Of a stretch of DNA of 64,000 nt, positions 1 to 64,000 are shown one piece after another. The notes under the pieces were generated by a model, which saw only the letters and a program-made list of their open reading frames with translations, had not been told where the DNA came from and made no database searches. Both the position numbers and the translations under genes were made by a program. Within the stretch, counting starts at the first letter, position 1. Every line of letters begins with the position of its first letter. The DNA lies in the NCBI GenBank assembly GCA_963762685.1, contig CAVXLV010000006.1, positions 167,308 to 231,307 of the forward strand, given 5' to 3'. The DNA is from an uncultured Verrucomicrobiae bacterium (lineage in GTDB: Bacteria > Verrucomicrobiota > Verrucomicrobiia > Chthoniobacterales > UBA10450).

Positions 1-138
1 CTGCTGCGCCAGCTGCGCGGCATCAGGTTTGGCCAGCAAGGCCTTGTTGGATAAGTCGCTTTGCGGTTCTGGGGTAGGCTGGCCCGAGGCGGTAAAAAGG
101 GAACACATGACCCCTACGAGAATGGCGATTTTCTTCAC
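1..138 (-). CDS. hypothetical exported protein, N-terminal part only (gene runs off window start)
   Basis: The reverse strand reads VKKIAILVGVMCSLFTASGQPTPEPQSDLSNKALLAKPDAAQLAQQ from a GTG at 136-138 and stays open to position 1. The start is hydrophobic and signal-peptide-like. It is truncated, so it is absent from the ORF track. Confidence 0.3.
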   Translation of the reverse strand, partial: MKKIAILVGVMCSLFTASGQPTPEPQSDLSNKALLAKPDAAQLAQQ

Positions 139-185
139 AGGTCCAATCCTAGCGCTGCGGCCGGAGGCTGGAAGTCCAATTCCTC

Positions 186-437
186 CTAGTAGCGCACGTC
201 GGCGCGTTGCGGCGGCGGAGATTCACTCTTGGATCTGAACTTCGCAAACTGCCGGTCGACCGCATCGGCGGCGTTGAGCGAAGGCTGAGAGCGATCGCGC
301 GCAGCGTCGTTGCGGAGCGTCACCGCGACATGCGCCGGCAGACTAAGCACTGCGCCGAAAGCCAGCCCGAACCAAATCGCGTGCCGCGTGGTCCGGCGGG
401 GAAAATCGAAGACACTTGGGGGCTTGTCCTTATGCAC
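186..437 (-). CDS. hypothetical small membrane protein
   Basis: 83-aa ORF lying 27 nt downstream of the PPTase gene on the same strand. It has one TM-like segment (AIWFGLAFGAVLSLPAHVAV). No family is recognisable, and it could be a spurious high-GC ORF. Confidence 0.25.
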   Translation of the reverse strand: MHKDKPPSVFDFPRRTTRHAIWFGLAFGAVLSLPAHVAVTLRNDAARDRSQPSLNAADAVDRQFAKFRSKSESPPPQRADVRY

Positions 438-463
438 GGGCGAAAATTGCGCGCGCGGAGGCG

Positions 464-1213
464 TTATCGCAACTCCCCTGTTTGCGCGATGGAGATTGCA
501 GCCGCGAAATTATGCGGCGCGACCACGTCATGAATAATCCAGCCGCCGCTGGTTTCGCCCGCGTTTCCTGCCACACGCAGCATCCCGGATGGTGACGCAC
601 AGTCGAGGGCCACTTCCACCTCGCCGAGAGCGTCGAAAATTCCGCGGCCGGTGGCCTTGGCGTAGGCTTCCTTCCGCGTCCAAGCCCGGAGAAACGCGCG
701 CCTTTGCTTCTCGTGATCGGCCAAGTCCTCCCACGCCGTCAATTCGCGCGCCGAAAGAACGCGCGCGGCCAGGCCGGAGAGCTTGGCGGGATCCGAGGGC
801 AGGCGGTCCGCGGATTCGAGATCGATGCCGATGTCGCGATCGTTCGTGAGGGCGAATAGGGCCCAGCCTTCGGAGTGCGAGATGTTGAAGCGGAGGAGAG
901 AGGCGTGGGCAAGCGTAGGTTTCCCGTGCGGTCCGTAGGAAAGGTCTACAGCGGCGGGTGCCAGGCCGAGCGCGTCGCCTAGTAGTCGTCGCAAGAGACC
1001 GCGCGTCGCGGCGTAGCGGTGACGATCTTTTTCGAAATGGAACCGGCCGGCGCGAACGCGTTCGTGGTCATCCAAGGAAGCGGTCAGCTCTAAGAAATCG
1101 CTCGCTGAAATAGCATCGATGTGGGCGCGCCAAATCTGCACGCCCGGTTCGGCGACAGCTGCATTTTCAATGAGCGAATCGTGCATGCATGAAAAGCGGG
1201 GATGGACGCTCAC
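464..1213 (-). CDS. 4'-phosphopantetheinyl transferase (Sfp/EntD type)
   Basis: 249 aa with PPTase signature blocks GKPTL, FNISHSEGWALFAL, IGIDLE and WTRKEAYAKATG. Confidence 0.8.
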   Translation of the reverse strand: MSVHPRFSCMHDSLIENAAVAEPGVQIWRAHIDAISASDFLELTASLDDHERVRAGRFHFEKDRHRYAATRGLLRRLLGDALGLAPAAVDLSYGPHGKPTLAHASLLRFNISHSEGWALFALTNDRDIGIDLESADRLPSDPAKLSGLAARVLSARELTAWEDLADHEKQRRAFLRAWTRKEAYAKATGRGIFDALGEVEVALDCASPSGMLRVAGNAGETSGGWIIHDVVAPHNFAAAISIAQTGELR

Positions 1214-1296
1214 TATCGGTGCGAGAGCTTTGCGGACGCGTTCGGCATGATCCGGCGAGGGAAGTATCGGTTGGCCGTAGAATTATCGAATGAGGA

Positions 1297-2635
1297 TTAA
1301 GCAGCGCGGCCTTCGCTCGCGTCCCGCTGGAATAAACTGCGGAACCCACGATAGCTCAGGAAGAGATTCAAAAGAAGAATCGGGAGAGTGGCGATGAGAT
1401 TGAAACGAAGGAGGCTGTGGACGCTGGAAAAGTCAGTCGAAGGAATGAGAGCGATCTGCGTGAGAACGGTGAGCGGGATGTAGAGCCATGAACCGCGAAT
1501 CCACGCCTTGGCCGCGTTCAAGACCCAAAGGGTGCCGGCGATGACGTTGGCCACGGTTCCGGCCACCATAAGAAAAAGTTCGCGGTGGAGATGAGCGTAC
1601 GATTTCCCGAGCACAAAGAGGAATTGATCGGGAAAAAAGGCCGCCGCGGCGAGCGTCAATCCCGCTAAAACGGTGACGCCGCCGCTAACTGGTGGCGTAT
1701 TGCATCAGCAAGCGCCGAAAGGTTTGCGCGCGGGCAAAGGCCGGCACGAAGATGTTCGTCATTAGTTGCCCGAGGACGGCGAAGATCATGGCCAGGCGAC
1801 CGAGCGCTCCGATCTCCGCCACGGCACCGGCGTGGTGGCCGAAAAAGCTGATCAGGAAGATCGTGATCTGCCCCTGCACGCAATAGAAGATGGCGTTGGG
1901 CGCCTGATTTTTGACAAATCCGAGCATGGCGCGCCGATCGTCGTCGTTCTCCGGTGCGTGCACATCGATAACACCACCCACGTAGCGTCGCATCATCACG
2001 AACTGGAGCAGCAGCGTCGCCGAGCCGACCAGAATGGCGATACTGGCGTCGAGAAAGAGGAAGGCGCAGCCCACGAGAACGACGAGACGCACGATCGAGC
2101 CGGTGAGGTCGATGCGCTGAATGCGCGGGACATCGGAACAAAGCCGCGGGACCACACTGAGGATGGTGAAGGAAAGTTGCGCGATGATCCCGGCGAGAAT
2201 GAATCCGATGAGGAGGAGAGAAAAGCGCGGCGAGGCGCCGTTGCGCACCAGCATCAGATGGAGAATTGGAAGGATGATTGCGATCGCGACCGCGCCGAGT
2301 TTCCAGCGCAACACCTGTGCGGTGCGGATCAATTGTCCGAAACGATATCGGTCCTGCCAGACGCGGCCGCCGATGGACATCAGGCCGATGCCGATTCCCA
2401 TGTCGGCCAGCACGGCGATCGTGCCCTGCATGGTGTTCGCGATGGTGAAATAGGCGTACTGCCGTTGATCCAGATAGCGGACAAGCAGGATCCCGCTGGC
2501 AAAGCCGATGATCTGCACGATCACCTGCACGGTCGCGAAACGGCCGACCATGCGGACGCGCTTCAGGGCACGGCGGACCATCGGCCCGGTCTCTTCACTG
2601 AGCAGTGGAGTCGAGCTGGGACCGAAGAAACGCAT
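1297..2635 (-). pseudogene. polysaccharide/oligosaccharide flippase (Wzx/MOP-like), interrupted by one +1 frameshift
   Basis: Two same-strand ORFs (1685..2635, 316 aa; 1297..1659, 120 aa) are both polytopic helical membrane sequence. The frame of the downstream piece is open back to about 1730 (..VSGGVTVLAGLTLAAAAFFPD..), so the pieces join near 1685-1720. The span is 1339 nt, which is 3n+1. Confidence 0.55.
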
Positions 2636-2856
2636 TAGTGAGGCGATGCTGGCACGAGAGGGAGGGAGGACTGTTTACGATGCTATACGGATGTGGGAGA
2701 GCGGCGGAGTCATCCGGTTGGCATCATACGGACGGCTCGCGTTCGTGGCGCGAAAATATTCGCAGCAGGCCCAGCCATGGCATTTCTCGGAGAGGCCACA
2801 CTGGCGAAACGGCTGCGGTTGATTGGATGCATCATTCGTTGGAGGGTCGTTAGGGC

Positions 2857-3678
2857 ATGGCTACAAAATCGCGCGCGGAAAAACAGGAAGAAGAAATTAT
2901 CGACCGCACTTCGCCGCCGGGGGAAGTGATCTATGAGGCCATCTACGCGGAGGGCGAGCATGAGCTGCATCGCAATACGACGGAGTTGGCGCTCTCGGGG
3001 CTGGCAGCCGGCCTTTCGATGGGATTTTCGATGATGGGCGAGGCTTTGCTCCGTCATTATTTGCCGACGGCGGGGTGGACGCCGTTGATCGCGAAGTTCG
3101 GCTACAGCATCGGGTTCCTCATTGTCATCCTCGGCCGCCAGCAATTATTCACGAAGAACACGCTCACGGTGATTCTCCCGCTGCTCCGAAAGAAGGACCT
3201 TCGGATCCTCGGCCACGTCGGTCGACTGTGGACGATGGTGCTGCTCGCCAATCTCGTAGGCGCGTTTATTTTCGCCACGCTCGCCGCTCATTCCGCCGCC
3301 TTCGTTCCAGAGGTGCAAAAAATCTTTGGCGAGATCGGACGAGCGGCGATGGAGCCGGCGTTTGGGACGCTCTTGGTGCGCGGAATCGTGGCCGGTTGGC
3401 TGATCGCCCTAATGGTTTGGTTGCTGCCGTTCGCAGACGCTGGCCGGATCTGGGTGATCGTGACTCTGGCTTACTTCGTTGGTCTGGCGGAGCTCCCGCA
3501 CGTCATCGCCGGTTCGGTGGAAACATTTTATCTGGTTTTGACCGGCGCGATCTCTTTCGGGGAATGCATCGGGCATTACCTCCTTCCCACGCTTTTAGGC
3601 AACGTGATCGGCGGTGTGACCTTGGTCGCAGTCGGCGCGCATGCGGAGTATTTCGAGGCGGAGAAAACCTCAAATTGA
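2857..3678 (+). CDS. formate/nitrite transporter (FNT) family protein
   Basis: 273 aa with a typical FNT N-terminus (YEAIYAEGEHELHRNTTELALSGLAAGLSMGF) and 6 TM segments. A GGAGGG Shine-Dalgarno lies about 9 nt upstream of the ATG. Confidence 0.75.
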   Translation: MATKSRAEKQEEEIIDRTSPPGEVIYEAIYAEGEHELHRNTTELALSGLAAGLSMGFSMMGEALLRHYLPTAGWTPLIAKFGYSIGFLIVILGRQQLFTKNTLTVILPLLRKKDLRILGHVGRLWTMVLLANLVGAFIFATLAAHSAAFVPEVQKIFGEIGRAAMEPAFGTLLVRGIVAGWLIALMVWLLPFADAGRIWVIVTLAYFVGLAELPHVIAGSVETFYLVLTGAISFGECIGHYLLPTLLGNVIGGVTLVAVGAHAEYFEAEKTSN

Positions 3679-3709
3679 CCAGCAACGTCGGGTTTGCTGA
3701 CGCGATCGA

Positions 3710-4231
3710 CTACGGCGCTGACTGATGCTCTAGCGCGAGCGCATTCATGCAATAGCGCAGGCCGGTGGGCGGCGGGCCGTCGTTAAAAACATGGCCGAGG
3801 TGCGACGCGCAACGCGCGCACGAAACTTCACGACCGAAGATCGCGGAGAGGCCGCTGGCCGTGCGGATGGCGTCCGGGCGCACCGGCTGCCAAAAACTCG
3901 GCCAACCGGTGCCCGAGTCGAACTTCGTCCCGGCGAGATACAACGGATTACCGCAGGCCGCGCAGACATACGCACCGGTCTGATGCTCGATGACGTTTCC
4001 GTTTTTGGATGGTCGTTCTGTGCCCGCGCGTCGAAGCACGTAAAACTGCGCGGGCGAAAGAACGGCCTGCCACTCGGCGTTGGTCAGCTCCACTTTCTGG
4101 TCAACGGGAATCGCCTCCAGTTTCGCTCGCACCAGCGCGGGGTCCGCATCCACCGCAGTCGAGCGCGAGCAGGCCGCGAGCGTCAGCACCTGGAGAAACG
4201 CGAGGAGATATTTTTTCAGGAGATTCGCCAC
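3710..4231 (-). CDS. msrB: peptide-methionine (R)-S-oxide reductase MsrB, with signal/lipoprotein leader
   Basis: SelR/MsrB motifs are present: CAACGNPLY, GTGWPSFW, CARCASHLGHVFNDGP, GLRYCMN. The leader sequence is LLAFLQVLTLAAC. Confidence 0.9.
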   Translation of the reverse strand: MANLLKKYLLAFLQVLTLAACSRSTAVDADPALVRAKLEAIPVDQKVELTNAEWQAVLSPAQFYVLRRAGTERPSKNGNVIEHQTGAYVCAACGNPLYLAGTKFDSGTGWPSFWQPVRPDAIRTASGLSAIFGREVSCARCASHLGHVFNDGPPPTGLRYCMNALALEHQSAP

Positions 4232-4313
4232 AGCAGAGTTTACGCAGAGTTTAGCGGGCCTGCTGCTGTCAGCGAGAGTTGAATCTGCCCCTTACCCGCC
4301 GAAGAATGATCTG

Positions 4314-5156
4314 ATGACCGATCTCCCGAAGCCCGTCTTGCCTAAAGGCGAAAATCGCAAATTGCTCCAAGGCCAGAAGGCGATTGTGACAGGAGGGAGT
4401 TCCGGCATCGGCCGCGCGATCGCCTTGGCCCTCGGACACTCGGGAGCAGACGTCTGCATCAATTACCTCTCAAGCGATGAGGAAGCCAAAAGGATGGTGG
4501 ACGAGTTGCGCGGCCACGGACACACGGCCATGACCTTCCGCGCCGACGTTTCAAAAGAAGATCAGGTCATCGCCATGTTCGAAGCAGTGCGGAATGAATT
4601 CGGCACGGTGGATATCTTGATTAATAACGCCGGCCTGCAGCAGGACGCCCCGATTGAAACGATGACGCTCGCGCAATGGCAGAAAGTCATCGACGTGAAT
4701 CTGACGGGCCAGTTTCTCTGCGCGCGCGAAGCGATCCGGGAGTTTAAGCGGCGCGGGGTGAACCCAAAGGTCTCTTGCGCTGCGGGCAAGATTGTTTGCA
4801 TCAGCTCGGTGCACGAAGTGATCCCGTGGGCTGGCCATGTGAACTACGCCTCGTCGAAAGGCGGCGTGATGTTGATGATGAAAAGCATCGCCCAAGAGGT
4901 GGCGCCGCATCGCATCCGGGTGAACTCGATTGCGCCGGGCGCCATCCGCACGCCGATCAACACAGAGGCTTGGGACACGCCGGAGCATTATGAGGCGCTG
5001 ATGAAATTGATTCCCTACCAGCGCATCGGCGAGCCGGAGGAAATCGGCCGCGCTGCCGTTTGGCTGGCGAGCGATGAGTCCGATTATGTGGTGGGGACAA
5101 CGCTTTTCGTGGATGGCGGGATGACGTTGTATCCCGGGTTTGAAACCGGCGGCTAA
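4314..5156 (+). CDS. SDR family oxidoreductase (glucose 1-dehydrogenase-like)
   Basis: Inside ORF 4080..5156; the realistic start is the ATG at 4314 (MTDLPKPV..). Rossmann motif TGGSSGIGRAIA, NNAG, and a catalytic S...YxxxK region (YASSKGG). Confidence 0.8.
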   Translation: MTDLPKPVLPKGENRKLLQGQKAIVTGGSSGIGRAIALALGHSGADVCINYLSSDEEAKRMVDELRGHGHTAMTFRADVSKEDQVIAMFEAVRNEFGTVDILINNAGLQQDAPIETMTLAQWQKVIDVNLTGQFLCAREAIREFKRRGVNPKVSCAAGKIVCISSVHEVIPWAGHVNYASSKGGVMLMMKSIAQEVAPHRIRVNSIAPGAIRTPINTEAWDTPEHYEALMKLIPYQRIGEPEEIGRAAVWLASDESDYVVGTTLFVDGGMTLYPGFETGG

Positions 5157-5162
5157 CGACCC

Positions 5163-7081
5163 ATGCAGACCGACGCCAAGAATCATATTGATCCCCACGC
5201 AGAATGGCTCGAGCCCGATGGCTGCGGTGGCTTCGCCAGCGGCACGGTCTCCGGAATTCGCACGCGTCGCTATCACGCGCTGCTGCTGACGGCGACCGCG
5301 CCGCCCGCGGGTCGTCTCGTGTTGGTAAACGGTTTCGATGCGTGGCTTGAGACGGAGCAGGGGAGCTACGCGCTTTCGTCGCAGCGTTACGTGCCGGATG
5401 TGGTTCATCCCGATGGTGCGACGAGGATCGAGTCGTTCGAATATGAGCCGTGGCCGCGCTGGCGTTTTCGTATCGGTGAGGAACTCCTGGTCGAGCAGGA
5501 GATTTTTGTGCAGCCGGGGCAGTCGTCCGCGATCCTTTCCTGGAAGATTGTGGAGGGAAAATGTGACGCCACGTTACGCGTGCGACCATTTTTCTCTGGG
5601 CGTGATTTCCACTCGCTGCATCACGAAAACGCGGATTTTCGCTTCGAGCCCGAGACCGTCGGGCGAGCGCTGCGTCTGGCGGCCGTATGAGGGTGTGCCC
5701 TCAGTCTCGGTCTCGACGAATGGACGCTACGCGCACGAGCCCGCGTGGTATCGAGATTTTTTCTACACAGAGGAAAACGCGCGTGGATTGGATGCCGCGG
5801 AGGATTTAGCCAGCCCGGGTGTCTTTGAGTTTTCGGTCGGTCACAAACGCGCCATCCTGATCCTGGAAGCGGAGGGCGGATCACCCGGCACCGGTCATCA
5901 TGTCGAAGCGCGATACGCGGCCATGCATGCAGCCGAGTGGCGACGACGCCGCGCTTTTCCGACGCCGCTGCACCGGGCCGCCGACGCTTATTTGGTTCGT
6001 CGCGGAGCGGGGCAAACCATCATCGCCGGTTATCCCTGGTTCGGGGATTGGGGACGCGACACCTTCATTTCCATCCGCGGCCTCTGCATTGGGAGCGGCC
6101 GGTTGGCTGACGCGCGCGATATTCTCGTCCAGTGGGCCGGCGCAGTCTCAGAAGGCATGCTGCCAAATCGGTTCACCGATCATGGAGATGAACCGGAATA
6201 CAACTCCGTCGATGCGTCCCTCTGGTTCGTAGTCGCGGTAGGCGATTATCTCCGCGCGAGCCATGGCGGCGGGAAGGATGCGGCCACCTTGTGCGCCGCG
6301 ATCGAGGCGATCCTGTCCGGCTATCACGACGGAACCAGATTTGGCATCCGGGCCGATGCCGACGGGTTGCTGCGTGCGGGCGCGCCGGGCCAGCAACTCA
6401 CGTGGATGGACGCGCGCGCCGAGGGCCGGGAAGTCACGCCCCGAATTGGCAAGCCGGTGGAGATCCAGGCGTTGTGGCTGAATGCGCTCGCGATTGGTTC
6501 CAATTTTTCGGATCGCTGGCAACCAATTCTGGAACGCGGACGCCGTTCCTTCGAAGAACGATTTTGGAACGCCGACGGTGGATATTTGCACGATGTAGTC
6601 GATTGCGAACACCGCGCCGGGACCGTGGATGCGTCCTTCCGTCCGAACCAGATTTTCGCCGTGGGCGGTTTACCCCTCGTTCTCCTGCCGCCGGCAAAAG
6701 CGCGAAAAATGGTGGATGCGGTCGAAGCGCGTTTACTCACACCGATGGGCTTGCGGTCCCTCGCACCTGAGGAAGCGGGCTATGTCGGCCAATACGCGGG
6801 CGACCCTGCGCAACGCGATCGATCCTACCATCAGGGGACGGTTTGGCCCTGGCTGATCGGGCCATTCGTCGAGGCTTGGCTCAGGGTTCGCGAGCATTCC
6901 GCCGAGGCGAAAAAAGAGGCGGCCGAACGTTTCATCATGCCCATGCTGGCGCACCGGCGAACAGGCTGGGCTGGGTCACATCTCAGAGATCGCGGACGGC
7001 GATGCACCGCACAAGCCCGCCGGTTGCCCGTTCCAAGCGTGGTCGTTAGGCGAATTGCTCCGGCTGGATTCAATCTTGTAG
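5163..7081 (+). pseudogene. glycogen debranching enzyme (archaeal-type GDE / amylo-alpha-1,6-glucosidase), two +1 frameshifts
   Basis: One protein is spread over three successive frames. Frame 1 covers 5163 to about 5660 (EWLEPDGCGGFASGTVSGIRTRRYHALL). Frame 2 covers about 5655 to 6955 ([76 protein letters not shown]). Frame 3 covers about 6955 to 7081 ([37 protein letters not shown], stop TAG at 7079-7081). The span is 1919 nt, which is 3n+2. The ORF-track extension to 7119 is out-of-frame read-through into tRNA-Asn. Confidence 0.85.
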
Positions 7082-7109
7082 CCGGCCACCGAAGAGGCGC
7101 CAAACATAA

Positions 7110-7184
7110 TGGCTCCTGAGGTAGGACTCGAACCTACGACCAATCGGTTAACAGCCGACCGCTCTACCACTGAGCTACTCAGGA
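7110..7184 (-). tRNA. tRNA-Asn (anticodon GTT), CCA encoded
   Basis: The reverse complement folds as a cloverleaf: TCCTGAG-TA-GCTCAGTGGTAGAGC-G-GTCGG-CTGTTAA-CCGAT-TGGTC-GTAGG-TTCGAGT-CCTAC-CTCAGGA-G-CCA. The anticodon loop is CU-GUU-AA. Confidence 0.9.
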
Positions 7185-7219
7185 TCGTGTGACTCTCCGC
7201 AAAAGGAGAGTGCTGAAAT

Positions 7220-7296
7220 TGGTTGCGGGGGCGGGATTTGAACCCGCGGCCTTCAGGTTATGAGCCTGACGAGCTACCAGACTGCTCCACCCCGCG
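7220..7296 (-). tRNA. tRNA-Met (anticodon CAT), initiator type, CCA encoded
   Basis: The reverse complement is CGCGGGGTGGAGCAGTCTGGTAGCTCGTCAGGCTCATAACCTGAAGGCCGCGGGTTCAAATCCCGCCCCCGCAACCA. It has a C1-A72 mismatch and a GGTTCAAATCC T-arm, as in bacterial tRNA-fMet, and closely resembles E. coli tRNA-fMet from memory. Confidence 0.9.
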
Positions 7297-7309
7297 TCTT
7301 GAGATCGGT

Positions 7310-7337
7310 AGTATGACGCGCTCGCTCCCGCGCGCAA
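7310..7337 (-). promoter_or_regulatory. candidate sigma70-type promoter for the tRNA-fMet/tRNA-Asn unit
   Basis: On the reverse strand: TTGCGC, a 16-nt spacer, then CATACT, ending about 13 nt before the tRNA-fMet 5' end. The match is weak and the promoter consensus of this lineage is unknown. Confidence 0.25.
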
Positions 7338-7398
7338 CTGCATTAATTTTTCCGAACGGTGGATTGATTTCGTTGCCTCACCGCGCTGTCATGAGCGG

Positions 7399-8325
7399 GT
7401 GAGTGACGCGCATGGAAACATCCTCGTCGGGACGGCGAGCTGGTCGGATCCTGGCTTTGTGCAGCGCTGGTATCCAAGGGGAATGCCGGCGGGCGAGCGA
7501 CTGGCTTGGTATGCGCAACACTTCGAAATGGTGGAGGTGAATTCTACCTTCTACGCGGTGCCGGATTTGCGGATGGTGGAGCGCTGGTGCCGGAGCACGC
7601 CGGATGATTTTGTCTTCAATGTGAAGCTGCACCAATTGCTCTCGCGGCATTCGACCGCGGTGAAATTGCTGCCGCGAAACCTGCAGCGCGTCGCGGAGAC
7701 GGATGCGAAGGGCAAGGTGCGCCTGACTCCGGAAATCGAAGCAAAAATGTTGCACGAAGTGCGAGCCGTCGCGGAGCTGTTGCGGGCGGAGGGAAAGCTG
7801 GGCGTTCTTTTGCTGCAGCTGTCGCCCTCCTTCTCTCCGCGCAAACACGGGCTCGAGGAACTGCGACCGCTCCTGGCCACGTTGGCGGAATATCGGCTGG
7901 CGGTGGAATTCCGAAATCGCAATTGGGCGGAAGGCGATTCGCTCGTGGAGATGCTCGAGTTTTTGCGGACGCATACCGCTGCTTTGGTTTCGGTCGATAC
8001 ACCATCGCAGCAGCACTTCACCATCATGCCGCCGGAATTGGATGAGAGCACTGATCCGCGGATCGGCTATCTGCGCTTGCACGGGCGGGATGCGAAGGCT
8101 TACACCACCGGCAAGACGGTGGCAGAGCGTTTTTATTACGATTACAGCGATGCGGAAATCGCGCAGGTGGCGCAGCGCAGTCGCAAGCTGTCCGAGCAGG
8201 CGCAGCAAGTGCACGTGGTCTTCAATAACAATGCGCTCGATTACGCTCCGCATGCGGCCTTGCGTTTGCGGGCCGCCTTGCGCCAGATCGCGCATGCGCC
8301 TGCGCGGCAGGCGGAACTGTTATAA
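7399..8325 (+). CDS. DUF72 (UPF0759) family protein
   Basis: 308 aa. Typical DUF72 N-terminus ILVGTASWSDPGFVQRWYP ... YAQHFEMVEVNSTFYAVP, plus a later LRLHGR block. Confidence 0.85.
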   Translation: MSDAHGNILVGTASWSDPGFVQRWYPRGMPAGERLAWYAQHFEMVEVNSTFYAVPDLRMVERWCRSTPDDFVFNVKLHQLLSRHSTAVKLLPRNLQRVAETDAKGKVRLTPEIEAKMLHEVRAVAELLRAEGKLGVLLLQLSPSFSPRKHGLEELRPLLATLAEYRLAVEFRNRNWAEGDSLVEMLEFLRTHTAALVSVDTPSQQHFTIMPPELDESTDPRIGYLRLHGRDAKAYTTGKTVAERFYYDYSDAEIAQVAQRSRKLSEQAQQVHVVFNNNALDYAPHAALRLRAALRQIAHAPARQAELL

Positions 8326-8375
8326 TCCGGCGCGCGTGACGCCGGGCGCTTTCGCGAGTAAATGGATGCAATCCC

Positions 8376-8903
8376 ATGGCCAAATATCTAGTCGTTAGTG
8401 CGAGCGGAAATCCCAAGAGTAACAGTCGGCGGATGTGCCAGCTGGCCTTCGCCTGGATGCAGAAAGCTCAGATCGATTGTGAGTGGATCGATTTGCGCGA
8501 TCTCGACCTCCCGCTGTGCGACGCGGACGCCTGCTACGCGTCGCCCGGAGCAAAGAAGATCAGTCAGGCGATCCGTTCGGCCGACGGGATACTCGTCGGT
8601 GCGCCCGTCTATAATTACGATGTGAGCGCCTCGGCCAAGAACATGATCGAGCTGACGGGCATCGCCTGGGAGGACAAGGTGGTCGGCTTCCTGTGTGCCG
8701 CGGGCGGCATGAGCAGCTACATGTCGGTGATGGCCTACGCGAACAGCCTCATGCTGGATTTTCGCTGCGTCATCGTTCCGCGCTTCGTCTACGCGACGAG
8801 TAGCGCGTTTGAGGGCGACCAGGCGGCGGATGAGAAGATGGTGCAACGCATCGAGCAGGTGGCCGCCGAGGTGGTGCGTTTCACCACTGCTTTGCGTGGC
8901 TAG
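8376..8903 (+). CDS. NAD(P)H-dependent FMN reductase family oxidoreductase
   Basis: 175 aa flavodoxin-like protein: MAKYLVVSASGNPKSNSRRM, ADGILVGAPVYNYDVSASAKNMIE. Confidence 0.75.
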   Translation: MAKYLVVSASGNPKSNSRRMCQLAFAWMQKAQIDCEWIDLRDLDLPLCDADACYASPGAKKISQAIRSADGILVGAPVYNYDVSASAKNMIELTGIAWEDKVVGFLCAAGGMSSYMSVMAYANSLMLDFRCVIVPRFVYATSSAFEGDQAADEKMVQRIEQVAAEVVRFTTALRG

Positions 8904-9748
8904 CCGTTCGCCTGGAAGTCGCGTCGCATCAGAAATTGGCTGAGCTTTTCGCGGCTGAAGCCGAGCGGTTGGAATATTTTCACGCCAAACTCTTCAGGGA
9001 AAACAGGGACGGCGAAAAACTCACGCCCGTGAAATTGACCGATGGTCGCCGCCAGCGCATCGCGTCGCGCTGGCCAATCTGCGGTCGCGGAGAAAATGCC
9101 ATGCACACGAATGGGTCCTTCGACGAGCGGATCAGCGATGACGATGGACACTTCTCCAAGCCGGTAGGCACGGGTGCCGGGAACCTTGGCCACAGCAAAG
9201 CGGGAGATCGACCACGGCTGGTCCGGATAGAAGTCCGCCGTCGGTGTATTGAGCGCCTGGGCGATGGAAATCTGTTCCACTTTCCGACTGGCAGCACTCA
9301 TTTCGGCACTCGTTAGGCGCCAGCCGTTCAACCGGCCCTTCTCGCGGAAACCTTCCCGCCGATAGAGCGCGTGGGCGCGTGGATTTTGCTCGATCACTTC
9401 CAGCACCATCCCGAGTTCACCGCGAGCGCGGGCTTCGTCGCAGAGATGTCGCAAGAGATGACTCGCGGCCCCGGTGCCACGAGCGCTCGGTGCGAGAGCC
9501 ATGCAGGCGAGACGCGAGATGTTGCCGGTGCGATTAATGTAGCCAAAGCCGGCAAGCCCTTCCGTATTGCTTTGCACAAACCGGCTGCAATAAAGGTCCG
9601 CGCCTTGAAGCGAGAGGAAGCGCGCCAAACCAGCGGCATCCAGATCCGTCCAACCGCCGATGTAGCCCGCAAAAGCGCGGTTGGCGACGAGGGCCTGTTC
9701 GGCGAGCGGAATTTCAACCGCGGAGAGAATGCTGAACGACATCGTCAC
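8900..9748 (-). CDS. GNAT family N-acetyltransferase
   Basis: 282 aa. Acetyl-CoA binding block MALAPSARGTGAASHLLRHL, and ALYRREGFREKGRL. The stop overlaps the convergent FMN reductase gene by 4 nt. Confidence 0.7.
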   Translation of the reverse strand: MTMSFSILSAVEIPLAEQALVANRAFAGYIGGWTDLDAAGLARFLSLQGADLYCSRFVQSNTEGLAGFGYINRTGNISRLACMALAPSARGTGAASHLLRHLCDEARARGELGMVLEVIEQNPRAHALYRREGFREKGRLNGWRLTSAEMSAASRKVEQISIAQALNTPTADFYPDQPWSISRFAVAKVPGTRAYRLGEVSIVIADPLVEGPIRVHGIFSATADWPARRDALAATIGQFHGREFFAVPVFPEEFGVKIFQPLGFSREKLSQFLMRRDFQANG

Positions 9749-11087
9749 TGCGAAGACTTCGGATCAAATAAGACACGGTGGCAAGGAGCGGCGGGAGGAT
9801 AATGATTCCGCGCAGCCAAAGCTCCGAATGCCATGGAAGGAGGAAGAGGCGTTCGTTCCAAAACAGAAAATAAGCGAAGAGGGAAACGGATAAAACTTGC
9901 CAAGGCTGCGCCCGGCGCCAGGCAGCGAAGGGCAGAATCCAAGTGAGATACCATGGATGTAAGACCGGAGAGAGGATGAGCGCGAGACCGAGCACCCAGA
10001 GCATGCCGCGTTTCCAATTACGGAAGAAGAGAAGCGAAACGGCGCAGACGGAGATGACGATGACGACGTTGTAGTGATAATTTTTTTGGCGCGGATTTGG
10101 CCAGACGGTTTCTTCGATGATCCACCAAAAAAGATCATTCAAACGCGTGACGTGGGCGAAGCTGCGGAGCGAATCCCAGATGGGGATTTGCGGCCAGCCG
10201 TAAAGCAAACTGAGCGCCGCCGGGAGGGCGAGCGTCAAGGCGAGAACGACGGCTCTTTTGCGCAACGCGAAAACGCAAAGTGGCAGGAGGAGAACCGGAA
10301 TGAGTTTGATCGAAATGGCGAGGCCGAGAAAGGTGGCCGCGCCGACAGAGAAGAGCCATTTGGCGCGCGCGGAGGTGGTCGTCTCGACTCGCGTAAGGCA
10401 GACGATTCCGCCCACCATGGGCAAGACCATGAGGCTGTCGAAGTGCGCGGAGCCAGCAAAGCTGTAAACGACCAGCGGATTCCACGCATACCAGGCGGCG
10501 CTCGCGTAGCGGGAGGCGGAAGGCAAAAGCAGCAAAAGCAGACCGGCGGTGGCGAGGTCGGCGGCTGCGAAAAGAAGTTTGTAGAGGAGCGGATTTTCGG
10601 AGATCGGACTGAGCGCGGCGAAGATCAGTTCGGCCCCAGGCGGATAAATGGCCTGCGAGTGGCGATGATTAATTTTGGACCAATTTGGGAATTGCTCGCG
10701 CAGGTCGGTGAGCGCGGCGTCATCGGGCGCGTGCACGTACGGATTAAAACCCGCGTGCTGAATTTTCCCTTCCCATTGATAGCGCCAGAAGTCGTCTCCC
10801 GGTTCGATCGGGAGCGCGGCCAGCCGGAGCGCGATCGCGATGCCCCAAAAAAGCAGCGCTTGCCGGTGGCGTGAGATCCATTCTGGAAACGCCGAGACCG
10901 CGAGGAGAAAGGCCACGCCGCAGAGCAGACCACAGCCGACGAAGCGGACGGGCATTTCGGCCAACGTCCAGTCGTCGTAAAGATTGAGCGCGGCGCAGAG
11001 CGCGAGCTCCAGCGCGAGATAAAGGAAAAAACGGGCGAGCTGGGCAATGCGCATGAACAGGTCGCGCTTACTCGGTTTCCAGAGCAA
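9714..11087 (-). CDS. GT-C fold membrane glycosyltransferase (DUF2029 / mannosyltransferase-like)
   Basis: 457 aa with about 11 TM segments. The first periplasmic loop reads DDFWRYQWEGKIQHAGFNPYVHAPDD ... AIYPPGAELIFA, typical of polyprenyl-phosphate-sugar dependent GT-C enzymes. The start may be the internal M at 11054. Confidence 0.6.
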   Translation of the reverse strand: MLWKPSKRDLFMRIAQLARFFLYLALELALCAALNLYDDWTLAEMPVRFVGCGLLCGVAFLLAVSAFPEWISRHRQALLFWGIAIALRLAALPIEPGDDFWRYQWEGKIQHAGFNPYVHAPDDAALTDLREQFPNWSKINHRHSQAIYPPGAELIFAALSPISENPLLYKLLFAAADLATAGLLLLLLPSASRYASAAWYAWNPLVVYSFAGSAHFDSLMVLPMVGGIVCLTRVETTTSARAKWLFSVGAATFLGLAISIKLIPVLLLPLCVFALRKRAVVLALTLALPAALSLLYGWPQIPIWDSLRSFAHVTRLNDLFWWIIEETVWPNPRQKNYHYNVVIVISVCAVSLLFFRNWKRGMLWVLGLALILSPVLHPWYLTWILPFAAWRRAQPWQVLSVSLFAYFLFWNERLFLLPWHSELWLRGIIILPPLLATVSYLIRSLRSDDVVQHSLRG

Positions 11088-13659
11088 CGCTCTCGGTGGC
11101 GCTCGGCACGGCGCCGGCGCGTCCGATCCATTGCAGGCCGGCGCGATAGGCAGCGAGATCGACGAGCTCCGCGACGCGCCGTTTCAAGACGCGAGCGCGG
11201 AAGGCGAGGAATCCGAGGAAGACTGCGTAGGCCGCGAGGATCGGGAGATCAATCCGGCCGGTGTTGAGCACGTGATACGTCAGGAGGGTCAGCATCACGA
11301 GGTTGATAATGACCGTGGTCGTCACAAAACGATGGCGCAGTGAAACGCGGGTGAGGCACTTCGGGCCGCCGTGATACTCGGTGACGGTTTGCAGCGCGAT
11401 GCTCCACCAGAAGTTGCCGTAAATTTGGATGTCCCACTTGTTCCAACCGGTGTCGGTGGAAAAGCGCCAACCCTCTTCTTCCAGGAGCGCGAGAATGGAG
11501 GCGAGAAGCTGGTGACGTTCCTTGCCCTCTTCGCTCCAATAACTGCGCCGCGTGAGATTGCCGCGCAAATCGGCGGTGGGCGGCAGCAGTTCGTGCGTTG
11601 AGATCACAGAGCGCGGGGTGCGCTTGAACTGCAGCCAGGTGAAATAGCGCGACCAACCGCGCACGAGCGGCTGCGCCACGGCCAGCGCCATGACGAGGAG
11701 ACGCGCCGCGATGGTGTCGTATTTCGGCTCCACCCGCGCCCGCATCATGTAGGAAAGCGCGACGCAAAGAGTGCCGCCGAACATCAGATACGGCACGATC
11801 CGCACCTCGGGCACAAAGATGCCGATCCCGAAAAGAAAAACAGTCAGCGCGAACCATTCCACGCTGCTCAGGTAGCTGGCGATTTCTGACTGCGGCGTGG
11901 GGTAGATGGACTGGAACAAGCCTTCACCGAAGACGCCGTGATAAACGATCGGCCGGTTAATGAACCAACTGAAACGCGGTGTGCCGTAGATTTGGCCGCG
12001 CCATTTCGCGCTCCCGGTCGGGCCGAAAAAGATGAGATGCTTGAAACGCAAAAGCGATTCCGCTTCGCCATATCCTTCCTGCTGTTTGCGGAACGCGGTG
12101 AGCGTGAAGCGCCGGTAATGCCAGACGATGGCGGTGGGGCTGAAAGCGATTTGATGCCCGGCCTGCTGGATGCGCCAGCAGAAATCCACATCGTCGCCCG
12201 CTTTGTGATATTCCACATCGAAGCCGCCCACGTTTTCGAAAGCCCAGCGATACCACGCCATGTTACAACCCGGAATGTGCTCGGCGATGGTGTCGGTCAG
12301 GAGAACGTGGCTGGGACCGCCCGGTGCAGCCGCCACGCAGGCCTGAACCCAATTCTCCGCCGGGGGCGAAATGTTGGGCCCGCCCACGCCGGCGTAGTCG
12401 CCACTCAGGAGCGTGCCGATGAGGTAGCGGAGCCAATCCTTATCCGCCATGCAATCGGAATCCGTGTAGGCAAAAACTTCGCCGCGCGCCGCCGCGGCAC
12501 CGGTGTTGCGCGCATGGCTGAGGCCGTGATTCGTTTGCTGGAGGTAGCGGATTTGCGGAAAGCGGGCCGCGATCTCCGCGGTCTCATCCGTCGAGCCATC
12601 ATCCACCAGGATGACTTCGTAAGCTGGATAATCGATTTGCCCTAACGACTGGAGACACGCGGCCAAAGTCTTCGCGCCATTGTAAGAACAGACGATGACA
12701 GAGACGAACGGAGGATCGACCAGCGCCGGATGGGGAAGCTCGGCGTTGTTCTGTCCCAGCTTGTCGTGCAAGCGGTGGAAGACTTTCTTCGGTGTCCGAT
12801 CGCGCGTGACGAGGCCGAAAGCCCAGTCCGTGATCTCTTGCTCACCGGTAAACCATTCGTCCGTCCAGGCGAAGAAGATGGTGCCGGCTAAACCGCAGCG
12901 CGCCACGCTCTCCACATGCCAGCCGAGCATTTCGGCCTGCTCGTCTTCCGAGTGGCGAATGGTGTCCATGCCGAACTCGCCCAGCATGAGCGGCCGATCT
13001 TCGGCCAGGTTTTGCAGGCGCAAAAGGTAGCGCTCGAACTCATCTTGATGATGCAGGTAAACGTTAAAGCAGAGGAAATCGACGTTCTGCGGGAGGAGAA
13101 ATTCCGTCGGGGGAAAACTCGCGTAGGAGAAGAGGACGTCCGGATTGGCCGCGCGCGCCACCCGGATGAGATGCTCGAGAAACTCGGTGACGCGTCGCAC
13201 CCCGAGCCAGCGCACCATGGTGCTGGAGATTTCGTTGCCGACGAGGTAGCCGAAAATAGCAGGGTGCCCAGCGTGCTCAGCGACCGCGCTGCGGACCGAT
13301 GCCACGATTTCGTCTCGCGCTTTTTTCTCGCGCAGAAATTCGATGTGTTTCGCCCATGGCAGAGTGATCAGGACTCGCATCCCGCCGGCGGCGCAGCGAT
13401 CGAGAAACCAGAGCGGGGGAGAATGGTAAATGCGGAGGAGATTGATCCCGAGGCTGCGCATTTGCGCGAGGTCACGGTCGAGCTGGTCGGGCGTTCCAAG
13501 ATAATAGCCAGCGCGATCCGGCCGGAAGGGACCGTAGGTGACGCCCTTGACGTAGAATTTTTCGGCGCCCTCGAAGAAGAATTTGGCCACGGCGCGGACG
13601 CGCCCCAGCGGAGGGGAAGTCACAGCCGGTTTTCTAGTGCAAGCGCCGGATGGACGCAA
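11068..13659 (-). CDS. fusion protein: N-terminal glycoside-hydrolase-like TIM barrel + family 2 glycosyltransferase + C-terminal membrane domain
   Basis: 863 aa and intact. N-terminal part: FFFEGAEKFYVKGVTYGPFRPD, GINLLRIYH, GNEISS, LGEFGMD. GT2 part: VSVIVCSYNGAKTLAACLQSL, VILVDDGSTDET, TDSDC. The C-terminus has 6 or more TM helices. Confidence 0.7.
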   Translation of the reverse strand: MRPSGACTRKPAVTSPPLGRVRAVAKFFFEGAEKFYVKGVTYGPFRPDRAGYYLGTPDQLDRDLAQMRSLGINLLRIYHSPPLWFLDRCAAGGMRVLITLPWAKHIEFLREKKARDEIVASVRSAVAEHAGHPAIFGYLVGNEISSTMVRWLGVRRVTEFLEHLIRVARAANPDVLFSYASFPPTEFLLPQNVDFLCFNVYLHHQDEFERYLLRLQNLAEDRPLMLGEFGMDTIRHSEDEQAEMLGWHVESVARCGLAGTIFFAWTDEWFTGEQEITDWAFGLVTRDRTPKKVFHRLHDKLGQNNAELPHPALVDPPFVSVIVCSYNGAKTLAACLQSLGQIDYPAYEVILVDDGSTDETAEIAARFPQIRYLQQTNHGLSHARNTGAAAARGEVFAYTDSDCMADKDWLRYLIGTLLSGDYAGVGGPNISPPAENWVQACVAAAPGGPSHVLLTDTIAEHIPGCNMAWYRWAFENVGGFDVEYHKAGDDVDFCWRIQQAGHQIAFSPTAIVWHYRRFTLTAFRKQQEGYGEAESLLRFKHLIFFGPTGSAKWRGQIYGTPRFSWFINRPIVYHGVFGEGLFQSIYPTPQSEIASYLSSVEWFALTVFLFGIGIFVPEVRIVPYLMFGGTLCVALSYMMRARVEPKYDTIAARLLVMALAVAQPLVRGWSRYFTWLQFKRTPRSVISTHELLPPTADLRGNLTRRSYWSEEGKERHQLLASILALLEEEGWRFSTDTGWNKWDIQIYGNFWWSIALQTVTEYHGGPKCLTRVSLRHRFVTTTVIINLVMLTLLTYHVLNTGRIDLPILAAYAVFLGFLAFRARVLKRRVAELVDLAAYRAGLQWIGRAGAVPSATESVALETE

Positions 13660-13689
13660 AGGTTTTGCATGTGAAGGCGTTAGGCCGCT

Positions 13690-14980
13690 TCAGCTTTTGG
13701 CGGCCGCGGATATCGCTTCCGCAACGACTTCGCCCGTGCGCGCGAGGTCGGCGAGCGTGTGCGCAGTGGAGAGAAACCCGGTCTCGAACTGCGAGGGCGC
13801 GAAGTAGATTCCGCGGTCCAGGCATGAGCGAAAGAAACGCGCGAAAGCCGCGCGATCACTGCGCTTCGCGGACGCCAGGTCGGTGACGGGTCCAGCGGTG
13901 AAGAAGAGGCAAAACATGGAACCGATGCGATGAAACGTCAGCGGTTGGCTCGTTCGGCGCATGATCTCCCGCGTCGCCGCTTCGAGTTGAGCGCCCAAGG
14001 TTTCCAGCATGCTCCAGCCATCAATTCGCTCAAGCTCGCGCAATTGAGCCAGGCCAGCCGCCATGGCGAGCGGGATTCCCGGAAAGCGTGCCTGCCTGAT
14101 AAACCGGACCGTCTGGCGAAAGGAAATCCATGATCTCGGCCCGGCCGCCAAACGCACCCACCGGCAGCCCGCCACCGATCACTTTCCCGAGCGCAGTCAG
14201 GTCCGGTCGCACGCCATAAATTTCCTGTGCGCCACCACGCGCGACGCGAAAGCCAGTCATGACTTCGTCGAAAATGAGCAGGGCGCCGTGGCGGGTGCAT
14301 TCGTCACGCAGTTCCTGCAGGAAATTTTCCTCAGGGAGATAAAGGCCGGCGTTCGCCGGGATAGGCTCGAGGATGATGGCGGCGATCGATTTTCCATTTT
14401 CGCGCAATGCAGCCCGCACGGCTGCGATGTCATTAAACGGCAGCGAGATGGTGAGCTCAGCAAACGCCGCGGGCACGCCCGCGCTGTCTGGACTGCCGTG
14501 GGTCAACGCGCCGCTGCCTGCATTCACGAGCAACGAATCGACGTGGCCGTGATAGCAGCCTTCAAATTTGATGATTTTATCGCGCCCGGTAAAGCCACGC
14601 GCGAGGCGTACGCAGGACATGGTGGCTTCCGTGCCGCTATTGACCATTCGCACTTTCTCGATCGAGGGGACCCAGCGGCAGATCAGTTCCGCCATTTCCA
14701 CTTCGAGCGGATTGGGAATTCCGAAACTCACCCCGCGCGTGGCCGCGGCCTGCACCGCCTCGACGACGACTTTTGGAGCGTGACCCAAAATCGCCGGCCC
14801 CCAAGTCCCGACGTAATCGATGTATTCCTTGCCGTCGACATCCCAAAGATGCGCACCTTCCGCGCGTTCCACGAAAAACGGTTCGCGATCCAAACCGCGG
14901 AAAGCACGAACTGGAGAATTGACGCCGCCCGGGATGCGTTGACGGGCGGCGGCGAAGAGTTCGGCGGAGCGAGATGACAT
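13690..14980 (-). pseudogene. hemL: glutamate-1-semialdehyde 2,1-aminomutase HemL, one +1 frameshift in a G/C run
   Basis: N-terminal piece (start ATG at 14980): [25 protein letters not shown]...EGCYHGH...DEVMTGFR...[11 protein letters not shown]-terminal piece (13690..14175): [11 protein letters not shown]...GIYFAPSQFETGFLSTAHT. On the reverse strand, the join reads gggaatcccgctcgccatg where gggaatccgctcgccatg would give GNPLAMA, so there is an extra base in the run at 14072-14074. The span is 1291 nt, which is 3n+1. Confidence 0.9.
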
Positions 14981-15042
14981 TGAAACGGAGGAACGTCCGA
15001 CGTCCGATGCCGAACGTCCAACGTTGAATCCGGGCGCACGCG

Positions 15043-15071
15043 TTGACAGTTTCTCGTGCCGCCCATACGCT
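15043..15071 (+). promoter_or_regulatory. candidate sigma70-type promoter of tRNA-Cys
   Basis: Perfect -35 TTGACA (15043-15048), a 17-nt spacer, and -10 TACGCT (15066-15071), ending 14 nt before the mature tRNA-Cys 5' end. Confidence 0.45.
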
Positions 15072-15085
15072 CCGGTCGCGCAAAG

Positions 15086-15157
15086 GGCGGGGTAGCCAAG
15101 TGGTAAGGTCGGGGTCTGCAAAACCTCTATTCGCGGGTTCGATTCCCGCCCCCGCCT
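15086..15157 (+). tRNA. tRNA-Cys (anticodon GCA)
   Basis: GGCGGGG-TA-GCCAAGTGGTAAGGT-C-GGGGT-CTGCAAA-ACCTC-TATTC-GCGGG-TTCGATT-CCCGC-CCCCGCC-T. The anticodon loop is CU-GCA-AA, and no CCA is encoded. Confidence 0.9.
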
Positions 15158-15229
15158 CGTTCGCGCCGACAGCCTGACCCCACCGCGAGTGGCTGCTGGC
15201 GCTGGCTCGCCTTCTGCTCAGACAAAGGG

Positions 15230-16133
15230 ATGCGTCGCTCCTGCTACTGCGCGGTCTTCTTCTTTAGTTTCACGGTTATGGCGCTGGGTAAATTGGTGCC
15301 GCTGACGGTGAAGGAAGTCAGTTTGATGTTGCGCAGCGGCTATTCGGTCGCCGCGGTGGAGAGCGACCTTGCGGCCCGGCACTTCGTCGGCCTCATCGAT
15401 GCCGCGGCCGAAAAGCAGTTGCGTGAAGTGGGAGCCTCGCCGGCTCTGATCGCGAGCTTGAAGAGCGAACGCTTCGCTCTGCCGCCGCAGGAGGTTCGTG
15501 GCCGTGCAGAAGGAGATGGAAACGATCGCGCGGCAGCGAGCTGAAATGGCAGCCGACGCGAAAAAATCGAACACGCTTTATCAAGATAAGGTGAACCGCG
15601 AGCGCGCGGCGGCCACGGCGGCTACGGCAGCAGCGCAGGTCTCCGGGCACGTGCTGGCTAAAACGGTGCAAGGCGACCTCATCACTTTCAAAGACGGTGC
15701 AGCGCAGGCTTTCGATGATCGGCTGCTCGATCGCAAAAAATTGATCGCCCTCTATTTCTCGGCCGGATGGTGCGGGCCTTGTCGTAAGTTTACCCCGGAC
15801 CTCGTCGCGTATTACCAGCGCATCGCGGAGGCACATCCGGAGTTTGAGATCATTTTTGTCAGCAACGATCGGTCGGCGACCGCAATGCAGAAATACATGC
15901 GCGACATGAAGATGCCGTGGCCGGCGGTTCAATTCGAGAAGATCGCCGCGCACGAAGATTTGCGGCAATTCTCCGGGACGGGCATCCCTTGCCTCGTCCT
16001 GGTGGACGCGCAGGGAAAAGTGCTTTCCCACAGCTACGCCGGGACGACCTATCGCGGTCCGCAAGCGGTCCTGGATGATCTGGATAAACTTTTCGCCGGC
16101 ACCGCGGCCGCGTCCGTGGCGCAGGCTCGCTAG
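15230..16133 (+). pseudogene. secreted thioredoxin-like (TlpA/nucleoredoxin-like) protein, probably one +1 frameshift
   Basis: 15230..15544 has a signal-like N-terminus and a small domain. 15498..16133 has a coiled segment and a thioredoxin fold: LIALYFSAGWCGPCRKFTP, FEIIFVSNDRS, GIPCLVLVDAQGKVL. The frames overlap at 15490-15500 and the span is 904 nt (3n+1). Two separate overlapping genes cannot be excluded. Confidence 0.6.
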
Positions 16134-16142
16134 CGGATTGCC

Positions 16143-18031
16143 TCAGGCGTCCGCGCGGGCTGCGGCGGCTAATTTCTCCAGCTCTTCCCAGCGCTTATAG
16201 AGAAGAACCACCCGCTGCCGCGCGCCCGCGAGTTTGGTCTCCAGTGCGGTCCATTCTTCTTTCGGGCGGAGGAACAAATCGGGATCGGCAAACGCCGTCT
16301 CCAGCCGCGCGGCTTCGTTCTCGGCGGTCAAGATGTCGGCCTCGATCGTTTCCAACTCGCGCGCTTCCTTATATTTCAATTTCCGCGGCTTTTGCGCCGC
16401 CGTGGCCGGGGACTGATTCGTCTTCGCGCCTGGAGTTCCGGTCGCAGGCGTCGCGCGCATTTCCAGGTAGCGATCGTAATTGCCGACATGATACCGCACC
16501 GAGCCGTCCTCCTCGAAAGCGAGAATGGACGTGCAGACGCGATTCAGAAAATAGCGATCGTGACTAACGACCAGGACGCATCCGCCGAAGGCCACGAGCG
16601 CTTCCTCGAGCAGACGCAGTGTTCCGAGATCGAGATCGTTTGTCGGCTCGTCGAGCATGAGGACGTTGCCGCCGCGCTTCAGGATTTTGGCCAATAAAAC
16701 GCGGCTGCGTTCTCCACCGCTCAACTGCGAGATGCGGGTGTTGATGCGGTCTTCGCTGAAGAGAAAGCGTCGCAGATACCCGCGGAGCGTGATCGTTTCC
16801 TCGCCGAGTTTCACCGCCTCGCTGCCGTCGCTCACTTCGTCCCAAACCGTCTTTTCCTCATCGAGCAGCATGCGGTTTTGATCGACGTAATTGATCTCGG
16901 TGCGCGCACCAATTTCGACCTCGCCCTGCGCCGGTTCCAGCTGACCGAGCATGAGCTTGAGCAACGAGGATTTCCCGAGACCATTCCGCCCGACAATGCC
17001 GAGCCGTTCGCCGTGTTGCAGCTGCAGGCTCAGGTTGCGAAACAAAGTGCGGCCCGCCATGTCCAGCGTCACATCGCGCAGCTCGATCACGCGATTCGCC
17101 AGCTTCGGCGCAGGCGGGATGATCAGATCGACGTCGAGTTCCGGTTCGGGCGCTTCCTGCGCCGCGAGTTCGAAGTAGCGATCGATGCGATCGACCGACT
17201 TCGTCCGACGCGCGCGCGGCCCGCGGCGCACCCATTCCAATTCACGTTTCAGGAACTTCTGCCGCTTCTTTTCCTGCATCTCCTCGACGGAGAGGCGTTG
17301 CGCCCGCGCGAGCAGGTAGTCGGTGTAGGTGCCCTCATAGTTGGCAAACTGACCGCGCGAGAGTTCCACGATGCGAGTAGCGACGCGATCGAGGAAATAG
17401 CGATCGTGCGTCACGAAGAGGCAGGTCCCGGAGTAGCGCGCAAGGAAATCTTCCAGCCATTCGATCGAGCCGGTGTCGAGATGGTTGGTCGGTTCATCGA
17501 AAAGAGAAAATCCGGGCGCGGAAGAAGTGCGCGACACAGCGCTACGCGGCGCTTCTCTCCACCGGAAAGCGTGCCGACGATCCGCTCCTCATCCGGCGCG
17601 TGCAGGTTGGTGATGAGTGACTTGACCCGATGTTCCAAACTCCAGCCGTCGGCGTGCTGGATTTGCTCGAGCAACAACCCGCTCTGCGCGCTCTCCGGCG
17701 GCGTATTCTCGTACTCGTCGAGCAGGTCGAGAATGCGTTGCGCGCCGCTCATGATGTTCGCGTGGACGGTGCGGCTGTCATCCAGATCGAACACCTGCGG
17801 CATGTAGCCGCTCACCAAATCGCGCCGCAACGCGACATCGCCCGAGTCCGGCTGCGTCGCGCCCGCGGCGATCTGGAGAAAGGTGGACTTGCCGGAACCG
17901 TTGCGACCGACGAGGCCGACGCGTTCGCCTTCCAGGATGGTCAGCGTGGCGCCATCGAGCACCGTCTGCGTGCCATGGCGGACGACGAGATTATTGACAC
18001 TGGCGACGGCAATTTTGACGGCTTCGGACAT
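16143..18031 (-). pseudogene. ABC-F family ATPase (Uup/EttA-like, two ABC domains + C-terminal coiled coil), one -1 frameshift
   Basis: N-terminal piece (start 18031): GLVGRNGSGKSTFLQ, LSGGEKRRVALCRALL. C-terminal piece: LFDEPTNHLD, GIVGRNGLGKSSLLK, LSGGERSRVLLAKIL, LMLDEPTNDLD. The join lies in an A/T run at 17500-17503. The span is 1889 nt, which is 3n+2. Confidence 0.85.
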
Positions 18032-18045
18032 AGAATTCGTGTCGG

Positions 18046-19576
18046 CTAATCTGACGCAGCGGAGCCATTTCCTTCGTCGAGGTATTCCGTTTCTCCCACT
18101 TTGGAGACGCGCAGATATTGGCGCCATTTTCCGGCGGTCGCCTCCTCCGTGTTCGTGGAAACGCTGGCAGCGTTCTCCGAGAACGCTTCCGTGAGGACTC
18201 TGCCATCCAGCGTGTGCTCCGTCTTTAATCCCAGCAGATGCATCATCGACGCAGCCACATCGAGGTTACTGGACGGCAAATCGCTCTGCACTCCCACGCG
18301 GAAATCGGGCCCCGCCGCGAGCAAAAGATTATGCACATCGAAAGGACTGAGCGTGCCGTGTGTGCCCTTTGCGTCACCCTTCCCATTCGCGTCGATCATG
18401 CCGGCGGCGCCATGATCATTGCGTCGCTCGCTCCAGCGGAAAGACATCACCACATCCGGGCCTCCTGGCTTTTCCAGATGGACGCGCGTCGAGCGGGAAC
18501 GTGCCCGCGCTGGTCGCGCGCGAAAATATTACCCCGGTGAAATCTTGAGTCTGCAACCAACGGACCAAACGCGCATTCATCTCCGCCTCGTGATTTTCGA
18601 TGTAGAAAAAGATCGACCCGCCATTTCCGACCACGCGGATGGCTCCCGCTTCCTTCGCGTTCCGCTCTCCGTCCACGATTGGAAAACCATCGGCCGCGAG
18701 CAGGCCGGCTAAATTGAAAGGGCGGGCAATGGTGGAGAAGCCGTGGTCCGAAGCGATGAGGATATCGGTTTGCTCGCGGACGCCTTTTGCCGCCAGCGCT
18801 TTGAGCACTACCGCCAGGTTTGCATCGGACGATTTGATCGCAGCCAACGCCTTCTCGCTCCCCGGCGCCTCCGCGTGCGCAGATCGATCCGGTTCTCCCA
18901 TCCAGAGCACGGAAAATTCCGGCACGCCGTCTTTCCACAGCACCTCAGTCAGCGCGCGCGTCGTCCAGGCATCTTCCGTCACGCTCGGCAATTCGTTTGT
19001 CTTTGGATAACGACCCAGCAGTTTCTCGATCTCGCCCTGAGCCTCCGCCGGCAGCGCGATTCCTTCCACCAGCGTGACCGATTTCCCTTTCCGCCCCTCG
19101 CTCTTCCGATCGAATAGCAGGGGAGCGCTTTTGGTTCCCGCGATGGCAGTGGTGCCTCCGCGCGCCTGCACCAGTTCAGCGATCGTCGGCACGCCCAGGA
19201 AATGGCCGCCGCTCGACTTGTCCTTCGCGTGAATTACCTCGGCGCCGTCGATGCGGGCGGGCTTATTTTTGGCGGTTTCGGGAAGATACTCGTAGTTGCC
19301 AATGGGTCCGCTCCGGCTGGGATGAACACCCGTCGCCAGCGCCGCCGCGTTCACGGTGGTCAGGGTGGGATAAATCGAGTGGTGCCGCTGAAACGTCACG
19401 CCCTCCTGCGCCAACGCCCAAAGCGTGGGCGCATTTTCCTTGGTGGCGAAATCCGGCCGCATGCCATCCCAAACCACCAGGACCACGTGGGCGGCCCGGC
19501 CATGCGCAGGCTCGCCGGAAACCCGTGCGGAGGCGGTCGCAGCCAACAGCGCGCAAAAAGCGAGGCGCGCGATCAT
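18046..19576 (-). pseudogene. secreted alkaline-phosphatase-superfamily nucleotide pyrophosphatase/phosphodiesterase (NPP), one +1 frameshift
   Basis: Signal peptide MIARLAFCALLAATASA. Motifs: VVLVVWDGMRPDF, YPTLTTVNAAALATGVHPSRSG, ASDHGFS. The C-terminal part continues in ORF 18046..18453 (DVVMSFRWSERRNDHGAAGMID...GTHGTLSPFDVHN). The join lies in the T run at 18470-18473. The span is 1531 nt, which is 3n+1. Confidence 0.8.
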
Positions 19577-19590
19577 GATGCGCCCACCAC

Positions 19591-20922
19591 TTAGTGGCTG
19601 CCCGCGGCCGCCGGCACGCTGCCCGCCTTGATCACGGTCATCTCGTTAGGCTGGAGATGCGCTTTAATCGCGGCGTTCACTTCCGCCAGGGTCAGTGCCT
19701 GCACCCGTTTGGGATATTCATCCAGCCAGGTCACGCTGTAGCCGCGGTGGATGGCGTTGAGCAACGCGCTCGCCAGGCCGTCCGTCGTGGCCAGACCTAC
19801 TTTAAACGTCCCGATTAAGTTGGTCTTTACCCGCTCCAGCTCCTTCTCGGTGATGCCATCTTTATACCAGACGTCGAGTTGCTTTTGCGTGGACGCCATT
19901 CCTTTCTCGAGGAGATCCGGGGCGAAGTTGGCCGTGATCTGCCAGGAGCCGTCCGTGAACGAGTCGTTAGAAATGCCGGCGCCGATGCCGTAGGTCAGGC
20001 CTTCTTTGTCCCGCACATTGGCCATGAGACGGCCGGTAAAGCCCGAGCCCAAAACCGCCGTTCCCACGCGGAGCGCCAGCGCATCCTGGTCGGCGTAGCG
20101 CAGGCCGTCCGCTTGGCCCATCACCACGGTCACGTTCGGCTTCTCCGCCATCTGCACAGTTTGCGCGCGAGTCTTCGGCACGGGCTCCGCCCGGAGAAGT
20201 TCGGGCACGGCTTTGCCGCCGGTCCAGCCCTCAAAAGCCTTCGCCAGATCGCTTTTCAACGCCACCAGATCGAAGTCGCCCACCACCACGAGCGTGGATT
20301 TGGCGGGGCCGTAATAGTTGGCGTGAAACGTTTTCGCATCAGACAGGTCAGCCGCTTCGATCGCCGCCATGAACTCCTTCACGGGCGGCGAATAATTCGG
20401 ATGCCCCGGCGGATAAACCGCCTCGGCGAAGGCCTGGGTGGCGCGATAGCTCGTGCTTTCCTGCGCACGCTGCAGGTCGCCTAAAAGCTGCTTCTTCAGT
20501 TTCGCAAATTCTTCCGCCGCAAAAGCGGGCGTGCGAATTTGTTCAGCGAGCAGCGCAATGACGGTCGGGAGATCCTTTCGCAGACATTTCCCGCGGAACT
20601 CAACCATGACGCCGTCCACGGAGAAAGCGATGCGCGCGCCGATGTCATCGAGCTTTTGCGCGATCGCGAACTTATCCTGCTTTGTCGTTCCCTTATCCAG
20701 CATCTCGCCCACGAGCGTGGGGATCGCGATGTTATTCGAAGGAGCAAAACTATCGCCCGCTGGGAGCGAACCGCGGAACGTGACCACATCCTGCACATCA
20801 GTTTTGCAGGCAATGAGGTCGAAGCCGGCGATTTGTGAACGATCGACCTTGGCGGCGATTTGCGCCGAGACGCTGGCAGCCGTCGCGAGGAACAGGAGAG
20901 CGAAGAAAGAAATGGATTTCAT
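19591..20922 (-). CDS. M16 family peptidase-like protein (non-catalytic/partner subunit), secreted
   Basis: 443 aa with signal peptide MKSISFFALLFLATAASVSA. It has the two-domain insulinase fold but lacks an HxxEH motif. It sits 28 nt downstream of the catalytic M16 gene. Confidence 0.75.
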   Translation of the reverse strand: MKSISFFALLFLATAASVSAQIAAKVDRSQIAGFDLIACKTDVQDVVTFRGSLPAGDSFAPSNNIAIPTLVGEMLDKGTTKQDKFAIAQKLDDIGARIAFSVDGVMVEFRGKCLRKDLPTVIALLAEQIRTPAFAAEEFAKLKKQLLGDLQRAQESTSYRATQAFAEAVYPPGHPNYSPPVKEFMAAIEAADLSDAKTFHANYYGPAKSTLVVVGDFDLVALKSDLAKAFEGWTGGKAVPELLRAEPVPKTRAQTVQMAEKPNVTVVMGQADGLRYADQDALALRVGTAVLGSGFTGRLMANVRDKEGLTYGIGAGISNDSFTDGSWQITANFAPDLLEKGMASTQKQLDVWYKDGITEKELERVKTNLIGTFKVGLATTDGLASALLNAIHRGYSVTWLDEYPKRVQALTLAEVNAAIKAHLQPNEMTVIKAGSVPAAAGSH

Positions 20923-20949
20923 GGCTTTGATCAGAGGGCTTTCGAATCT

Positions 20950-22406
20950 TTAAGGAATGGGCGGGACCGGGATGGGGGATGGGGAGGGCGAGGCTTCCCC
21001 TTCTTCTTTCTCCGCCTGGGCCGCGGCAGCGGGCGGCGGCGCGGCTGTGTTGGGGATGAACCAACCCGTCGTCCGTTTTTCCTCCACGAGGTATTTGTTG
21101 GCGACGCGTTTTACGTCTTCCGCTTTCACCTTCTTGAGCGCGTCGTCTCCGTTGACGTAGAGCGTCCAATCGCCCGCCGCGATGAATTCGTTCAGCTTGC
21201 TGGCGATCGCGAAGGAGCCATCGCGCGCATAGGAAGAAGCGGCCACCATCCGCGCGACCGCAGCTGACACTTCGGCATCGGTGACGCCTTCTTTTTTCAC
21301 GCGTTCCAACTCATCCAGCACGATCTTTTCGACCTGCTCATGAGTGCTGCCGGGAGCGAGACTGGCGTAGAGAATATACAGCGAAGGGTCGTGGAAAAAT
21401 CCCACATCGCCCGTCACGTCGGTGGTGAGATTTTTGTCGGTTAAACGCGCGATACGCGCGGCTGTTTTTTCCATCAGTCAGGATCACATCGAGCACGCGC
21501 AAGGCTGCCTGATCCTTGTTCACTGCTTCCGGAATCTTGTGCGCAAGCGCGAGCACGCCCAGCTCGCCCGCGCGTTTCACAGTTCACGCGACGCGGTCCG
21601 GTTTGCTCCGGCTCTTCCGTGTAAACCACCGGAATCGGTTTCGGCGCCTTCGGGATCGCTCCGTAGTTTTTCTTGATCAATTCCAGCGCCTTCGCCGGCT
21701 CGAAATCGCCGATGACCGAAACGGTGGCGTTATCCGGCCAGTAAAACGTGTCGTAAAATTCGCGCAGCTTTTCGATCGGCACTTTCTCGATGTCGCTCCG
21801 CCATCCGATGGTGGAGTGATGGTAGGGATGGGCCATGAACGCGGTCGCGTAAATTTCCTTCTCCATCGCCTGCGTCGGATCGTTTTCGCCGATCTCAAAC
21901 TCGTTCCGCACCACCGTCATTTCCGGTTTCCGATCCTCTTCGCGCAGCCAGAGATTGCGCATCCGATCGGCCTCGATCGCCATGTAGCCGTCCAGGTTTT
22001 CGCTCCCAATGTTCGCGTAGTAGTTGGTGCGATCCAGCCAGGTGGTGGCGTTGTAGATTCCGCCCACGCGTTCCAGGAGCTGATCGACGCTCGTGCCTTT
22101 TTCGCGATTGAACTTGGGCGTGCCCTTAAACATCAGATGCTCGAGCAAATGCGTCGCGCCGGTCGTGCCGGTGACCTCGTTTCGCGAACCGACCCGGTAG
22201 GTGACCATGAAGGTCAGCGTCGGGCTCGAATGTTCCTCGAGGAGCAAAACCTGCAGGCCGTTTTTATCCAGCGTGTATTCGGAAATCGGGCCCACCGTTT
22301 TCACGAAGGTAAAGCCGGCAACCTTGGCCGGCGTAGGAGGTTCCGCGGCCAGCGCGGCGGAGCTGACGGCAATGAGAGAGGCGAACAGGAGAAGTCGAAC
22401 TTTCAT
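20950..22406 (-). pseudogene. M16 (pitrilysin/insulinase) family zinc peptidase, two +1 frameshifts
   Basis: The signal peptide MKVRLLLFASLIAVSSAALA starts at 22406. The zinc motif GATHLLEHLMFKGT (HxxEH) and NATTWLDRTNY are present. The protein continues through three frames: 21474..22442, then 21338..21580 (VKRAGELGVLALAHKIPEA..), then 20950..21474 (DKNLTTDVTGDVGFFHDPS..). The joins are near 21581-21585 and at the 21443-21445 run. The 20950..22442 span is 3n+2. Confidence 0.8.
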
Positions 22407-22508
22407 GATTGGGAAGGCTAAGGGAGAGCCGATGGCGGACATTGTCCATCGGAAGAAAGCCGCCTGCGCGAAGGAGGCGGGGCCGAGCGGGGCGGCCGTG
22501 AGAAGGGC

Positions 22509-23490
22509 TTAGGCGTGCCCGGCTTGCACGATTTGATTGAAGCGAAAGCCGTCGATGTCGGTTTTGATCTGAATCCAGACCGGGAAGTGATCGGACATCT
22601 GATAAGTGAACTTCTGCCGGGTGTAATTCTTCCCCGGGAAGAGCTCTTCGATGTGCGCGTCGTCGATGAAAAAATCGAGCGCCCCGCCGTGATTGGTGAA
22701 GTTTTTTGGAACGGTGGCGCGGTGCAGGATCTGATCGTAACGCGCATCGAGCGTCAGGTTGGTGCCTTTGATCACGCGATCGCCGACCTTCAACTCCACC
22801 AGCGGGGTGGGAATTTTCAAGCCGCGGCTGGCGAGCGCGGCGAAGAGTTTGTCGGTTAATTTCGGGGTATTAAAATCGCCCATCACCAGCAGATCGGTGT
22901 CCTCCACATACTTGCTTTGGAAGCGGGTATCGATCCAATCGGCCAGCAGCTTCAATTCGGCTTCGCGGCCTTTCGCGGTGCCCCAGCGCGCATGCGCGGC
23001 GATGGCGAGGAAATCGAAATTTCCGGAACGAAACGAGCAGAGATAGGGCGCGCGCCAGAACGAGCCGGTGGCGAGATATTCTGTGCCCTTTCTTCACCCG
23101 TGGGACATCGAGCTCCGCGGCGAGGCCATTAAAGGTGACGGCGCGGCGATCGAAAAGGAAAGCGGTCCGCTCGTTATTCCCGCCATCATCCGGCACCCAA
23201 TCGGAATAAACCACCCGCCAGCTCGGGCCCAGATACGGCAGCACGCGGCTGAGATCCTCCAGGTTATCGCGCAGCTCGATTAAGGCGATGAGATCGAATT
23301 GCCCGAGAATCTCCGCGATGTAATGGATCGCCGCCTCGGTCCGTCGCACTTTGCCAAACTCACGAATGTTCCAGACGGCGATGTTGATCGACTCGTCCAG
23401 TTTCGACGCGGGAATCTTGCACGCGGCAATGCGCTCGCGCAGGACGAGTAATCCTGCTGCGATCTCGGGGGTAATCTTTCCGTGGTGCAT
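22509..23490 (-). pseudogene. endonuclease/exonuclease/phosphatase (EEP, DNase I-like) family protein, one +1 frameshift
   Basis: N-terminal piece: INIAVWNIREFG, DLIALIELRD, ERTAFLFD. C-terminal piece: FDFLAIAAHARWG, LLVMGDFNTP, SDHFPVWIQI. The join lies in the ccc/ttt runs at 23086-23091. The span is 982 nt, which is 3n+1. Confidence 0.75.
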
Positions 23491-23573
23491 GCCGGAAGTT
23501 CCTGTAGCGAACCAATCCGATCGAAGCAGAAAGCGGCGGATGCGACAAAGCCAATCTTCGCTACCCTCACCGC

Positions 23574-24296
23574 GTGACCATTGAGAGCCCGCACGTTTTT
23601 GTTACCGGCACCACTCGCGGGATTGGTGCGGCCATTTTGGAGCAGTTGCAGCAGCAAGAGGCGCGCGTGGTCGGCCATGGGACGAGCGAGAACGGGCCCG
23701 CGCAGATCGGCGCGGACTTGGCGCGGCCGGGCGCAGCGGAAGAACTTTGGCGCGAAGCTTTGGAGCGGCTCGAAGGTCGGGTGGATGTGCTGATTAATAA
23801 CGCCGGCGTCTATCAGCCGGTGTCGATTGGAGAGAGTTCGGAGGCGTGGAGCGCCGCCTGGCAACGCACACTCCAGATTAATCTTCAGGCCGCGGCCGAT
23901 CTTTGTCGGCTGGCGGTTTCGCACTTTCGTGCGCGCGGCGGCGGTGGCCGGATTGTGAACGTGGCCAGCCGCGCTGCTTATCGGGGCGATTCGCCGGAGC
24001 ACTGGCATTACGCCGCCGCCAAGGCTGGTTTGGTGGCAATAACGAAAACCATCGCGCGAGGTTTTGCCGCGGAAGGGATTCACGCCTTCGCCGTCGCGCC
24101 AGGGTTTACCATGACGGGCATGGCGGAGGAGTATATGGCCAAACGCGGCGGCGAAAAATTGCTCGCCGATATTCCGTTGCACCGCGTGAATGAGCCCAGC
24201 GAAGTCGCCAATGTGGTGGTCTATCTTGCGCTGCAAGCGCCGGCCGCGATGACTGGTGCGGTCCTCGACATCAACGGCGCGAGCTACGTCCGCTAA
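23574..24296 (+). CDS. SDR family oxidoreductase
   Basis: 240 aa: VFVTGTTRGIGAAI, NNAGV, YAAAKAG. It is divergent from the EEP gene. Confidence 0.8.
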   Translation: MTIESPHVFVTGTTRGIGAAILEQLQQQEARVVGHGTSENGPAQIGADLARPGAAEELWREALERLEGRVDVLINNAGVYQPVSIGESSEAWSAAWQRTLQINLQAAADLCRLAVSHFRARGGGGRIVNVASRAAYRGDSPEHWHYAAAKAGLVAITKTIARGFAAEGIHAFAVAPGFTMTGMAEEYMAKRGGEKLLADIPLHRVNEPSEVANVVVYLALQAPAAMTGAVLDINGASYVR

Positions 24297-24311
24297 CGAG
24301 TCGCGCGGAGC

Positions 24312-26207
24312 TCAAACTTCCAGGCGCGCGCCCAATTCCACCACGCCGTTTGGCGGCAAGCCGTAATAGGATGTCGCGTCGCTCGTGTTGCGTGTCATCC
24401 AGGCGAAAATCGATCCGCGCCAATTCGAAAGACCTGTGCGCTGCGTCGAGAGAATCGTCTCGCGCCCGACGAAGTAGGTCGTGCTCATGGGCTTGAAAGC
24501 GAACGCGGGATCTGAAAGCGTGGCCAGCGCCGCGGGCACGTCCGGACGCTCCATAAAGCCGTAGCGAACCTGCGCGCGCCAGAGCCCTTCGCCGCTGAGT
24601 TTTTCCAGGGTGACGCGTTCAGCACCCGCGTCCAGATACGGGTTTTCTTCGGTGAGCACGGTCAGGATGACCACCTTCTCGTGCAGCACTTTGTTGTGCT
24701 TCAGATTGTGCAAGAGAGACAGCGGTGTCCCGCGAGGATTTCCCGACATGAAGACCGCGGTCCCAGGCACGCGCCGCACTTCGTGCGCAGTCAGGTTGGC
24801 CATGAACTCCTCCAGCGGCACCGTCATTTCTCGCAAGCGTTCGCCGAGCACTTTGCGGCCCTTTCGCCAGGTCAACATGAGGAAGAGAATCAGCCCGGAA
24901 ACCAGGAGCGGGAACCAGCCGCCGTGGGCGATTTTGAGGATGTTCGCACCGAAGAAAAGGAGATCGATGATCACGAACAATGCGGCCACGGGCAGCGCGG
25001 CCCACATCGGCCAATTCCAGCGGCGGCGTGCCACGACATAGAAGAGAATCGTGGTAATCAGCATCGTGGTCGCGATCGCCACGCCGTACGCGGCTGCGAG
25101 ATGTGTGGACGAGCCAAAGCCCACCACCAGGCCGATGCAGCAGATCATAAGGCCCCAATTTACCACCGGCACATAGACCTGGCCGATGATGTGTTCGGAA
25201 GTGTATTGAACGCGCAAACGCGGAGAGTAGCCCAGTTGGATGGCCTGCATGGTGAGCGAGAACGCGCCACTGATGATCGCCTGCGAAGCGATCACAGCCG
25301 CTACCGTGGAGAGCAAGACCAGCGGCCAAAGCGCCCACGCCGGCGCCATCCGGAAGAAGGGGTTCACGGCGGCTTCCGGCTCTGCGAGGAGAAGCGCGCC
25401 TTGCCCGAAGTAGTTCAAAACCAAGGCAGGCAGCACCACGCAAAACCACGTCCAACGAATGGGCGCGGTGCCGAAATGACCGAGATCGGCATAGAGCGCT
25501 TCTCCGCCCGTCACCACGAGAAAGACGGCTCCTAAAACTACGAAACCAGTCAGCCCATTGCGCATGAAAAATTCGCAGCCATGCCACGGGTTCACGGCAG
25601 CGAGCACACCGGGCACGCTCCAGATATGGCTCACCCCCATCGCGGCGAGCACGAAAAACCAAAGCAGCGTGATCGGTCCAAAAATGCGCCCCACCTTGGT
25701 GGTCCCACCGGATTGCAAAAGGAACACGCCGACGAGAACGACCACCGAAATAGGGACGACGTACGAGTCCAGGCTCGGAGTCATCACATGCAGACCTTCG
25801 ATCGCGCCCATCACCGTGATTGCCGGCGTGATCATCCCATCGGCATAGAGCAGCGCCGCGCCGAAGAGCCCGAGCAGAAAAAGCCCTTTGCCCCGCTCCG
25901 TTAAGGCCGAGCCCAAGGCAGCCAAAGCCAGGATCCCGCCTTCGCCGCGATTGTCGGCCCGCAGGATGAGGATGAGGTATTTGATCGAGATGACCAGGAG
26001 GAGCGACCAAAGGATGAGCGACAGGACGCCGAGAATATTTGCTGGCGTGGGTGGAAGCGAGTGCGCGCCCTCGAAACACTCCCGCATCGCATAGAGCGGG
26101 CTGGTGCCGATGTCGCCAAAGACAATCCCGAGGCTGGCGAGCGAGAGGACCACCAGTCGGCGCCGGCTCGGCGGAGCGGTGGAAGAAGAGGCCTCTCGAT
26201 GTCCCAT
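24312..26207 (-). CDS. kup: KUP/HAK/KT family potassium transporter
   Basis: Hallmark LGIVFGDIGTSPLYAMRECF, 12 TM segments, and a cytosolic C-terminal domain. The realistic start is the ATG at 26207 (MGHREASS..), preceded by GGAGGTG. The ORF-track start at 26345 is probably too far upstream. Confidence 0.9.
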   Translation of the reverse strand: MGHREASSSTAPPSRRRLVVLSLASLGIVFGDIGTSPLYAMRECFEGAHSLPPTPANILGVLSLILWSLLLVISIKYLILILRADNRGEGGILALAALGSALTERGKGLFLLGLFGAALLYADGMITPAITVMGAIEGLHVMTPSLDSYVVPISVVVLVGVFLLQSGGTTKVGRIFGPITLLWFFVLAAMGVSHIWSVPGVLAAVNPWHGCEFFMRNGLTGFVVLGAVFLVVTGGEALYADLGHFGTAPIRWTWFCVVLPALVLNYFGQGALLLAEPEAAVNPFFRMAPAWALWPLVLLSTVAAVIASQAIISGAFSLTMQAIQLGYSPRLRVQYTSEHIIGQVYVPVVNWGLMICCIGLVVGFGSSTHLAAAYGVAIATTMLITTILFYVVARRRWNWPMWAALPVAALFVIIDLLFFGANILKIAHGGWFPLLVSGLILFLMLTWRKGRKVLGERLREMTVPLEEFMANLTAHEVRRVPGTAVFMSGNPRGTPLSLLHNLKHNKVLHEKVVILTVLTEENPYLDAGAERVTLEKLSGEGLWRAQVRYGFMERPDVPAALATLSDPAFAFKPMSTTYFVGRETILSTQRTGLSNWRGSIFAWMTRNTSDATSYYGLPPNGVVELGARLEV

Positions 26208-26351
26208 CACCTCCGCCTTACGGAGAAGGTGAGGGGAGCGCGAGTTATATAATTGCGGCCAGAAAAATTCTTCTGCGTCTTTGGGCACAGGATTTGTTCC
26301 GGTCTGTTTATGCCGCAGCGCGCGTTCGCGTCGAGTGGTGCGCACCGCAAA

Positions 26352-26381
26352 GCTGATTACCTTGGGCGGTGCTCGTAATCA
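26352..26381. promoter_or_regulatory. perfect 8-bp inverted repeat CTGATTAC-N14-GTAATCAG in the kup / EPS-synthase divergent region
   Basis: The AT-rich arms at 26352-26359 and 26374-26381 stand out in GC-rich DNA. The element ends 26 nt upstream of the synthase ATG at 26407. It could be an operator or a 5'-UTR hairpin. Confidence 0.3.
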
Positions 26382-26406
26382 GTTCTCGCGTGGAACTCTC
26401 CTGAAG

Positions 26407-29400
26407 ATGTCCCGGCCGAGCTTTGTCTTCCTCGATCCGAGTGGTCGGCGCTGGCCGATCTTCCGCCGCCTCGCGCTGGCCGTGAGTATCATTGCCGGTG
26501 TCGGTTTGGTTCTGTTTGTGGCGGCGGTGTGGATTCGACCAGCGGTGCGGCTGCCCGCCTTCTCGCGCGAGTTACGCAGCCGCCTGAAACCAAACCGGCT
26601 GGCCCTGACGCCGGATCGGAAGGCGCAAGACTGGCAACGCTACAGCGCGCGGGCGCGGGATTTGTTGCAGCATCCCATATCAGCTCCGGCGAAGGTCGGG
26701 CCGCCGTCTCGCAAATTGCCGGTGCGGTTGGCGTTCTTTCCAAATCAAGACGCAAACGCCACTCGATCATTGCGCGAACACGCGGAGCGGCTCACCCATG
26801 TCGCGCCAGATTGGCTGACCGTTTCCGGGGTGGAAAGCGAACTCGCAGTGGAGTCTGATCCGGATTTGAGCGGCTTTCTGTCGCGAGCACGCGCTCTCCG
26901 TAATCCCGATTCTGCGCAACCTGAAAGGCGACGTTTGGCAGCCGGAAGCGGTGGAGGAATTGGCCCGCGCTCCCGTGGACCGGCAACGCGCCTGGGCGGG
27001 AACATTGGCGGAGAAACTGCATTCGTTAGGCGCAGCTGGCGTCTTGCTGGATTTCAATCAGCTCGACCCCAATTTGCAGGCGCAGTTCACCACGCTTTTT
27101 GCGCACATGAGTGAAGTGCTGCGCGCGCACGGGCTGGAATTGTGGGTGGCGGTCTCGATGGACGACGAGTTCGAGAGTTACGATCTCAACGCGCTGGCGC
27201 CGGTGGTGGATCGCTTCGTCGGTCGAATTCTTCGACGAGCACGCGGAAGGCGACGAGCCGGGCCCGATCGCCTCGCAACCCTGGGTGGAAGGCTGGCTGG
27301 AAGTGGCCGCGGATATCGGGACGCCGGAGCAATGGGTCATCGCTCTGGGCGCGCAAGCTTACGATTGGAACACGACGCGCAACCAGACGGAGGCGCTCAG
27401 TTTTCGCGACGCGATGAGCCGCGCCAGTTATGCGGGCGCGGACGTGGCCGGCGAGGTCAACGTGATGGCGCCGGATTACAACGGGCATTTCGGCTACGAA
27501 GAATCGCTCGGCCAGCACGAGGTCTGGTTTCTCGACGCGGTGACCTTGCAAAATCAAATGCGCGCAGCGGCGAAATGGGGCTTCCGCGATTTCGGCGTTT
27601 ACTTCCTCGGCGCGGAGGATCCGGCGATCTGGCAGGTGCTGGCCCGGGCCGAGACGGCGCCTAACGATGGGTTCCTTAAATCGCTGGAGCCTTTACCGGT
27701 AGACGACACCGTGACCCATGTGGGGCGCGGCGAGATCGTGAGCGCGGATTTGAGCCGGGACGCGGGTGCGCGTTCCATCCAGCGGGAGGGCGACGGGCAG
27801 CTGAGCGCGAAATATTCCAATGCGCCCAACTTCCCTGTGCTCTTTCACGATAGCGCGGCGGACGAACACAAAGTGGCGCTCACTTTTGATGACGGTCCCG
27901 ATCCGACCTGGACGCCGCGCGTGCTTGACCTGCTCAAGGAGCGCGGTGTGAAGGCGGCCTTTTTCGTCATTGGCCGCAATGCTGAGCATTACCCGAACCT
28001 GGTCAAACGTATGGTCGCGGAGGGGCACGAAATCGGGAACCACACCTACTCGCATGGCAATCTGGCGGAGATGGCGGAATGGCGTTGGCGCCTGGAGCTG
28101 GATTCGACCGAGCGGTTGATCGAGACCATCACCGGATATTCCACCGCGCTTTTCCGCCCGCCCTATAACGCGGATTCGACGCCGACAGACGTGAGCTGAA
28201 CTGGCGCCGCTCCACTTCGCCGAACATGAACTGGGTTACCTCATCGTGCTCGAAACGATCGATCCGCAGGATTGGGCGCGGCCGGGAGCGGACGCGATCG
28301 TCCAGCGCGTGAAGGAGCAGCGCAGCAAGGGGAACATCATTCTCCTGCACGATGCCGGGGGCGATCGCTCGCAGACCCTGGCTGCGCTGCCGCGGATTCT
28401 CGATTGGCTGGAGGAGCGCGGCGATCGGGTGGTTTCGCTCAGCGAGCTGCTCGGCATCCCGCGCTCCGATCTTATGCCGCGAGTGTCGGCTAACGAGCAG
28501 TTCGGCTGGCGGAGTGTGGCCACGATCGGATTTCGCAGCTGGCATTGGCTGGTGGAATTTTTCTGGTCGTTCATGATTTTCGCCACCGTGCTGGTGGTGC
28601 TGCGGACGCTGCTGATTTGCGGGTTGGCGTTGCGGCAACGACGGGCCGAAAAGCGCCGCGCGCCCGTCGCGTTGGCGCACTGGCCGGGAGTGAGCGTCCT
28701 CATTGCCGCCTACAACGAAGAGCGAGTCATCGCGCGCACGGTGCGCGCAGTTTTGGAGAGCGATTACCGCGGGGAACTCGAAGTGGTGGTAGTGGACGAT
28801 GGGTCCAGCGATCGCACCGCCGAGGAAGTAAGACGGCTCGCCGCGGGCGACGAGCGCCTGCGATTATTGCAGCAGGTCAACGCTGGCAAGCCCGCGGCAC
28901 TGCATCGCGCACTGGACGCCACCCAGCATGAGGTGGTGGTGTTTCTCGATGGCGACACGCTTCTTTGCGCCAGAGACGATTCGGAAACTTGCGGAAGAAT
29001 TGGTCGATCCCGCGGTCACCGCCGTCTCCGGGAATGCGCGCGTCGGCAATCGCGTGAACTTCGTCACGCGCTGCCAATCACTCGAGTATCTCTGCGGGTT
29101 TAACCTCGATCGGCGCGCTTACACGCAATGGAATTGCGTCACGGTGGTGCCGGGCGCGGTGAGCGCCTTTCGCCGCGCGGCGTCTGGCGGAAGCGGGCGG
29201 TTTTTCCCACGACACCCTCGCGGAGGACACGGATCTCACCCTCACGATGCATCGTCTCGGTCATCGCGTGGCCTACGCGCCGGAAGCAATCGCCTGGACG
29301 GAAGCGCCGGAAACGTGGCGCTCGTTAGGCCGGCAGCGGGTGCGCTGGGCTTTCGGCACCATGCAGTGTCTCTGGAAACACCGCGACCTCACCTTCAATC

Positions 29401-29757
29401 CGCGTTTTGGCGCGCTCGGGTTTTTCGCGCTGCCGAGCATCTGGTTCTTTCACATCCTGCTGGTGGCGATCACGCCGCTGGCGGACGCGATCTTACTGTG
29501 GTCGATCCTTGCCGGATACGCGGCGGCGCTTGGGAAAATATTTCGCGCTCTTTCTTTTGCTCGATCTGGCCTTGGCGTTGCTGGCGTGTGCGCTCGAGAA
29601 AGCGCCGCTCCGACGTGCGCTGTTAATTCTTCCCATGCGCTTCGTGTATCGCTGGTTGCTCGCTTGGGTGGTGTGGAAATCCCTGCTCCGGGCGTTGCGC
29701 GGTGCGCTGGTTGGTTGGGGGAAACTGGAGCGCACCGGGACGGTGCGAACGGCATGA
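26407..29757 (+). pseudogene. multidomain exopolysaccharide synthase: TM anchor + GH18-like domain + NodB polysaccharide deacetylase + processive family-2 glycosyltransferase (PgaC/chitin-synthase-like), six +1 frameshifts
   Basis: One protein is reconstructed from ORFs 26281.., 26951.., 27111.., 28246.., 28928.., 29247.. and 29407... Each successive ORF is in the next +1 frame (start coordinate mod 3 runs 1,2,0,1,2,0,1). GH18-like blocks: AAGVLLDFNQLD, VEFFDEHAEGDEPGPIASQPW. NodB blocks: ALTFDDGPDPTWTPRVLDLL, HEIGNHTYSH, LFRPPYN, IILLHD. GT2 blocks: VSVLIAAYNEERVI, VVVVDDGSSDRT, FLDGDT, AEDTDLT, QRVRWAFG (QxxRW), followed by C-terminal TM helices. The stop TGA at 29755-29757 overlaps the next ATG. 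Confidence 0.8.
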
Positions 29758-30914
29758 GGCGTTGGCTCGTCGCGCTGATGTTTTTGCTCGCCGCTTGCGA
29801 GCATGACGCCACGACTGCGGCTTCGCCAACCAAACCGCTCGATCCGCGCGGACGTAAACTGGTTCTGCCCGAGCACGGAATTTACACGGGCGCGTACATG
29901 AACTTCGGCGAGCACGAAGACGATGTGACCCTGGAAAAGATCGAAGCTTTCGAGGAGCTGGTCGGAAAACATCAGGCGATCATTGCCTCGTCCTCTTACT
30001 GGGGAGAGCAGACGTTTCCCGCGGCGAATTTGCAAATCATCGCGCGCCACGGTGCGGTCCCGCTGGTCTTTTGGTCGCCGTGGGATCGTCCCTACGAAGA
30101 GGATCGCGGGCCGGATAAATATTCGCTTTCCTCGATCCTAGCCGGCGCGCACGACGCCTATATCGATCGCTGGGCGGATGGGGCACGGGAATTTGGCGGC
30201 CCCATGGTGCTCTCGTTCGGGAACGAGGCGAACGGATCCTGGTTTCCGTGGAGCGGGAAATATTACGGCGGCGGGACGCAGATTCCCGGAACGGATCCGC
30301 CGCAGTTCCAGGGGCCAGAAACCTTCAAACGCGCCTTTCGTTATCTCGTCGATCGCTTTCGCGCGCGCGGCGCCACCAACGTGCAATGGGTGCTGCACTT
30401 GATGGACTACTCCACGCCGGGGGAGGAATGGAATCTTGCGGCGCAATATTATCCCGGCGCCGATTACGTCGACTGGCTTGGCTTCAGCCTCTACGGCGCG
30501 CAATTCCCGAGCGATGACGGCTACCCGAATTTTGTCTCCTGTTTCGATTGGCCTTACACGGAATTGACCCAGATCGATTCGACCAAACCGATCATGCTTT
30601 GCGAATGGGGCGTGGGCGAGTTTCCCGCGCTCGGCGACAAAGGGGAATGGATTCGCGGAGCGTGGGCAACGATGAGTCAGGGCGAGAAATATCCGCGTTT
30701 CAAGGCGGCGGTTTTTTGGCACGAACGCTGGCAAAACAGCGTGAACAGTGGAGGCGCGGGGAACGAAAATGCCGGGAAGTATAGCGACCTCCGCGCAAAT
30801 TCCTCGGCCGGCGCCTTGAAAGCCTACCGCGCGGGAGTGGCGGCGCCGTATTTCATCGGTACCCCAGCCTTCACCGACCCTGCTGCGCCGGTTCGCGTTT
30901 CTCCCGCGCGCTGA
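29754..30914 (+). CDS. GH26-like glycoside hydrolase lipoprotein
   Basis: The start ATG at 29754 forms an ATGA overlap with the synthase stop. Lipobox LMFLLAAC. GH26-like catalytic blocks SFGNEANGSWFPWSG and IMLCEWGVGEF. Confidence 0.6.
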   Translation: MRRWLVALMFLLAACEHDATTAASPTKPLDPRGRKLVLPEHGIYTGAYMNFGEHEDDVTLEKIEAFEELVGKHQAIIASSSYWGEQTFPAANLQIIARHGAVPLVFWSPWDRPYEEDRGPDKYSLSSILAGAHDAYIDRWADGAREFGGPMVLSFGNEANGSWFPWSGKYYGGGTQIPGTDPPQFQGPETFKRAFRYLVDRFRARGATNVQWVLHLMDYSTPGEEWNLAAQYYPGADYVDWLGFSLYGAQFPSDDGYPNFVSCFDWPYTELTQIDSTKPIMLCEWGVGEFPALGDKGEWIRGAWATMSQGEKYPRFKAAVFWHERWQNSVNSGGAGNENAGKYSDLRANSSAGALKAYRAGVAAPYFIGTPAFTDPAAPVRVSPAR

Positions 30915-30981
30915 CAATTCTTTTACAATCTTCGCACGGCGCTCTGACACAGCGTGGCGTGAGTCGTGTCAGGCTTGGAGC

Positions 30982-32313
30982 ATGAAAAAACTCCAGTTGC
31001 TCCTCCTCGCCGGTGCGCTTGCGCAAGCAGCCTCGGCTTCACCCGCGCCCGACGTCACTCTCCGCGTGACGCCGGATCGCGATTACGTTTACCGCTCCGG
31101 CCCGCACGAGATGATCGTGCAGGTGGAAATCGAGGGCCGCAAAAACGATGACGGTCGCCGCGCGCCGATGAACCTCTGTGTTGTCCTCGATCGCAGCGGA
31201 TCGATGGAAGGCGCGAAGATCGAGAAAGCCCGCCAGGCCGCCGCGATGGCGGTGGATAAACTCGGCGACGACGACATCTTTTCGCTCGTCACCTACGACA
31301 ACGAGACGCGGCTGCTCATTCCGCCGCAACGCATCGGAGGACGCGATCACCGCGAGGAGATGAAGGCGCGGATCCACAGCATCCAGCCCGGCGGCAGCAC
31401 CGCTTTGCATGCCGGCGTGGTCCTGGGCGCGCGACAGGTGCGGGATAAATTCGCAAAGGAGCGCGTCAATCGCGTGATCTTGCTCTCGGACGGCATCGCC
31501 AACTCCGGACCCAGCAGCACCGCCGAGCTCGCGAGTCTTGGTCGCGAATTGCGCAGCGACGGTATCGCAGTCAGCACGGTCGGCCTGGGTGACGACTACA
31601 ACGAAGACCTCATGACCGCGCTCGCGGAGTCCAGTAACGCCAACTATTACTACGTGAAGGACGCGGAGAAATTGCCGGGCGTTTTCGCGCAGGAACTCGG
31701 CACCGCGCGTTCGCTGCTCGCGCGCAGCATCGTCATCCGCATCGAGGCGCCGGAAGGCGTGCGCCTGAAGGAAATCATCGGCCGGCCGGATATCGACTGC
31801 GACGATCGGGTGGTGCAGATCAAAATGCCGGAACTCTTCGGCTCGGAGAAGCGGCGTTTCCTCGTGCGCTGTGTGGCGGAAGGAAAATCGGCGGCCGATG
31901 CGATCGAAGCCGCGGCGGTGGAATTAAACTACGCGACACTCAGCGGTGCCCCTGCGCCTTCGCAACGGCAGGCGGTTAAGGTGGCGTTCACCGATGATGA
32001 AAAGAAAGCCGACGCCAGCCTTCGGGTGGAAGTGGCGCGCGAACAAAGCGTAGTGCAGAACCGGCTCGCGAAAGAGCTGGCCGTGAAACTCGCAGACGAA
32101 GGCAAAGCGAAGGACGCCGTCGCGGTCTTGCGGAAACAGGCAGCGCAAAATGCAGCCGCTCCCGCAGCGATGCAGGTCCCGGGATTAGCCGACGAGAACC
32201 GGAAACTCGAAGCCGCCGCTTCAGAAATCGATTCCGCCGGTTCGCTCGCAAAATCGCGCCGCAAAGCCATGCAATACGAAAACTACGCGGACAAATATCA
32301 GAAAGGCCGGTGA
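30982..32313 (+). CDS. secreted von Willebrand factor A (VWA) domain protein
   Basis: 443 aa with signal peptide MKKLQLLLLAGALAQAASA. MIDAS motif VLDRSGSM, plus GGSTAL and ILLSDGIAN. The C-terminus is Ala/Lys-rich and helical. Confidence 0.8.
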   Translation: MKKLQLLLLAGALAQAASASPAPDVTLRVTPDRDYVYRSGPHEMIVQVEIEGRKNDDGRRAPMNLCVVLDRSGSMEGAKIEKARQAAAMAVDKLGDDDIFSLVTYDNETRLLIPPQRIGGRDHREEMKARIHSIQPGGSTALHAGVVLGARQVRDKFAKERVNRVILLSDGIANSGPSSTAELASLGRELRSDGIAVSTVGLGDDYNEDLMTALAESSNANYYYVKDAEKLPGVFAQELGTARSLLARSIVIRIEAPEGVRLKEIIGRPDIDCDDRVVQIKMPELFGSEKRRFLVRCVAEGKSAADAIEAAAVELNYATLSGAPAPSQRQAVKVAFTDDEKKADASLRVEVAREQSVVQNRLAKELAVKLADEGKAKDAVAVLRKQAAQNAAAPAAMQVPGLADENRKLEAAASEIDSAGSLAKSRRKAMQYENYADKYQKGR

Positions 32314-32421
32314 CGCGTCGCCCCGGACCGGCGGACCGTGCGGAGGAGGCTCTCCGCACGCGTCCCGCCGGGACGTGGCTACAATTGCCGACGCAAACGT
32401 GATAGCCTGCGCCCGCCTCTT

Positions 32422-34276
32422 GTGAAACGAAGCATCTGGATCTTCCTCCTCGCCATCGCGCTGCCGAGCATCGGGCTGGGCTGGCTGGCGCTGCGGAGTG
32501 CAGGCGAGCAGCAGATCATCCTCGAACGGCGGACGGCGGAGCTTTACCAGAAGGAAACCGATGCGGTGGCGTTGGGCGCGCGGGAGTTGATCGAGGATGA
32601 GCGGCGCGGTTTTGCGGAAGCGGTGCGGCAATTATTCGTGAGCGAGCAGGCGCCGCAATTGGCCCAGGATTTTGCGGCCAAGCTCGCCCGCACCTGGCCG
32701 CGCGCGGCTGTTGGTTTCGCGCTGGCTGCGGACGGCAATCTCATTTCGCCTTCTGCGGAGGAGGCGCGGAGCGACGTCGAGCGCCAGAAATTCCTGCTTA
32801 ACAACAGCGCGTTCCTCTCGGGTAACGCCGCGGCCACGGTTTACTCGGTGCCTCCCGAAGAACCGCCTTACGCCGCCGACCAGCGGAGAAAAACGAAGAC
32901 TCGATTGGAGGACAAAGCTGCCGCGACGGCGTCCCGTGATGCCGGCGCCGTCCGCAAGCAATCCCAAAAAGCCGCCGCGCCTCCCGCTGCGGCCGCGCCC
33001 GCGCCCGCGATGGCGAAAGAGGAGGACGCGGGTCGGCCACAGTTGCGTAATGTCGCCCCGCAGCGCGTGCTGCAGGAGAATACGCCCGCCATTTCGCAGC
33101 TGGTGCCGGCGACGGCGGATTTCCGGGCGCTGACTTCCGATCGTCCCGAAGGCGTCGTGACGCGGTTCATGCAGGACCAACTCGAGATCGTTTTCTGGCT
33201 GCGGCCACCGGAAGCGGCGGGCATGATTTTCGGGTGTGTGGTGAAGGCGGACGCGCTGGCTAATTTGTGGCGGAACGCTTTGCCCGCGGAAGCCCCGGCC
33301 GAAGTGGTGCTGGCTATTTTAAACGACAGGACGCGGCCAGTGGTGACGCAGCCGCCTAACGAGCGGACGCGGGAGTGGGGCCGACCGTTTGTGGCTTCGG
33401 AAATTGGAGAAGCGTTACCCCACTGGGAAGCGGCGCTTTACCTGCATGCGTCCGCAGCAGTTGCAGGAAAATGCGCGGGACGTCCGGCGTAATCTCCTGC
33501 TCTTGATTGCCGTCGCGCTGGCGGCCATCGCCTTTGGCGGCTGGGCGGTTTTCGCAGATGCGCGTCGGCAGCTCGCTCTGGCGCAGAAGAAGACGGATTT
33601 CGTCTCCAACGTCTCGCATGAATTGAAGACGCCGCTCACTTCGATCCGCATGTTTGCCGAGCTGATGCAGAGCGGGAACGTGGCCGAGGAAAAGCGGCCG
33701 CAGTATTTGCGCATCATCATGGCGGAAGCGGAGCGGCTCACGCGCTTGATCAACAATGTGCTCGATTTCGCGCGGATGGAGCGGAAGCAGAAGCGGTATG
33801 ATTTTCGGCCGCTGGATTTGCACGAGGTGCTCGCGCGGACCTGGGAGGGGCAGGAATTGCATTTGCGCGAGCAGGGTTTTCAAACCCGCTGGCAGGATGC
33901 GCCGGGTCCCTATCCCGTGCGTGGGGACGAGGACGCGCTCGCGCAAGTTTTGGTGAACCTGATTTCGAACGCGGAAAAGTACAGCGGCGAACGGAAGGAA
34001 GTGGAACTGCACAGCTACCTGAATGACGGCTCCATTTGCGTGAGCGTGCTCGACCGCGGATCAGGCGTGCCGGTTGGCGAAGACGGGAAGATTTTCGAAG
34101 CGTTTTATCGTGCGCACGATTCGCTCGCGAGCGGCATCCAGGGCTCCGGTCTCGGACTGACGCTGGCGCAGCGCCTGGCGCAGGAACATGGCGGCGAAAT
34201 TATTTATCAGCCGCGCGAAGGCGGGGGGAGTAATTTCACTTTGCGGCTGCCGTCGGTGGGGGAGAAAGCGAAATGA
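32422..34276 (+). pseudogene. sensor histidine kinase (periplasmic sensor + HisKA + HATPase_c), one +1 frameshift
   Basis: GTG start at 32422 (VKRSIWIFLLAIALPSIGLGWLAL). A long periplasmic domain contains an Ala/Pro-rich stretch. It continues in ORF 33389..34276: a second TM segment LLLLIAVALAAIAFGGW, the H-box FVSNVSHELKTPLTSI, the N box LISNAEKY, and G boxes GSGLGL. The join is near 33441-33446. The span is 1855 nt, which is 3n+1. Confidence 0.8.
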
Positions 34277-34965
34277 AAAAGCACATCCTCGTGGTTGAAG
34301 ATGACTCGCATATCCGGCTGGGGCTTTGCGATGCCTTGCGCGCGGAAGGCTACGAGGTGAGCGAGTGCCGCGATGGTGCGCAAGCCGGTCCGCTGATCAA
34401 GCAGAGCAAGCCGAACCTGGTCATCCTCGACATCATGTTGCCGGGGAAGAGCGGCTTTGATCTCTGTCGCGACATGCGCGCGGCGAAGAACCGTGTCCCC
34501 ATTCTGATGCTCTCGGCCAAGGGGCAGGAGATCGATAAGGTGGTGGGGCTGGAACTAGGCGCGGATGATTACGTGACCAAGCCCTTCAGCCTGCGCGAAC
34601 TGCTCGCGCGTGTGCAGGCGCTTTTGCGTCGCGCGGAAGTTGGCGGAGCGGCGAGCGAGTTCCCAATGGAGATCGCTTTCGGAAAAGTGCGCATCGATGG
34701 CAAGGCCTTGCGCGGGAAGCGTGGGAAGGAAGCGATCGAGCTGACGCCGCGCGAGATGAAGGTGCTGGCGGTGCTCTTTCGCGAACGCGGGAACGCGGTT
34801 TCGCGGGAGGCCTTGCTCAACGAAGTGTGGGGCGTTGATTATTACGGGACGACGCGCACGCTCGATCAATTGATCGTGAAGTTGCGGCAAAAAATCGAAG
34901 ACGTGCCAGGCGAGCCGCGCCATTTGCTGACTGTGCATACGCTGGGATATCGCCTCGAAGGGTGA
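34273..34965 (+). CDS. OmpR/PhoB-family response regulator
   Basis: 230 aa. Receiver domain (ILVVEDD, LVILDIMLPG, the phospho-acceptor Asp context) plus a winged-helix domain (LTPREMKVLAVL, TLDQLIVKLRQKI, GYRL). ATGA overlap with the kinase stop. Confidence 0.9.
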   Translation: MKKHILVVEDDSHIRLGLCDALRAEGYEVSECRDGAQAGPLIKQSKPNLVILDIMLPGKSGFDLCRDMRAAKNRVPILMLSAKGQEIDKVVGLELGADDYVTKPFSLRELLARVQALLRRAEVGGAASEFPMEIAFGKVRIDGKALRGKRGKEAIELTPREMKVLAVLFRERGNAVSREALLNEVWGVDYYGTTRTLDQLIVKLRQKIEDVPGEPRHLLTVHTLGYRLEG

Positions 34966-35032
34966 TCCGGCGCCAGGCCGACGCGCCTTCTCGATCTTGC
35001 CAAGCTGGGTTTTGGCAGCGCATTCTCTTCGG

Positions 35033-37072
35033 ATGAATGCTCCTTCTCTCTGGACCGCGATCCGTTTCTTTCGTGCGCTGATGATTCTATCTTTCGTGGG
35101 CGGCGCACTCATCGCCGGGGCGCAAATCGCGCCGCCGCCGCAGGCACCCGGGACGGAGCCGAGGCCGGACCAGAGCGGCAAGGCGCTGATCACGAAGGAA
35201 AGGCCGGCAGCGATCAAAGACGTGCTGGCAAAAAAGGACGATGCTCGGGCGGTGCAGCAATACACGATCGAGCAGTTCATGGACACGACGAAGATCGGCG
35301 GGGGCGCGTTTTCGCACGATGAGAAGGAGATCCTGTTCCACAGCAACAAGAGCGGAATCTTTAACGTCTACAGTGTGCCCGTGGCGGGCGGCGAACCGAA
35401 GCAGCTAACCAATTCGACGAAGGAAAGTGTGTATGTCGTGACGACGTTTCCGGCAGACGCGCGCTTTCTTTACACCTACGACAAAGGCGGGAACGAGAAT
35501 TCGCATCTTTTTCTGCGCGAGCTGGACGGGACTGAGAAAGACCTGACGCCCGGGGAAAAGACGAAGGCTAATTTTGTGAAGTGGAGTCAGGATCGGAAGG
35601 CCTTCTATTTTTCCACGAACGAGCGCGATCCGAAGTATTTCGATCTCTTCCGGATGACGGTGGCGGACCTGAAAGCGGAGCTGATTTTTAAGAACGAGGT
35701 GGGCTACGACGTCGGCGATATTTCCAATGACGGGAAGTTTATCGCGTTCGGGAAATCGGGCGATTCCACCGCCGACTCGGATGTTTATCTCTACACGGTC
35801 GAGACGAAAGATTTGCAGAAGATCACGGCGCACCAAGGCGAGGTGCAGAACGATCCCGCGACGTTCGATGTGGATTCGAAGGCTCTCTATTTTCTCTCGA
35901 ATGAGGGGGACGAGTTCACCTACGCGGCGCGCTACGATCTCAAGAGCGGGAAGCGCGACGTGGTCGAGAAGGCGAAATGGGACATCACTCGTTTCGATTT
36001 TTCGCGCACGGGAAAATATCGCATCCTCGTGACGAACGAAGACGCGCGGAGGAAGATCACGCTCACCGAAACGGCAACGGGCAAAGCGGTGGAGTTGCCC
36101 AAATTGCCCGATGGCGACGTCGCCGGAGTGAACATTTCCGAGAGCGAAGAGCGGATGCTTTTTTACCACAACGGAGCGCGCTCACCGAACAACCTCTACG
36201 CGTATGAATTTGCGTCCAAGAAGGTGGTCAAACTCTCGGATACGCTGAGCTCCGCGATCAACCCGGAGGATTTGGTGGAGTCGCGAGTGGTGCGTTATAA
36301 GTCGTTCGATGGGATGGAGATTCCGGCCATTCTTTATCAGCCCCAGGGAGCGAGCGCGGAGAAGAAGGTCCCGGCCATTGTCATGGTGCATGGCGGACCG
36401 GGCGGGCAGGCGCGCATGCCCTACAACGCGCTGGTGCAATACCTTGCGAATCATGGTTACGCCGTGCTCGATGTGAACAATCGCGGCTCGAGTGGCTACG
36501 GAAAAACCTTCTTCACCGCGGACGATCGCAAGCACGGACGCGAGCCGCTGTGGGACTGTGTGGAAGCGAAGAAGTATCTCGGTTCGTTAGGCTACGTGGC
36601 GACGGACAAAATCGGCATCATGGGCGGCTCCTACGGCGGCTATATGGTGCTGGCGGCGCTGGCGTTCAAACCGGAGGCGTTCGATGTGGGGGTGGATATT
36701 TTCGGTGTCTCGAACTGGGTGCGGACCTTGCAAAACATTCCGCCGTATTGGGAGGCGCAGCGGAAGGCGCTCTACGCGGAAATCGGGAATCCGGAGACAG
36801 AACTCGAGATGCTAAAGGAGACGTCGCCGCTCTTTCACGCGGATAAGATTACGAAGCCGCTCATCGTGCTGCAGGGGAAGAATGATCCGCGCGTGATCAA
36901 GGCGGAATCGGATGAGATCGTGGAGGCGATCAAAAAGAAGAAGGGCGTGGTGGAATACGTGGTATTCGACGATGAGGGGCACGGCTTCCGGAAGAAGGAA
37001 AACGAACTGCGCGCCTACAAAGCGATTCTCGACTTTCTGGAACAGCACCTTAGAAACGGCGCCAAAGGATAA
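35033..37072 (+). CDS. S9 family serine peptidase (prolyl oligopeptidase / dipeptidyl aminopeptidase-like), secreted
   Basis: N-terminal beta-propeller region and a C-terminal alpha/beta hydrolase domain: VMVHGGPGGQ, nucleophile GIMGGSYGGYM, and VLQGKNDPRV...DDEGHGF. The likely start is the ATG at 35033 (MNAPSLWTAIRFF..). Confidence 0.85.
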   Translation: MNAPSLWTAIRFFRALMILSFVGGALIAGAQIAPPPQAPGTEPRPDQSGKALITKERPAAIKDVLAKKDDARAVQQYTIEQFMDTTKIGGGAFSHDEKEILFHSNKSGIFNVYSVPVAGGEPKQLTNSTKESVYVVTTFPADARFLYTYDKGGNENSHLFLRELDGTEKDLTPGEKTKANFVKWSQDRKAFYFSTNERDPKYFDLFRMTVADLKAELIFKNEVGYDVGDISNDGKFIAFGKSGDSTADSDVYLYTVETKDLQKITAHQGEVQNDPATFDVDSKALYFLSNEGDEFTYAARYDLKSGKRDVVEKAKWDITRFDFSRTGKYRILVTNEDARRKITLTETATGKAVELPKLPDGDVAGVNISESEERMLFYHNGARSPNNLYAYEFASKKVVKLSDTLSSAINPEDLVESRVVRYKSFDGMEIPAILYQPQGASAEKKVPAIVMVHGGPGGQARMPYNALVQYLANHGYAVLDVNNRGSSGYGKTFFTADDRKHGREPLWDCVEAKKYLGSLGYVATDKIGIMGGSYGGYMVLAALAFKPEAFDVGVDIFGVSNWVRTLQNIPPYWEAQRKALYAEIGNPETELEMLKETSPLFHADKITKPLIVLQGKNDPRVIKAESDEIVEAIKKKKGVVEYVVFDDEGHGFRKKENELRAYKAILDFLEQHLRNGAKG

Positions 37073-37110
37073 GCGGCCGCGCGCGCGGTGGGCCGGGTCT
37101 AGACAGCAAA

Positions 37111-37146
37111 GGCCCGGAGTCGCAGCGCGCTCCGGGCCTTGTTCGG
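37111..37146. terminator. bidirectional intrinsic terminator between the S9 peptidase gene and a reverse-strand small ORF
   Basis: 9-bp GC stem GGCCCGGAG (37111-37119) pairs with CTCCGGGCC (37130-37138), with a 10-nt loop. It is followed by TTGTTC on the plus strand and preceded by the complement of TTTGCTG for the minus strand. A second hairpin, CTCGCG-ACCG-CGCGAG, lies at about 37154-37169. Confidence 0.55.
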
Positions 37147-37187
37147 CCTGTCGCTCGCGACCGCGCGAGACGAACGGAATTAACAGA

Positions 37188-37367
37188 TTAAACGTCCTCG
37201 ACTTCCTTCTTTTGCGCGTCGAGCCCGGGGCTGATCCCGCCAGACCGGCCGTCGAAAACTTTCACGTGGGGACTGCCGCCACTGACATCACCCTCTGGGG
37301 TCATATCTTCCAGTGGCTCTGCTTTTTCGATCTCTTTTTTCTGAGCGTCTGTTTCGTTTTCCATCAT
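37188..37367 (-). CDS. hypothetical small acidic protein (59 aa, below the ORF-track cutoff)
   Basis: The reverse strand reads MMENETDAQKKEIEKAEPLEDMTPEGDVSGGSPHVKVFDGRSGGISPGLDAQKKEVEDV, ending at TAA (37188-37190). It lies 112 nt downstream of the LolA-like gene on the same strand and is followed by the hairpins at 37111-37169. No family is recognised. Confidence 0.3.
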   Translation of the reverse strand: MMENETDAQKKEIEKAEPLEDMTPEGDVSGGSPHVKVFDGRSGGISPGLDAQKKEVEDV

Positions 37368-37479
37368 GGACCTTTCGTTAGGATTTATTGTCCGGCTCCG
37401 GCCGGGGTGGACCGCTGATGGTGATGGAGGCGGGAGCCAGTGTCCAGCTTGGAAGTTAGACTACAAAGGCGCGCCGTGA

Positions 37480-38154
37480 CTACTTCGGGCCACCCAGCGG
37501 GGTGGTGATTTTCGTGCCGGCCGGTGGAGTGAACTGGAACAGCGCAGGATCAATCGAGGCCCGAGATTCGTTGGAGTAAATGGTCACTATTTTGTCACCA
37601 TTCGGCTGCGACATTTCGGTGCGATCGACCTGGAGGGAGCCGTTAAAATGAATCATGAAACGCTGCAGCATCCGTTTCATCGAGGGCGTGCGCGGTGTCA
37701 GTTCGAGAACATGGCCATTGGCCTCACTCGCGCCGGTAATGTGATAATTTTCTTCTACGCCTTGCAGATTGAGGCTGGCGGTGATGGCGGCAATCCCAGC
37801 CTCGAGCGGAGAGCGCTTGCCTAACGAATAGCGTTCGGCGGAATCAAACTTCGGGTAATAGAGCCAAAGCGTGGTCCCGTCGCTCACGGTCAGGCTGGGG
37901 GTGTTACCTCTGACTTCGCGGCGGAATTTATTCGGCGCCTGAAACCAAACTTTGCCAGCGCTCACGACTGGTTTGTTCATCATCTTGATCGATTTCTCTT
38001 CCTGAAAATCGGCCTGCACTTGCGGGGCGGCGGCGCGTTTCTCGCGAATGCGGGCGAGGAGGCTTTTCAGTTCGCCAGGCGCGAGCGGCGCGGCTGGGGC
38101 GAGAATCGGATTGAGAGCAAGGAGGAAGAGGGAGGTGAAGAGTAACTTAGACAT
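37480..38154 (-). CDS. LolA-like outer-membrane lipoprotein carrier family protein
   Basis: Realistic start ATG at 38154 (MSKLLFTSLFLLALNPILAPA signal). LolA-family pattern ADFQEEKSIKMM...SAGKVWFQAPNKFRREV...TVSDGTTLWLYYPKF. The start overlaps the MMPL stop by 8 nt. Confidence 0.7.
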   Translation of the reverse strand: MSKLLFTSLFLLALNPILAPAAPLAPGELKSLLARIREKRAAAPQVQADFQEEKSIKMMNKPVVSAGKVWFQAPNKFRREVRGNTPSLTVSDGTTLWLYYPKFDSAERYSLGKRSPLEAGIAAITASLNLQGVEENYHITGASEANGHVLELTPRTPSMKRMLQRFMIHFNGSLQVDRTEMSQPNGDKIVTIYSNESRASIDPALFQFTPPAGTKITTPLGGPK

Positions 38155-40678
38155 GTTTGGGATCTTGGACGTGGGTCGAAGAAGATTCTTCGCGCCAGAG
38201 TTTGGGTTCCGCCGCCGCGGTGGCGGGCAAAGCGAAAAATATGGTCGAAACAAGGCTCCAGAAAATGCCGACCGCGCAGGCGATGCCGAGGCCAGCCAAG
38301 GTAGGATTATTAGCCAAGCCCAAGGCACCGAAACCAGCGACTGCGGTCAAGCCGGCGAGGATGACAGGCTTGATCACGCCTGCGACATCGTGCTCGAGCT
38401 CCTCGGCCTTTTGCCAAACCAGGAGGACGTAAATGCCGTAATCCACCCCGATGGCGAGGACGAGACGGAAGGCGAGCACGTTTAGAATATTGAGCGGGAG
38501 ATGGAAGAGCTTCATGGTCGCGATCATGGCGCCGACGGCGAATACGAGGGTGGCCACATGGATGAGCCAAAGTCGCCAATCGCGATACAAAAACGCGAGC
38601 AATCCACCTTCGAAAACCGCCATCATCGCGCTGATGAGAATGAGCTGGCGGTGCGACCACGGAATCAAATCTGTCAGCGTAAAGCTCCAGCCCGAGATGG
38701 TCATGGGAACGCCGGCGACCGGCAGGTCCTGGGTCAGCATTTGTTTCTGCGCTTGCGTGGTGATGGGCGCATGCGTGGTCACGAAGCCCGTGGTCAACAA
38801 AGGATCGTGGGCAAAGTACCGATCAACGAGAAACCACCAGCTCGAGCCTTTGGGTAAAAGAGCACGCCAGTCGGGCAGGGTGGCTTCCGCGGGCGCGACG
38901 CGGGCGAGGTTATCGAGCAGTGCGATGGCCGGCGCGAACGTCTCGGCGTTGAAACCTTCCTGCACCACCGCTGCCTCCAGAGCCTGGCGCGCAGCCGAAA
39001 AATCAACCGTGCGTAAACGCGCGCGATTGGCCTCCAGTCTCGCTGGAGAAAGAGTGAGGGCGGCTGGGGTCGAGAAGCCTTTGATTTTTCCAGCGGCCTG
39101 CAGTTCCGCCCAATGTGCGGAAATTTTCTGCCAGACATCGTGCAATTGCTGCGCGTTTCCCGCACGAACGATTCCGATCGCCGGCTCCCAGCGCGCCGGC
39201 ATTTTTTCCATGATGGTATGCAGCGCGTAGCCAGCTGCGCTCGACTTCGGCTCCATCGATTGCGTGCTCGCATCGAAGATTAATTTCGGCCACGGCGAGA
39301 TGGCGATCGCCATTAATAGGAGCAGCACCGGCAACGAAATTGCCAGCATGGAAAGCGGACGCCGGACGGTCCAGAGGACATAGCGTTTCACGAGCGCGAA
39401 AATCCAATCGTGTCGTCGCACGTGGCTTTCCTGGGGAAGGAAGAGAAAGAAAACCGACATCATGAAAATGCCGGCGAGGAAGATACCGATGGCGATTAGA
39501 ACGCCGAGTTGGGTGAAACCCGTCGAGTTGCTCAGGAGTAAGGCGAGGAAGCCCACCGCAGTGGTGAGCGCTCCGAAGAAGACGGCCTGGCCAAGATTCT
39601 TGATCGCCAAACTGATCCCGGTGGCGTGGTCACAGCCATCATCGCGCGCCTGTTGATAGCGGCCGAAAATGAGGATGGCAAAATCAACTCCCAGCCCGAT
39701 GAGGATGGCGCAAAAACCGACCGTGACCATATTGAGCTCGCCGAAAATAAGCAGCCCGGCGGCGAGCGAAACCAGGCAGCAAAGCCCAAGCGAAAAACCC
39801 ATGCCGAGGAGCGGCAACCAGCGCTTAAAGCCCACATAAAAAACGCCGCCGACGAGGATGACCGAGCCGAAAATCGTGACGACGATATCGTGCCGCATGC
39901 TGAGCGAGATCTCCGCGACGTACGCAGAGCGACCGGTCACAAGAATCTCCAAGGGCCCGCCGTCCCAGCCCGTACCGGCGTTGGCGCGAAAGGCGTTTAC
40001 TTCCTTCATCAAGCGCTGGCACTCGAACGCGCCGATGTCCTTTTGATTCGTGACGGTAACGAAGACGCGCATCGTGCGATCGGGCGAGGTGAGCGGTTGG
40101 TCGTCCTCCATGGAGGCGTTGCTGGCGAAAGGCTTGAGGGCGGGCGCGATCACACCCAGCGGATCGAGGGTGAGTTCAAATTGCGGGCGCGGCGAGCCGG
40201 CCTCGATTTCCTGATGCAGACGCTGCAGGCGTTCCTGGATTTTTGCCGGCTGCAGAGAGGCGAGCGTTTCGCTGAAGGCGGCTTCGTCGAGGTTGAGCAA
40301 AAGCGGGACGGCGATTGTTTGTAGATCATGCACGCCCTCCGGCGTCTCCAGCGGCGAACCGGCGAGGACGCGTGCGCACCAAGGCTGCGCGCGGAGCGCT
40401 TCCGCGAATTGCGGCGCGAATTCCTCCAGGCGATCGGCATCTTCCGGTTTGCTCACAAGCGCGAAAGTGAGCTCACGCACCTGCGCGAAATCGCGGTTAT
40501 AAACCTTCAGACCTTCGACGGATTCGAAGCCGCGCGGGAGAAGATTCAGCACCTCGGTGTCGAGTTTCATCCGCGTCACGAGCACGGCTAACGAAAGGCC
40601 TGCCAAGGCCAAAACGATGATCCAGACGAGGCCGCGTCGTCGGGTGACGAGATGACTTATCGTAGAATGCAACGGCAT
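38147..40678 (-). CDS. MMPL/RND-superfamily membrane transporter (lipid/polyketide exporter type)
   Basis: 843 aa and intact. It has two 6-TM bundles, each followed by a large periplasmic loop, and repeated sterol-sensing-like blocks GLGVDFAILIFGRY and AIGVDYGIYVLLVW. Confidence 0.8.
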   Translation of the reverse strand: MPLHSTISHLVTRRRGLVWIIVLALAGLSLAVLVTRMKLDTEVLNLLPRGFESVEGLKVYNRDFAQVRELTFALVSKPEDADRLEEFAPQFAEALRAQPWCARVLAGSPLETPEGVHDLQTIAVPLLLNLDEAAFSETLASLQPAKIQERLQRLHQEIEAGSPRPQFELTLDPLGVIAPALKPFASNASMEDDQPLTSPDRTMRVFVTVTNQKDIGAFECQRLMKEVNAFRANAGTGWDGGPLEILVTGRSAYVAEISLSMRHDIVVTIFGSVILVGGVFYVGFKRWLPLLGMGFSLGLCCLVSLAAGLLIFGELNMVTVGFCAILIGLGVDFAILIFGRYQQARDDGCDHATGISLAIKNLGQAVFFGALTTAVGFLALLLSNSTGFTQLGVLIAIGIFLAGIFMMSVFFLFLPQESHVRRHDWIFALVKRYVLWTVRRPLSMLAISLPVLLLLMAIAISPWPKLIFDASTQSMEPKSSAAGYALHTIMEKMPARWEPAIGIVRAGNAQQLHDVWQKISAHWAELQAAGKIKGFSTPAALTLSPARLEANRARLRTVDFSAARQALEAAVVQEGFNAETFAPAIALLDNLARVAPAEATLPDWRALLPKGSSWWFLVDRYFAHDPLLTTGFVTTHAPITTQAQKQMLTQDLPVAGVPMTISGWSFTLTDLIPWSHRQLILISAMMAVFEGGLLAFLYRDWRLWLIHVATLVFAVGAMIATMKLFHLPLNILNVLAFRLVLAIGVDYGIYVLLVWQKAEELEHDVAGVIKPVILAGLTAVAGFGALGLANNPTLAGLGIACAVGIFWSLVSTIFFALPATAAAEPKLWREESSSTHVQDPKHV

Positions 40679-40726
40679 GGCAGAGACGAGGCGGAGCCGC
40701 GACGTTCGCGTCGCAAGCTGCGCCGG

Positions 40727-41131
40727 TCAAAAGCGGAGATTAAAGCTGGCGTCGCCTGCTTTAGTCTGGATGGACTTGCGGCCGGCGACGATTTGCTCGC
40801 GCAGAACGAACCAGCCGCGCAAGTGTTCCGGCGCTTCCGCCACCGGGCCAGCCCAACTCCCGCGCGCCATCGGTCCTGTGGCGCTCCCAAATCCCGTGTC
40901 CTGGCGCAAGACCAGAAGGTTTACGCCCGGGCCTTTGCTAAAGGTAAATTCCATCGCGCCGTCCTTCGAGTAGCGCACTAGAATTTCGCCGATGAGCGAA
41001 ACCGTCGGGCTCTGATAAGAAAGCTGGCCGCTCTTCGTGGTCCACGCAGGTGAGGGCGTGGCAAATTGATGATCGGAAGTGGTCTGACAACTCGCCAGCG
41101 CGAGGAAAATTAAGCATAGCCAGCGTTTCAT
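40727..41131 (-). CDS. lipoprotein (possibly DUF3261/LolB-like)
   Basis: Realistic start at 41131: MKRWLCLIFLALASCQ, a lipobox with Cys. The mature protein is about 120 aa and beta-rich. ATGA overlap with the upstream FAD enzyme stop. The family assignment comes from genomic context only. Confidence 0.45.
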   Translation of the reverse strand: MKRWLCLIFLALASCQTTSDHQFATPSPAWTTKSGQLSYQSPTVSLIGEILVRYSKDGAMEFTFSKGPGVNLLVLRQDTGFGSATGPMARGSWAGPVAEAPEHLRGWFVLREQIVAGRKSIQTKAGDASFNLRF

Positions 41132-42437
41132 GAGAGAGCCTCCATGGGTTCCGAAAGGGGCAAAGATGAAGACTCCTGAGGGAGCAAAGTCCGCCGCGGA
41201 CAAACGGGGATATATTTTTGCAGCCAAACGATGGAATAAAAAACCCACATGCGCCAACGGATGGAGAAGGTGGTGCCGACATTGCCGCCCAGGATTGCGT
41301 TCACGGCGGGAGGTAGCTGCAGGAAATCCTGCGGATGCAGGAAGACTTCGATGAACTCCTTGCTATACCAGGCATCCACGAACCGCAGATAGACCTTCAT
41401 CGCGCGCTGCACGGTCCGCTCATAGCGCGCGAAGAGGCGGCGTTTTTGGCGGGGTCGGTCGAGCACAACGTGCAAGGCATCGGCCGCGCGCTCGCCGGCC
41501 ATGATGGCGAGAAAAACACCGCTACTGAAGACCGGGTCGATGAAGCCCGCAGCGTCTCCGGCGAGCAACCAGCGGTCGCCGGCCAGCTTCTCATTTCGAT
41601 ACGAAAAATCGGCCGCTACCGTCACCGGCGTCGCGCGGGTCGGAGGCAAACATGCGGTTGGCGATCACCGGCTGCTCGGCGAGCGAGCTTTCGAGAAATT
41701 CTTCCGGACTCTGCTTCGCTGCTTTGAAAACAGCCGCGTCGAGCACGACGCCGATGCTCATGCGTTCTGCGCTGAGCGGGATCATCCAAAACCAGCGGTC
41801 GAGCGCGCGCACCAGCCGGGTCAGCGTTCCATCAATGCCCGGCTCGCGCACGACGCCGTCATAGTGCGCGAAGATCGAAACCTTTTGCAGGTGCGCGTAG
41901 TTTTTCTTGAGCTTGAAATGCGAACCCACCACGGAGTTCCGGCCACTGGCATCGACCACATAACGCGCAGCCAGGTTCCGAGGCGCGGAGCCCTTTCCCT
42001 GAATGCGAAGCTGCACTTTATCCGTCCGCGAATTCGACCCGCTCGACTTTGGTTTCTTGCTGCACTTCGGCGCCACTTTCCGCCGCGTGATCGAGCAGGA
42101 TGTGATCGAACTCCGCGCGCGTGACCTGATAGGAGCGATCTGTTTGCGATCCGAACCCATTTTTGAAATAAAACTTCACGCCTTCTTCGCTGCAGGCGCC
42201 CACCATTTCGCCGCCAAATTTCTCCATGAAACCGGCGCGCTGAAACTTTTCCTGCACACCCAGCCGCTGAAACGCTTTCATGCTGAAGGGCAGAAGCGAT
42301 TCGCCAATGTGGAAGCGGGGGAATTTCTCGCGTTCCAAAACAATCACGCGCCGCCCGGCACGGGCCAGCAGCGTGGCCGCGGTGCTGCCCGCTGGGCCTC
42401 CGCCGATGATCGCTACGTCGTAAAGTTCCTCTGCCAT
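41128..42437 (-). pseudogene. FAD-dependent oxidoreductase, flavin-dependent halogenase / geranylgeranyl-reductase-like, two +1 frameshifts
   Basis: Three frames carry one protein. 42018..42437: YDVAIIGGGPAGSTAATLLA, VLEREKFPRFHIGESLLP. 41591..42160: RYVVDASGRNS, and DRWFWMIPLS, which matches the WxWxIP motif. 41128..41649: WLLAGDAAGFIDPVFSSGV. The joins are at about 42020-42024 and at the 41648-41650 run. The span is 1310 nt, which is 3n+2. Confidence 0.75.
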
Positions 42438-42556
42438 CGGGCAGCAGTGTATCGAAAATCACCGGCAAGCAAAGCAGGGGAGTCCACGAGGCGCCGATGG
42501 GCTGCGGTCCCACTTTCCGCTTCTTTTCCGCCCAGATCTCCGCATAATCAGCGCCC

Positions 42557-43063
42557 ATGAAACGTATCCTCCTAGCGTTGGCGCTCTTAAATTTTATTCC
42601 TCTCGCCCGCGCTGCGGAAGAGAAGGCAGCGGGCGGCACTCATTACAAAGCAGCCGAGCAGATGTTGACCATTCTCGACACCCCGAACCTTTTGAAGCAA
42701 TCGATCGATCAGATGGTGTCCATTCAGGTTCAGCAAAATCCGACCATGGCTCCGTTTGAGGGGGCCTTGCGCGAATTTCTCGGCAAATATATGAGCTGGG
42801 AAACGCTGAAGCCCGACCTGATCAAACTCTACATGGACGAGTTCTCTGAGGCGGAACTGGGCGAGATTAACAAGTTTTATCAGACGCCAACGGGCAAGAA
42901 AATGGTCACCAAACTCCCGACGCTGATGTCAAAGGGTGCGCAATTGGGAGCGAGTCGCATGCAGGCACACATGCCGGAATTGCAGGCTACGATTGAGGCG
43001 CAGGCCAAGAAATCCGCCACCCCCGCAGCGGCCAAGCCGAGCGCGACTCCGGCGAAGAAGTAA
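42557..43063 (+). CDS. DUF2059 domain protein, secreted
   Basis: 168 aa with signal peptide MKRILLALALLNFIPLARA. DUF2059-type block EAELGEINKFYQTPTGKKMVTKLP. Confidence 0.6.
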   Translation: MKRILLALALLNFIPLARAAEEKAAGGTHYKAAEQMLTILDTPNLLKQSIDQMVSIQVQQNPTMAPFEGALREFLGKYMSWETLKPDLIKLYMDEFSEAELGEINKFYQTPTGKKMVTKLPTLMSKGAQLGASRMQAHMPELQATIEAQAKKSATPAAAKPSATPAKK

Positions 43064-43076
43064 AGTCGCGCGACTT
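43063..43076 (+). terminator. weak candidate terminator/palindrome AAGTCGCGCGACTT
   Basis: A perfect 14-nt palindrome overlaps the TAA stop of the DUF2059 gene. The stem is short and there is no clear U-tract. Confidence 0.2.
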
Positions 43077-43217
43077 CTCCATTCGAGGAGGATGCGATGG
43101 ACAGTCGGCGTGCCCTCGTGTCTACGCACCGCGGAGGCTTCCGGGTTTCCGGCTTGTAAAGGGCCGGATCGATTCCATTTGTCCGGTCCGATTGATCGGA
43201 GGAAGAAGTGATCCGCC

Positions 43218-44324
43218 GTGAAACTGATCGACCGCTTCATTAGCCGACAACTCCTCGTGAGTCTCGGCTTTGCGGTCGCGGTCCTGAGCTTGGTCCTGGT
43301 GGTCGGGAACATTTTCCGGAAGCTCCTGCCGCTGCTCGTGAATCAGGACCTGCCGGCGGAATATCTTTTCGCCTTCATCGCCTACATCCTGCCGTTCTCA
43401 CTGATCTTCACGATTCCGTGGGGTTTGCTCACGGCGGTGCTGCTGGTTTTCGGAAGGCTCTCGGCGGATAACGAGTTAATCGCGTTCCGCTGCAATGGCG
43501 TGAGCATGGCGCGCATCTGCGCGTCGCTCGCGGTGATCGCGGTCATTTGCACGGGCGTTTCGCTCTGGTTGAACCTGAGTGTGGCCCCCGCGACGCAGCA
43601 GGCGCTCCGCACCATGATTCTCGATATGGCGTCGCGCGATCCCATGGCGCTCTTCGGGAGCGATCAAGTGATCGACCAATTTCCAGGGCGCAAAATTTAC
43701 GTCGGCCGGAAGGAAGGCAACAAGCTGGAGAACATCATCGTTTTCGAATTGAGCGAGAACATGATCCCGATGCGCGTCACGCATGCGCGCAGCGGAACGC
43801 TGGAAGCCGATCTGCCAAACAAGCGCATCCTCATGCACCTTTACGGGGCCCGTTATCAGCAACGCGATGAAAAAGCGCCCTACGATCTGCGGCGCATCCG
43901 CGACGGCATTAATATGGCCGAAGGCACATTGCCGATCAGCCTCGAGGAATTATACGAACGCGAGAAACGCCGGCCGAGCCGTTCCGCCATGTCGCTGGAG
44001 CAGTTGATGGAACAACTCAAAACCGGCACGCGAGGCGAACAGAGCGCGAGCCGCACGGAGCTGAACAAGCGGCTCTCTTTCCCGTTCGCGTGTCTGGCGT
44101 TCGCGCTTGTGGCGGTCCCGTTGGGCGTGACCACGCATCGTCGCGAGACCTCGATGGGGTTCCTCATCAGCCTGGTGGTGGCGTTTGCCTACTTCCTCTT
44201 CATCATCATCGCCGACACGTTGCGCTCGAATCCGAGCGTCCATCCGGAGCTTTTGGTTTGGCTGCCGAATGTGGTCTTTCTGGCGCTGGGCGGCTGGATG
44301 TTCCGGCGCCTGGCTCTGCGCTGA
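43218..44324 (+). CDS. LptF/LptG (YjgP/YjgQ) family LPS export permease
   Basis: 368 aa with a GTG start. N-terminus MKLIDRFISRQLLVSLGFAVAVLSLVLVVGNIF. Topology is 3 TM segments, a periplasmic beta-jellyroll region, then 3 TM segments. Confidence 0.8.
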   Translation: MKLIDRFISRQLLVSLGFAVAVLSLVLVVGNIFRKLLPLLVNQDLPAEYLFAFIAYILPFSLIFTIPWGLLTAVLLVFGRLSADNELIAFRCNGVSMARICASLAVIAVICTGVSLWLNLSVAPATQQALRTMILDMASRDPMALFGSDQVIDQFPGRKIYVGRKEGNKLENIIVFELSENMIPMRVTHARSGTLEADLPNKRILMHLYGARYQQRDEKAPYDLRRIRDGINMAEGTLPISLEELYEREKRRPSRSAMSLEQLMEQLKTGTRGEQSASRTELNKRLSFPFACLAFALVAVPLGVTTHRRETSMGFLISLVVAFAYFLFIIIADTLRSNPSVHPELLVWLPNVVFLALGGWMFRRLALR

Positions 44325-44636
44325 TCGCTCGACAGCCAGCAGCGGAAGCCAACGCGGCCGTAAACAACGCTTATGGCCCTGTCGCATTAGCGGGACGGCA
44401 GAATCCCGAGGATGGGAACGTTTGTTAGCACGGTAGTCGAATCGCGTTTGCGTAAGTATCTCTCCGGGAGTTTGTAATGCCGCAGATGCAGCGCGTGGCA
44501 CGAACGCTGCAACAGGTTGACTTTAGATCTCCATTTAGACCGGAAAACGTCGAATCCCGAGAACCAACATGCACTCACGAAACGCCGTCCGATTCATCCC
44601 GGCGAACCGGATGGTCGAGAATCGCAGAGCTTTCTC

Positions 44637-47063
44637 ATGAACGATCTTCGCTACGCCTTCCGCCAACTTCGGAAATCGCCTGCGCTCACCCTCACAGCGC
44701 TGGCCACGATCGCGATCTGTCTCGGCGCGAACCTCGCGATCTTTGCGGTCATCAATTCCATCCTGCTTCGCCCGCTGCCCTTCCCGCAATCCGACCGCCT
44801 GGTCACGATCTACAATACCTATCCGAAAGCTGGCGTGGAGAATGACGGCTCGTCAGTCACCAACTACTACGAGCGGCGCGGTCAGATCCCGGCTTTCTCC
44901 AACCTCTCCATCTTCCTCAATCGCCCCGAGCCCGTGGGCGAAATCGGTTCGACGGAGCAGGAAGAAACCATGCGCGTGTCGGCTGAGTTCTTCACAACGC
45001 TTGGCGCGGGGCCGGTCATGGGCCGGTCTTTCACGGAAGCGGACATGGCGGACGATGCCAAAGTCGTCATCCTCAGCGACGGCTTCTGGCGCCAGCGCCT
45101 CAACTCCGATCCAGACGTCCTCGGCCGCGATCTGCGCGTAAATGGCATCCTGAGGAAAATCGTTGGAGTCTTGCCTCCGGGTTTTCGATTTCTCTCTTCC
45201 GAAGCTCGCCTTTACATCGCGTATAAGACGGGCGGGGAGCAACGCGGACCCGCAGCGCGCCACTCCGGCGGTGGCGCCGTGCAGATGATCGCGCGCTTGA
45301 AGCCCGACGCGACCCTCGCCGAAGCGCAGGCGCAGATCGACGCGCACAACGCCGCGGTCGAGCAGGATAACCCCGACGCAAAAGCGATGGCGGAGGCGGG
45401 CTTTCGCTCCCCCGTCGCTTCGCTCCATGCGCATCACGTGCGCTCCATCCGGCCGACACTCTTGTTGCTGCAGGCCGGGGTGTTTTTCCTCCTGCTCATC
45501 GGCGTGGTTAATCTGATTAATCTCCTTCTGATCCGCGCGAGCGGCCGCACGAAAGAAATGGCGATCCGTCAAGCGATGGGCGCGCGCCGCCAGCATGTCG
45601 TTAGGCAAGTGCTCACGGAAACCGTTCTCCTCACCGCTACCGGCGGGTTGCTCGGCGTTGTGGCGGGCGCGTGGGGAACCCGGCTGCTCCAGATTCTCGG
45701 CGCGAATCGCTTGCCGCTCGGCGCGCTCATCGACTTTGATGGCTCGCTCGCGTTGATTGGCCTCGTGGGCGCGGTGTTTCTCGGAGTCGTGATCGCGGTG
45801 CCCATCGCCTGGTTCAATCTCGGCAGCCATCCCGCGAATGCGCTCCAAGCGGAATCGCGCACGGGCACGGTCAGTCGCGCCGCGCAGCGCCTTCGCCACG
45901 GCTTCATCGTGGCCCAGATCGCGCTCGCCTTTGTTTTGCTAACGGGTGCCGCGTTGCTCGGGCTGAGCCTCAGCAAGGTGTTGGCCGTGCCTCCCGGCTT
46001 TCGCGCCGACCATGTTCTCGCTGGCAAGTGCGCCCTCACGTGGGAACTCGGGAAGGATCGAGTCGCAGTTGTCGATCTCTTGCTGGAAGCCATCCGGCAG
46101 CAACCTGGGATCGCTGCCGCCGGAACGATCACGAACATTCCGCTGAGCGGAGAGAACGGCAAGACGGCGGTGGCGCCCAAAGGTCATGTGCCGCGGCCGG
46201 GCCAAACCCTCCAAGGTCATTACTCCTACGGGGTCAGCGGAGATTATTTCGCGGCTCTCGGCATCCCACTGCGGGAGGGCCGCTTCCTCACTTCAGAAGA
46301 CTCGCATCGGCCGGATCGTGTTTGCGTCGTGGATGAAGACTTTGCCTCGCGTTACTGGCCGAATGGCGGCGCGCTTGGCCAAAGGCTGGCGCATGGCGGC
46401 GAATCGCAGGACGCAAAACTCTTTACGATCGTAGGCGTTGTCGGATCGGTAAAACAGGCGGAGCTCACGGAAGCTGCCGGGCAAGGAGCGGTTTACCTGC
46501 CCTACGCTCACCACAGCAACGCCGCCGCCTTTTTCGTCGTCGCGCGCACCAGCCAGAATCCGGAAGCGTTCGCCGAGACGCTGCGCAAACTGGTCCGCGC
46601 CACGCAACCGGAGATCGGGATCGAGAACATCCGTTCGATGGACACCCGCATTACGGACAGCCTCATCGCGCGGCGTTCGCCGGCGCTGCTTGCGGGAATT
46701 TTCGCTGGCGTTGCTCTCCTCCTCTCCGCGATCGGAACCTACGGCGTGCTCAGCTACGCCGTCGCGCAACGAACACGCGAGATCGGTATTCGCATGGCCT
46801 TGGGAGCGCAACGCAAACAAGTCGGGACGCACGTCCTCTCGTTAGGCCTGCGCCTGCTCGCGCTTGGGACCGCGCTTGGTCTATTCGGCGCGTGGCTCGC
46901 GGGTCGAGCAATGCAAAACGTCCTCTTCGACATGCCTACGCTGCCTCTCGCCGCGCTCCTCGGCACCGCGCTGGTGCTCAGTGTGACCTCCCTCGTGGCC
47001 TGCCTCATCCCCGCGCTTCGCGCCACGCGTGTCGATCCGATGATTGCCCTGCGTGCTGATTAA
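44637..47063 (+). CDS. ADOP-family duplicated FtsX/MacB-like ABC permease, paralog 1
   Basis: Realistic start ATG at 44637 ([50 protein letters not shown]). Two MacB periplasmic-domain plus FtsX 4-TM modules. C-terminus DPMIALRAD. Intact. Confidence 0.85.
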
Positions 47064-47066
47064 ATT

Positions 47067-47159
47067 ATGAACGATCTGCGCTTCGTCCGCCGCCCACTCC
47101 CAAAGTCCCCCGCCTTCACCGCGCTCACGCTCGCGCTCCGCGACCTCGTCGCGAGATAA
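47067..47159 (+). pseudogene. 30-codon N-terminal remnant of an ADOP permease paralog
   Basis: ATG at 47067 reads [30 protein letters not shown], then TAA (47157-47159). It mimics the conserved ADOP N-terminus (MNDLRYxxRQLxKxPxFT) and then terminates. Confidence 0.5.
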
Positions 47160-47185
47160 ACCAAGCCACCAGCCCCAAAAATTCT

Positions 47186-49648
47186 ATGATGAACGATCTC
47201 CGTTACGGCCTGCGCCAACTGCTCAAACATCCCGGCTTCACCATCGTGGCCGTGCTCACGCTCGCGCTCGGGATTGGAGCCAACACCGCCATCTTTAGCG
47301 TCGTCAACGCGCTCCTGCTAAAGCCGCTGCCATTCCCTGCGCCGGAGCAGTTGGTCGCGTTCGGCATGACCAATACCCGGCACGCCGATATGCGCGATCA
47401 GCTTGGCTCGCTCTCGTATCCCGACTTCTTCGATTTCCGGGAACAAAACCGCACGCTGGCTAATCTGGCCGTCTATCGGGATCGCTTGTTCGCGCTCACC
47501 AGCAGTGAGGGCGCAGCGAGTGTGCGCGGTGTGAAATCGAGTGCCGAATTCTTCGAGGTGCTGGGAGTAAAGCCAGTTCTGGGGCGAGGCTTCGAACGTG
47601 CCGATGAAGCTGCGGCCGGTGGGCCGGGCGGACTCAAGATCGTGCTCAGCTACGCATTTTGGCAGCAGCATTTCGGCGGCGACCAGAATGTGCTCAACCG
47701 CACGATCGAACTCGACCGGCGCCCCTACACCGTCATCGGCGTCATGCCCGCACAGTTCCAGTTCCCGATCCAGGCGGACCCGATCGAGTTCTACGTCACG
47801 ATCGCGGATGACGCCTCCAATCCCGATGGCTCGTCGCCGCCAACAGAGCAGCGGGGCAGCCATAGCCTGAACGCGATCGCGCGTTTAAAACCCGGAGCGA
47901 CCATCGCACAAGCGCAGACCGATCTGGCAACAATCGCGCGCAGTCTGGAGCAACAATTTCCCGACACGAACACGAACTTCGGTGTCGCCTTCAAGACACT
48001 GCGCGACGACCTGATCGGCGATGTGCGCACCGCGCTTTACGTGCTCTTCGGCGCCGTCCTCTGCGTGCTCCTGATCGCGAATGCCAATGTGGCCAATCTC
48101 CTGCTGGCCCGCGCCTCCGTGCGCGGGAAGGAGATGGCGTTGCGCGCCGCGCTGGGCGCGAGCCGGGCCCGCATCGTTCGGCAATTGCTCACCGAAAGCG
48201 TGATGCTGTCTGTGCTTGGCGGCGTGGGCGGTCTCATTCTGGCGCAGTGGGGGACGGAAGCATTGATCAAAGCCGTCCCGCAGAATATTCCGCGCATCGC
48301 GACGATTCAGCTCGATGGCGTTGTTCTCGCTTTCACCTTGCTCGTCTCTCTCGCCACCGGGGTGATATTTGGGTTGGTCCCGGCCTGGCAGGCCTCGCGC
48401 GTCGACCTGAACACCGCGCTTAAATCCGGCTCGCGCACCGGCGGCGGCGGGGAGGGGAAAGGGCGCTTGCGCAATGGGCTGGTTATCGCCGAAGTGGCGC
48501 TGGCGCTCATTCTTCTCATCTGCGCTGGATTGTTGCTGCAAAGCTTCGCGCGTCTCGGCCGCGTTTCGACGGGCATGCGGACCGACCGCCTGCTGACCGC
48601 GCGAGTGCAATTACCCGATGTCGGCTATCCGAAAAACGAAAACATCATCGCATTCTTCGATCAGCTTCTTCCGCGTCTCCGCGCCATTCCTGGAGTTGAG
48701 TCAGCCAGCGTGATCATGCCGCTCCCACTCACTGGCAGCAATATGGTGACGACGTTTGACGACGCCGAACATCCGCTCCCTGACGGGCAGCGGCCGGGCG
48801 CGCCGGTCCGCATCATTGGCACCGATTACTTCCAGACGATGGGAATTCCCGTCCGGCAGGGTCGTGTTTTCAATTCCAGCGATCGCTTCGAAACGGCGCC
48901 CGTCGTGATCGTGAACGAGCGATTTGCGCAGAAGTTTTTCCCGGGCCAGAACGCCCTGGGCAAACGCATCCAGCCCGGCTTCGCGGCGGACGAGTCCGGG
49001 GAAAAGATGCGCGAGATCGTGGGTGTGGTCGGAAACGTGAAGCATCTCGCGCTGAAAAACGAAGACTCGCCGGAGATGTATTTGTCGCAGACGCAGATTC
49101 CGTTTAACAGCATCTCGCTGGTCTTGCGCACGAGCGTGTCGGATCCCGGCGCGTTGACCTCGGCCGTGCGCAAAGAATTGGCCGCGCTGGATCGCTCTCT
49201 TCCCCTAACGAGTGTCCGCGTCTTCGACGAATACGTGGCGCGCTCGCTCGCCCGGCCGCGTTTTGATGCGATCCTGCTTTCCATTTTTGCCGGCACCGCC
49301 CTTCTCTTAACTGCTATCGGCATCTACGGCGTAATGGCTTACTCAGTCGCGCAAAGGACAAACGAAATCGGCATTCGCATTGCGCTGGGGGCCGGGAAGC
49401 AAAACATTTTTCGGCTGATCGTCGGCCACGCCATGTTGTTGGTCGGCATTAGCGTGGCGATCGGGCTGGCGGGAGCGTTTGCCGCCACCCGCTTGCTGAA
49501 CACCATGCTTTTCGGCGTGGGTGCCTCCGATCCCGTCACCTTCATCGCGATCGTCCTGCTCGTTTCGGTGGTCGCTTTTTTGGCCGCGTGGTTGCCGGCG
49601 CGCCGCGCATCGAATGTGAATCCAATCGTGGCGCTGCGGGCTGAATAA
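47186..49648 (+). CDS. ADOP-family duplicated FtsX/MacB-like ABC permease, paralog 2
   Basis: 820 aa and intact. N-terminus [52 protein letters not shown]-terminus NPIVALRAE. Confidence 0.85.
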
Positions 49649-49765
49649 AATGAAAGCTTCCAGCAGCGAAATTCGACTTCCAGGGCAGTTCCAAACTTTA
49701 AGCTTCCGGCTTGGAGGCGCGTTTCCTTTTGTGTGTGGAGCTTGGGCATTCTCTGGAGCTTTCCG

Positions 49766-52225
49766 ATGATAACCGAAATCCGCTACGCCCTGCGCCAACT
49801 GCTTAAGCATCCCGGCTTCACCCTCGTCGCCGTCCTCGCGCTCGCGCTTGGGATCGGAGCCAACACCGCCATCTTCAGCGTGGTCAACGCGGTCCTTTTG
49901 CGCCCGCTGCCCTATCCGGAGCCGGATCGGCTGGTGATGATTCGCGAAACCACGGCGACGTTTCCGAGTGGCTCGGTCAGCTATCCGAACTTCCTCGATT
50001 GGCGGGAAGGTCAACGTTCTTTCACCGACATCACGCTGACGCGCCGGGAGAGTTTTAATTTCTCGTTGCTGGCGAGCGAGGCCTCGCCCGAACGCGTGGG
50101 CGCCGGCCGCGTGACGTGGAACTTCCTCGCGATTCTCGGGGTGCAGCCGCTGCTCGGGCGCGACCTGACGGAAGCGGATGATGTGCCGGGCGCAGCGCCG
50201 GTGGCGGTGATTAGTGAGCACTTGTGGAAATCGAAGTTCGGCGCGTCACCGAAAGTGCTCGGTCAACGCATCCTGCTCGATGGCGTCCCAACCGAAATCG
50301 TCGGTGTGGCTCCAGAGGCACTGGCTTTTCCCCGCCTCGCAGAAGTGTGGGTGCCGATGGCTGATTTGCGGAAAGAGCAGGGCATCACGGCCCGCGGCAA
50401 TCATCCCGGATTCTCCGCGCTGGGACGGTTGCAGCCGGGGATATCGCTGCAGCAGGCGACGGCGGATTTGAATACGATCGCGGCAGAACTGGAGCGCCTT
50501 TACCCGGATTCGAACGCCATGCGGCGCGTGCGGATGGATCTGCTGCTCGAAGCGGCGGTGGGCGATTACCGGCACAGCTTGCATTTGCTCCTCGCCGCGG
50601 TCGCATGCGTGTTGCTGATCGCCTGCGCGAACGTGGCCAATCTGCAATTGGCGCGTGCGCTGGCCCGCAGCAAAGAACTGGCGGTGCGTGCTGCTTTGGG
50701 CGCGAGCCGCTGGCAGTTGATGCGGCAGATGTTAACCGAAAGCGTTCTCCTCGCTTTCGCGGGCGCGCTCGCGGGCGTGCTGCTCGCGATCTGGAGCCTG
50801 GATGCAATCCTCGCGCTCAGTCCCGCGCGGGTGGCGCGTTTCCAGGAAACGCGCATCGACCTTTTGGCGCTTCTTTTCACTGGCGTCGTGGCGCTGGGCG
50901 CGGGGATCTTGGTGGGAATCTGGCCCGCCTGGCGCGTTTCGAATACTGCGCAATTGGCCTTGGTGCTGCACGAAGCCGGCTCGCGCGGCGGGAGCGGCGG
51001 TTCCCGGAAACAGCGCGCCCGCAGTGCGCTCGTAATCACGCAGGTCGCGCTCGCCGTGATCTTGCTGGCGGGCGCGGGTCTGACCTTGAAAAGCTTTTGG
51101 CGGGCGCAAAATGCTCCGCTCCATTTTGATCCGACACATCTGTTGACGGTCGGAATTGCGCTGCCCGAGACGCGTTACAAGGAAGACGAAAAGCAGGTCG
51201 CGTTTTTTGCACAACTGGTCGAGCGCGTGCGCGTCTTGCCGGGGGTGGAAGCGGCGGCAATTGGTTCCAATATTCCCTTCGACGACAGCGAATGGGACAG
51301 CAGCTTTCACATTACCGGCACGCCGGAGCCGCCGAAAGGCCAGGAGCCGTCGGCGGAGGTCAACATCGTCTCAGCCCGACTACTTCCGCGCGCTCGGCCT
51401 GCCGATTCTGCGCGGCCGCACTTTCGGACCGGAAGACGTGATGGAGAAAGGCCGCTCGCGTTCCGTCATCATCGATGAAACGCTCGCGCGGAAATATTTC
51501 CCGAACGAGGACCCGATCGGGCGTCAGATCGACGACAATCAAACGTTCGAGAAAGAGCCGCCGCCGCTCACGATCGTGGGCGTCGTTCCGCGGACGCGGA
51601 ACGAAGCAGTGGGAGAGCAAAACGTGGAGATGCTGCAAGTTTCACCATCTGTATTTCGCCGCGTCGCAATACGCCACGACCGGCAGCACGCTGGTCGTCC
51701 GAGTGAAAAACGGAGTCGACCCGCTCTCGCTTGTCCCCGCCGTCCGGCGCGAGGTGCAGGCTCTCGATTCGGCGCAGCCGTTAGGCCCGGTGGCGACGAT
51801 GGAAGAAAACATCGGCAGCAGCCTGGCCACGCGCCGCCTCACGATGGTCTTGCTCGGCTCGTTTGCTGGCTTGGCGTTGACTCCTCGCCAGCCTCGGCTT
51901 GTACGGCGTGATGGCGTTGAGCGTGACCCAAAGAACGCGCGAGCTCGGGATTCGGATGGCGCTGGGTGCGGCGCGCGCGGATGTCTTCCGGTTGGTTTTG
52001 GGGCAGGGGATTTTGCTGGTTGGAATCGGGCTGGCCGTGGGTTTACTCGGCGCCCTCGCGACTGGGCGGGCGCTCGCGAGCGTGCTCTACGGAGTGGGCT
52101 CGATCGATGTGGTGGCCTTGATCGTAGCCTTGGTTGCGCTGGCCAGCGTGGCCATGCTGGCGTGCTTCGTGCCCGCGCGGCGGGCGACGTTGGTGGATCC
52201 GATGGTCGCGTTGCGCGACGAATAA
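49766..52225 (+). pseudogene. ADOP-family duplicated FtsX/MacB-like ABC permease, paralog 3, three +1 frameshifts
   Basis: Start at 49766 ([51 protein letters not shown]). It continues via the 51156 frame ([28 protein letters not shown]), the 51475 frame (FHHLYFAASQ..STLVVRVKNG..LATRRLTMVLLGSFAGLAL) and the 51899 frame ([33 protein letters not shown]). The joins are near 51371-51377, 51637-51642 and 51880. The start coordinate mod 3 runs 2,0,1,2. Confidence 0.8.
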
Positions 52226-52229
52226 GCGA

Positions 52230-52817
52230 TCAGAATTCGCTCAAACTGCCCGCGAGGCCCAGCCGCTCCGCGTCGTCCTGGAGCGCGCTGATTACGCCGA
52301 CGATCAATTCTTCCAGCGGGAGATCCAGTTCGTCGGCGCCGCGCAGGATGTCATCGCGATTGACCGCGCGCGCGAAGGCTTTGTCCTTCATCTTCTTTTT
52401 CACTGAGCCGACATCGACTTCGCGCATGCTTTTCGAGGGCCGCACGCGCGCCACCGCCATGACGAAGCCGCTCAGTTCATCGACTGCGTAAAGCGTGCGC
52501 TCGAGCGGAGTCTCGCGCGTGACGCCGGAGTAATCGGCATGCGAGAGAATGGCGCGGCAGACTTCTTCGTTCCAGCCGTTCTCGCGCAACCATGCCACGC
52601 CGACGAACGGGTGACCTTCCTGCGGATTTTGCGACTGGTTAGGGAAACGCTCGTAATCCATGTCGTGCAACAAGCCGACCGCTTCCCACAGATCAGCGTC
52701 GGCCGCCTGCAACTGCGCGAAGTGCCGCATCGAATCGGAGACCGCATAGCAATGTTTCCGCAGACTCTCGGATTCCACCCAATCGTGCAAAATAGTCAGC
52801 GCGCGTTCTGCCAGCAT
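52230..52817 (-). CDS. HD-domain metal-dependent phosphohydrolase
   Basis: Realistic start at 52817 (MLAERALTILHDWVESESLRKHCYAVS). HD motif GLLHDMDYE, later SHADYSG. About 195 aa. Confidence 0.7.
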   Translation of the reverse strand: MLAERALTILHDWVESESLRKHCYAVSDSMRHFAQLQAADADLWEAVGLLHDMDYERFPNQSQNPQEGHPFVGVAWLRENGWNEEVCRAILSHADYSGVTRETPLERTLYAVDELSGFVMAVARVRPSKSMREVDVGSVKKKMKDKAFARAVNRDDILRGADELDLPLEELIVGVISALQDDAERLGLAGSLSEF

Positions 52818-54893
52818 AAGGGAAAGACTTTGAACCGGCTTTGCGCTCTCGCCAAGGTGACTCGGAGAATTGCCGTCGCGGCCTGTTATTCGCTCGCGTC
52901 CCGACGCGCTTTCCGCGCGCGCGAGATGCGTTTCGTAATCCAAATACGAGCACGAGCGCGACCACCCACGGCGCGAAGAACGCCACCGCCACGCCGATCA
53001 TGCGCAAGCTCCACATCAACGCCGTCACTCCTTGCATCAGCGTGCGCCGGATGGTGGCGAAAAGGCCGCTCTCGTCGGAGACAATGCTGGGCTGGCTGTA
53101 AACCTGGATATTGATATCGGCTGGCGCGGTCTCTTCGTTCACCGTGCCGCGACGGTCCTGGCGTTGCACGCTCACGTCTTTCACCTTCCCGAGCTGATCG
53201 AAACTGCTGACCAATGCCGCGTAGTTTTTCATCGGCACGCGCAGCGAGACGTTGGCGGATTCCTGGCCATCGGGAGAGCGATTGAACGTCGAGCTGCGGA
53301 TCTCCGCGCCGGATTGCGCAGCCGTCGCTTTCAAGCGCGCGACCTTCTCCGCCACGCCGAAGTGAGGATACTCAGCGTGGTCGTTTGCAGCGCGGGCTCT
53401 TGTTCGTTGCGCGAGATGGTGATGCTGAGTTCCACCTTGTCGCGCTCCACTTTCGCGCCTTCGCCCATGCCGCTGCCGCCTTGCGCGATGCGATCGGTTT
53501 GCTCGTTATAATTCTGCACGCGGCCCATGCCTTTGATGCGTTCGATGAGCGCGTCGGCTTCCTCAGGAACGATGAGCAAAACGAGCCGCGCCGTCGCTTC
53601 ACCGGAGCCGTCGCGATCCAGAGTGGAGGACGAAACTTGAGCCTTCGCGCCGTCGACCAACGTTTTTACTTCGGCGAAGGTCTTCTCTACCTCGGCGGAG
53701 AAAAGCGCGAGTTGCGCCCGACGTTTCAAGAGGAACGCAGCCGGCACGTCCATGTCCTTCTCTGTGAGCGTGACCGTCACTGTGGCGAACGCGACCAGCG
53801 CATCCATATATTTGAGTTCGCCTTGCATCTGCTCGATCGACGCGCGGACGCGTCCGAGTTCCTTCTCCACCTCCAGCAGATCGGCGACTTTGTTGCTCGA
53901 GGTCTTGAGGATCTCGAGCAAACGCGTCTCCATGATGCGCGCGTTTTTCAGACGCGAATCGGTGTCGAAATATTGCTTCGTCACATCGTCCGTGCCGAGC
54001 GTCTGATTCTTCAGTTCGCCGAGCGTGCGCAGGGTCGCGAGAAACGCGTCGAGCGTGTCTGGCAGCACCTTCACCACAACAACTCCGCGCAGCTTGCCAT
54101 TGGCCTGTTTTGAAGAACTGCTCGTCGCGACGTAGCCGCGCATATCCGTGGCGGAAGCAGTAATTTTTTGCACCGCTTCCTCAAACTTTAGAACTTCGAG
54201 TTCAACCTGCGCGTTGCGGACAAGCTTGCGGTTGGCGTCGGGCACAACCGAGGCCGCTTCGCCTTCTGGCGGAGGCGCATTAGCCGGTCGTTCTTCCATA
54301 AACTCGGGCGGCTCCGTCTCCGCATCCGGTGCTGCTAGCGTTTCGTTGCGTCGAGCCAGCAAAACCGGCTGCGGCGCTGCGGGTGCTGCCAACGACTTCG
54401 CCGCTCCGGCGATCGCCTCCGTGGGCGCATCTTGTGCCACCATCATTTCGTTCTGTGCGGGGCCCGCAGTGTCGTTTCGAACTGAGGTCTTTCCTGCAAA
54501 CGCAGGCCGTTGCCGCTGACGTTCTTCCGGGACGGATGCTTCGCCGGTCAGCAAACGGCCTACCTGCACCATGCTTAGTAGCAGCGCGGCGACTGCTGCC
54601 ACCTGCGTGGCCCGGAACCGAAAGAAGCTGGCCAGCAGAGGGACGAGCCTGGCGCGCTGGGCCGCGTTCCTGCGGAAACCAGAAAGAACGCGTCCTTCGA
54701 AAGCGTGGTCGGGTTTCATTTCGTCAAAAGCATTGGTGATCATGGTGTTCATGGAGAGTTCCTGCTGGTGCAAGGCGCGGCACGTCTCGCATTCGGCGAG
54801 GTGATCCTGCAGCTGGTTGCGTTCGTCGGGGGAAAGCTGGTCGTGCACGGAGGCGGCCAGCCACGGTTCGATGTCGTCGTGAATGGTGGGCAT
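52693..54893 (-). pseudogene. anti-sigma factor: zf-HC2 N-terminal domain + TM + repeated DUF4349-like periplasmic modules + C-terminal TM; at least one -1 frameshift
   Basis: N-terminus: HLAECETCRALH (zf-HC2), then TM segment VAAVAALLLSMVQVG. DUF4349-like modules start at VELEVLKFEEAVQKI.., at ALFSAEVEKTFAEVK.., and (in ORF 52693..53355) at VAEKVARLKATAAQSG..VSLRVPMKNYAALVSSFDQLG... C-terminal TM segment MIGVAVAFFAPWVVALVLV. The join is near 53355-53365. The 90-aa Arg-rich tail that overlaps the HD gene looks out of frame. A second -1 shift near 52925-52945 would give ..RIWITKRISRARKARRDASE with a stop at 52886-52888. Confidence 0.65.
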
Positions 54894-54898
54894 GGTGG

Positions 54899-55453
54899 TT
54901 AATCCATTGCGGCGAGCGCGGGTTGGAGGCGCTTGCGCATGGTTTGAAGAGCGCGGCCGAGGATGCCGCGGAGGGCGCCGTTCGTTAGGCCGAGCGTTTG
55001 CTCGATCGTGGCGTAATCGAGCGCATCGATATAGCGGAGCGTGACGGCGATGCGGTGGGTTTCTGGCAAGGCCGCGAGGGCGCAGTGGACGCGGCTGTTC
55101 AGCTCGGCTTCATGCGCGATTTGGTCCTGGTGCGCGGAGCTTTCGTCGGCAATTTCTGCGAATTGCTCGATCAGCGGATCGGATGGGCGCCGGCGTCGGG
55201 CCAGATCGCGCGCGCGGTGGCGCGCGATGGTCGCCAGCCAGGCGGGAAATTTTTCCGGATCGCGCACGCGCCAGCGGGATTTCCAGGCTTTGACGACGGC
55301 ATCCTGGACGGCGTCTTCGGCTTCGGAGCGATCTTGCAGGACGCCGTAAGCGATGGCGAAGAGAGCGCGGCTGGAAGCACGAATGATCGTCTCGAAGGCA
55401 TCGCGGTCGCCTCGAATGGCGGCGCGGTAAATCTCGCGGTCGGTGGCGTCCAT
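54899..55453 (-). CDS. ECF-type RNA polymerase sigma-70 family factor
   Basis: 184 aa. Region 2 (AEDAVQDAVVKAWK, FPAWLATIARHRARDLAR) and region 4 (LPETHRIAVTLRYIDALDYATIEQTLGLTNGALRGIL). It lies 5 nt upstream of the anti-sigma gene. Confidence 0.85.
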   Translation of the reverse strand: MDATDREIYRAAIRGDRDAFETIIRASSRALFAIAYGVLQDRSEAEDAVQDAVVKAWKSRWRVRDPEKFPAWLATIARHRARDLARRRRPSDPLIEQFAEIADESSAHQDQIAHEAELNSRVHCALAALPETHRIAVTLRYIDALDYATIEQTLGLTNGALRGILGRALQTMRKRLQPALAAMD

Positions 55454-55569
55454 GATGGGTGCTGCAACAGCCTAGACGCACGGACGCGCGATTCCGCGCG
55501 AAATATTTTAGAGCACCTGCGTCTCGCGCGGCGCTCCGTTTCGGGCGCGCTTCGTTGCTGCAGCCGCGG

Positions 55570-56671
55570 TCAGAAAATTTCGACCACGCAACCTTTGGTC
55601 ACGAGATCTTTGATCCTGGCTGCATCCCAGTTCGCCGTGCGAATGCAGCCGTGACTGGCGGCACGACCGATCGTCTCGGGATTGTTCGTGCCGTGCACGC
55701 CGACGTGCGGCTTGTTCAAGCCCATCCACAAAACGCCCACCGGATTGTTCGGACCGGCGGGAAGATTGTAGAAGTTGTCGGTCTTCACGCCGGAATTGAG
55801 AACGCCTTCATCGTGGCGAAACCACGGGAGCGTGGCGATGCCGACAATCTTCCACGTGCCGATGGGCGCGGGGAGGGTGGAGGAGCCGGGCGTGATGGGA
55901 AATTCGGCGATGATCTTGTCGCTCTCATCGTGGATTTCGAGAAAACGCTCGACCGTGTCGATCACGACTTTGCGTCCGGCCAACGCGGGATCTTCCGGCT
56001 TAAAGCCTTCGCTCAGCTTTTCGATCTCGAATGGCTGGACGTTTGGCACGTTGAGCGTGTCGCCGGGTTTGAGCTGATCGAAATTGATCCCGGGATTGAT
56101 CTGGCGAATGAAATCCTCGGCCGCGTGGAAGCGTTCGCAGACAAACTCCAGCACCGAGCCGTAATTGAGCGCTTTCATTTTCGCCTGCTCGGACGGCTTC
56201 GACGAGGTGGCGCCAACGAATTTCATGTCGTCCGCGCGAATCTCGTAGCGTGTGTAGGGCTCGGGCACTTGGTCGAGCAACGAGGCATCGACCGCACCGT
56301 TAATTTCCATCCCGTTTGCCTTCTTGTAAGACACGAGCGCTTTGCGAAAAAACTCGCCCATCTTGCCGTCGATTTTTCCTGGTCCGAAGCCGTGATTATC
56401 GAGGAAAATCTGCAGCCGCACGCTCGTCTGTTCATCGTAATTCGGCAGGGCGATCATGGGCGTGGGCTCGGGGCGCGGGCGCGGTGGAACGATGGGCGCG
56501 GACGGCTTTTTCGCGGGTGGAGCGGCTTTCGAGACGCGGCCTCGGCGTGGGTGTGGCATCGGGACGGGACCACGGCCAGCGACCCGGCTTCGGCGTCGCT
56601 TTCGGGGCGGCAAAGACGGCAGTAGGGGCGAGTAAAAATGCGAGCAGCGCCAGAGTGGCGAAAAATTTCAT
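55570..56671 (-). pseudogene. L,D-transpeptidase (YkuD) with peptidoglycan-binding domain, one +1 frameshift in the Pro-rich linker
   Basis: The signal peptide MKFFATLALLAFLLAPTAVFA is in ORF 56432..56671 and the body is in ORF 55570..56613. PG-binding block LQIFLDNHGFGPGKIDGKMG. Catalytic block VGVHGTNNPETIGRAASHGCIRTAN. The join is somewhere in 56500-56590. The span is 1102 nt, which is 3n+1. Confidence 0.8.
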
Positions 56672-56776
56672 GAAGGCACAGAATCGGCGATGAGGAAGAA
56701 GAGCGCAATGAGCGGCGGTAAAACGCGCTTGGGAAATCCGCGTTGAAATATCTTCTCCGGCCGTGCCTCTGAGCTT

Positions 56777-59150
56777 ATGAAAGTCTCTAGAATGCGCAGC
56801 TTTATTTCACGCTACACCCACTGGTTGCATACGCAGTGGCCCGCCGGCACGGTCGAAAAATTACCCGCGTCGGGCGAGAACGGCCTAACGAATGTGGAGG
56901 GCGTGCGCATCGTGGGCGATCTCACGGGCATTCCGCTGCTGAAGTTTTCTTCCCACACCGGGGCCGAGGCGGTGCGGGCTATTTTGCGCGAAGCGGAGTT
57001 TCGTAAAGGAGAGGGCGAGACGCTGGATCTCGCGATCATCGGCGCGGGGGTCGCGGGCATCTCGGCCGCGATCGAGGCGCGGAAAGCAGGGCTGAACTTT
57101 ATCGTGCTGGAGGCCACGGAAATTTTCTCCACGGTCGTCAACTTTCCGAAAGCAAAACCGATCTACACCTACCCGACGGAGATGAAACTGGAGGGCGGGC
57201 TGCATTTTCACGCTGAGGTGAAGGAGGCGCTTGCTGGAGGAGATGCGGGAGCAGGCGGAAGAGGCGGAAATCGAAGTGACTCCGGGACGCGTGGAGCGGA
57301 TCGAACGCAGCGGCAACGAATTAATCCTGCACCTGGCAGAGGGCGAGCCGGCGCGGGCGCGGCGCGTGATCGTGGCGATCGGGCGGAGCGGAAATTTCCG
57401 CAAGCTCGGCGTGCCAGGTGAGGAGCTCGACAAGGTTTCCAATCGTCTCTTTGACCCGAAGGAGTTCGCGGGGAAAAAGGCGCTGGTCGTGGGTGGCGGA
57501 GACTCCGCGCTGGAAACAGCGATCGCGCTCACGAAGTCGGGCGCAGACGTGACGCTTAGTTATCGGGGCGAGGAATTATCGCGCGCGAAGCCGGACAACA
57601 TCGCCAAGGTGCAGATGCTGGCGGTGAACGCGGAGGCGGATGTGCAAGTGGAACGGCCGAAGTCCGAACGCGTGAATAGCGCGATGACTTCCGGCATGCG
57701 CGGCGCGAAAGGCGGCGTTCTGAAGCTGGCCCTCGGCACGAACGTGACGCGAATCGAGCCTGAGCAAGTCTTCCTCAAAAATGGGACCGAGGAAGCGCTG
57801 CCTAACGACGTCGTTTTCACCATGCTCGGCCGTGAGGCCCCGCTGGATTTTTTCCGCCGGAGCGGATTGCATGTGCGCGGCGATTGGCGGCCGTGGACGT
57901 GGATCAGTTGTATCGCGTTCGTTCTTTTCTGCGTGGTGCTCTACCACTGGAAGAGCAATCATCCTCTGGAGTTCCCGGTGCAGAAGTGGGCCAACCAGCA
58001 GCAGGCCTTTCCCTACAATGTGCCGAAAGCGATCGACGCAGTGGGCGGCAAGATTGCGGAGTGGTCCAGTCGCGAAACGAACCTGCTCTACACCATCAAA
58101 CGCGGCCTCGGGAATCCGGCGTTTTATTACACGCTCGCCTACTGCACGTGCGTCTTCGTTTTCGGCCTCCGCCGAATTCGCCGGCGCCGCACGCCCTACG
58201 TCACGTTGCAGACGATTGTGCTCATCTGCTCGCAATGTATTCCGCTCTTCATTTTGCCGGAGTTGATTCTGCCGTGGATGGGGCGGAACGGCCTGTTCGA
58301 GCCCGGACAGCCGCTGCATTGGCTGGCTAATCAATTATTCGAAAGCTACGACGGCTCGTTAGGCCACGAGCGCGCCTACTGGCGGGCTTACGGTTTCATC
58401 CTCGCTTTCCCGCTGAACGTTTACAACGTTTTCACCGATCACCCGCTGTGGCTCTGGCTCGGGATTAGTTTCGTCCAAACCTTCGTCATTATTCCGCTCA
58501 TCATCTTTCGCTGGGGCAAAGGCGCTTACTGCGGCTGGATCTGCTCCTGCGGCGCGCTCGCGGAAACGATGGGCGATACCCAGCGCGAGAAAATGCCGCA
58601 CGGGCCATTCTGGAATCGGCTCAATATGGTCGGGCAAGCCGCGCTCGTTTTCGCATTCGCGATTCTCGGATTGCGCATCGCCGGCTGGGCGCTGGGCGAG
58701 GATTCGTGGGCCACGCTTTGGTATCACAAGCTCTTCGAAGGCATCCCGTTTCTGAATTACGCCTGGAGCGTCGATATCTTCATGGGCGGCATCCTCGGCG
58801 TGGGACTTTACTTTTGGTTTAGCGGTCGCGTTTGGTGCCGCTTCGCCTGTCCGCTGGCCGCTCTCATGCACGTCTACACGCGCTTTTCGCGTTACCGCAT
58901 CTTCCCAGAGAAATCGAAATGCATCTCGTGCAACGTTTGCACCTCCGTCTGTCACCAAGGCATCGACGTCATGAGCTTTGCCAACAAAGGACTTCCGATG
59001 GAGGACCCGGAGTGCGTGCGTTGCTCCGCCTGCGTGCAACAATGCCCGACCGGCGTGCTCGCGTTCGGTCGCTACGATGGCCAACAGCAGATCGTGCTGG
59101 ATAAGATTCCCGCTTCGCCCGTGCGGATGCGGGAAGGGAGGCAGGGTTAA
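56777..59150 (+). pseudogene. membrane-bound NAD(P)/FAD-binding oxidoreductase fused to a polytopic 4Fe-4S ferredoxin domain (NapH/MauN-like), one +1 frameshift
   Basis: N-terminal piece: DLAIIGAGVAGISAAIEARKAG (FAD dinucleotide fold). Second fold: KALVVGGGDSALETAIAL. Then TM helices with Cys clusters GWICSCGALAE, CRFACPLAALMH, CISCNVCTSVCHQG and CVRCSACVQQCPTG. The join is near 57228-57231. The span is 2374 nt, which is 3n+1. Confidence 0.7.
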
Positions 59151-59243
59151 CCGCGGAGGATGCGGAGCGCGCGGCGGAAATCCGCGCGGCACGACGCCGG
59201 CGCGCATGTTGCGGAGGCCAGCATCTCGTTTGATGGTTTCGCC

Positions 59244-59720
59244 ATGACGATGGAAAAAGCGATGTTCGGCGCAGGTTGTTTTTGGGGCGTGGAAACGACG
59301 TTCCGAAATATCAATGGAGTGACCGAAGCGGCGGTCGGCTACGCCGGCGGCCAGACGGAGAATCCGACTTATGAGCAGGTTTGCCGCGAGAACACTGGTC
59401 ACGCAGAAGTAGTGGAAGTGGAGTTCGATCCGGAAAAGGTGAGCTATCAGCAATTGCTCGAAGTTTTTTGGACGAATCACGATCCGACCACGCTCAATCG
59501 TCAGGGGCCGGATGTAGGCAGCCAATATCGTTCCGTGGTTTTTTATCACACGCCGGAGCAAAAGGCGGCCGCGGAAGAAGCCAAGATTGCCCTGAACGAA
59601 AGCGGCCGGTTTTCTCGTCCGATCGTGACCTCGATCGAAGCCGCGCCGAAATTTTATCGCGCGGAAGAATATCATCAGCGTTATCTCGAAAAACGCGGCC
59701 TGGCGCATTGCGCGATTTGA
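59244..59720 (+). CDS. msrA: peptide-methionine (S)-S-oxide reductase MsrA
   Basis: Realistic start at 59244 ([17 protein letters not shown]). Motifs: [39 protein letters not shown]. Confidence 0.9.
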
Positions 59721-59725
59721 CGCGG

Positions 59726-60436
59726 ATGCCTGGGAAAAAGCCAGAGGTCGTCCGCACGCAAAACTTCGTCCGCGATGCGGCGCAGTTCATTTTGCAACAG
59801 GCGCACACTGCCCTCGGCGAGCGCGGTGAATTTCGGATCGCGCTTTCCGGCGGCCGCACGCCGCGGCCGGTTTATGAGGAGCTCGCGCGCAGCGGGCGCG
59901 ATCTACCTTGGGAGCAGATTCAAATCAGCTTCGGCGACGAACGTTGCGTGCCGCCCGATCACGTGGAGAGCAACTACCGAATGGCGCGGGAAGCGCTCTT
60001 TGTTCCGGCGTCGATTCCAGCCGGATCCATTCTCCGGATGCGGGGGGAAGCGGAGCCGACTTTGGCGGCGCAGGAATACGAAGACCAACTCAGCCTGCTG
60101 GCCACGCAAAAAGGAGAAGTCACTTACCGGCACGATTTGATTTTGCTCGGCCTCGGCGACGATGGCCACACGGCCTCGCTGTTTCCCGGCACGTCCGCGC
60201 TGGATGAAAAATTGCGGAAGGTGGTTGCTAATTTCGTCCCGAAGTTGAACGCCTGGCGTTTGACTTTTACCCTGCCGCTGATCGCGGCGGCGCGGCACGT
60301 TTGCTTTCTCGTGGATGGGACGAAACATCCGGAATTGATCGAGAAAGTGCTGCAATCCGATCTCCAGTATCCCGCGGCGCGCGCGCAAGAGGGGGCGAGC
60401 GCTGTGACCTGGATCATCGGCCAGCCCACTTCATGA
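59726..60436 (+). CDS. pgl: 6-phosphogluconolactonase
   Basis: Start ATG at 59726 (MPGKKPEVV). Motifs: [44 protein letters not shown]. Confidence 0.85.
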
Positions 60437-61506
60437 AAAAGAAAACGATCATCGTCACCGGTTCTGCTGGCCTGATTGGGTCCGAGACCGTGAAACGGTT
60501 CGCCCGCGACGGCTACCATATCGTCGGCATCGATAACGACATGCGGAGCCGTTTTTTCGGCGCGGAAGCTTCGACCCGCGGAACGCGCGATCAGCTGGTG
60601 CAGACCATCGGCGAATACGAGCACCACGATATCGACATTCGGGACGCGAAGGCGGTGCGCGATGTCTTCCAGCAGCACCGCGCCAACATCGTGGCGACGG
60701 TGCACACGGCGGCGCAGCCTTCGCACGATTGGGCGGCGCGCGATCCGCAAATGGATTTCACCGTGAATGCGAACGGAACGCTGAACATGCTCGAAGCTGC
60801 GCGTGAATTTTGCCTGGAGGCGCCGTTCGTTTTTACGTCTACGAACAAGGTCTACGGCGACACGCCAAATCGTCTGCCGCTGCGCGAACTGGATTTGCGC
60901 TGGGAGATCGCGGAGGGCCACGAATATGAGCCCGGCATTTCCGAGACCATGAGCATCGATCACACGAAGCATTCGCTCTTCGGCGCGTCGAAGGCGGCGG
61001 CCGATATTCTGGTCCAGGAGTATGGGCGTTATTTTGGAATGCCGACCGCGTGTTTCCGCGGCGGATGTCTTACCGGACCAGCGCACGCGGGCACGGAGCT
61101 GCACGGATTTTTATCCTACCTCATGAAATGCACGGTGACCGGTCGGCCGTATCGCGTCTTTGGTTACAACGGCAAACAGGTGCGCGATAACATTCACAGC
61201 TTCGATCTCGTGGAAGCGTTCGCCGCCTTTATCGACGCGCCGCGCGCCGGCGAGGTTTACAATCTGGGCGGCAGCCGACACAGCAATTGCTCGATGTTGG
61301 AAGCGATCAATCTCTGTGAAGAAATCAGCGGCAAGCGTCTAACTTGGAAATACGAAGAGGATAATCGCATCGGCGATCACATCTGGTGGATCAGCGATGT
61401 GCGCCGGTTTCAGGAGCATTATCCGGCGTGGAAATTCCGTTATGGTCTGCGCGAGATCATGGAGGAAATCCATGCGGCCGTGGTCGCGACGGAAGCGATC
61501 GCCTAA
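60433..61506 (+). CDS. SDR-family NAD-dependent sugar epimerase/dehydratase
   Basis: Start ATG at 60433 (ATGA overlap with the pgl stop). Motifs: [26 protein letters not shown], and YxxxK in FGASKAAAD. 357 aa. Confidence 0.85.
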
Positions 61507-61533
61507 CGATCGAGTCCCCACTTGCTCGAACCG

Positions 61534-62001
61534 CTAGTATTCTTCGCCTTCGTCCACCCCGCCGGACGGAATCCGATCCTGCACCACGTAGACGTGGACC
61601 ATCACGCACAGCCAATAGACCGGCAAAATCATCACGCCGAAACCGGCTGTTCCGGTGGCCAGCAAGAGCGCACCTCCGAGCGCCGCGGGTGTGCCCAAAA
61701 ACATGAGTAATAAGCCCACCACGCGGTGCCCTTTGTAGATATGACCGAGGCCCGGCAGAAGGCTCAGCAAAACCGCAACGACGTCGCTCGCCTTCCCTTC
61801 CACTTCGAACTCATGGCTCTCGCGGATCCAGTCACAATTGCTGCAACTCTTGGCATCGGCTGGCAAAGTGTGTCCACAAAGCGGGCACGCCATCGTCCCG
61901 TCTGCGAGGCTGGGAGTTTCCGCTGAAGGTGCGTCGGTATATTCCAAAATAATTTCCTCGGTCGATTGGTGAGAGCTGCTGCGTCTTCGCCAAAGTCCCA
62001 A
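61534..62001 (-). CDS. zinc-ribbon + TM membrane protein (hypothetical)
   Basis: CPLCGHTLPADAKSCSNCDW zinc ribbon, followed by 2-3 TM helices with an LLPGLGHIYKGH motif. The start is uncertain: 62001, or the internal M at 61893. Confidence 0.5.
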   Translation of the reverse strand: MGLWRRRSSSHQSTEEIILEYTDAPSAETPSLADGTMACPLCGHTLPADAKSCSNCDWIRESHEFEVEGKASDVVAVLLSLLPGLGHIYKGHRVVGLLLMFLGTPAALGGALLLATGTAGFGVMILPVYWLCVMVHVYVVQDRIPSGGVDEGEEY

Positions 62002-62082
62002 GCCGGAAAGAATCCGTCAAGAAAAGTCAGCAGCGGATTTGTCTCCGGATTCCGCATGGTGCGAATCCCGCGCGATGCGGAT

Positions 62083-62264
62083 CGAGTTAATGTGTGCGTA
62101 GCCGCGGCACCCCTCTTATCCCACCGAAGTAGAGGAGCGGCTGCAGAAGCGATTGGCCTCAAAGTGGAGAAGGCCGGGTTTCAATTTGAAGGACGTCTCC
62201 GCAAAAACGTGGTGGAGGCGATGGTGAGATTTTGGATTCGCTGGTTTGCTCCGTGGTTCGATGA
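62083..62264 (+). pseudogene. possible C-terminal remnant of a RimJ/RimL-type GNAT acetyltransferase
   Basis: In otherwise non-coding DNA, one frame reads RVNVCVAA....IGLKVEKAGFQFEGRLRKNVV. After a 1-nt shift at about 62209-62213 it reads GGGDGEILDSLVCSVVR, then a stop (62262-62264). This resembles the GNAT C-terminal pattern (xKxGFxxEGxLRxxxxxxGxxxDxxxYSxxR). No N-terminal part is detectable. Confidence 0.3.
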
Positions 62265-62372
62265 ATTGATGACGCGCTCCGTCGGCGCAGTACCGCACAA
62301 TTTGGTTGTGGAAAGCGGGATTCTTCACATGATCGACGACCGACGCCGCGCTTCGGAACATCCTGCCTCACA

Positions 62373-63128
62373 ATGTCTTCACTCAACGGGATCGTTCACC
62401 ATCTCGACGAATATCTGCGCGTCGCAGAATGCGCTGATTGGTCGCAAGCGTTGAACGGGTTGCAGGTCGAGAACTCCGGAAAAGTGAGCAAGATCGGCGC
62501 GGCGGTGGATGCCTCCACCCGCACCTTCCAGCTCGCGGCGGATGCGGGGGTCGATCTGCTTTTGGTGCATCACGGTCTTTTCTGGCCGGGACTGCAAGCG
62601 GTCACCGGCCCGTTTCGCCGCCAAGTCGCCTTTCTTTTCGAGCATGATATCGCGCTCTACAGCGCGCATCTGCCGCTCGATATCCATCCGTTGCTGGGGA
62701 ATAACGCGCAGCTTGTTTCCGCTCTCGGACTGGAAGGCGCGGAACCATTTCTCGAAACCAAAGGGCAGCTCGTGGGCCTGAAAGTTCAAACCAAAATAGA
62801 ACGCGCTGAATTGTTGCAACGGTTTGAGCGTTCGTTAGGCGGTCCGGTTCAGACTTTCAATCACGGCCCCGCCGAGGCTCAGACTATCGGGGTGGTGACG
62901 GGCGGCGCCGGCTCCGAGATTTACGCCGCCGCCAAGGCGGGCGTGGACACGCTTCTCACCGGTGAAGCACCACACTGGGCGGCGGTGGCGGCGGAGGAAC
63001 TCGGCGTCAATCTCTTGTTAGGCGGCCACTACGCCACGGAGACTTTCGGAGTGAAAGCGCTCGCGGCGTATGCCGGCAATCGCTTCGGCCTGCCATGGGA
63101 ATTTCTCTCCGCGCCCACAGGTTTGTGA
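62373..63128 (+). CDS. Nif3-like dinuclear metal center protein (YbgI/GTP cyclohydrolase 1 type 2 homolog)
   Basis: 251 aa: NGLQVENSGKVSKIGAAVDAS, DLLLVHHGLFW, SAHLPLD, and a GGHYATE C-terminal block. Confidence 0.85.
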   Translation: MSSLNGIVHHLDEYLRVAECADWSQALNGLQVENSGKVSKIGAAVDASTRTFQLAADAGVDLLLVHHGLFWPGLQAVTGPFRRQVAFLFEHDIALYSAHLPLDIHPLLGNNAQLVSALGLEGAEPFLETKGQLVGLKVQTKIERAELLQRFERSLGGPVQTFNHGPAEAQTIGVVTGGAGSEIYAAAKAGVDTLLTGEAPHWAAVAAEELGVNLLLGGHYATETFGVKALAAYAGNRFGLPWEFLSAPTGL

Positions 63129-63148
63129 ACTCGCATCGATAGGTATTT

Positions 63149-64000
63149 ATGGAAGGCATCGTCACTTGCGGTTTCCTCGGAGTCTTCGCGTTCGCAATCA
63201 TCGCCATCGCGGTTTTCTTCACGCAGCGCGCGCGGCTGCGGAAGCTGCAACTCACCGTGGAAACAATCGCGCTCCGCGTCGCCGCGCTCGAGGCGGGTGG
63301 AATCACAACGACCGCGGCGCCGACAACCGGCCCCGACGGCGGCGCCACCACCCCGAGCCGTCGCCACACCTCCGCCGCTCCCCGTGATCGGCGCACCGTC
63401 TCGCCAGCGCCGCCGCCGTTGGTCGCGTCAGCCCCGCGAAAATCGTTGGTGCCGGCTATCGATTGGGAAGCGTTCATGGGCGTGAAGCTTTTCGGTTGGG
63501 TGGGGGGCTTCGTCCTGTTTCTCGGGGTCGTCTTGCTGGTGAAATACGCTTTCCAGAACAATCTCATCACCCCGGTCATGCAGATCGTTCTTGGCGCGGT
63601 CACGGGGCTCGCCCTCATTGCCGGCGGCTGGTTTGCCGCGGTGCGGAATTACCGCGCGCCGGGCCAGAGCCTGTGCGCGACCGGTGTGCTCGTGCTCTAC
63701 GCCGCCATCTTTGCTGGGCACGCCTACCATCAGTTGCTCCCGCTGCCGGTGACGTTCGTTTTGATGTCGGCCATTACACTCATGGCCTTTTTGCTCGCGG
63801 TAATTCTCGACGCGCAGGTGGTCGTGGTGCTGGGCTTGTTAGGCGGATTTCTGACGCCGCCACTGCTGAACAGCGGTTTGGATAATCCGCTCTTTCTCTT
63901 CGGCTATGTGGCTCTCCTCAATTTCGGACTGGCCGCGGTCGCCCTGCGAAAAAAATGGGACTATCTCCTCCTGCTCGCCGCGGTCGGTGCGGTCCTGACT
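63149..64000 (+). CDS. DUF2339-like polytopic membrane protein, 5' part (runs off window end)
   Basis: ATG at 63149: MEGIVTCGFLGVFAFAIIAIAVFFTQRARLRKLQLTVETIALRVAALEAG. This is followed by a Pro/Thr-rich linker and repeated TM helices (IDWEAFMGVKLFGWVGGFVLFLGVVLLVKYAFQN..). The frame stays open to position 64000. It is not in the ORF track because it has no stop. Confidence 0.65.
   Translation, partial: MEGIVTCGFLGVFAFAIIAIAVFFTQRARLRKLQLTVETIALRVAALEAGGITTTAAPTTGPDGGATTPSRRHTSAAPRDRRTVSPAPPPLVASAPRKSLVPAIDWEAFMGVKLFGWVGGFVLFLGVVLLVKYAFQNNLITPVMQIVLGAVTGLALIAGGWFAAVRNYRAPGQSLCATGVLVLYAAIFAGHAYHQLLPLPVTFVLMSAITLMAFLLAVILDAQVVVVLGLLGGFLTPPLLNSGLDNPLFLFGYVALLNFGLAAVALRKKWDYLLLLAAVGAVLT

Follow-up and report, generated by a model that had tools for sequence, protein, structure and literature searches.

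Mycobacterium leprae and recent host-restricted lineages are familiar examples of reductive-genome pseudogenes, and prfB is the type case of programmed +1 ribosomal frameshifting. Classical Nanopore errors are linked to homopolymers. Spurious pseudogenes stem from the platform, the assembler and the coverage (PMC11017572). A 'high quality' rating can be given to MAGs that contain numerous frameshift errors, and polishing is required for bins under ~40x (PMC9262707); even after polishing, long-read data retain frameshifts (10.1101/2021.08.23.457338).

The window, i.e. the whole stretch of 64,000 nucleotides that was analysed, has 15 genes that together contain 25 frame junctions. Junctions were called by comparison of stop-to-stop open reading frames of relatives with the window (tblastn), together with blastn and MAFFT alignments to G029 and G010, the two closest relatives, which show 82-86% nucleotide identity to the window. 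Intact orthologues are colinear across all 25 junctions, each continuing in another frame after a one-base indel, and G029 and G010 concur against the window at every site (blastn, MAFFT). The nucleotide alignments resolve the sites into 23 single extra bases (+1) and two missing bases (-1), a significant excess of +1 (23:2, binomial P=2e-5). The sites are as follows.

1689..1694, minus strand, +1: membrane protein, 466-aa type
5638..5655, plus strand, +1: glycogen-debranching-type enzyme (GDE_N/GDE_C), first break
6954..6962, plus strand, +1: GDE gene, second break
14071..14079, minus strand, +1: hemL; GG to GGG on the plus strand
15496..15498, plus strand, +1: thioredoxin-like protein
17501..17505, minus strand, -1 (missing base): ABC-F ATPase (EttA/Uup-like)
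18486..18491, minus strand, +1: type I phosphodiesterase / nucleotide pyrophosphatase (NPP)
21443..21445, minus strand, +1: M16 peptidase, first break; AA to AAA
21580..21584, minus strand, +1: M16 peptidase, second break
23083..23093, minus strand, +1: endonuclease/exonuclease/phosphatase-family protein (EEP); sole reference G002
26870..26876, plus strand, +1: EPS synthase (polysaccharide deacetylase + GT2; orthologue ~1,240 aa), first of six
27223..27232, plus strand, +1: EPS synthase, second of six
28194..28198, plus strand, +1: EPS synthase, third of six; isolated base, no homopolymer
28963..28966, plus strand, +1: EPS synthase, fourth of six
29183..29185, plus strand, +1: EPS synthase, fifth of six; isolated T
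29535..29538, plus strand, +1: EPS synthase, sixth of six; AAA to AAAA
33419..33444, plus strand, +1: histidine kinase; isolated G at 33444
41640..41644, minus strand, +1: FAD-binding, halogenase-like enzyme, first break
42022..42024, minus strand, +1: FAD enzyme, second break
51373..51378, plus strand, +1: MacB_PCD/FtsX permease ('ADOP' paralogue 3), first of three; isolated A
51635..51638, plus strand, +1: MacB_PCD/FtsX permease, second of three; isolated G
51879..51881, plus strand, +1: MacB_PCD/FtsX permease, third of three; isolated C
53355..53360, minus strand, -1 (missing base): zf-HC2 anti-sigma / DUF4349 protein
56524..56568, minus strand, +1: YkuD L,D-transpeptidase
57226..57231, plus strand, +1: pyridine-nucleotide-disulfide oxidoreductase / 4Fe-4S protein; T to TT

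The YkuD site is placed less precisely, owing to a neighbouring 6-nt difference that is in frame. The initial annotation had given about 26 one-base shifts in at least 15 genes, with about 23 insertions against about three deletions. The 15 genes and the 23 insertions stand; the possible second anti-sigma shift at ~52935 falls away, as the alignment there stays in one frame through the last residue, which leaves 25 shifts and two deletions (ABC-F and anti-sigma). Nearly all of its coordinates lie within a few bases of those above, with the exceptions of NPP (~15 nt) and the first FAD site (~6 nt). Its gene identities are recovered on the intact orthologues apart from the 'flippase' at 1689..1694, whose orthologue has no Pfam match, and each of the five long genes that it named as intact is a single open reading frame. 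A 26th candidate junction at ~5160 was rejected as a shadow-frame artefact; the segment upstream of it is arginine-rich and has five stops. About 30% of the genes in the window are split or truncated.

The sequence comparisons argue strongly that the 25 breaks are leftover single-base consensus errors of a long-read-type metagenome assembly, and not biology. Such errors would be overwhelmingly spurious extra bases, in the highly contiguous MAG of a soil Chthoniobacterales bacterium. The assembly was probably un- or under-polished; we infer both the platform and too little depth or polishing. A single error would shift the frame, and the gene caller would then report as split or shortened a gene that the organism has intact. 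Across the assembly as a whole, errors appear to fall approximately at random with a frequency of about 0.2-0.45 per kb, and therefore any long gene would be likely to be hit one or more times. By extrapolation the genome would have roughly 500-1,000 errors in total, and at any single site a real lesion may be hidden among them. The earlier preference for uncorrected long-read consensus errors over pseudogenisation thus gains from the genome-wide bias, the hits in essential genes, the lack of nonsense codons, the clean state of fragmented relatives and the private extra bases, even in rpoB/rpoC, of highly contiguous sister genomes.

The same +1-biased lesions, which the initial annotation had proposed to look for elsewhere in the assembly, are indeed present there. 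Open reading frames of G029 and other relatives were compared with the whole assembly, and the 370 kb surveyed outside the window contain 117 further junction clusters, 94 of them +1 and 23 of them -1. Of the 117, 72 (62 +1 and 10 -1) pass a strict true-frame filter. The junction rate in these 370 kb is 0.19-0.32 per kb, with no significant difference in rate from contig to contig (P=0.15). Clean one-base gaps relative to G029 comprise 78 insertions and 10 deletions. The lesions are spread over the assembly irrespective of gene function and include single-copy essential genes. IF-2 (infB) is split at C13:408686-408696, with pieces that match profile positions 3-421 and 418-584, and ribosomal protein S7 (rpsG) is split into positions 1-90 and 90-154; GlmM and TruB are also split. 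The hemL pieces match NF000818 at positions 3-305 and 300-427, and no second hemL copy was found in the genome. The suggestion that disruption of hemL, a gene of an essential pathway, points to errors is thus strengthened, as hemL is single-copy and infB, rpsG and glmM are broken as well. Counting against the error reading, the rpoB and rpoC genes (~8 kb) are intact in the window's genome, although ~2 junctions are expected at the genome-wide rate (P ~0.1-0.2). The assembly still scores ~91% complete.

The relatives and sister assemblies bear directly on the source of the breaks. The reciprocal comparison covered 208 kb of G029 and 43 kb of G010 and yields no more than one junction in each, both of which mirror a window site. 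An unfiltered run of the window genome's reading frames against G029 had given 39 junctions, which were rejected as mirror images of the window genome's own shifts; they arise because shadow frames are open in a 60% G+C genome, and a codon-position G+C filter removes all but one of them. Within the genus, within-contig frame splits in rpoB/rpoC occur in 5/9 members with <=30 contigs and in 0/25 with >=50 (Fisher P=5e-4). The load thus follows assembly type or platform and not phylogeny, with contig number serving only as a proxy for 'long-read'. Sister genomes with <=30 contigs show the signature seen here, biased to insertions and not linked to homopolymers. In an alignment of rpoB-rpoC from nine genomes, private one-base insertions number 50 in G037, 23 in G036 and nine in G039, with none in G029, G038 or G003, and private one-base deletions amount to five altogether. 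No living cell could carry the 50 private extra bases of G037. In G003, hemL has three breaks, all at positions other than the one here. Synteny around hemL in G008, G003 and G002 extends over only 5-15 kb.

A copy of the same species was also sought. A search for proteins identical to the product of an intact neighbour gene found none, and a metagenome scan with the intact neighbour protein gave 80 loci, none above 89% amino acid identity. Among 5.8 billion proteins, only the window's own shortened product is more than 92% identical to the HemL N-terminal piece, the best other match reaching 92%, and this 316-aa shortened HemL is a singleton. Its 119 nearest homologues are full length (412-477 aa) in 118 of 119 cases; the remaining one has 353 aa.

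Two claims of the initial annotation, on sequence context and on spacing, do not survive. A preference for homopolymers had been proposed, but the called inserted bases of the window lie in a run of >=2 in 35% of cases vs a background of 44%. Genome-wide the inserted base equals a neighbour in 28% vs 45% expected, and in the rpoB-rpoC alignment in 23% vs ~45%. The sites thus do not favour homopolymers; if anything, these are avoided. A subset of sites is in CGGC-to-CGGGC and GCAGC-like contexts. The distribution had been described as uneven; tested against uniform scatter, the maximum cluster has P=0.08, the variance/mean ratio is 1.25 (P=0.22) and the largest gap has P=0.28, and spacing is compatible with a uniform Poisson process.

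It could be supposed that most sites are errors but that the consensus also captured some real lesions or polymorphisms between strains. The EPS synthase is the best candidate for these, as its six sites fall within 2.7 kb vs ~1.2 (about 1-1.5) expected, and surface-polysaccharide genes often vary between strains. The clustering is, however, not significant after scanning of the window (the P=0.08 given above), and the six sites are of the same single extra-base type as those elsewhere. No nonsense codon interrupts the synthase gene, whose pieces retain 78-95% identity to G029. Such a mixture is unlikely.

Genuine recent pseudogenisation, in which 15 genes here and hundreds genome-wide were lost by one-base insertions through reductive evolution or a mutator burst, appears very improbable. 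The indels are unambiguous in the deposited sequence, and some genes have several breaks, as in accumulating pseudogenes (six in the EPS synthase, three in the permease, two in the GDE gene), but the broken genes show no other signs of decay. The ~8,300 codons aligned for the 15 genes include no in-frame nonsense codon; all stops seen belong to shadow frames or junction overhangs or precede the start. Neutral decay with 25 indels predicts ~4-7 nonsense changes under a substitution:indel ratio assumed from general knowledge, and the probability of finding none is 0.02 to 6e-4. The broken genes have no larger deletions and no elevated divergence, and their pieces keep 61-95% protein identity to G029. 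Loss of the single-copy infB, rpsG, glmM and hemL would not be viable. Bacterial mutation has a deletional bias, and the 78:10 insertion:deletion ratio is the reverse of it. The Poisson-like spacing also argues against pseudogenisation, as do the few-contig sisters, whose private insertions occupy different sites and reach 50 in rpoB-rpoC, and the absence of such breaks from the fragmented G029 and G010 and from rpoB/rpoC of all 25 members with >=50 contigs. The mixed lesions, deletional bias and restriction to dispensable genes of genuine pseudogenes are thus not found.

Recoding, whereby real extra bases are bypassed by programmed +1 frameshifting, quadruplet decoding or transcript editing, is hardly credible. 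It would account for the strong direction of the shifts, with 23/25 sites in need of a +1 shift, and for downstream frames that are fully open and conserved. No k-mer is enriched at the window sites, however, for k = 4-6, and the contexts are heterogeneous. The sites have neither a stop codon nor a slippery run, and translation in the zero frame would meet its stop tens to hundreds of nt further downstream. The extra base is missing from the same positions in all relatives, and therefore there is no conserved shift site. In addition, ~11-20% of the genome-wide events are -1, and the rpoB-rpoC load differs between congeners, with 0 to 50 insertions, in step with assembly type. It is extremely improbable that the extra bases are truly in the DNA of this and related Chthoniobacterales and that RNA- or ribosome-level correction, independent of any motif, restores hundreds of +1-shifted genes including IF-2 and S7.

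If the breaks are consensus errors, as is highly probable, their importance is one of quality control only; in the collection of genomes that was searched, the assembly represents its species. Uncorrected, the breaks inflate pseudogene counts and affect protein-family statistics and completeness estimates. They also distort metabolic reconstruction; for instance, the C5 haem pathway (through hemL) and an exopolysaccharide synthase seem to have been lost. The sister representatives G036, G037, G039 and G003 are worse than the window's assembly. The broken genes should be treated as whole, and no biological claim should be made on their 'loss'.

The three known systems resemble the window to different degrees. 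Programmed +1 frameshifting of the prfB type is similar in that the protein would be recovered by a +1 shift, but the window's genome lacks a conserved shift site with an in-frame stop, relatives show no conservation, and hundreds of sites are present in unrelated genes. Reductive-evolution pseudogenes such as those of M. leprae and recent host-restricted lineages share the many frameshifted genes, some hit repeatedly. Unlike these, the window's genome shows no nonsense codons or deletions, an insertion bias, hits in essential translation genes and a Poisson-like scatter, with a load that varies within the genus according to the type of assembly. Classical Nanopore errors are homopolymer indels, whereas here insertions prevail by ~8:1 and homopolymers are avoided. 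The closest likeness is to the indel errors of long-read-only assemblies, which IDEEL-type tests measure and proovframe addresses (PMC9262707; 10.1101/2021.08.23.457338; PMC11017572), where the same one-base indels split conserved open reading frames, essential ones included. Other signs of decay are lacking there as here, and in this genus the breaks are seen in highly contiguous assemblies, whereas the short-contig relatives that were examined lack them.

The window holds 25 junctions, points at which the single open reading frame of a related genome jumps frame. They lie in 15 genes: uninterrupted single reading frames of relatives match two to seven pieces of the window, colinear and in differing frames (tblastn), with 23 junctions requiring a +1 shift and two a −1 shift (P=2e-5). 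As references, stop-to-stop reading frames were placed on the window by tblastn. They came from the orthologous loci in G029 and G010, its two closest relatives, which are fragmented assemblies with 82–86% nucleotide identity to it, and from six further genomes (G002, G003, G008, G004, G005 and G012). At the base level (blastn and MAFFT), a single surplus base sets the window apart from all available relatives at 23 sites and a single missing base at two, and the relatives, which lack the indel at all 25 sites, agree among themselves. The initial annotation, made from the sequence alone, had reported conserved genes broken by mostly +1 frameshifts, and its shift coordinates agree within a few bases with those obtained by tblastn, blastn and MAFFT. 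A further ‘possible’ shift in the anti-sigma factor gene at 52935 does not exist.

Pfam searches of the intact orthologues bear out its gene names, i.e. GDE (a glycogen-debranching-type enzyme), thioredoxin-like protein, phosphodiesterase, M16, EEP, EPS synthase (polysaccharide deacetylase plus GT2 synthase), histidine kinase, FAD/halogenase-like protein, MacB/FtsX permease, zf-HC2 anti-sigma factor, YkuD and Pyr_redox/4Fe-4S protein. The exception is the putative ‘flippase’ (1297–2635), whose intact 466-aa orthologue in G029 has no Pfam match at E<=1e-5. The pieces of ABC-F cover profile positions 17–201 and 181–537. Disruption of hemL was seen as claimed: its pieces cover family-profile positions 3–305 and 300–427, and the genome has no second copy. 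The nearest named homologues of this HemL are from soil MAGs of the Chthoniobacterales (Verrucomicrobiota). As called from the contig, the truncated 316-aa HemL is a singleton among 5.8 billion proteins, and 118 of its 119 nearest homologues (86–92% identical) are full length (412–477 aa), the remaining one having 353 aa. A protein look-up, a metagenome scan and a search of the 5.8 billion proteins with a HemL piece found no same-species assembly.

Several other places in the window deserve mention. A junction at about 5160, raised by our own tblastn screen, was rejected as a shadow-frame artefact. The window is about 35–40 nt shorter there (5155–5177) than G029 and G010, in the spacer between a gene ending at 5156 and GDE; intergenic lengths ordinarily vary in this way, and no frameshift is involved. 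At 13671–13676, shadow-frame alignments of G010 and G029 switch frame inside the 30-nt spacer between an 863-aa gene (11068–13659, minus strand) and hemL; one-base indels therefore occur outside coding sequence too, as errors would. A short G029 reading frame at 61841–61986 spans a possible −1 junction (61969–61978), which adjoins a GNAT fragment that had been labelled ‘decayed’. The region 60.0–61.5 kb has no counterpart in the one G029 contig compared.

The frameshifts are not a biological feature. Uncorrected long-read consensus errors were the cause preferred in the initial annotation, and the sequence comparisons support that reading, although two properties ascribed to the shifts do not hold. 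Homopolymers are not preferred: among called insertions in the window, 35% of inserted bases are inside runs of at least two, versus 44% of random positions, and 17% versus 15% are inside runs of at least three. At least seven are isolated insertions with differing flanks (1690, 28195, 29183, 33444, 51373, 51635 and 51881), and no 4–6-mer is enriched around the window sites. Nor is the distribution uneven, as positions are compatible with uniform scatter (six in 2.7 kb, scan-corrected P=0.08; variance/mean 1.25, P=0.22; 9.4-kb gap, P=0.28). A single genuine lesion may be concealed among the errors, in which case the EPS synthase gene, with its six junctions, would be the likeliest location.

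Real pseudogenisation of the broken genes is contradicted by this Poisson scatter, by the insertion bias and by the absence of nonsense codons. Across the 15 broken genes, approximately 8,300 codons were aligned and no in-frame nonsense codon is among them; nine stops in the alignments are all in a shadow frame, in a junction overshoot of a few codons or upstream of a start. With the codon usage of the window, about 3% of random substitutions give a stop. If the substitution:indel ratio is taken as 5–10 for neutral decay, 25 neutral indels should be accompanied by about 4–7 nonsense changes, and P(0) is 0.02 to 6e-4.

The load also extends over the whole assembly (3.36 Mb in 23 contigs, 60% G+C, with a completeness rating of 91% and contamination of 1%), in which the 64-kb window occupies C6:167308–231307. 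With reading frames drawn from relatives (about 0.9 Mb, chiefly G029), 117 junction clusters (94 +1, 23 −1) were found outside the window in 370 kb of orthologous coding sequence. A strict filter, requiring a true-coding G+C pattern on both sides of a junction, retains 72 (62 +1 : 10 −1). The rate is 0.19–0.32 per kb outside versus 0.32–0.43 per kb inside by the same caller, and contigs do not differ significantly (P=0.15). A clean single-base gap relative to G029 is present in 88 of 141 clusters (78 insertions, 10 deletions). The insertion bias is the same in the rest of the assembly, and extrapolation gives roughly 500–1,000 such sites. Essential genes are among those split, which is a further point against pseudogenisation: the essential, single-copy IF-2 (C13:408686–408696; profile positions 3–421 and 418–584) and ribosomal protein S7 (C13:282551; positions 1–90 and 90–154) are both in pieces. 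GlmM and TruB, which with hemL belong to the same essential single-copy class, are also split; rpoB and rpoC happen to be unbroken. Near-identical aminotransferase-family matches occur at C14:50865–51782 and C4:9423–10340, each within a 1,446-aa open frame; the bin may contain one contig twice, or a strain variant that was left uncollapsed.

Examples of clean insertion sites in the genome are:
C13:282547, one-base insertion
C13:408696, one-base insertion
C11:315817, one-base insertion
C6:181378 (window 14071), one-base insertion

Genome-wide, 9 of the 78 clean insertion sites have CGCCCG/CGGGCG no more than 6 nt away (simulation P<0.002), and about 12 resemble a change from CGGC to CGGGC. Seven have a GCAGC-like context, and in 10 cases, versus 3 expected, the inserted base forms the centre of a GCA/TGC triplet. 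This weak context signal may fit an error mode specific to a basecaller or polisher, perhaps linked to DNA modification.

Relatives serve as controls. Junctions in G029 from an unfiltered reciprocal test were rejected as mirror images, which open shadow frames produce. Once the coding-pattern filter is applied, there is at most one junction in 208 kb of G029 and at most one in 43 kb of G010, both at a window site. Few-contig relatives, by contrast, have junctions of their own: G003 has eight in 20 kb, three of them in hemL at positions unlike those of the window. The genus has 33 further species-representative genomes, about one-quarter with 7–30 contigs and the remainder with 50–700; few contigs are used here as a proxy for long-read assembly. 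A genus-wide family search found within-contig frame splits of rpoB/rpoC in G002, G008, G036, G037 and G039, i.e. in 5 of 9 genomes with ≤30 contigs versus 0 of 25 with ≥50 (Fisher P=5e-4, approximate given the kinship of the 34 genomes). The groups were set by contig number, independently of the feature counted, and in genomes with ≥50 contigs rpoB/rpoC pieces stop only at contig ends. That load follows assembly type again contradicts pseudogenisation.

A nine-genome alignment of rpoB-rpoC included the regions:
G036:C7:81500–90000, rpoB-rpoC
G037:C2:128300–136800, rpoB-rpoC
G039:C3:556000–564500, rpoB-rpoC

Private one-base insertions number 50 in G037, 23 in G036 and 9 in G039; G008 and G002 have one apiece, and G029, G038 and G003 have none. 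The alignment contains five private one-base deletions in total. Of the bases inserted in this alignment, 23% equal a neighbour (P=2e-5 vs the 45% expected), as do 28% in the genome under study (P=0.003); the two therefore have the same signature. As no cell would tolerate 50 RNA polymerase frameshifts, this signature, shared with the genome under study, is technical. Completeness of 66–87% in G036, G037 and G039 despite 7–30 contigs probably reflects the insertion load. Recoding, in which the extra bases are real and bypassed at expression, is contradicted by the lack of a shift motif, the absence of the extra base from all relatives, a −1 share of 11–20% and an rpoB-rpoC load spanning 0–50 among congeners.

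Genome-wide load, split essential genes, missing nonsense codons and dependence on assembly type thus favour consensus error over pseudogenisation, and the literature provides parallels. Many database ‘pseudogenes’ are assembly errors set by platform, assembler and coverage (Cooley and Wright, PMC11017572). MAGs with numerous frameshift errors can still be graded ‘high quality’, and bins below about 40x require polishing (Sereika et al., PMC9262707). Frameshifts remain after polishing, and of raw-read error spectra that of PacBio CLR is insertion-dominated, 8% vs 3% (proovframe preprint, 10.1101/2021.08.23.457338).

Follow-up and report, generated by a model that had tools for sequence, protein, structure and literature searches.

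Why should a 9-base word, TCGTTAGGC, recur along a piece of bacterial DNA, and does it act on DNA or on protein? The question was raised by a 64-kb stretch (the window) from a soil Chthoniobacterales MAG (Verrucomicrobiota), for which a first-pass annotation had reported a strongly over-represented word. All 17 exact copies that it gave were recovered, position and strand included, 11 on the plus strand and 6 on the minus strand, corresponding to a density of 0.27/kb (Table 1). The over-representation holds against every background used: 0.22 copies are expected under dinucleotide-preserving shuffles (maximum 2; 0/100 shuffles reach 17), 0.21 under an order-3 Markov model, by which TCGTTAGGC is the top over-represented 9-mer of the whole window (O/E ~80), and 0.64 on average (maximum 4) under synonymous-codon shuffles within genes (n=500). 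Pooled over 13 sequences, namely the window and 12 word-rich loci, O/E reaches 141. The window GC content of 0.61 is close to the ~62% previously assumed, and the hexamer control was reproduced exactly, with 25 copies of TTAGGC, 19 of CGTTAGGC and 17 of TCGTTAGGC. One-mismatch copies number 17 as well: the eleven already listed are present, and six more, at 7264, 13950, 16562, 41223, 48174 and 51836, had been overlooked.

Table 1. Exact copies of TCGTTAGGC in the 64-kb window, and one variant copy, with the peptide read at each site (L numbers, loci of relatives).
Copy	Position	Strand	Gene context	Reading	Relatives
exact	7043..7051	+	sense, glycogen-debranching-like gene	V-V-R-R	
exact	9310..9318	+	antisense, GNAT gene	R-L-T-S	
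exact	19643..19651	+	antisense, M16 peptidase gene	Q-P-N-E	
exact	27023..27031	+	within unannotated ORF 26281-27114	F-V-R-R	
exact	27659..27667	-	antisense, polysaccharide deacetylase gene	A-P-N-D	
exact	29322..29330	+	sense	S-L-G-R (TTA Leu)	
exact	33354..33362	-	antisense, ORF 32338-33492	P-P-N-E	
exact	36584..36592	+	sense, S9 peptidase gene	S-L-G-Y	orthologous site perfect in L003, L004, L071
exact	37819..37827	-	sense, LolA-like gene	S-L-G-K	perfect in 10/36 aligned loci, those from distant clades; AAGCTCGGC/GCGCTCGGC in close relatives L003/L004
exact	45598..45606	+	sense, ADOP permease gene	V-V-R-Q	kept in L001
exact	46839..46847	+	sense, ADOP permease gene	S-L-G-L	kept in L004, L007
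exact	54982..54990	+	antisense, ECF sigma factor gene	G-L-T-N	
exact	56883..56891	-	antisense, FAD oxidoreductase ORF	G-L-T-N	
exact	57800..57808	-	antisense, FAD/4Fe-4S oxidoreductase gene	L-P-N-D	
exact	58356..58364	+	sense, same FAD/4Fe-4S oxidoreductase gene as 57800..57808	S-L-G-H	
exact	61501..61509	-	NAD-epimerase gene (60301-61506)	TAA of word is the stop codon	
exact	62832..62840	+	sense, NIF3/DUF34 gene	S-L-G-G	
one mismatch, TCGTTAGGG	2847..2855	+	directly upstream of FNT start codon	G at position 9, one of four tolerated variants	

Several lines of evidence show that TCGTTAGGC acts on DNA, not on protein, and overrides codon choice. The 17 window copies are read as S-L-G (6, fewer than the nine or so first proposed), x-P-N-D/E (4), x-V-R (3), x-L-T (3) and a TAA stop (1), the last four readings being as annotated, and they lie 9 sense to 8 antisense, in agreement with the claimed lack of transcriptional bias. 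In the larger count of copies, all four stop-free frames are occupied (49/28/25/42 copies), with a sense to antisense ratio of 77:67. S-L-G is written as the word (TCG-TTA-GGC) in 5/14, 11/11 and 24/46 cases of three sets, TTA being as rare as had been supposed, at 3% of Leu codons, and P-N-D/E is written as CCTAACGA in 40/45 cases; orthologues that lack the word use common synonymous codons, e.g., TCGCTCGGC. By gene calls that are crude and GC3-based, as are those behind the frame counts, the intergenic density of TCGTTAGGC is ~2-fold above the coding density and ~73% of the copies lie inside ORFs. In terms of structure, the word is asymmetric, not a palindrome, is spaced in a Poisson-like manner on both strands, and consists of the core CGTTAGGC with a strict centre, GTTAG: mismatches within this centre abolish the enrichment, and four specific edge variants are still 14-33 times enriched. 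One of these variants lies beside an FNT gene, whose annotation was confirmed (2857-3678); the 'hemL' stop assigned to the neighbourhood of 13677 was mistaken, this region being the start of a minus-strand GT2 glycosyltransferase, with a plus-strand ORF that has no Pfam match.

The signal extends well beyond the window, to a clade-wide spread, lineage dialects and sharing with a second phylum that the first-pass annotation could not see. Dozens of MAGs and metagenomes, independent of each other and taken from separate studies, contain TCGTTAGGC, and across the LptG loci of 80 related species its density rises to a maximum of 1.42 copies/kb (L011), differing strongly between close relatives. 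At orthologous sites, perfect copies are retained in 26% of cases, compared with 6.9% for same-phase control 9-mers (~4 times, over pairs that are phylogenetically non-independent). The word occurs in lineage dialects. L011, L035 and the pooled L008/L014/L015 group carry ACTCGTTAGGC, the word extended 5' by A-C; in one clade another word, TGTCGATCTT (165 copies, O/E 87, five frames), which contains GATC and TCGA, largely takes the place of TCGTTAGGC; and Gemmatimonadaceae, in a second phylum, carry CGTTAGGC at 9-15 copies per 12-21 kb vs 0.1-0.4 expected, a ~50-fold enrichment. None of the viral contigs in IMG/VR is motif-rich, and our literature searches returned no description of this word, as the annotation had presumed.

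Taken together, these features point to a genome-wide 'self' word of Chthoniobacterales that arises and persists as DNA in spite of codon usage and of protein constraint, and we propose that this would be because some sequence-specific DNA-binding machinery prefers word-bearing DNA. Our best explanation, held with somewhat less than even confidence, is that molecular drive has spread TCGTTAGGC as a DNA-uptake-enhancing or self-recognition word. Fragments with the word would be preferred by a surface receptor belonging to the transformation machinery, word-less alleles would be replaced through homologous recombination, and copies would build up by molecular drive wherever proteins tolerate them (S-L-G, V-R, L-T, P-N-D/E and intergenic DNA); shifts in receptor specificity could then give rise to the dialects, i.e., the 5' A-C extension, the Gemmatimonadaceae 8-mer and the unrelated TGTCGATCTT of one clade. 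Uptake, receptor and competence, as well as drive as the cause, are inferred. Against this reading, the 64-kb window holds no competence or type IV pilus genes, and no report of natural transformation in these uncultured lineages was found in the literature searched. The broader proposal, that CGTTAGGC serves as the transformation self-recognition (uptake) word of both Chthoniobacterales/Verrucomicrobiota and Gemmatimonadaceae/Gemmatimonadota, a sister clade having switched to TGTCGATCTT, is tentative and, on balance, doubtful. It also counts against the uptake reading that simple drive within a species does not predict the sharing of one core by two phyla, for which the recognising protein would have to be transferred.

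Sequence-specific uptake words have so far come from two proteobacterial families only, with hundreds to thousands of 9-10 nt DUS or USS copies per genome. The DUS receptor is ComP, and ComN is a predicted receptor. As with the Neisseriaceae DUS (ComP receptor) and the Pasteurellaceae USS, the present word is short (9-12 nt) and asymmetric, reaches ~0.3-1.4 copies/kb, falls on both strands without strong polarity, in every stop-free coding frame and in excess between genes, overrides codon usage, combines a strict core with tolerant edges, shows lineage dialects that include core-plus-5'-extension forms, and is missing from viral contigs. Unlike DUS and USS, its sequence is unrelated, its hosts are Verrucomicrobiota and Gemmatimonadota rather than Proteobacteria, one dialect (TGTCGATCTT) is a wholly different word instead of a 1-4 nt variant, and the core CGTTAGGC is common to two phyla. 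The arrangement of copies differs as well. About half of DUES are located in terminators as inverted-repeat pairs, whereas close inverted pairs are lacking among 158 copies of TCGTTAGGC in 10 sequences, where two +/- pairs, 91 and 97 nt apart, are all that occur, and no placement in terminators was seen. At up to 1.4/kb and with an O/E of 80-140, the word lies far above Chi or KOPS and in line with DUS/USS or the cyanobacterial HIP1 (GCGATCGC), and the uptake-sequence reading is favoured.

HIP1 also inspires an unlikely alternative, in which a DNA methyltransferase and/or a sequence-specific repair enzyme, possibly mobile, has the word as its target, the frequency of the word being inflated by biased repair or by a methylation-dependent function. 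HIP1, an 8-mer, is likewise hyper-abundant in genes and spacers over a broad taxonomic range, with orthologous sites conserved beyond expectation, and these likenesses, to which the use of all frames adds, together with the very unequal density among close relatives and the GATC and TCGA inside TGTCGATCTT, would suit such an enzyme, whose horizontal transfer would account for the common core in two phyla. HIP1, however, is a quasi-periodic palindrome that known enzymes methylate, whereas TCGTTAGGC is asymmetric, not a palindromic octamer of the HIP1 type, and Poisson-spaced; a fully specified asymmetric target of 8-11 nt would be unusual for a methyltransferase; and an enrichment of 80-140 times exceeds repair-driven biases such as VSP repair, which are small. 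The two readings partly merge, since HIP1, whose function was long unknown, is now reported to enhance transformation and is a recent candidate uptake word. Less probable still is a genome-wide selected binding site for an abundant protein that organises the chromosome or discriminates self from non-self, e.g., a nucleoid-associated protein or a defence system by which DNA with the word is spared. The graded core-plus-edge specificity resembles a protein-binding site, and the Poisson-like spacing on both strands and the lack of motif-rich viral contigs in IMG/VR would fit, but matS, SBS, NBS and parS number tens of sites each, far sparser than ~1 per kb, selection per site that beats codon usage at thousands of sites (an extrapolated per-genome total) is hard to envisage, and the full swap to an unrelated word in the sister clade is easier under drive.

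The first-pass annotation had placed the word among translocase or receptor recognition words; its short asymmetric form agrees, but Chi and KOPS are not equally viable. A polar signal of the Chi (RecBCD/AddAB) or KOPS/SRS (FtsK/SpoIIIE) kind would likewise be a short, asymmetric, over-represented and lineage-specific word, and the 11:6 split of the window towards the G-rich strand and the 146:100 (59:41) split of the pooled LptG loci lean that way. It is nonetheless improbable, because both Chi and KOPS predict strand polarity, with replication co-orientation of at least ~75% and >85%, respectively. In 58 independent metagenomic loci, where the other copies were scored against the seed pair, 46 were in the same and 56 in the opposite orientation, a concordance of 45% (46/102), for which P(<=46 same) is 1.5e-7 at a 75% skew like that of E. 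coli Chi, 2.6e-4 at P(same) = 0.625 and 0.07 at P(same) = 0.53. Orientation bears no relation to local GC skew or GC3 skew, as uptake sequences predict; a weak polarity may persist, since the LptG loci are biased and TGTCGATCTT is similarly split (96:69). Additionally, the enrichment is 10-50 times stronger than that of Chi, KOPS or SRS, E. coli Chi occurring ~1 per 4.5 kb with a single-digit O/E. Trivial causes, whether chance, a bias in codons or peptides, a family of dispersed repeats or MITEs, or an assembly artefact, are hardly credible: the small size of the window is all that speaks for them, against the 0.2-0.6 copies expected under shuffles and codon shuffles, the use of four frames and both strands, and the recurrence in independent datasets. 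The lack of conservation outside the 9 nt, which the annotation had noted and the flanks in the window bear out, together with the share of copies inside ORFs, led us to reject a REP/MITE repeat, which would be mostly intergenic with conserved extended sequence or flanks. The view of the annotation that the word is a DNA-level signal, rather than a protein motif or dispersed repeat, is upheld.

The picture of uptake words would become much broader with a word, so far undescribed and just as extreme, in two dominant soil phyla. If CGTTAGGC serves uptake in both phyla, sequence-selective DNA uptake would be a widespread soil phenomenon and not a peculiarity of two proteobacterial families, the receptor of CGTTAGGC would have been horizontally transferred between two unrelated soil phyla, globally abundant and largely uncultured, and the common word might open a channel of inter-phylum gene exchange. 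The word would also supply a genomic marker of natural transformation in uncultured bacteria, its receptor could be identified by correlating word density with gene content over hundreds of existing MAGs, and it could offer a practical handle for binning, for foreign-DNA detection and, perhaps, for manipulating these lineages genetically. Should the word prove to be no uptake signal, a cross-phylum force that rewrites codon choice and peptide content about once per kb would still need explaining.

An exact search returned 17 copies of the 9-mer TCGTTAGGC in the 64-kb window, 11 on the plus strand and 6 on the minus strand, each at the coordinate and strand listed in the first-pass annotation, whose internal control around TTAGGC (25 hexamers, 19 preceded by CG and 17 by TCG) was reproduced as well. 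Dinucleotide-preserving shuffles (n = 100) contained 0.22 copies on average and 2 at most, and an order-3 Markov model, under which TCGTTAGGC is the top over-represented 9-mer of the window, predicts 0.21 copies (O/E about 80). Synonymous codons were also shuffled within each gene, preserving the protein and the gene's codon pool, the motif's own rare codons included; 500 such trials gave a mean of 0.64 copies and a maximum of 4. Within the window, the observed-to-expected ratio thus lies far from 1 under both the order-3 Markov model and the codon shuffle. A maximal-order Markov expectation (E = 17.35) tells little over 64 kb, since the motif itself dominates the counts of its sub-words. Enrichment drops beyond 9 bases, with 21 copies of TCGTTAGG, 28 of TCGTTAG and 25 of TTAGGC. 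One-mismatch copies also number 17, comprising all eleven that had been listed before and six that had been overlooked. As had been noted at first pass, the window shows no conserved base in the flanks of the word, which is therefore not a dispersed repeat family. Taken together, these results rule out an origin by chance, codon bias, repeats or artefact. The 3' part of the word, TTAGGC, is identical to the nematode telomere repeat unit, which we regard as a coincidence since the bacterial loci contain no tandem telomere-like arrays.

The force behind the word acts on DNA, against codon usage. When frames were assigned with window ORFs backed by Pfam or NCBIfam, the copies divided into 9 sense and 8 antisense, exactly the ratio estimated before, and none used a frame that would place TAG or TAA in frame inside a gene. 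The S-L-G reading, formerly attributed to about nine genes, is present but accounts for six copies; the P-N-D/E, L-T-x and V-R readings and the epimerase TAA stop were all seen. In 17 sequences (the window and 16 word-rich loci), for which gene calls were crude and GC3-based, the four open frames carry 49, 28, 25 and 42 copies, sense and antisense copies stand at 77 : 67, and 26.5% of copies fall within the 12.5% of sequence outside called genes. Only 63 of the window's 1958 Leu codons are TTA, yet S-L-G is spelled TCGTTAGGC in 5 of 14 cases there, in 11 of 11 in locus L011 and in 24 of 46 in eight other loci; P-N-D/E is spelled CCTAACGA in 5/5, 2/3 and 33/37 cases.

As to the genes of the window, the FNT gene was confirmed, and the region adjoining position 13677, formerly called 'hemL', proved to be the 5' part of a minus-strand GT2 glycosyltransferase gene. 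No competence, pilus or recombination genes were found among the Pfam- or NCBIfam-supported ORFs within the 64 kb. Several genes are apparently split, which could reflect frameshifts, pseudogenes or MAG assembly errors. The window, part of a Verrucomicrobial genome, also carries genes of the ADOP ('acidobacterial duplicated orphan permease') family. These three permeases pointed at first to Acidobacteria, an assignment that was discarded: the window's LptF/G and Kup proteins match proteins of a 279-kb NCBI/ENA contig at 100% identity, and 'Chthoniobacterales bacterium' MAGs supply the closest named relatives of these proteins.

Features of the window and of related or word-bearing loci
Feature	Location	Strand	Copies
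GT2 glycosyltransferase, 863 aa	window, 11068-13659	minus	
ORF with no Pfam match	window, 12916-13674	plus	
Three tandem ADOP-family genes	window, 44517-51478		
Apparently split genes, as adjacent or overlapping ORFs (M16 peptidase, GT2 glycosyltransferase, third ADOP permease, FAD/4Fe-4S oxidoreductase, ABC-F ATPase)	window, 20950-22442; 28246-30914; 49733-52491; 56777-59150; 16143-18127		
TCGTTAGGC read as S-L-G	window		6 of 17
TCGTTAGGC read as x-V-R	window		3 of 17
TCGTTAGGC read as x-L-T	window		3 of 17
TCGTTAGGC read as x-P-N-D/E	window		4 of 17
TCGTTAGGC as TAA stop of the NAD-epimerase gene	window		1 of 17
TCGTTAGGC, richest LptG locus	L011		30 in 21 kb (1.42/kb)
TCGTTAGGC, other LptG loci	L042; L047; L049; L035; L022; L019; L046		19; 16; 15; 14; 13; 12; 12
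TGTCGATCTT clade	L016, L051, L045, L050, L023, L057, L038, L025, L053, L028, L039, L072, L080 and others		
Tandem arrays of 18-nt period in GC-rich metagenome contigs	L111, 5401-5463; L120, 8829-8873; L138, 839-919		

Beyond the window, a scan with the LptF/G alignment, taking one genome per GTDB species, yielded 80 loci (1.13 Mb in total), nearly all labelled Chthoniobacterales, Candidatus Udaeobacter or Verrucomicrobia and 72-96% identical to the window in protein. They contain 229 copies of TCGTTAGGC where a handful are expected, and even the pooled 'poor' loci show an O/E of about 19. Word-rich lineages are patchy on the LptG tree, with a several-fold gap in density between close relatives. 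In L011, in L035 and in L008, L014 and L015 pooled, a 5' extension turns the word into ACTCGTTAGGC (A in 47-60%, C in 56-67%). In one coherent clade, a sister clade of Chthoniobacterales/Udaeobacter type, TGTCGATCTT stands in place of TCGTTAGGC, with 165 copies in 285 kb (O/E 87), five reading frames in use and 16% of copies intergenic; L015 and L016 hold both words. The fuller form of this second word, [A/T]TGTCGATCTT(G), is asymmetric and is read as K-I-D, D-R, V-D-L, S-I-L and in other ways. Further words noticed in single loci, namely GTTGGGCG (L004), GTGTTGGTG (L078) and TGTAGCC[AC], did not emerge as clear families on pooling. The first two are locally over-represented G/T-rich 8-9-mers with 12 and 9-11 copies, respectively, and skewed orientation (3:11 and 3:12), and may be KOPS-like polar words that belong to the genomes concerned.

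Aligning the loci all against all produced 1989 ungapped pairs of a site and an orthologous locus. The orthologous 9-mer was identical for 26.4% of motif sites against 6.9% of same-phase control 9-mers, and differed by one mismatch in 7.4% against 21.5% and by two in 11.5% against 29.5%, a contrast that is only qualitative because the pairs are phylogenetically non-independent. Among orthologues lacking the motif, ordinary synonymous spellings such as TCGCTCGGC are the most frequent. At the window site 37819, 10 of 36 aligned loci, belonging to distant clades, have a perfect copy and the closer L003 and L004 do not, so that at this one permissive site the word must have been either gained or lost more than once.

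The word also extends into a second phylum. Several metagenome matches have a GC content of 65-70%, and the AlaX-like protein of one such contig, L131, is 99% identical to a protein labelled Gemmatimonadaceae bacterium and 79% and 70% identical to two more homologues with that label. Five orthologous loci fetched through this protein, and thus independently of the motif (L220-L224; 87 kb, GC 0.66-0.71), each hold 9-15 copies of the 8-mer core CGTTAGGC in 12-21 kb against 0.1-0.4 expected (about 50-fold; Poisson P 1e-14 to 1e-23), and 2-4 copies of the full 9-mer. C occupies position -1 in 76% of cases and position -2 is almost free; in Gemmatimonadaceae, then, the word takes the form of the 8-mer core and occurs about 0.7 times per kb, on both strands (36 : 43). 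One asymmetric core is thus common to two unrelated soil phyla, and horizontal transfer of the word's recogniser would be the simplest idea to account for it. Three GC-rich metagenome contigs (L087, L168 and L193) carry 4-6 copies of the core each, and another contig, L187, is Chthoniobacterales by exact protein match. The Gemmatimonadaceae loci also contain a PadR-linked ADOP/MacB-FtsX permease.

When the window and the LptG loci were oriented alike and pooled, copies divided 146 : 100 (P = 0.004), at sites that share ancestry and synteny. TGTCGATCTT shows the same 58% excess on the LptG-sense strand (96 : 69), so the bias may belong to the locus itself; the 58-59% excess might stem from sites inherited in common or from a weak strand effect specific to the locus. 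Orientation correlated neither with local GC skew nor with a GC3-based replication component, proxies that are too noisy in 20-kb loci. As an independent test, metagenome contigs were scanned for same-strand pairs of copies 27-57 nt apart, and about half of the matches, being chance or tandem repeats, were removed by GC content and flank identity. The 58 remaining loci (269 kb) contain 102 further copies (0.38/kb), 46 in the orientation of the seed and 56 opposite. A 75% skew like that of E. coli Chi predicts about 70% concordance and is rejected (P = 1.5e-7), as is a concordance of 62.5% (P = 2.6e-4); a weak 59:41 polarity is compatible with the counts (P = 0.07). The copies therefore lack the strong polarity by which Chi and KOPS are recognised.

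Tested for the evenness of HIP1 or USS, the spacing of copies proved Poisson-like, with some long gaps that do not clearly correspond to islands, and the sequences examined contain no close inverted pairs able to form terminators. Three tandem arrays in which every unit has TCGTTAGGC and the 9-nt spacers differ may be chance tandem repeats, retrieved through a search pattern that favours copies at a distance of 36 nt. The same pair pattern returned 19 matches in IMG/VR, all chance or tandem repeats with no further dispersed copies.

Pooled over 304 kb (the window and 12 rich loci), the perfect word reaches an O/E of 141 and all one-mismatch words together 2.8. Enrichment is lost with a mismatch at positions 3-7 (GTTAG), and four variants at the edges are still strongly enriched (C1 22-fold, T2 33-fold, T8 14-fold, G9 30-fold). 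To judge from these ratios, the profile resembles what a protein that binds a specific sequence with a strict core would leave as its footprint.

The Neisseriaceae DUS and Pasteurellaceae USS, together with cyanobacterial HIP1, are the only known phenomena with such enrichment of a short word across genes and spacers. A 2025 survey places uptake-enhancing sequences only in Neisseriaceae and Pasteurellaceae, and a 2026 preprint reports enhanced transformation with HIP1, which it puts forward as an uptake sequence. The word resembles DUS and USS in its asymmetry, its strict core with tolerant edges, its 5' extension dialects, its intergenic excess, its avoidance of stop frames, its lack of polarity and the substitution of another word in a sister clade; it differs from them in that terminator pairs are missing and that its core is common to two phyla. 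On these likenesses, and between two phenomena of this magnitude, we therefore tentatively favour a word for DNA-uptake enhancement or self-recognition, at somewhat less than even probability. From them we infer uptake, a receptor and drive: uptake bias together with recombination would cause the word to accumulate. Of the classes suggested at first pass, uptake sequences are thus preferred, while the missing strong polarity speaks against Chi and KOPS and leaves a polar translocase signal very improbable. A HIP1-like word linked to methylation or repair would belong to the other phenomenon of this scale and appears unlikely, and a recognition site of some abundant protein with a chromosomal or defence role, with which a strict-core footprint would also agree, is more doubtful still.

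As far as sequence statistics tell, the putative uptake word would work like the DNA-uptake-enhancing sequences; membership of that class is not claimed, because the features that define it are functional and because one structural feature, terminator pairs, is missing. In full-text literature, the word, its complement and its core matched nothing but primers and unrelated sequences, in keeping with the earlier impression that it is undescribed, and we found no literature linking uptake sequences to Verrucomicrobia. Together, our findings establish that the word exists, how abundant and how widely distributed it is, that it is a matter of DNA and that it lacks strong polarity: a real and strong genomic signal, apparently undescribed and wider than a reading of the window could reveal. 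With it, sequence-selective DNA uptake in the dominant uncultured bacteria of soil can be put directly to the test on MAG collections that already exist.

Follow-up and report, generated by a model that had tools for sequence, protein, structure and literature searches.

What is encoded by a gene that lies scattered over seven reading-frame segments in the genome of a soil verrucomicrobium of the Chthoniobacterales, what would its product make, and are the frameshifts that break it real? The gene and its intact downstream neighbour lie in the window, by which we mean the whole stretch of 64,000 nucleotides that was analysed. We consider it rather probable that the two genes form a synthase-dependent exopolysaccharide module of this bacterium, that their product is a polymer of N-acetylglucosamine (GlcNAc), and that the frameshifts are errors of assembly.

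The seven segments are listed in Table 1. The frame changes near positions 26872, 27220, 28194, 28963, 29183 and 29535, and each of them carries one surplus base relative to the orthologue in a genome of the same genus (G017), where the gene is an intact single ORF. Joined, the segments give 1114 codons without a stop, and the resulting protein is 89% identical to the G017 orthologue with no gap; the junction of segments 1 and 2, for example, is seamless (…DPDLS running on into AFCREH…). The order of parts is TM helix, GH18 fold, CE4 deacetylase, TM helix, processive GT2 and further TM helices, and an AF2 model of the protein has a pLDDT of 81. An earlier note on this DNA had proposed a reconstructed polypeptide of about 1100 residues with a TM anchor, a GH18-like domain, a NodB deacetylase and a GT2, and every one of these elements is present in the sequence. 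HMM, PDB-sequence and fold searches recovered GH18 (not GH153), CE4 and processive GT2 domains, and relatives carry a single intact synthase ORF followed by a GH26 gene.

Table 1. Segments of the synthase gene and the gene that follows it, in window coordinates.
Feature	Position	Strand	Content
Synthase gene, whole	26407..29757	+	seven segments, frame order f1>f2>f0>f1>f2>f0>f1
Synthase segment 1, frame 1	26407..26871	+	start ATG, Arg-rich cytoplasmic N-terminus, TM1 (~residues 22-44), GH18 start
Synthase segment 2, frame 2	26873..27220	+	GH18 strand 4 with motif AAGVLLDFNQLD; Asn in place of catalytic DxE Glu
Synthase segment 3, frame 0	27222..28193	+	remaining GH18 barrel, small beta-rich linker, CE4 motifs 1-3 (TFDDGP, HEIGNHTYSH, FRPPY)
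Synthase segment 4, frame 1	28195..28962	+	CE4 motifs 4-5 (IDPQDW, LLHD), TM2 then RQRRAEKRR, GT2 N-terminal half (VVDDGSSD, FLDGDT)
Synthase segment 5, frame 2	28964..29182	+	GT2 middle part
Synthase segment 6, frame 0	29184..29534	+	GT2 TLAEDTD (catalytic base), QRVRW, first C-terminal TM helices
Synthase segment 7, frame 1	29536..29757	+	final TM helices, VGWGKLERT motif, stop TGA 29755-29757
GH26 lipoprotein, intact, 386 aa	29754..30914	+	PF02156; lipobox LLAAC; acid/base Glu in GNEANGSW; nucleophile Glu in IMLCEWG

The N-terminal domain has the (beta/alpha)8 fold of GH18. It matches PDB 5jh8, a GH18 structure, over positions 4-313 of 317 (phmmer, E = 2e-14), and a Foldseek search returned the same structure (TM 0.85, rmsd 2.8). 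Both kinds of search place the domain with GH18 proteins of the YdhD, SleL and class V chitinase kind, and it is also homologous to a true PF00704 protein. Pfam did not detect the GH18 domain in either the window fragments or the intact G017 orthologue; detection came from the PDB sequence search, the family alignment and the fold search. The catalytic DxE at the end of strand 4 is absent, as the window and G017 both read DFN. Across the family the ancestral form is DFE or DWE, the other replacements of the glutamate are Q, G, S and V, and thus the motif that had been called degenerate is indeed so, asparagine standing here for the family's glutamate. Loss of the glutamate bears no simple relation to the presence of a GH26 gene across Verrucomicrobiota. 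Among Bacillota, the two synthases with a dead motif, too few for a conclusion, are the only ones with a stand-alone GH18 downstream.

The deacetylase domain matches PF01522 (E = 7e-38 on the window fragment, E = 1e-36 on the G017 orthologue). All five CE4 motifs (TFDDG, H(S/T)xxH, RxPY, DxxDW and LxH) are present, as TFDDGP, HTYSH, FRPPY, IDPQDW and LLHD, so that the proposed NodB deacetylase with intact blocks (TFDDGP, HEIGNHTYSH, LFRPPYN) stands. It matches PDB 7y51 by sequence (E = 6e-42) and Bc1960 by fold (Foldseek TM 0.83), and is of the PgdA/NodB/PdaB type. The CE4 and GT2 motifs are invariant among 74 homologues.

The GT2 domain matches PF00535 (E = 1e-22, window fragment) and PF13641, and Chitin_synth Pfam models also match. 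It carries the processive motifs DDGS, DGD, AEDTD and QRVRW, and TM helices follow it (993-1124 in the AF2 model). The sequence matches in PDB are 6yv7 and BcsA, and those by Foldseek are hyaluronan (HAS) and cellulose (BcsA) synthases; motifs, HMMs and folds thus agree with the membrane-embedded processive synthase, with D, DxD, ED and QRVRW motifs, that had been described. Among NCBIfam models the best is TIGR03937, PgaC_IcaA (196.4 bits, against 119 for NodC and 95 for CelA), and the domain is 34% identical to E. coli PgaC over 273 residues (E = 6e-43). The score is below half of the 422.3-bit cut-off of TIGR03937, which places the domain outside the PgaC/IcaA equivalog, and a score so far under the cut-off counts against our main reading of the module. 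Hydropathy and flanking Arg/Lys residues (notably RQRRAQK after TM2) suggest that the GH18 and CE4 domains lie outside the membrane and the GT2 inside.

This three-domain architecture is widespread. We found the GH18-CE4-GT2 fusion, with full-length homology (residues 6-1111), at no fewer than 582 loci in six or more phyla, including Verrucomicrobiota, Desulfobacterota, Acidobacteriota, Bacillota, Cyanobacteria and Armatimonadota; by tblastn, residues 6-1111 are covered collinearly in at least 60 loci from six phyla, and over 300 proteins close to 1115 residues long match the synthase. Database names in the family are generic ('glycosyltransferase', 'polysaccharide deacetylase family protein'), and our literature search found nothing specific on the three-domain fusion or on GH26 in PNAG-type loci. 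The synthase is an ordinary member of a common, uncharacterised family.

The second gene begins within the end of the first, its ATG (29754) overlapping the TGA stop as ATGA. Its product scores 50.9 bits against PF02156 (GH26; gathering score 20.2) and matches CtLic26A (2vi0; E = 3.5e-21), the NEANG and CEWG motifs aligning with both catalytic glutamates of that enzyme. A signal peptide and a lipobox (L-[AS]-[GA]-C) were recognised by eye, MRRWLVALMFLLAAC being followed by EH. The coupled GH26-like lipoprotein of the earlier note is therefore confirmed by its Pfam family, lipobox and overlap. A GH26 gene lies directly downstream of the synthase at 36 of 80 homologous loci, the synthase is the sole common neighbour in all three contexts of GH26 homologues, and two natural synthase-GH26 fusions occur (P0039 and P0040). 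Only Verrucomicrobiota and Desulfobacterota have this partnership. The two genes have Kup, an SDR, a VWA protein and a histidine kinase as neighbours, and no outer-membrane exporter, PgaA porin or PgaD/IcaD-like partner is among the identified genes near the module; this too counts against our main reading of the module. We know of no GH26 that acts on GlcNAc or GlcN polymers. Since the lipoprotein sits beside a GlcNAc-type synthase, its substrate is probably not beta-glucan.

By homology, the synthase protein probably makes and partly deacetylates a GlcNAc polymer. The first gene would yield one inner-membrane protein of 1114 residues, whose cytoplasmic PgaC/IcaA-like GT2 would polymerise UDP-GlcNAc and thread the chain through the membrane via its own TM helices. 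Outside the membrane, tethered by TM1 and TM2, the CE4 domain would strip some N-acetyl groups and the GH18-fold domain would hold the chain, probably binding rather than cutting it, because the catalytic glutamate has been lost in this genus. The GH26 lipoprotein from the second, translationally coupled gene, with both catalytic glutamates in place, would act in the periplasm to trim or release the polymer, a part that is played elsewhere by BcsZ and by the hydrolase domains of PgaB and PelA. The predicted product is a partly de-N-acetylated GlcNAc polymer; homology is likewise our guide to substrate, linkage and the roles of the outer domains.

As to linkage, we give a PNAG-like, beta-1,6 product about an even chance from the sequence, and a product that is neither PNAG-like nor chitin/chitosan-like a small one. 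The same machine might instead make a chitin- or chitosan-like beta-1,4-GlcNAc polymer, with the GH18 and GH26 domains acting on beta-1,4 bonds, a reading to which we assign somewhat under an even chance. The chitinase-type affinities of the N-terminal domain argue for it, as do the retention of the catalytic DxE in most lineages of the family, the separate true GH18 (PF00704, E = 1e-38) that comes after the synthase in Domibacillus and Peribacillus, the beta-1,4 substrates of the nearest CE4 relatives, the beta-1,4 bonds cut by the nearest GH26 structure and the Chitin_synth matches. The bonds that GH18 enzymes and the relatives of the GH26 protein are known to cut are beta-1,4 or beta-1,3 rather than beta-1,6. 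Against a beta-1,4 product, the PgaC_IcaA model scores above NodC (196 vs 119 bits), an IcaC-like acyltransferase adjoins the Domibacillus homologue, and MatB of Streptomyces was equally ambiguous by bioinformatics, yet makes beta-1,6 PNAG (PMC5972031). More tentatively still, the whole fusion family may make a beta-1,4 chitin/chitosan-like exopolysaccharide, the GH26 of Verrucomicrobiota and Desulfobacterota having a new GlcNAc/GlcN specificity and cutting where the GH18 glutamate has been lost; we regard this proposal as on the unlikely side.

The synthase gene carries six of the roughly 26 frameshifts in the window, all +1, as had been counted. Counted by homology to relatives, the window has about 22 +1 and about 4 -1 events; a frame HMM gives 22 and 1, so that nearly all events in the window, too, are +1. 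The gene had also been called a frameshift hotspot. Within the window this holds (six events in 3.35 kb, with about 1.3 expected), but genome-wide it is not unique: about eight other clusters have six or seven events per 3.35 kb, and we reject a gene-specific hotspot. Counts per 5-kb bin are overdispersed (variance/mean 1.85), and the whole 3.36-Mb assembly has about 570 (567) +1 and 128 -1 events. The six insertions are most likely assembly errors that belong to this genome-wide pattern rather than a property of the gene, and the reads would be expected to be without the six surplus bases.

Were the frameshifts real, the genome would be in decay and the synthase gene, with hundreds of others, would only recently have become a pseudogene, which we judge very improbable. 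The surplus bases do stand in the deposited sequence, the events are clustered, and rpoB, rpoC, gyrA and secA are unbroken, as selection on true mutations would give; the last point is also compatible with local error rates. Decay is difficult to reconcile with six independent insertions in a gene that has no nonsense codon, no further indel and a dN/dS of 0.089. The excess of insertions over deletions, about 4-6:1, and the lack of any homopolymer association are the opposite of known bacterial mutation spectra. Moreover, ileS, an essential gene present in a single copy, lies broken over three frames, a second aminoacyl-tRNA synthetase gene lies over five, and hemL is broken within the window, whereas 132 kb of syntenic DNA from two congeners shows background events only (three +1 and four -1).

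The weakest reading is that the shifts are decoded, programmed +1 frameshifting or the reading of quadruplets allowing the cell to make the protein from the unaltered sequence. It can draw on the nearly uniform sign of the events and on one of the six sites where the old frame meets a stop exactly at the shift (AGC TGA), and we hold it to be extremely improbable: the six sites share no sequence, the 567 +1 sites show no homopolymer signal and, weak effects of composition apart, no k-mer is enriched at them, five of the six sites are followed by 40-450 further open codons in the old frame with no stop or hungry codon as a mark, and relatives encode identical residues without the surplus base. 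A four-letter word read as a single residue was rejected, as the six contexts differ, and so was a stop-triggered +1 shift, a stop being found at one site in six. If the insertions are errors of assembly, the sequence has gained roughly one false base in every 6 kb, and an apparent 'pseudogene', 'split gene' or 'frameshift' anywhere in this genome is best presumed an artefact until reads show otherwise.

With two genes and no dedicated exporter, the module would be among the simplest conceivable exopolysaccharide machines, and it is not rare. Locus titles assign its carriers to soil, peat and groundwater metagenomes, and they include Chthoniobacterales with Ca. Udaeobacter, as well as Acidobacteriota such as Bryobacterales and Terriglobia. 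The identity of the polymer would bear on biofilm chemistry and soil aggregation, and might add a substrate to family GH26.

Compared with the wider fusion family, the window synthase has full-length homology and identical motifs; its genus differs in the asparagine at the GH18 glutamate, and the window copy in being split by what are most likely assembly errors. Among solved structures, the lipoprotein is closest to the GH26 lichenase Lic26A of Clostridium thermocellum (2vi0/2bv9), with which it aligns over nearly the whole domain at about 30% or less; unlike Lic26A, the window protein is a lipoprotein fixed beside a GlcNAc-type synthase.

Relative to PgaABCD of E. coli and IcaADBC of Staphylococcus, the GT2 is PgaC-like, PgaC_IcaA being its best NCBIfam model, and a synthase joined to a deacetylase and a glycoside hydrolase repeats the logic of PgaC with the two domains of PgaB. 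The hydrolase-fold domain is GH18 here and GH153 in PgaB, the domain order is reversed, the PgaA porin and PgaD/IcaD are absent among the identified neighbours, and no c-di-GMP module was seen. E. coli PgaB itself has no detectable similarity to the synthase protein by BLASTP (best E = 0.11), and no PgaB chain is among the best 60 of 82 PDB sequence matches or the best 50 fold matches. The earlier picture of pgaB and pgaC fused together with a dedicated glycanase thus survives in its functional logic and in the PgaC-like GT2, but not as sequence similarity to PgaB.

A better comparator than PgaB is MatB of Streptomyces (SCO2962), which with MatA forms a PNAG-producing system and is a bifunctional CE4-TM-GT2 protein (PMC5972031). 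As MatB is described, the two proteins share an extracellular CE4, a TM helix and an intracellular PgaC-like GT2 in one polypeptide, their CE4 domains are nearest to PgdA/NodB-type enzymes, and both systems are synthase-dependent, without Wzx/Wzy genes (PMC5972031). The window synthase has in addition an N-terminal TM helix and a domain of GH18 fold some 330 residues long, its partner is a GH26 lipoprotein where Streptomyces has MatA, and its host, unlike that of MatB, is diderm. MatB is the closest studied relative.

The synthase, a 1114-residue protein with GH18, CE4 and GT2 domains, is encoded in the window by seven consecutive open stretches, in frames 1, 2, 0, 1, 2, 0 and 1; when each segment is read in its own frame, these give 1114 codons and no stop. 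When aligned with the DNA of G017, the genome of the best relative (a congener with a nucleotide identity of 84%), the window has a net surplus of one base at each of six sites, around 26872, 27220, 28194, 28963, 29183 and 29535. The reconstructed protein is 89% identical to that of G017, gapless and seamless at all junctions, with dN/dS = 0.089. In G017 and in a second congeneric genome, G010, the synthase is a single intact ORF followed, with a 4-nt overlap, by the lipoprotein gene. The window holds an intact 386-codon ORF with its ATG at 29754, overlapped by the synthase stop TGA (29755-29757), and its product matches PF02156. Thus the earlier note's proposal of one polypeptide, broken by six +1 shifts and coupled through ATGA to a GH26-like lipoprotein gene, is borne out, and the orthologues that it proposed to check are intact ORFs.

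Positions of the synthase, its neighbours and other genes discussed in the text
Feature	Location	Strand	Remarks
GH18-CE4-GT2 synthase	window 26407-29757	+	
GH26 lipoprotein	window 29754-30914	+	
Secreted VWA-domain protein	window 30982-32313	+	PF00092, E 3e-22; 67 nt past GH26 gene
Histidine kinase (HisKA + HATPase_c)	window 32338-34276	+	one +1 shift at ~33419-33451
ileS	G000:C8:24018-26458		outside window; three open frames, both shifts +1
Second class I aminoacyl-tRNA synthetase	G000:C13:200465-202693		five pieces
dnaE fragment	G000:C1:134920-136374		end of contig; four pieces
Stand-alone true GH18, Domibacillus	L086:7336-8448		3' of synthase
Stand-alone true GH18, Peribacillus	L091:7319-8476		3' of synthase

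A census of the window by homology (tblastn of G017 and G010 ORFs) yielded about 22 '+1' and about four '-1' events. We also trained a dicodon frame HMM on G000, the window's own genome assembly; it recovered all six synthase shifts and called 22 '+1' versus 1 '-1' event in the window, against 3 '+1' versus 4 '-1' in a control of 132 kb of syntenic DNA from G017 and G010. Genome-wide, it called 567 '+1' and 128 '-1' events, and a class resembling true gene boundaries comprised 169 '+1' versus 307 '-1', the usual ATGA bias. The sites across the genome show no homopolymer excess and no convincing motif, and the events cluster, with a variance/mean of 1.85 in 5-kb bins. The genome's sole ileS match is broken, as are a further class I aminoacyl-tRNA synthetase gene, a dnaE fragment and, within the window, hemL; rpoB, rpoC, gyrA and secA are unbroken, which is compatible with local error rates. 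Because the events are random, context-free and biased towards insertion, hit essential genes and leave codon conservation untouched, they look like consensus errors and not mutations. The six synthase shifts and their genome-wide counterparts are therefore most likely, as judged from these sequence patterns, an assembly-wide artefact. As about eight other places in the genome carry 6-7 events per 3.35 kb, the synthase is not special: the description of the gene as a frameshift hotspot stands for its six events, but not as a distinction of the gene.

The shift in the histidine kinase gene is of the same kind as those in the synthase. The density of '+1' events varies about eight-fold by contig (0.4 to 3.3 per 10 kb; C9, C12, C16 and C22 versus C8, C15 and C6 of G000), a pattern that uneven read depth between contigs would produce. 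Elsewhere in the window, about 240 nt at ~7110-7350 are 91% identical in G017, with flanks at 74-84%, and 54 nt there match two G010 contig ends at 100% identity; an RNA gene or an assembly-breaking repeat may lie here. Gene pieces at ~46700-52200 match dozens of places in G017 (on C57, C6 and C10, at 66-82% identity), which suggests a large family of paralogues.

The CE4 domain was recognized by Pfam (PF01522, E 7e-38 for the window fragment and 1e-36 for the orthologue), and the GT2 domain matched several GT2 families, including weak Chitin_synth_2 matches. The N-terminal domain has no Pfam match; in a PDB sequence search, residues 107-414 match the GH18 'probable chitinase' 5jh8 (E 2e-14) and also YdhD and SleL. 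An AlphaFold2 model was built for P0001, a database homologue at 84% identity (mean pLDDT 81, pTM 0.63). Foldseek matched its N-terminal domain to 5jh8 (TM 0.85), SleL and a class V chitinase, its CE4 domain to Bc1960 (TM 0.83), and its GT2 and transmembrane part to hyaluronan synthases, PcManGT and BcsA. No PgaB chain is among the matches listed from the PDB sequence and fold searches (best 60 of 82 and best 50), and E. coli PgaB gives no significant BLASTP match. To the question whether the N-terminal domain is GH18 or GH153, sequence and model thus both answer GH18. The transmembrane anchor noted at the N-terminus is found at about residues 22-44; a second helix (about 712-738) is followed directly by RQRRAQK, and then by a C-terminal helix bundle, which predicts an outside location for GH18 and CE4 and an inside one for GT2. 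In the P0001 model, a small five-stranded all-beta module (~455-505) separates the GH18 barrel from CE4.

The window has all five CE4 motifs together with D, DxD, AEDTD and QxxRW of the GT2 domain, and none of these varies among 74 homologues that span six phyla. The strand-4 motif of the GH18 domain is xG(I/V)N(I/V)DFE in Bacillota, Acidobacteriota, Cyanobacteria and Armatimonadota and GVVVDWE in most Chthoniobacterales, which implies that the ancestral domain had the DxE pair. Its Glu is replaced by Asn (DFN) in the window's genus, the degeneracy already noticed, by Gln in the Udaeobacter group and by Gly in Desulfobacterota; Domibacillus and Peribacillus have Ser or Val at this position (DFS, DFV). 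The fused GH18 domain of the window organism most likely serves as a binding module.

The lipoprotein (lipobox LLAAC) passes the Pfam GH26 cut-off (50.9 versus 20.2 bits). Among solved structures its best match is the lichenase CtLic26A (E 3.5e-21), with which both catalytic residues align, the acid/base Glu in NEANG and the nucleophile in CEWG; its more than 1380 homologues all carry PF02156. Of 80 homologous loci, 36 have a GH26 gene immediately 3' of the synthase, and all 36 are from Verrucomicrobiota, Desulfobacterota or proteobacterial MAGs; on three unrelated contigs picked from the GH26 side, the synthase is the sole common neighbour. Two database proteins, P0039 (1486 aa) and P0040 (1461 aa), join synthase and GH26 in a single chain, with the former signal peptide as linking helix; the topology is plausible, and they are either natural fusions or the result of stop-codon loss. 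In Domibacillus and Peribacillus a true GH18 gene (PF00704, E 1e-38 to 1e-40) lies downstream instead; these are exactly the two Bacillota in which the fused GH18 lacks its Glu. An Acyl_transf_3 (IcaC-like) gene lies upstream of the Domibacillus synthase. In the window, the pair is surrounded by Kup, SDR, VWA and histidine kinase genes, with no porin or PgaD-like gene among the neighbours; the VWA gene keeps its position in G017 and G010 and is not in the module at more distant loci.

The GT2 domain is closest to PgaC/IcaA (TIGR03937, 196 bits, below the cut-off of 422, versus 119 for NodC and 95 for CelA) and 34% identical to E. coli PgaC. Of the suggested likeness to pgaB plus pgaC, the PgaB part is one of function and not of sequence. 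We infer a synthase-dependent system that would make a partly de-N-acetylated GlcNAc polymer, with the GH26 lipoprotein as a putative trimming or release hydrolase. The GT2 affinity and the MatB precedent would favour a beta-1,6 linkage; the GH18 domain, the Bacillota GH18 partner and the GH26 relatives would favour beta-1,4.

The observation in the earlier note is thus confirmed and its reading supported; the present analysis adds where the GH26 partner occurs, that the GH18 Glu has been lost repeatedly, and the probable assembly-wide artefact. The full-length fusion occurs in at least 582 loci from six or more phyla in one-genome-per-species collections, and over 300 database proteins some 1115 residues long also carry it; cultured bacteria with the gene include Aneurinibacillus tyrosinisolvens, Neobacillus pocheonensis and Domibacillus indicus. 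Our literature searches found no study of the family. Streptomyces MatB, whose product is PNAG, has CE4 outside and GT2 inside with one transmembrane helix between them (PMC5972031), an arrangement also predicted for the window synthase, and Bundalovic-Torma et al. describe GT-deacetylase fusions in Gram-negative loci without pgaA and pgaD (PMC7112194). Among these MatB/Pga-type systems, the synthase is an ordinary example of a variant that is common but unstudied.

Follow-up and report, generated by a model that had tools for sequence, protein, structure and literature searches.

A stand-alone halogenase, MMPL transporter and LolA/LolB-type gene module in soil Chthoniobacterales resembling the accessory half of aryl-polyene clusters

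Introduction

Dedicated LolA/LolB-type routes for lipids of the outer membrane have so far merely been proposed, for the aryl polyenes (APE) and for flexirubin. In Escherichia coli CFT073 (locus L084), the LolA-like chaperone ApeL, the RND transporter ApeM and the DUF3261 LolB-like protein ApeN are proposed to form an outer-membrane export route, and their genes, in the order LolA-MMPL-DUF3261, lie amid KS, CLF, ACP, DH and KR genes (PMC8253772). LolA2 and LolB2 have been reported in flexirubin loci, and in the flexirubin operon of Flavobacterium johnsoniae they constitute a LolA/LolB-type pair for one outer-membrane lipid pathway and not for general lipoprotein sorting (PMC11885536). Clusters of the xanthomonadin/arcuflavin type (Azospirillum, Skermanella, Burkholderia and Ralstonia chromids) bear a halogenase gene together with MMPL, LolA-related and acyltransferase genes, alongside a KS/CLF/ACP/ligase core, a PF01553 acyltransferase, a GT2 and a polysaccharide deacetylase. 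Further halogenase-bearing clusters of this type are described from Azoarcus and Xanthomonas (PMC3949708, PMC3691225), and in Azoarcus the genes of such clusters can be distributed among several loci (PMC3949708). The hopanoid transporter HpnN (PDB 5khn, 6wu0; TIGR03480) likewise moves lipid towards the outer membrane and works without LolA- or LolB-like partners.

Here we describe a module composed of similar parts from a soil Verrucomicrobium of the order Chthoniobacterales, located in a 64-kb stretch of one contig (the window). A first-pass annotation had read the module as the tailoring and export part of an aryl-polyene or flexirubin cluster that lacks its biosynthetic core. The Chthoniobacterales include Ca. 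Udaeobacter, which is among the most abundant soil bacterial groups.

Results

Four tightly coupled reverse-strand genes make up the module (Table 1), and the overlaps and gap given in the first-pass annotation were confirmed: the halogenase and lipoprotein genes share a 4-nt ATGA overlap, a 48-nt gap separates the lipoprotein and MMPL genes, and the MMPL and LolA genes overlap by 8 nt. The small acidic ORF that follows is conserved with in-frame indels in loci L005, L006 and L007 only; although probably a genuine gene, it is restricted to the closest relatives and lies outside of the conserved module.

Table 1. Features of the module and its flanks (positions in the window)
Feature	Position	Strand	Remarks
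Small acidic ORF	37188..37367	-	59 aa, no family match (Pfam/NCBIfam)
Periplasmic LolA-family carrier gene (predicted)	37480..38154	-	224 aa, cleavable signal peptide, without lipobox, without Cys
MMPL/RND (HAE3-like) inner-membrane transporter gene (predicted)	38147..40678	-	843 aa, intact
Lipoprotein gene	40727..41131	-	134 aa, lipobox LALAS-C15
Flavin-dependent halogenase gene (putative)	41128..42437	-	three frames: 42437..42018, about 42019..41645, about 41644..41128
Divergent intergenic region, halogenase gene / DUF2059 gene	42438..42556		presumed operon promoter region, from gene positions
LptF/LptG-family LPS-export permease gene	43218..44324	+	LptF_LptG match 1e-70

The first gene encodes an FAD enzyme (~435 aa after frame repair) that Pfam and NCBIfam place in Trp_halogenase, the CmlS-type models giving the highest scores. 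Its E values against halogenases of known structure run from 3e-61 to 1e-41. Of the motifs behind its initial assignment to the flavin-dependent halogenases, the N-terminal GxGxxG FAD-binding motif (GGGPAG, residue 12) and the WxWxIP motif (WFWMIP, residue 215) were located, the latter of which separates halogenases from monooxygenases. The enzyme also carries LLAGDAAGFIDPVFSSG at about residue 290, as well as FIDPVFSSG. The catalytic Lys, whose presence had been left to be checked, was placed by alignment at K73 in GFMEKFGGE, where it coincides with the Lys of 8zop, ChlB4 and Mpy16 (gf..k(y/f)g); we take its equivalents to be K79 of PrnA and K71-76 in CmlS, PltA and CndH. Every motif of the variant B carrier-protein-dependent halogenases (PltA, Mpy16, CndH, CmlS, ChlB4 and Bmp2) that was compared, namely GxGxxG, the catalytic Lys, WxWxIP and Fx.Px.Sx.G, is present in the window enzyme, with matches of E 3e-61 to 2e-44 over residues 3-360. 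On the strength of these motifs, the gene product is a flavin-dependent halogenase of the PltA/CndH/CmlS type, cytoplasmic and with putative activity.

Unlike the variant B halogenases, the window enzyme continues for ~75 further residues at its C-terminus, a stretch that includes an amphipathic, Trp-rich segment. This extension, which the solved halogenases lack, is common only to enzymes of aryl-polyene clusters. The closest annotated relatives found are the halogenases of the xanthomonadin/arcuflavin-type clusters, at 34-36% identity over ~400 aa including the extension (253 bits for the Azospirillum enzyme). In all four annotated cases examined (Azospirillum, Skermanella, Burkholderia and Ralstonia), these best annotated homologues are encoded inside clusters combining KS/CLF/ACP with LPLAT, GT2, MMPL and LolA genes.

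Two frameshifts had been noted in the halogenase gene, and both are real in this sequence: compared to three close relatives with intact genes, single-base insertions occur at about 42022 and about 41644, and the gene has no intact reading frame in this assembly. The accompanying contrast between a broken FAD gene and intact transporter genes is correct for both sides, but it is doubtful that the damage is particular to the FAD gene, as at least five other genes of the window are split (ABC-F, M16, GT2, MacB-like and Pyr_redox). Because of these other split genes and the intact close orthologues, the frameshifts are probably assembly errors. A more tentative interpretation is that the halogenating step has truly been lost in this genome and that the export part alone still works, as a stretch of only 1.3 kb carries two insertions that break the frame, the three genes downstream of it have no such damage, and the halogenase gene is missing altogether from 11 of 72 related loci. 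Against such a pseudogene, a comparison of the entire gene with its closest relatives (L004 and L006) shows no difference that breaks the frame other than the two single bases, and no further decay; the identity of the halogenase to its orthologues (89% to L004) matches the level of the neighboring genes; and similar split alignments occur in long-read contigs of relatives, in addition to the split genes of the window itself.

The transporter gene was confirmed in frame and family (Pfam MMPL, 9e-37). Its product has hydrophobic segments arranged 1+5/1+5 and retains the proton-relay motifs GVDF (residue 330) and GVDYGIY (residue 744), and with the relay Asp/Tyr motifs intact it is an RND-type inner-membrane transporter that is predicted to be proton-driven. 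The best PDB matches are HpnN structures, the closest solved relatives (E 1.5e-18), with which the protein shares an HAE3-type architecture. An assignment as a true HpnN was rejected, with 162.7 bits to TIGR03480 (cut-off 751.85) and 83.4 bits to NF052374 (cut-off 1100), and Pfam families for hopanoid biosynthesis (shc, hpn) appear in no neighborhood table. Similarity to E. coli ApeM amounts to 24% identity (E 6e-9) and to the MMPL proteins of bona fide APE clusters to 49-70 bits, weak but significant values. HpnN is no more distant from the transporter than ApeM is, and is as close to it as the APE transporters are.

The LolA-like protein, described beforehand as a periplasmic carrier, matches Pfam LolA (5e-16) and has a signal peptide, which identifies it as a predicted secreted carrier of the LolA family. 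Scores fall below the cut-offs of both specific models, with 76.3 bits to TIGR00547 (cut-off 112) and 60 bits (1.5e-16) to LolA2_flexi (cut-off 125), the model through which the comparison with F. johnsoniae was made. Against canonical LolA structures the E values were 4e-8 to 1e-6, and the LolA-related protein encoded in the Azospirillum APE cluster gave a weak but significant match (24% identity, E 4e-8); similarity to E. coli ApeL is not significant.

No Pfam or NCBIfam family includes the lipoprotein, and Pfam searches with 22 members of its family remained blank even at E values up to 10. Among 1.84 billion proteins the family accounts for only 248 clusters; it is confined to one order, its lipobox Cys15 is invariant, and no member was detectable in the xanthomonadin/arcuflavin-type clusters. 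The AlphaFold model, which is a confident one (pLDDT 88.6), retrieved LolB as the top Foldseek match (TMq 0.51-0.57, probability 1.0, E about 1e-3), followed by LolA, while the protein is ~60 residues shorter than LolB and has no sequence similarity to it. The lipoprotein is thus modeled as a small outer-membrane lipoprotein with a LolB/LolA-type half-barrel fold and founds a new, narrow family. Neither blastp nor hhalign profile comparison detected similarity to DUF3261 (PF11659) or E. coli ApeN. Of the two identities suggested for the lipoprotein in the first-pass annotation, a LolB-like fold was supported by the structural model, and the DUF3261-type label is without sequence or profile support.

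These matches to general Lol components could indicate that the LolA-like and LolB-like proteins perform housekeeping lipoprotein sorting in bacteria that otherwise seemingly lack LolB, and that the MMPL and halogenase genes are neighbors by synteny only. The top model of the LolA-like protein is the canonical TIGR00547, canonical LolA structures are matched, and true LolB proteins are the best structural matches of the lipoprotein. We consider this very improbable given the sub-threshold TIGR00547 score, the overlaps that tie the LolA gene to the MMPL gene and the lipoprotein gene to the halogenase gene, the lack of adjacent LolCDE genes and the restriction of the lipoprotein family to one order. 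Moreover, 8 of 61 loci are without the LolA gene, and the combination in which the genes of the whole set are found varies between loci.

Linkage of the four genes, posed earlier as a question for neighborhood analysis, is conserved: the full set was present in 40 of 55 sufficiently flanked loci from other Chthoniobacterales species. Within the order, the MMPL gene is adjacent in 63/65 loci, the halogenase gene in 58/72, and the LolA gene is at the locus in 53/61; based on the absences given above, neither the halogenase nor the LolA gene is obligatory. Upstream on the opposite strand, an LptF/LptG gene occurs in 37 of the 42 loci with at least 9 kb of upstream sequence and is, by position, a conserved divergent neighbor of the module in this order. 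Distant variants of the module (31-59% protein identity) have the same parts plus a Lip_A_acyltrans gene (LpxL-type acyltransferase), the product of which is homologous to the ApeJ acyltransferase domain (E 8e-9).

The reported absence of KS, ACP and lipid acyltransferase genes from the 64 kb was upheld by both tblastn and Pfam scans of most large ORFs, and the Sfp-type PPTase at 464..1213 was confirmed. More broadly, KS, CLF, ACP, dehydratase and aryl-acid ligase genes were found neither in the window nor within 10 kb of the module at ~90 loci representing six context types, and at none of them does the module lie within a type-II PKS/FAS-like core (KS, CLF, ACP, DH, KR, aryl-acid ligase). 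A full APE or flexirubin cluster directly adjacent to the module, which would have made it a part of that cluster, was not encountered in this survey.

The lack of polyketide or fatty-acid-type core genes nearby leads to the question of whether the module exports a different envelope lipid, unrelated to the aryl polyenes, such as a hopanoid-like or lipid-A-related (glyco)lipid, with the halogenase as a tailoring or loosely associated enzyme. Both the best solved and the best NCBIfam matches of the transporter are HpnN, and LPS-related genes recur beside the module: the LptF/G gene, the LpxL-family acyltransferase gene inside the variant modules, and KdsB upstream in L096. However, the HpnN models score far under their cut-offs, hopanoid genes are lacking as described, and LPS takes the Lpt route and not LolA. 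In addition, translational coupling ties the halogenase gene to that of the lipoprotein, the closest annotated relatives of the halogenase are aryl-polyene cluster enzymes, and flavin-dependent halogenases need electron-rich substrates, a property that saturated lipids do not have. We regard this alternative as unlikely.

Still less probable is that the module serves efflux of, or self-protection against, a small halogenated metabolite of phenolic or pyrrolic type and takes no part in lipid trafficking. The halogenase family (PltA, Mpy16, Bmp2, RadH and relatives) usually yields small bioactive organohalogens and RND transporters often serve efflux, but proteins of the LolA and LolB folds bind acyl chains and are not known as partners in efflux, lipid export is the known function of the MMPL/HAE3 clade (structures of HpnN and MmpL), and membrane-fusion, outer-membrane channel and adjacent biosynthetic genes are absent.

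Discussion

The combination of an MMPL/RND transporter and a LolA-family carrier in one operon with a LolB-fold lipoprotein and a halogenase matches the accessory half of the aryl-polyene, xanthomonadin and flexirubin clusters (PMC8253772, PMC3949708, PMC11885536), to which the module is probably evolutionarily related. The analogy drawn in the first-pass annotation stands with respect to architecture, halogenase kinship and linkage, and is supported for how the module works; strict membership in the DUF3261, ApeL or ApeM families is not supported. The module contains the same three kinds of parts as ApeL/ApeM/ApeN and shares their proposed role in lipid delivery from the inner to the outer membrane, but the genes are ordered LolB-like-MMPL-LolA and the module stands alone. 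None of the core, PF01553 acyltransferase, GT2 or polysaccharide deacetylase genes of the xanthomonadin/arcuflavin-type clusters are linked to it. Similar to LolA2/LolB2, the LolA-like and LolB-like proteins would serve one outer-membrane lipid pathway, though in a different phylum and without flexirubin or dialkylresorcinol genes nearby.

We propose, with moderate confidence, that the module is a self-contained operon for tailoring a hydrophobic envelope molecule and delivering it to the outer membrane; the operon probably moves a possibly halogenated lipid to the cell surface. The halogenase would chlorinate or brominate the cargo at an electron-rich head group. This group is most likely an aryl or phenolic one, possibly carrier-bound or at the membrane when halogenated. 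The lipid would then be pulled from the inner membrane by the MMPL protein, shielded by the LolA-like protein while crossing the periplasm, and received by the LolB-like lipoprotein for insertion in the outer membrane, the same route as that proposed for ApeM/ApeL/ApeN and flexirubin LolA2/LolB2. Cargo synthesis may be encoded elsewhere or be of another kind, and in sister lineages an LpxL/ApeJ-type acyltransferase of the same operon may attach the cargo to a lipid anchor.

The module represents a minimal, portable version (4-5 genes) of such routes that stands apart from the genes for biosynthesis and has been conserved throughout an order whose members dominate in soil but are almost uncultured. 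With it comes a lipoprotein family of LolB fold that is new, and the prospect that Verrucomicrobiota have a surface lipid that may be halogenated. The module also offers a compact test system for the hand-over of lipid from an RND pump to LolA/LolB-fold carriers. For annotation, the calls of 'MMPL family transporter' and 'hypothetical protein' in these genomes can be recognized as one conserved envelope module. The most far-reaching possibility, which we advance as speculative and doubtful, is that the Chthoniobacterales produce, and display at the cell surface, halogenated envelope lipids of a class not known before via a stand-alone halogenase/MMPL/LolA-type/LolB-fold pathway, independent of aryl-polyene-type polyketide genes. 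Should this be true, it would constitute a new outer-membrane lipid trafficking route outside of the Proteobacteria and Bacteroidota, and organohalogens in soil might have in it a biological source of wide distribution.

Genomic organization and integrity of the module

The features that the first-pass annotation placed in this part of the window were all found on the minus strand, and the claimed junctions hold: the halogenase and lipoprotein genes overlap by 4 nt (ATGA), 48 nt separate the lipoprotein gene from the MMPL gene, and the MMPL and LolA-like genes overlap by 8 nt, the four together forming one operon (see table). The distant Sfp-type PPTase is likewise a real gene, though the genes surrounding it are unrelated. 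Consensus scans for promoters and terminators performed no better than on shuffled controls, and no Rfam elements occur close to the operon. The small acidic ORF that follows is without a family match and is kept, with in-frame indels, only in the close relatives L005, L006 and L007 (handles of related genome loci). Its conserved N-terminal part (TDAQKKE..EPLEDMTPE.DV.GG) and variability beyond the Gly-Gly loosely recall a double-glycine leader peptide.

Coordinates of features in the window and in related loci
Feature	Locus	Position	Strand	Remark
Sfp-type PPTase gene	window	464..1213
ABC-F ATPase gene	window	16143..18127	-	split
M16 peptidase gene	window	21474..22442	-	split
PNAG-like exopolysaccharide locus	window	27111-30914	+
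GT2 gene	window	~28246..30914	+	split
Small acidic ORF	window	37367..37188	-	59 codons
LolA-like gene	window	38154..37480	-	cleavable signal peptide, no lipobox
MMPL gene	window	40678..38147	-	intact, 843-aa product
Lipoprotein gene	window	41131..40727	-	product start MKRWLCLIFLALAS-C
FAD enzyme (halogenase) gene	window	42437..41128	-	three reading frames
Halogenase insertions	window	~42022; ~41644		single base (GG for G at the first)
LptF/LptG-family gene	window	43218-44324	+	single, divergent
Tandem MacB_PCD/FtsX-type permease genes	window	44517-52491	+	three: 848 aa, 820 aa, third split
MacB-like permease gene	window	49733..52491	+	split
Pyr_redox/4Fe-4S (Pyr_redox_3) gene	window	56777..59150	+	split
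Segment between halogenase and lipoprotein genes	L068	6637-9747
Lip_A_acyltrans gene	L087	13081-13995
Lip_A_acyltrans gene	L091	13093-14031
Lip_A_acyltrans gene	L085	10477-11412
Lip_A_acyltrans gene	L093	10497-11417
DAHP synthase gene and 80-codon ORF	L085	6990-8466
DAHP synthase gene and 80-codon ORF	L086	1644-3035
KdsB-like CMP-Kdo synthetase gene	L096	8380-9255

Two frameshifts had been reported in the halogenase gene, and tblastn with intact orthologues, combined with a DNA alignment with three close relatives, placed both as single-base insertions; the frame-breaking differences from the relatives number exactly two. The three gene fragments share 78-85% identity with their counterpart in L001. 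The closest relative (L004) has a gene 89% identical to this one, a level comparable to that of the neighbouring genes. At least five further genes in the window are split likewise, with overlapping ORFs whose Pfam matches are consecutive parts of one family, suggesting assembly-wide indel errors at ~1 per 8 kb, and split matches of a similar kind occur in the long-read contigs of relatives. Based on the identity to orthologues, the other split genes and the similar matches in relatives, the halogenase frameshifts are probably an assembly error rather than true gene loss, and an actual loss of the halogenase from this genome is considered somewhat unlikely.

The presence of the divergent LptF/LptG-family gene beside the operon may reflect nothing more than synteny, or else a connection with LPS biogenesis. 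The tandem permease genes downstream of it lack an adjoining ABC ATPase gene, and some related loci (L004, L008, L011-L016) likewise have copies next to the module. The PNAG-like locus consists of a polysaccharide deacetylase gene, the split GT2 gene and a GH26-domain region.

Protein families of the module

Once repaired, the FAD enzyme is ~435 aa long and aligns with solved flavin-dependent halogenases over residues 3-360, with matches to 8zop (3e-61), ChlB4, Mpy16, PltA, CndH, CmlS, Bmp2 and 3nix, the last a Cytophaga hutchinsonii flavoprotein; a literature search on PDB entry 8ZOP returned nothing usable. The GxGxxG (residue 12) and WxWxIP-type (WFWMIP, residue 215) motifs noted at first pass are in place, K73 aligns with the catalytic lysine of halogenases, and FIDPVFSSG is also found. 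Judged by its sequence, the enzyme is a true member of the halogenase group whose usual substrates are pyrroles or phenols tethered to a carrier.

The lipobox cysteine of the lipoprotein is invariant across 22 homologues, none of which, in scans to E-values up to 10, matched a Pfam or NCBIfam family. The family is narrow: a profile search carried exhaustively through 1.84 billion representative proteins recovered only 248 clusters. The suspected DUF3261 assignment failed, as blastp and profile comparison with E. coli ApeN/DUF3261 recovered only a signal-peptide match, and the alternative of a LolB fold was supported by a confident AlphaFold model (pLDDT 88.6). Against the PDB, this model aligns best with the LolB proteins of E. 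coli, Vibrio, Xanthomonas and Porphyromonas (TMq 0.51-0.57, probability 1.0) and next with LolA, and the protein is therefore predicted to be a short outer-membrane lipoprotein of the LolB/LolA fold representing a new family.

For the LolA-like protein there are matches to the Pfam family LolA (5e-16) and to canonical LolA structures; it reaches 76 bits with TIGR00547, where the cut-off is 112, and 60 bits with LolA2_flexi, where the cut-off is 125. Housekeeping lipoprotein sorting, the process that the canonical matches would bring to mind, is very improbable as the role of the LolA-like and LolB-like pair. The MMPL protein (Pfam MMPL, 9e-37) retains both relay motifs, GVDF and GVDYGIY, and has the HpnN structures as its closest solved relatives (1.5e-18), then MmpL4. 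Membership in HpnN itself was ruled out, with HpnN family models scoring far under their cut-offs. The HpnN similarity, together with the recurrence of LPS-related neighbours, favours a different envelope lipid as the cargo, a reading that we regard as unlikely.

Conservation and variants of the module

The taxonomic names given to homologues of the MMPL protein and to 80 related genome loci assign the window to Chthoniobacterales (phylum Verrucomicrobiota). This order, which includes Ca. Udaeobacter, is represented mostly by metagenome-assembled genomes from soil. With each species represented by a single genome, a scan with a narrow alignment of homologues (A2), which detects close relatives only, found lipoprotein relatives in 208 species; a wider alignment (A3) was without a conserved stretch. 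The best 80 of the 208 belong to Chthoniobacterales, Spartobacteria or Udaeobacter, except one contig labelled Candidatus Dormiibacterota (L048, DATIOX010000220.1), which is probably a misbinned Chthoniobacterales contig in view of the 47-63% identity between its module proteins and those of the window.

The four-gene linkage is conserved among 81 non-redundant loci, where, counting loci with enough flank, the complete set occurs in 40 of 55. The halogenase gene is immediately upstream of the lipoprotein gene in 58 of 72 loci (displaced in 3, absent from 11), the MMPL gene immediately downstream in 63/65, and the LolA gene next in 53/61, its absences falling chiefly in Udaeobacter-type loci. 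An LptF/G gene is upstream on the opposite strand in 37 of 42; in loci lacking the halogenase gene (e.g., L055, L057 and L067) fewer than 200 nt separate it from the lipoprotein gene. De novo clustering of flanking ORFs, noisy and with spurious high-GC antisense ORFs, found nothing broadly conserved besides the module and LptF/G. Three loci (L068, L079 and L083) have a ~3.4-kb segment between the halogenase and lipoprotein genes with an opposite-strand ORF of 1036 codons.

More divergent loci present the parts in other combinations, none with a polyketide or fatty-acid-type core in its context. A five-gene operon in L087 and L091 adds a Lip_A_acyltrans (PF03279, LpxL-family) gene to the halogenase, LolB-like, MMPL and LolA genes; L085 is a variant without MMPL; L093-L095 hold LolB-like, acyltransferase and LolA genes alone; L092 holds only halogenase and LolB-like genes; and L089 and L090 carry lone lipoprotein homologues without the lipobox cysteine. 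The proteins that L085 and L087 share with the window are orthologues (31-59% identity). The acyltransferase gene, found neither in the window nor in the four-gene loci, follows the MMPL (or LolB-like) gene and precedes the LolA gene. A KS gene near L087 was rejected as an aryl-polyene KS, being a FabF-like housekeeping gene. In the MMPL-less variant an 80-codon ORF and a gene for DAHP synthase, the enzyme with which the shikimate pathway begins, are immediately upstream of the halogenase gene, which constitutes one observation as the L085 and L086 contigs are near-identical. In L096 an LPS-related KdsB-like gene is just 5' of the LolB-like and MMPL pair.

Comparison with aryl-polyene clusters

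Aryl polyenes of E. coli are proposed to be exported to the outer membrane through ApeL (LolA-like), ApeM (RND) and ApeN (DUF3261, LolB-like) (PMC8253772). Besides an exporter, LolA and acyltransferases, the xanthomonadin, arcuflavin and flexirubin clusters frequently have a halogenase, and in Azoarcus such clusters are spread across several loci (PMC3949708, PMC3691225, PMC3992019). The genes lolA2/lolB2 are invariably located in flexirubin loci (PMC11885536). For the order itself, the literature on aryl polyenes and on a pigment in C. flavus yielded nothing usable, and the sole hint of core genes elsewhere in these genomes is that antiSMASH made weak calls of 'arylpolyene' and 'ladderane' in one Ca. 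Udaeobacter MAG (PMC7343977).

The first-pass view of an export set without its biosynthetic core extends to the relatives: in tblastn with all 18 Ape proteins of E. coli, one FabF-like KS and ACPs as queries, neither the window nor the 81 non-redundant loci gave a gene for KS, CLF, ACP, dehydratase, LPLAT, thioesterase or ligase. Compared with the E. coli CFT073 cluster, the MMPL protein is 24% identical to ApeM (E 6e-9), the LolA-like protein has no significant match to ApeL, and the lipoprotein has no similarity to ApeN. The acyltransferase of the variants and the C-terminal acyltransferase domain of ApeJ are homologues (E 8e-9). Among plasmids and chromids, the best tblastn match of the halogenase is from Azospirillum (36% identity, E 3e-65), and the other top matches are from Skermanella, Burkholderia/Caballeronia, Variovorax and Ralstonia. 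Four of the matches carry annotation, and each of the four is within a typical aryl-polyene cluster, with KS and CLF, ACP, FabG, DH, LPLAT, GT2, deacetylase, MMPL, a LolA-related protein and AMP ligase. A C-terminal addition of ~75 residues, not present in the solved enzymes, is common to the window's halogenase and those of the aryl-polyene clusters, and the LolA-like and MMPL proteins of the window match, respectively, the LolA of the Azospirillum cluster (E 4e-8) and the MMPL of the Ralstonia cluster (3e-15). Through the halogenase, LolA, MMPL and variant acyltransferase, four of the five protein types of the module therefore have detectable relatives in aryl-polyene clusters; the fifth, the lipoprotein, is an analogue by fold.

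Proposed function

What the comparisons show are the families, motifs and fold of the proteins, the structure of the operon and its conservation, and from these we infer a cargo, an order of steps and a hand-over between the parts. Our best reading, which we hold to be about as likely as not, is that the module moves a halogenated, probably aryl or phenolic lipid from the inner to the outer membrane. The cytoplasmic halogenase would modify an electron-rich head group, probably aryl or phenolic; the MMPL pump, driven by the proton gradient, would extract the lipid from the inner membrane; the LolA-like protein would bear it across the periplasm; and the LolB-like lipoprotein would then insert it into the outer membrane. 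An acyltransferase of the LpxL/ApeJ type may join the cargo to its anchor in sister lineages. The same halogenase and pump could instead serve the efflux of a small halogenated metabolite, which we judge quite unlikely.

Both the parts and their logic are already known, and the module is thus not a new kind of system. What is new is the stand-alone arrangement, with core genes absent from the loci, conserved across a bacterial order that is abundant in soil, along with an undescribed LolB-fold lipoprotein family whose gene is tightly coupled to that of the halogenase, and modular variants carrying an LpxL-type acyltransferase.
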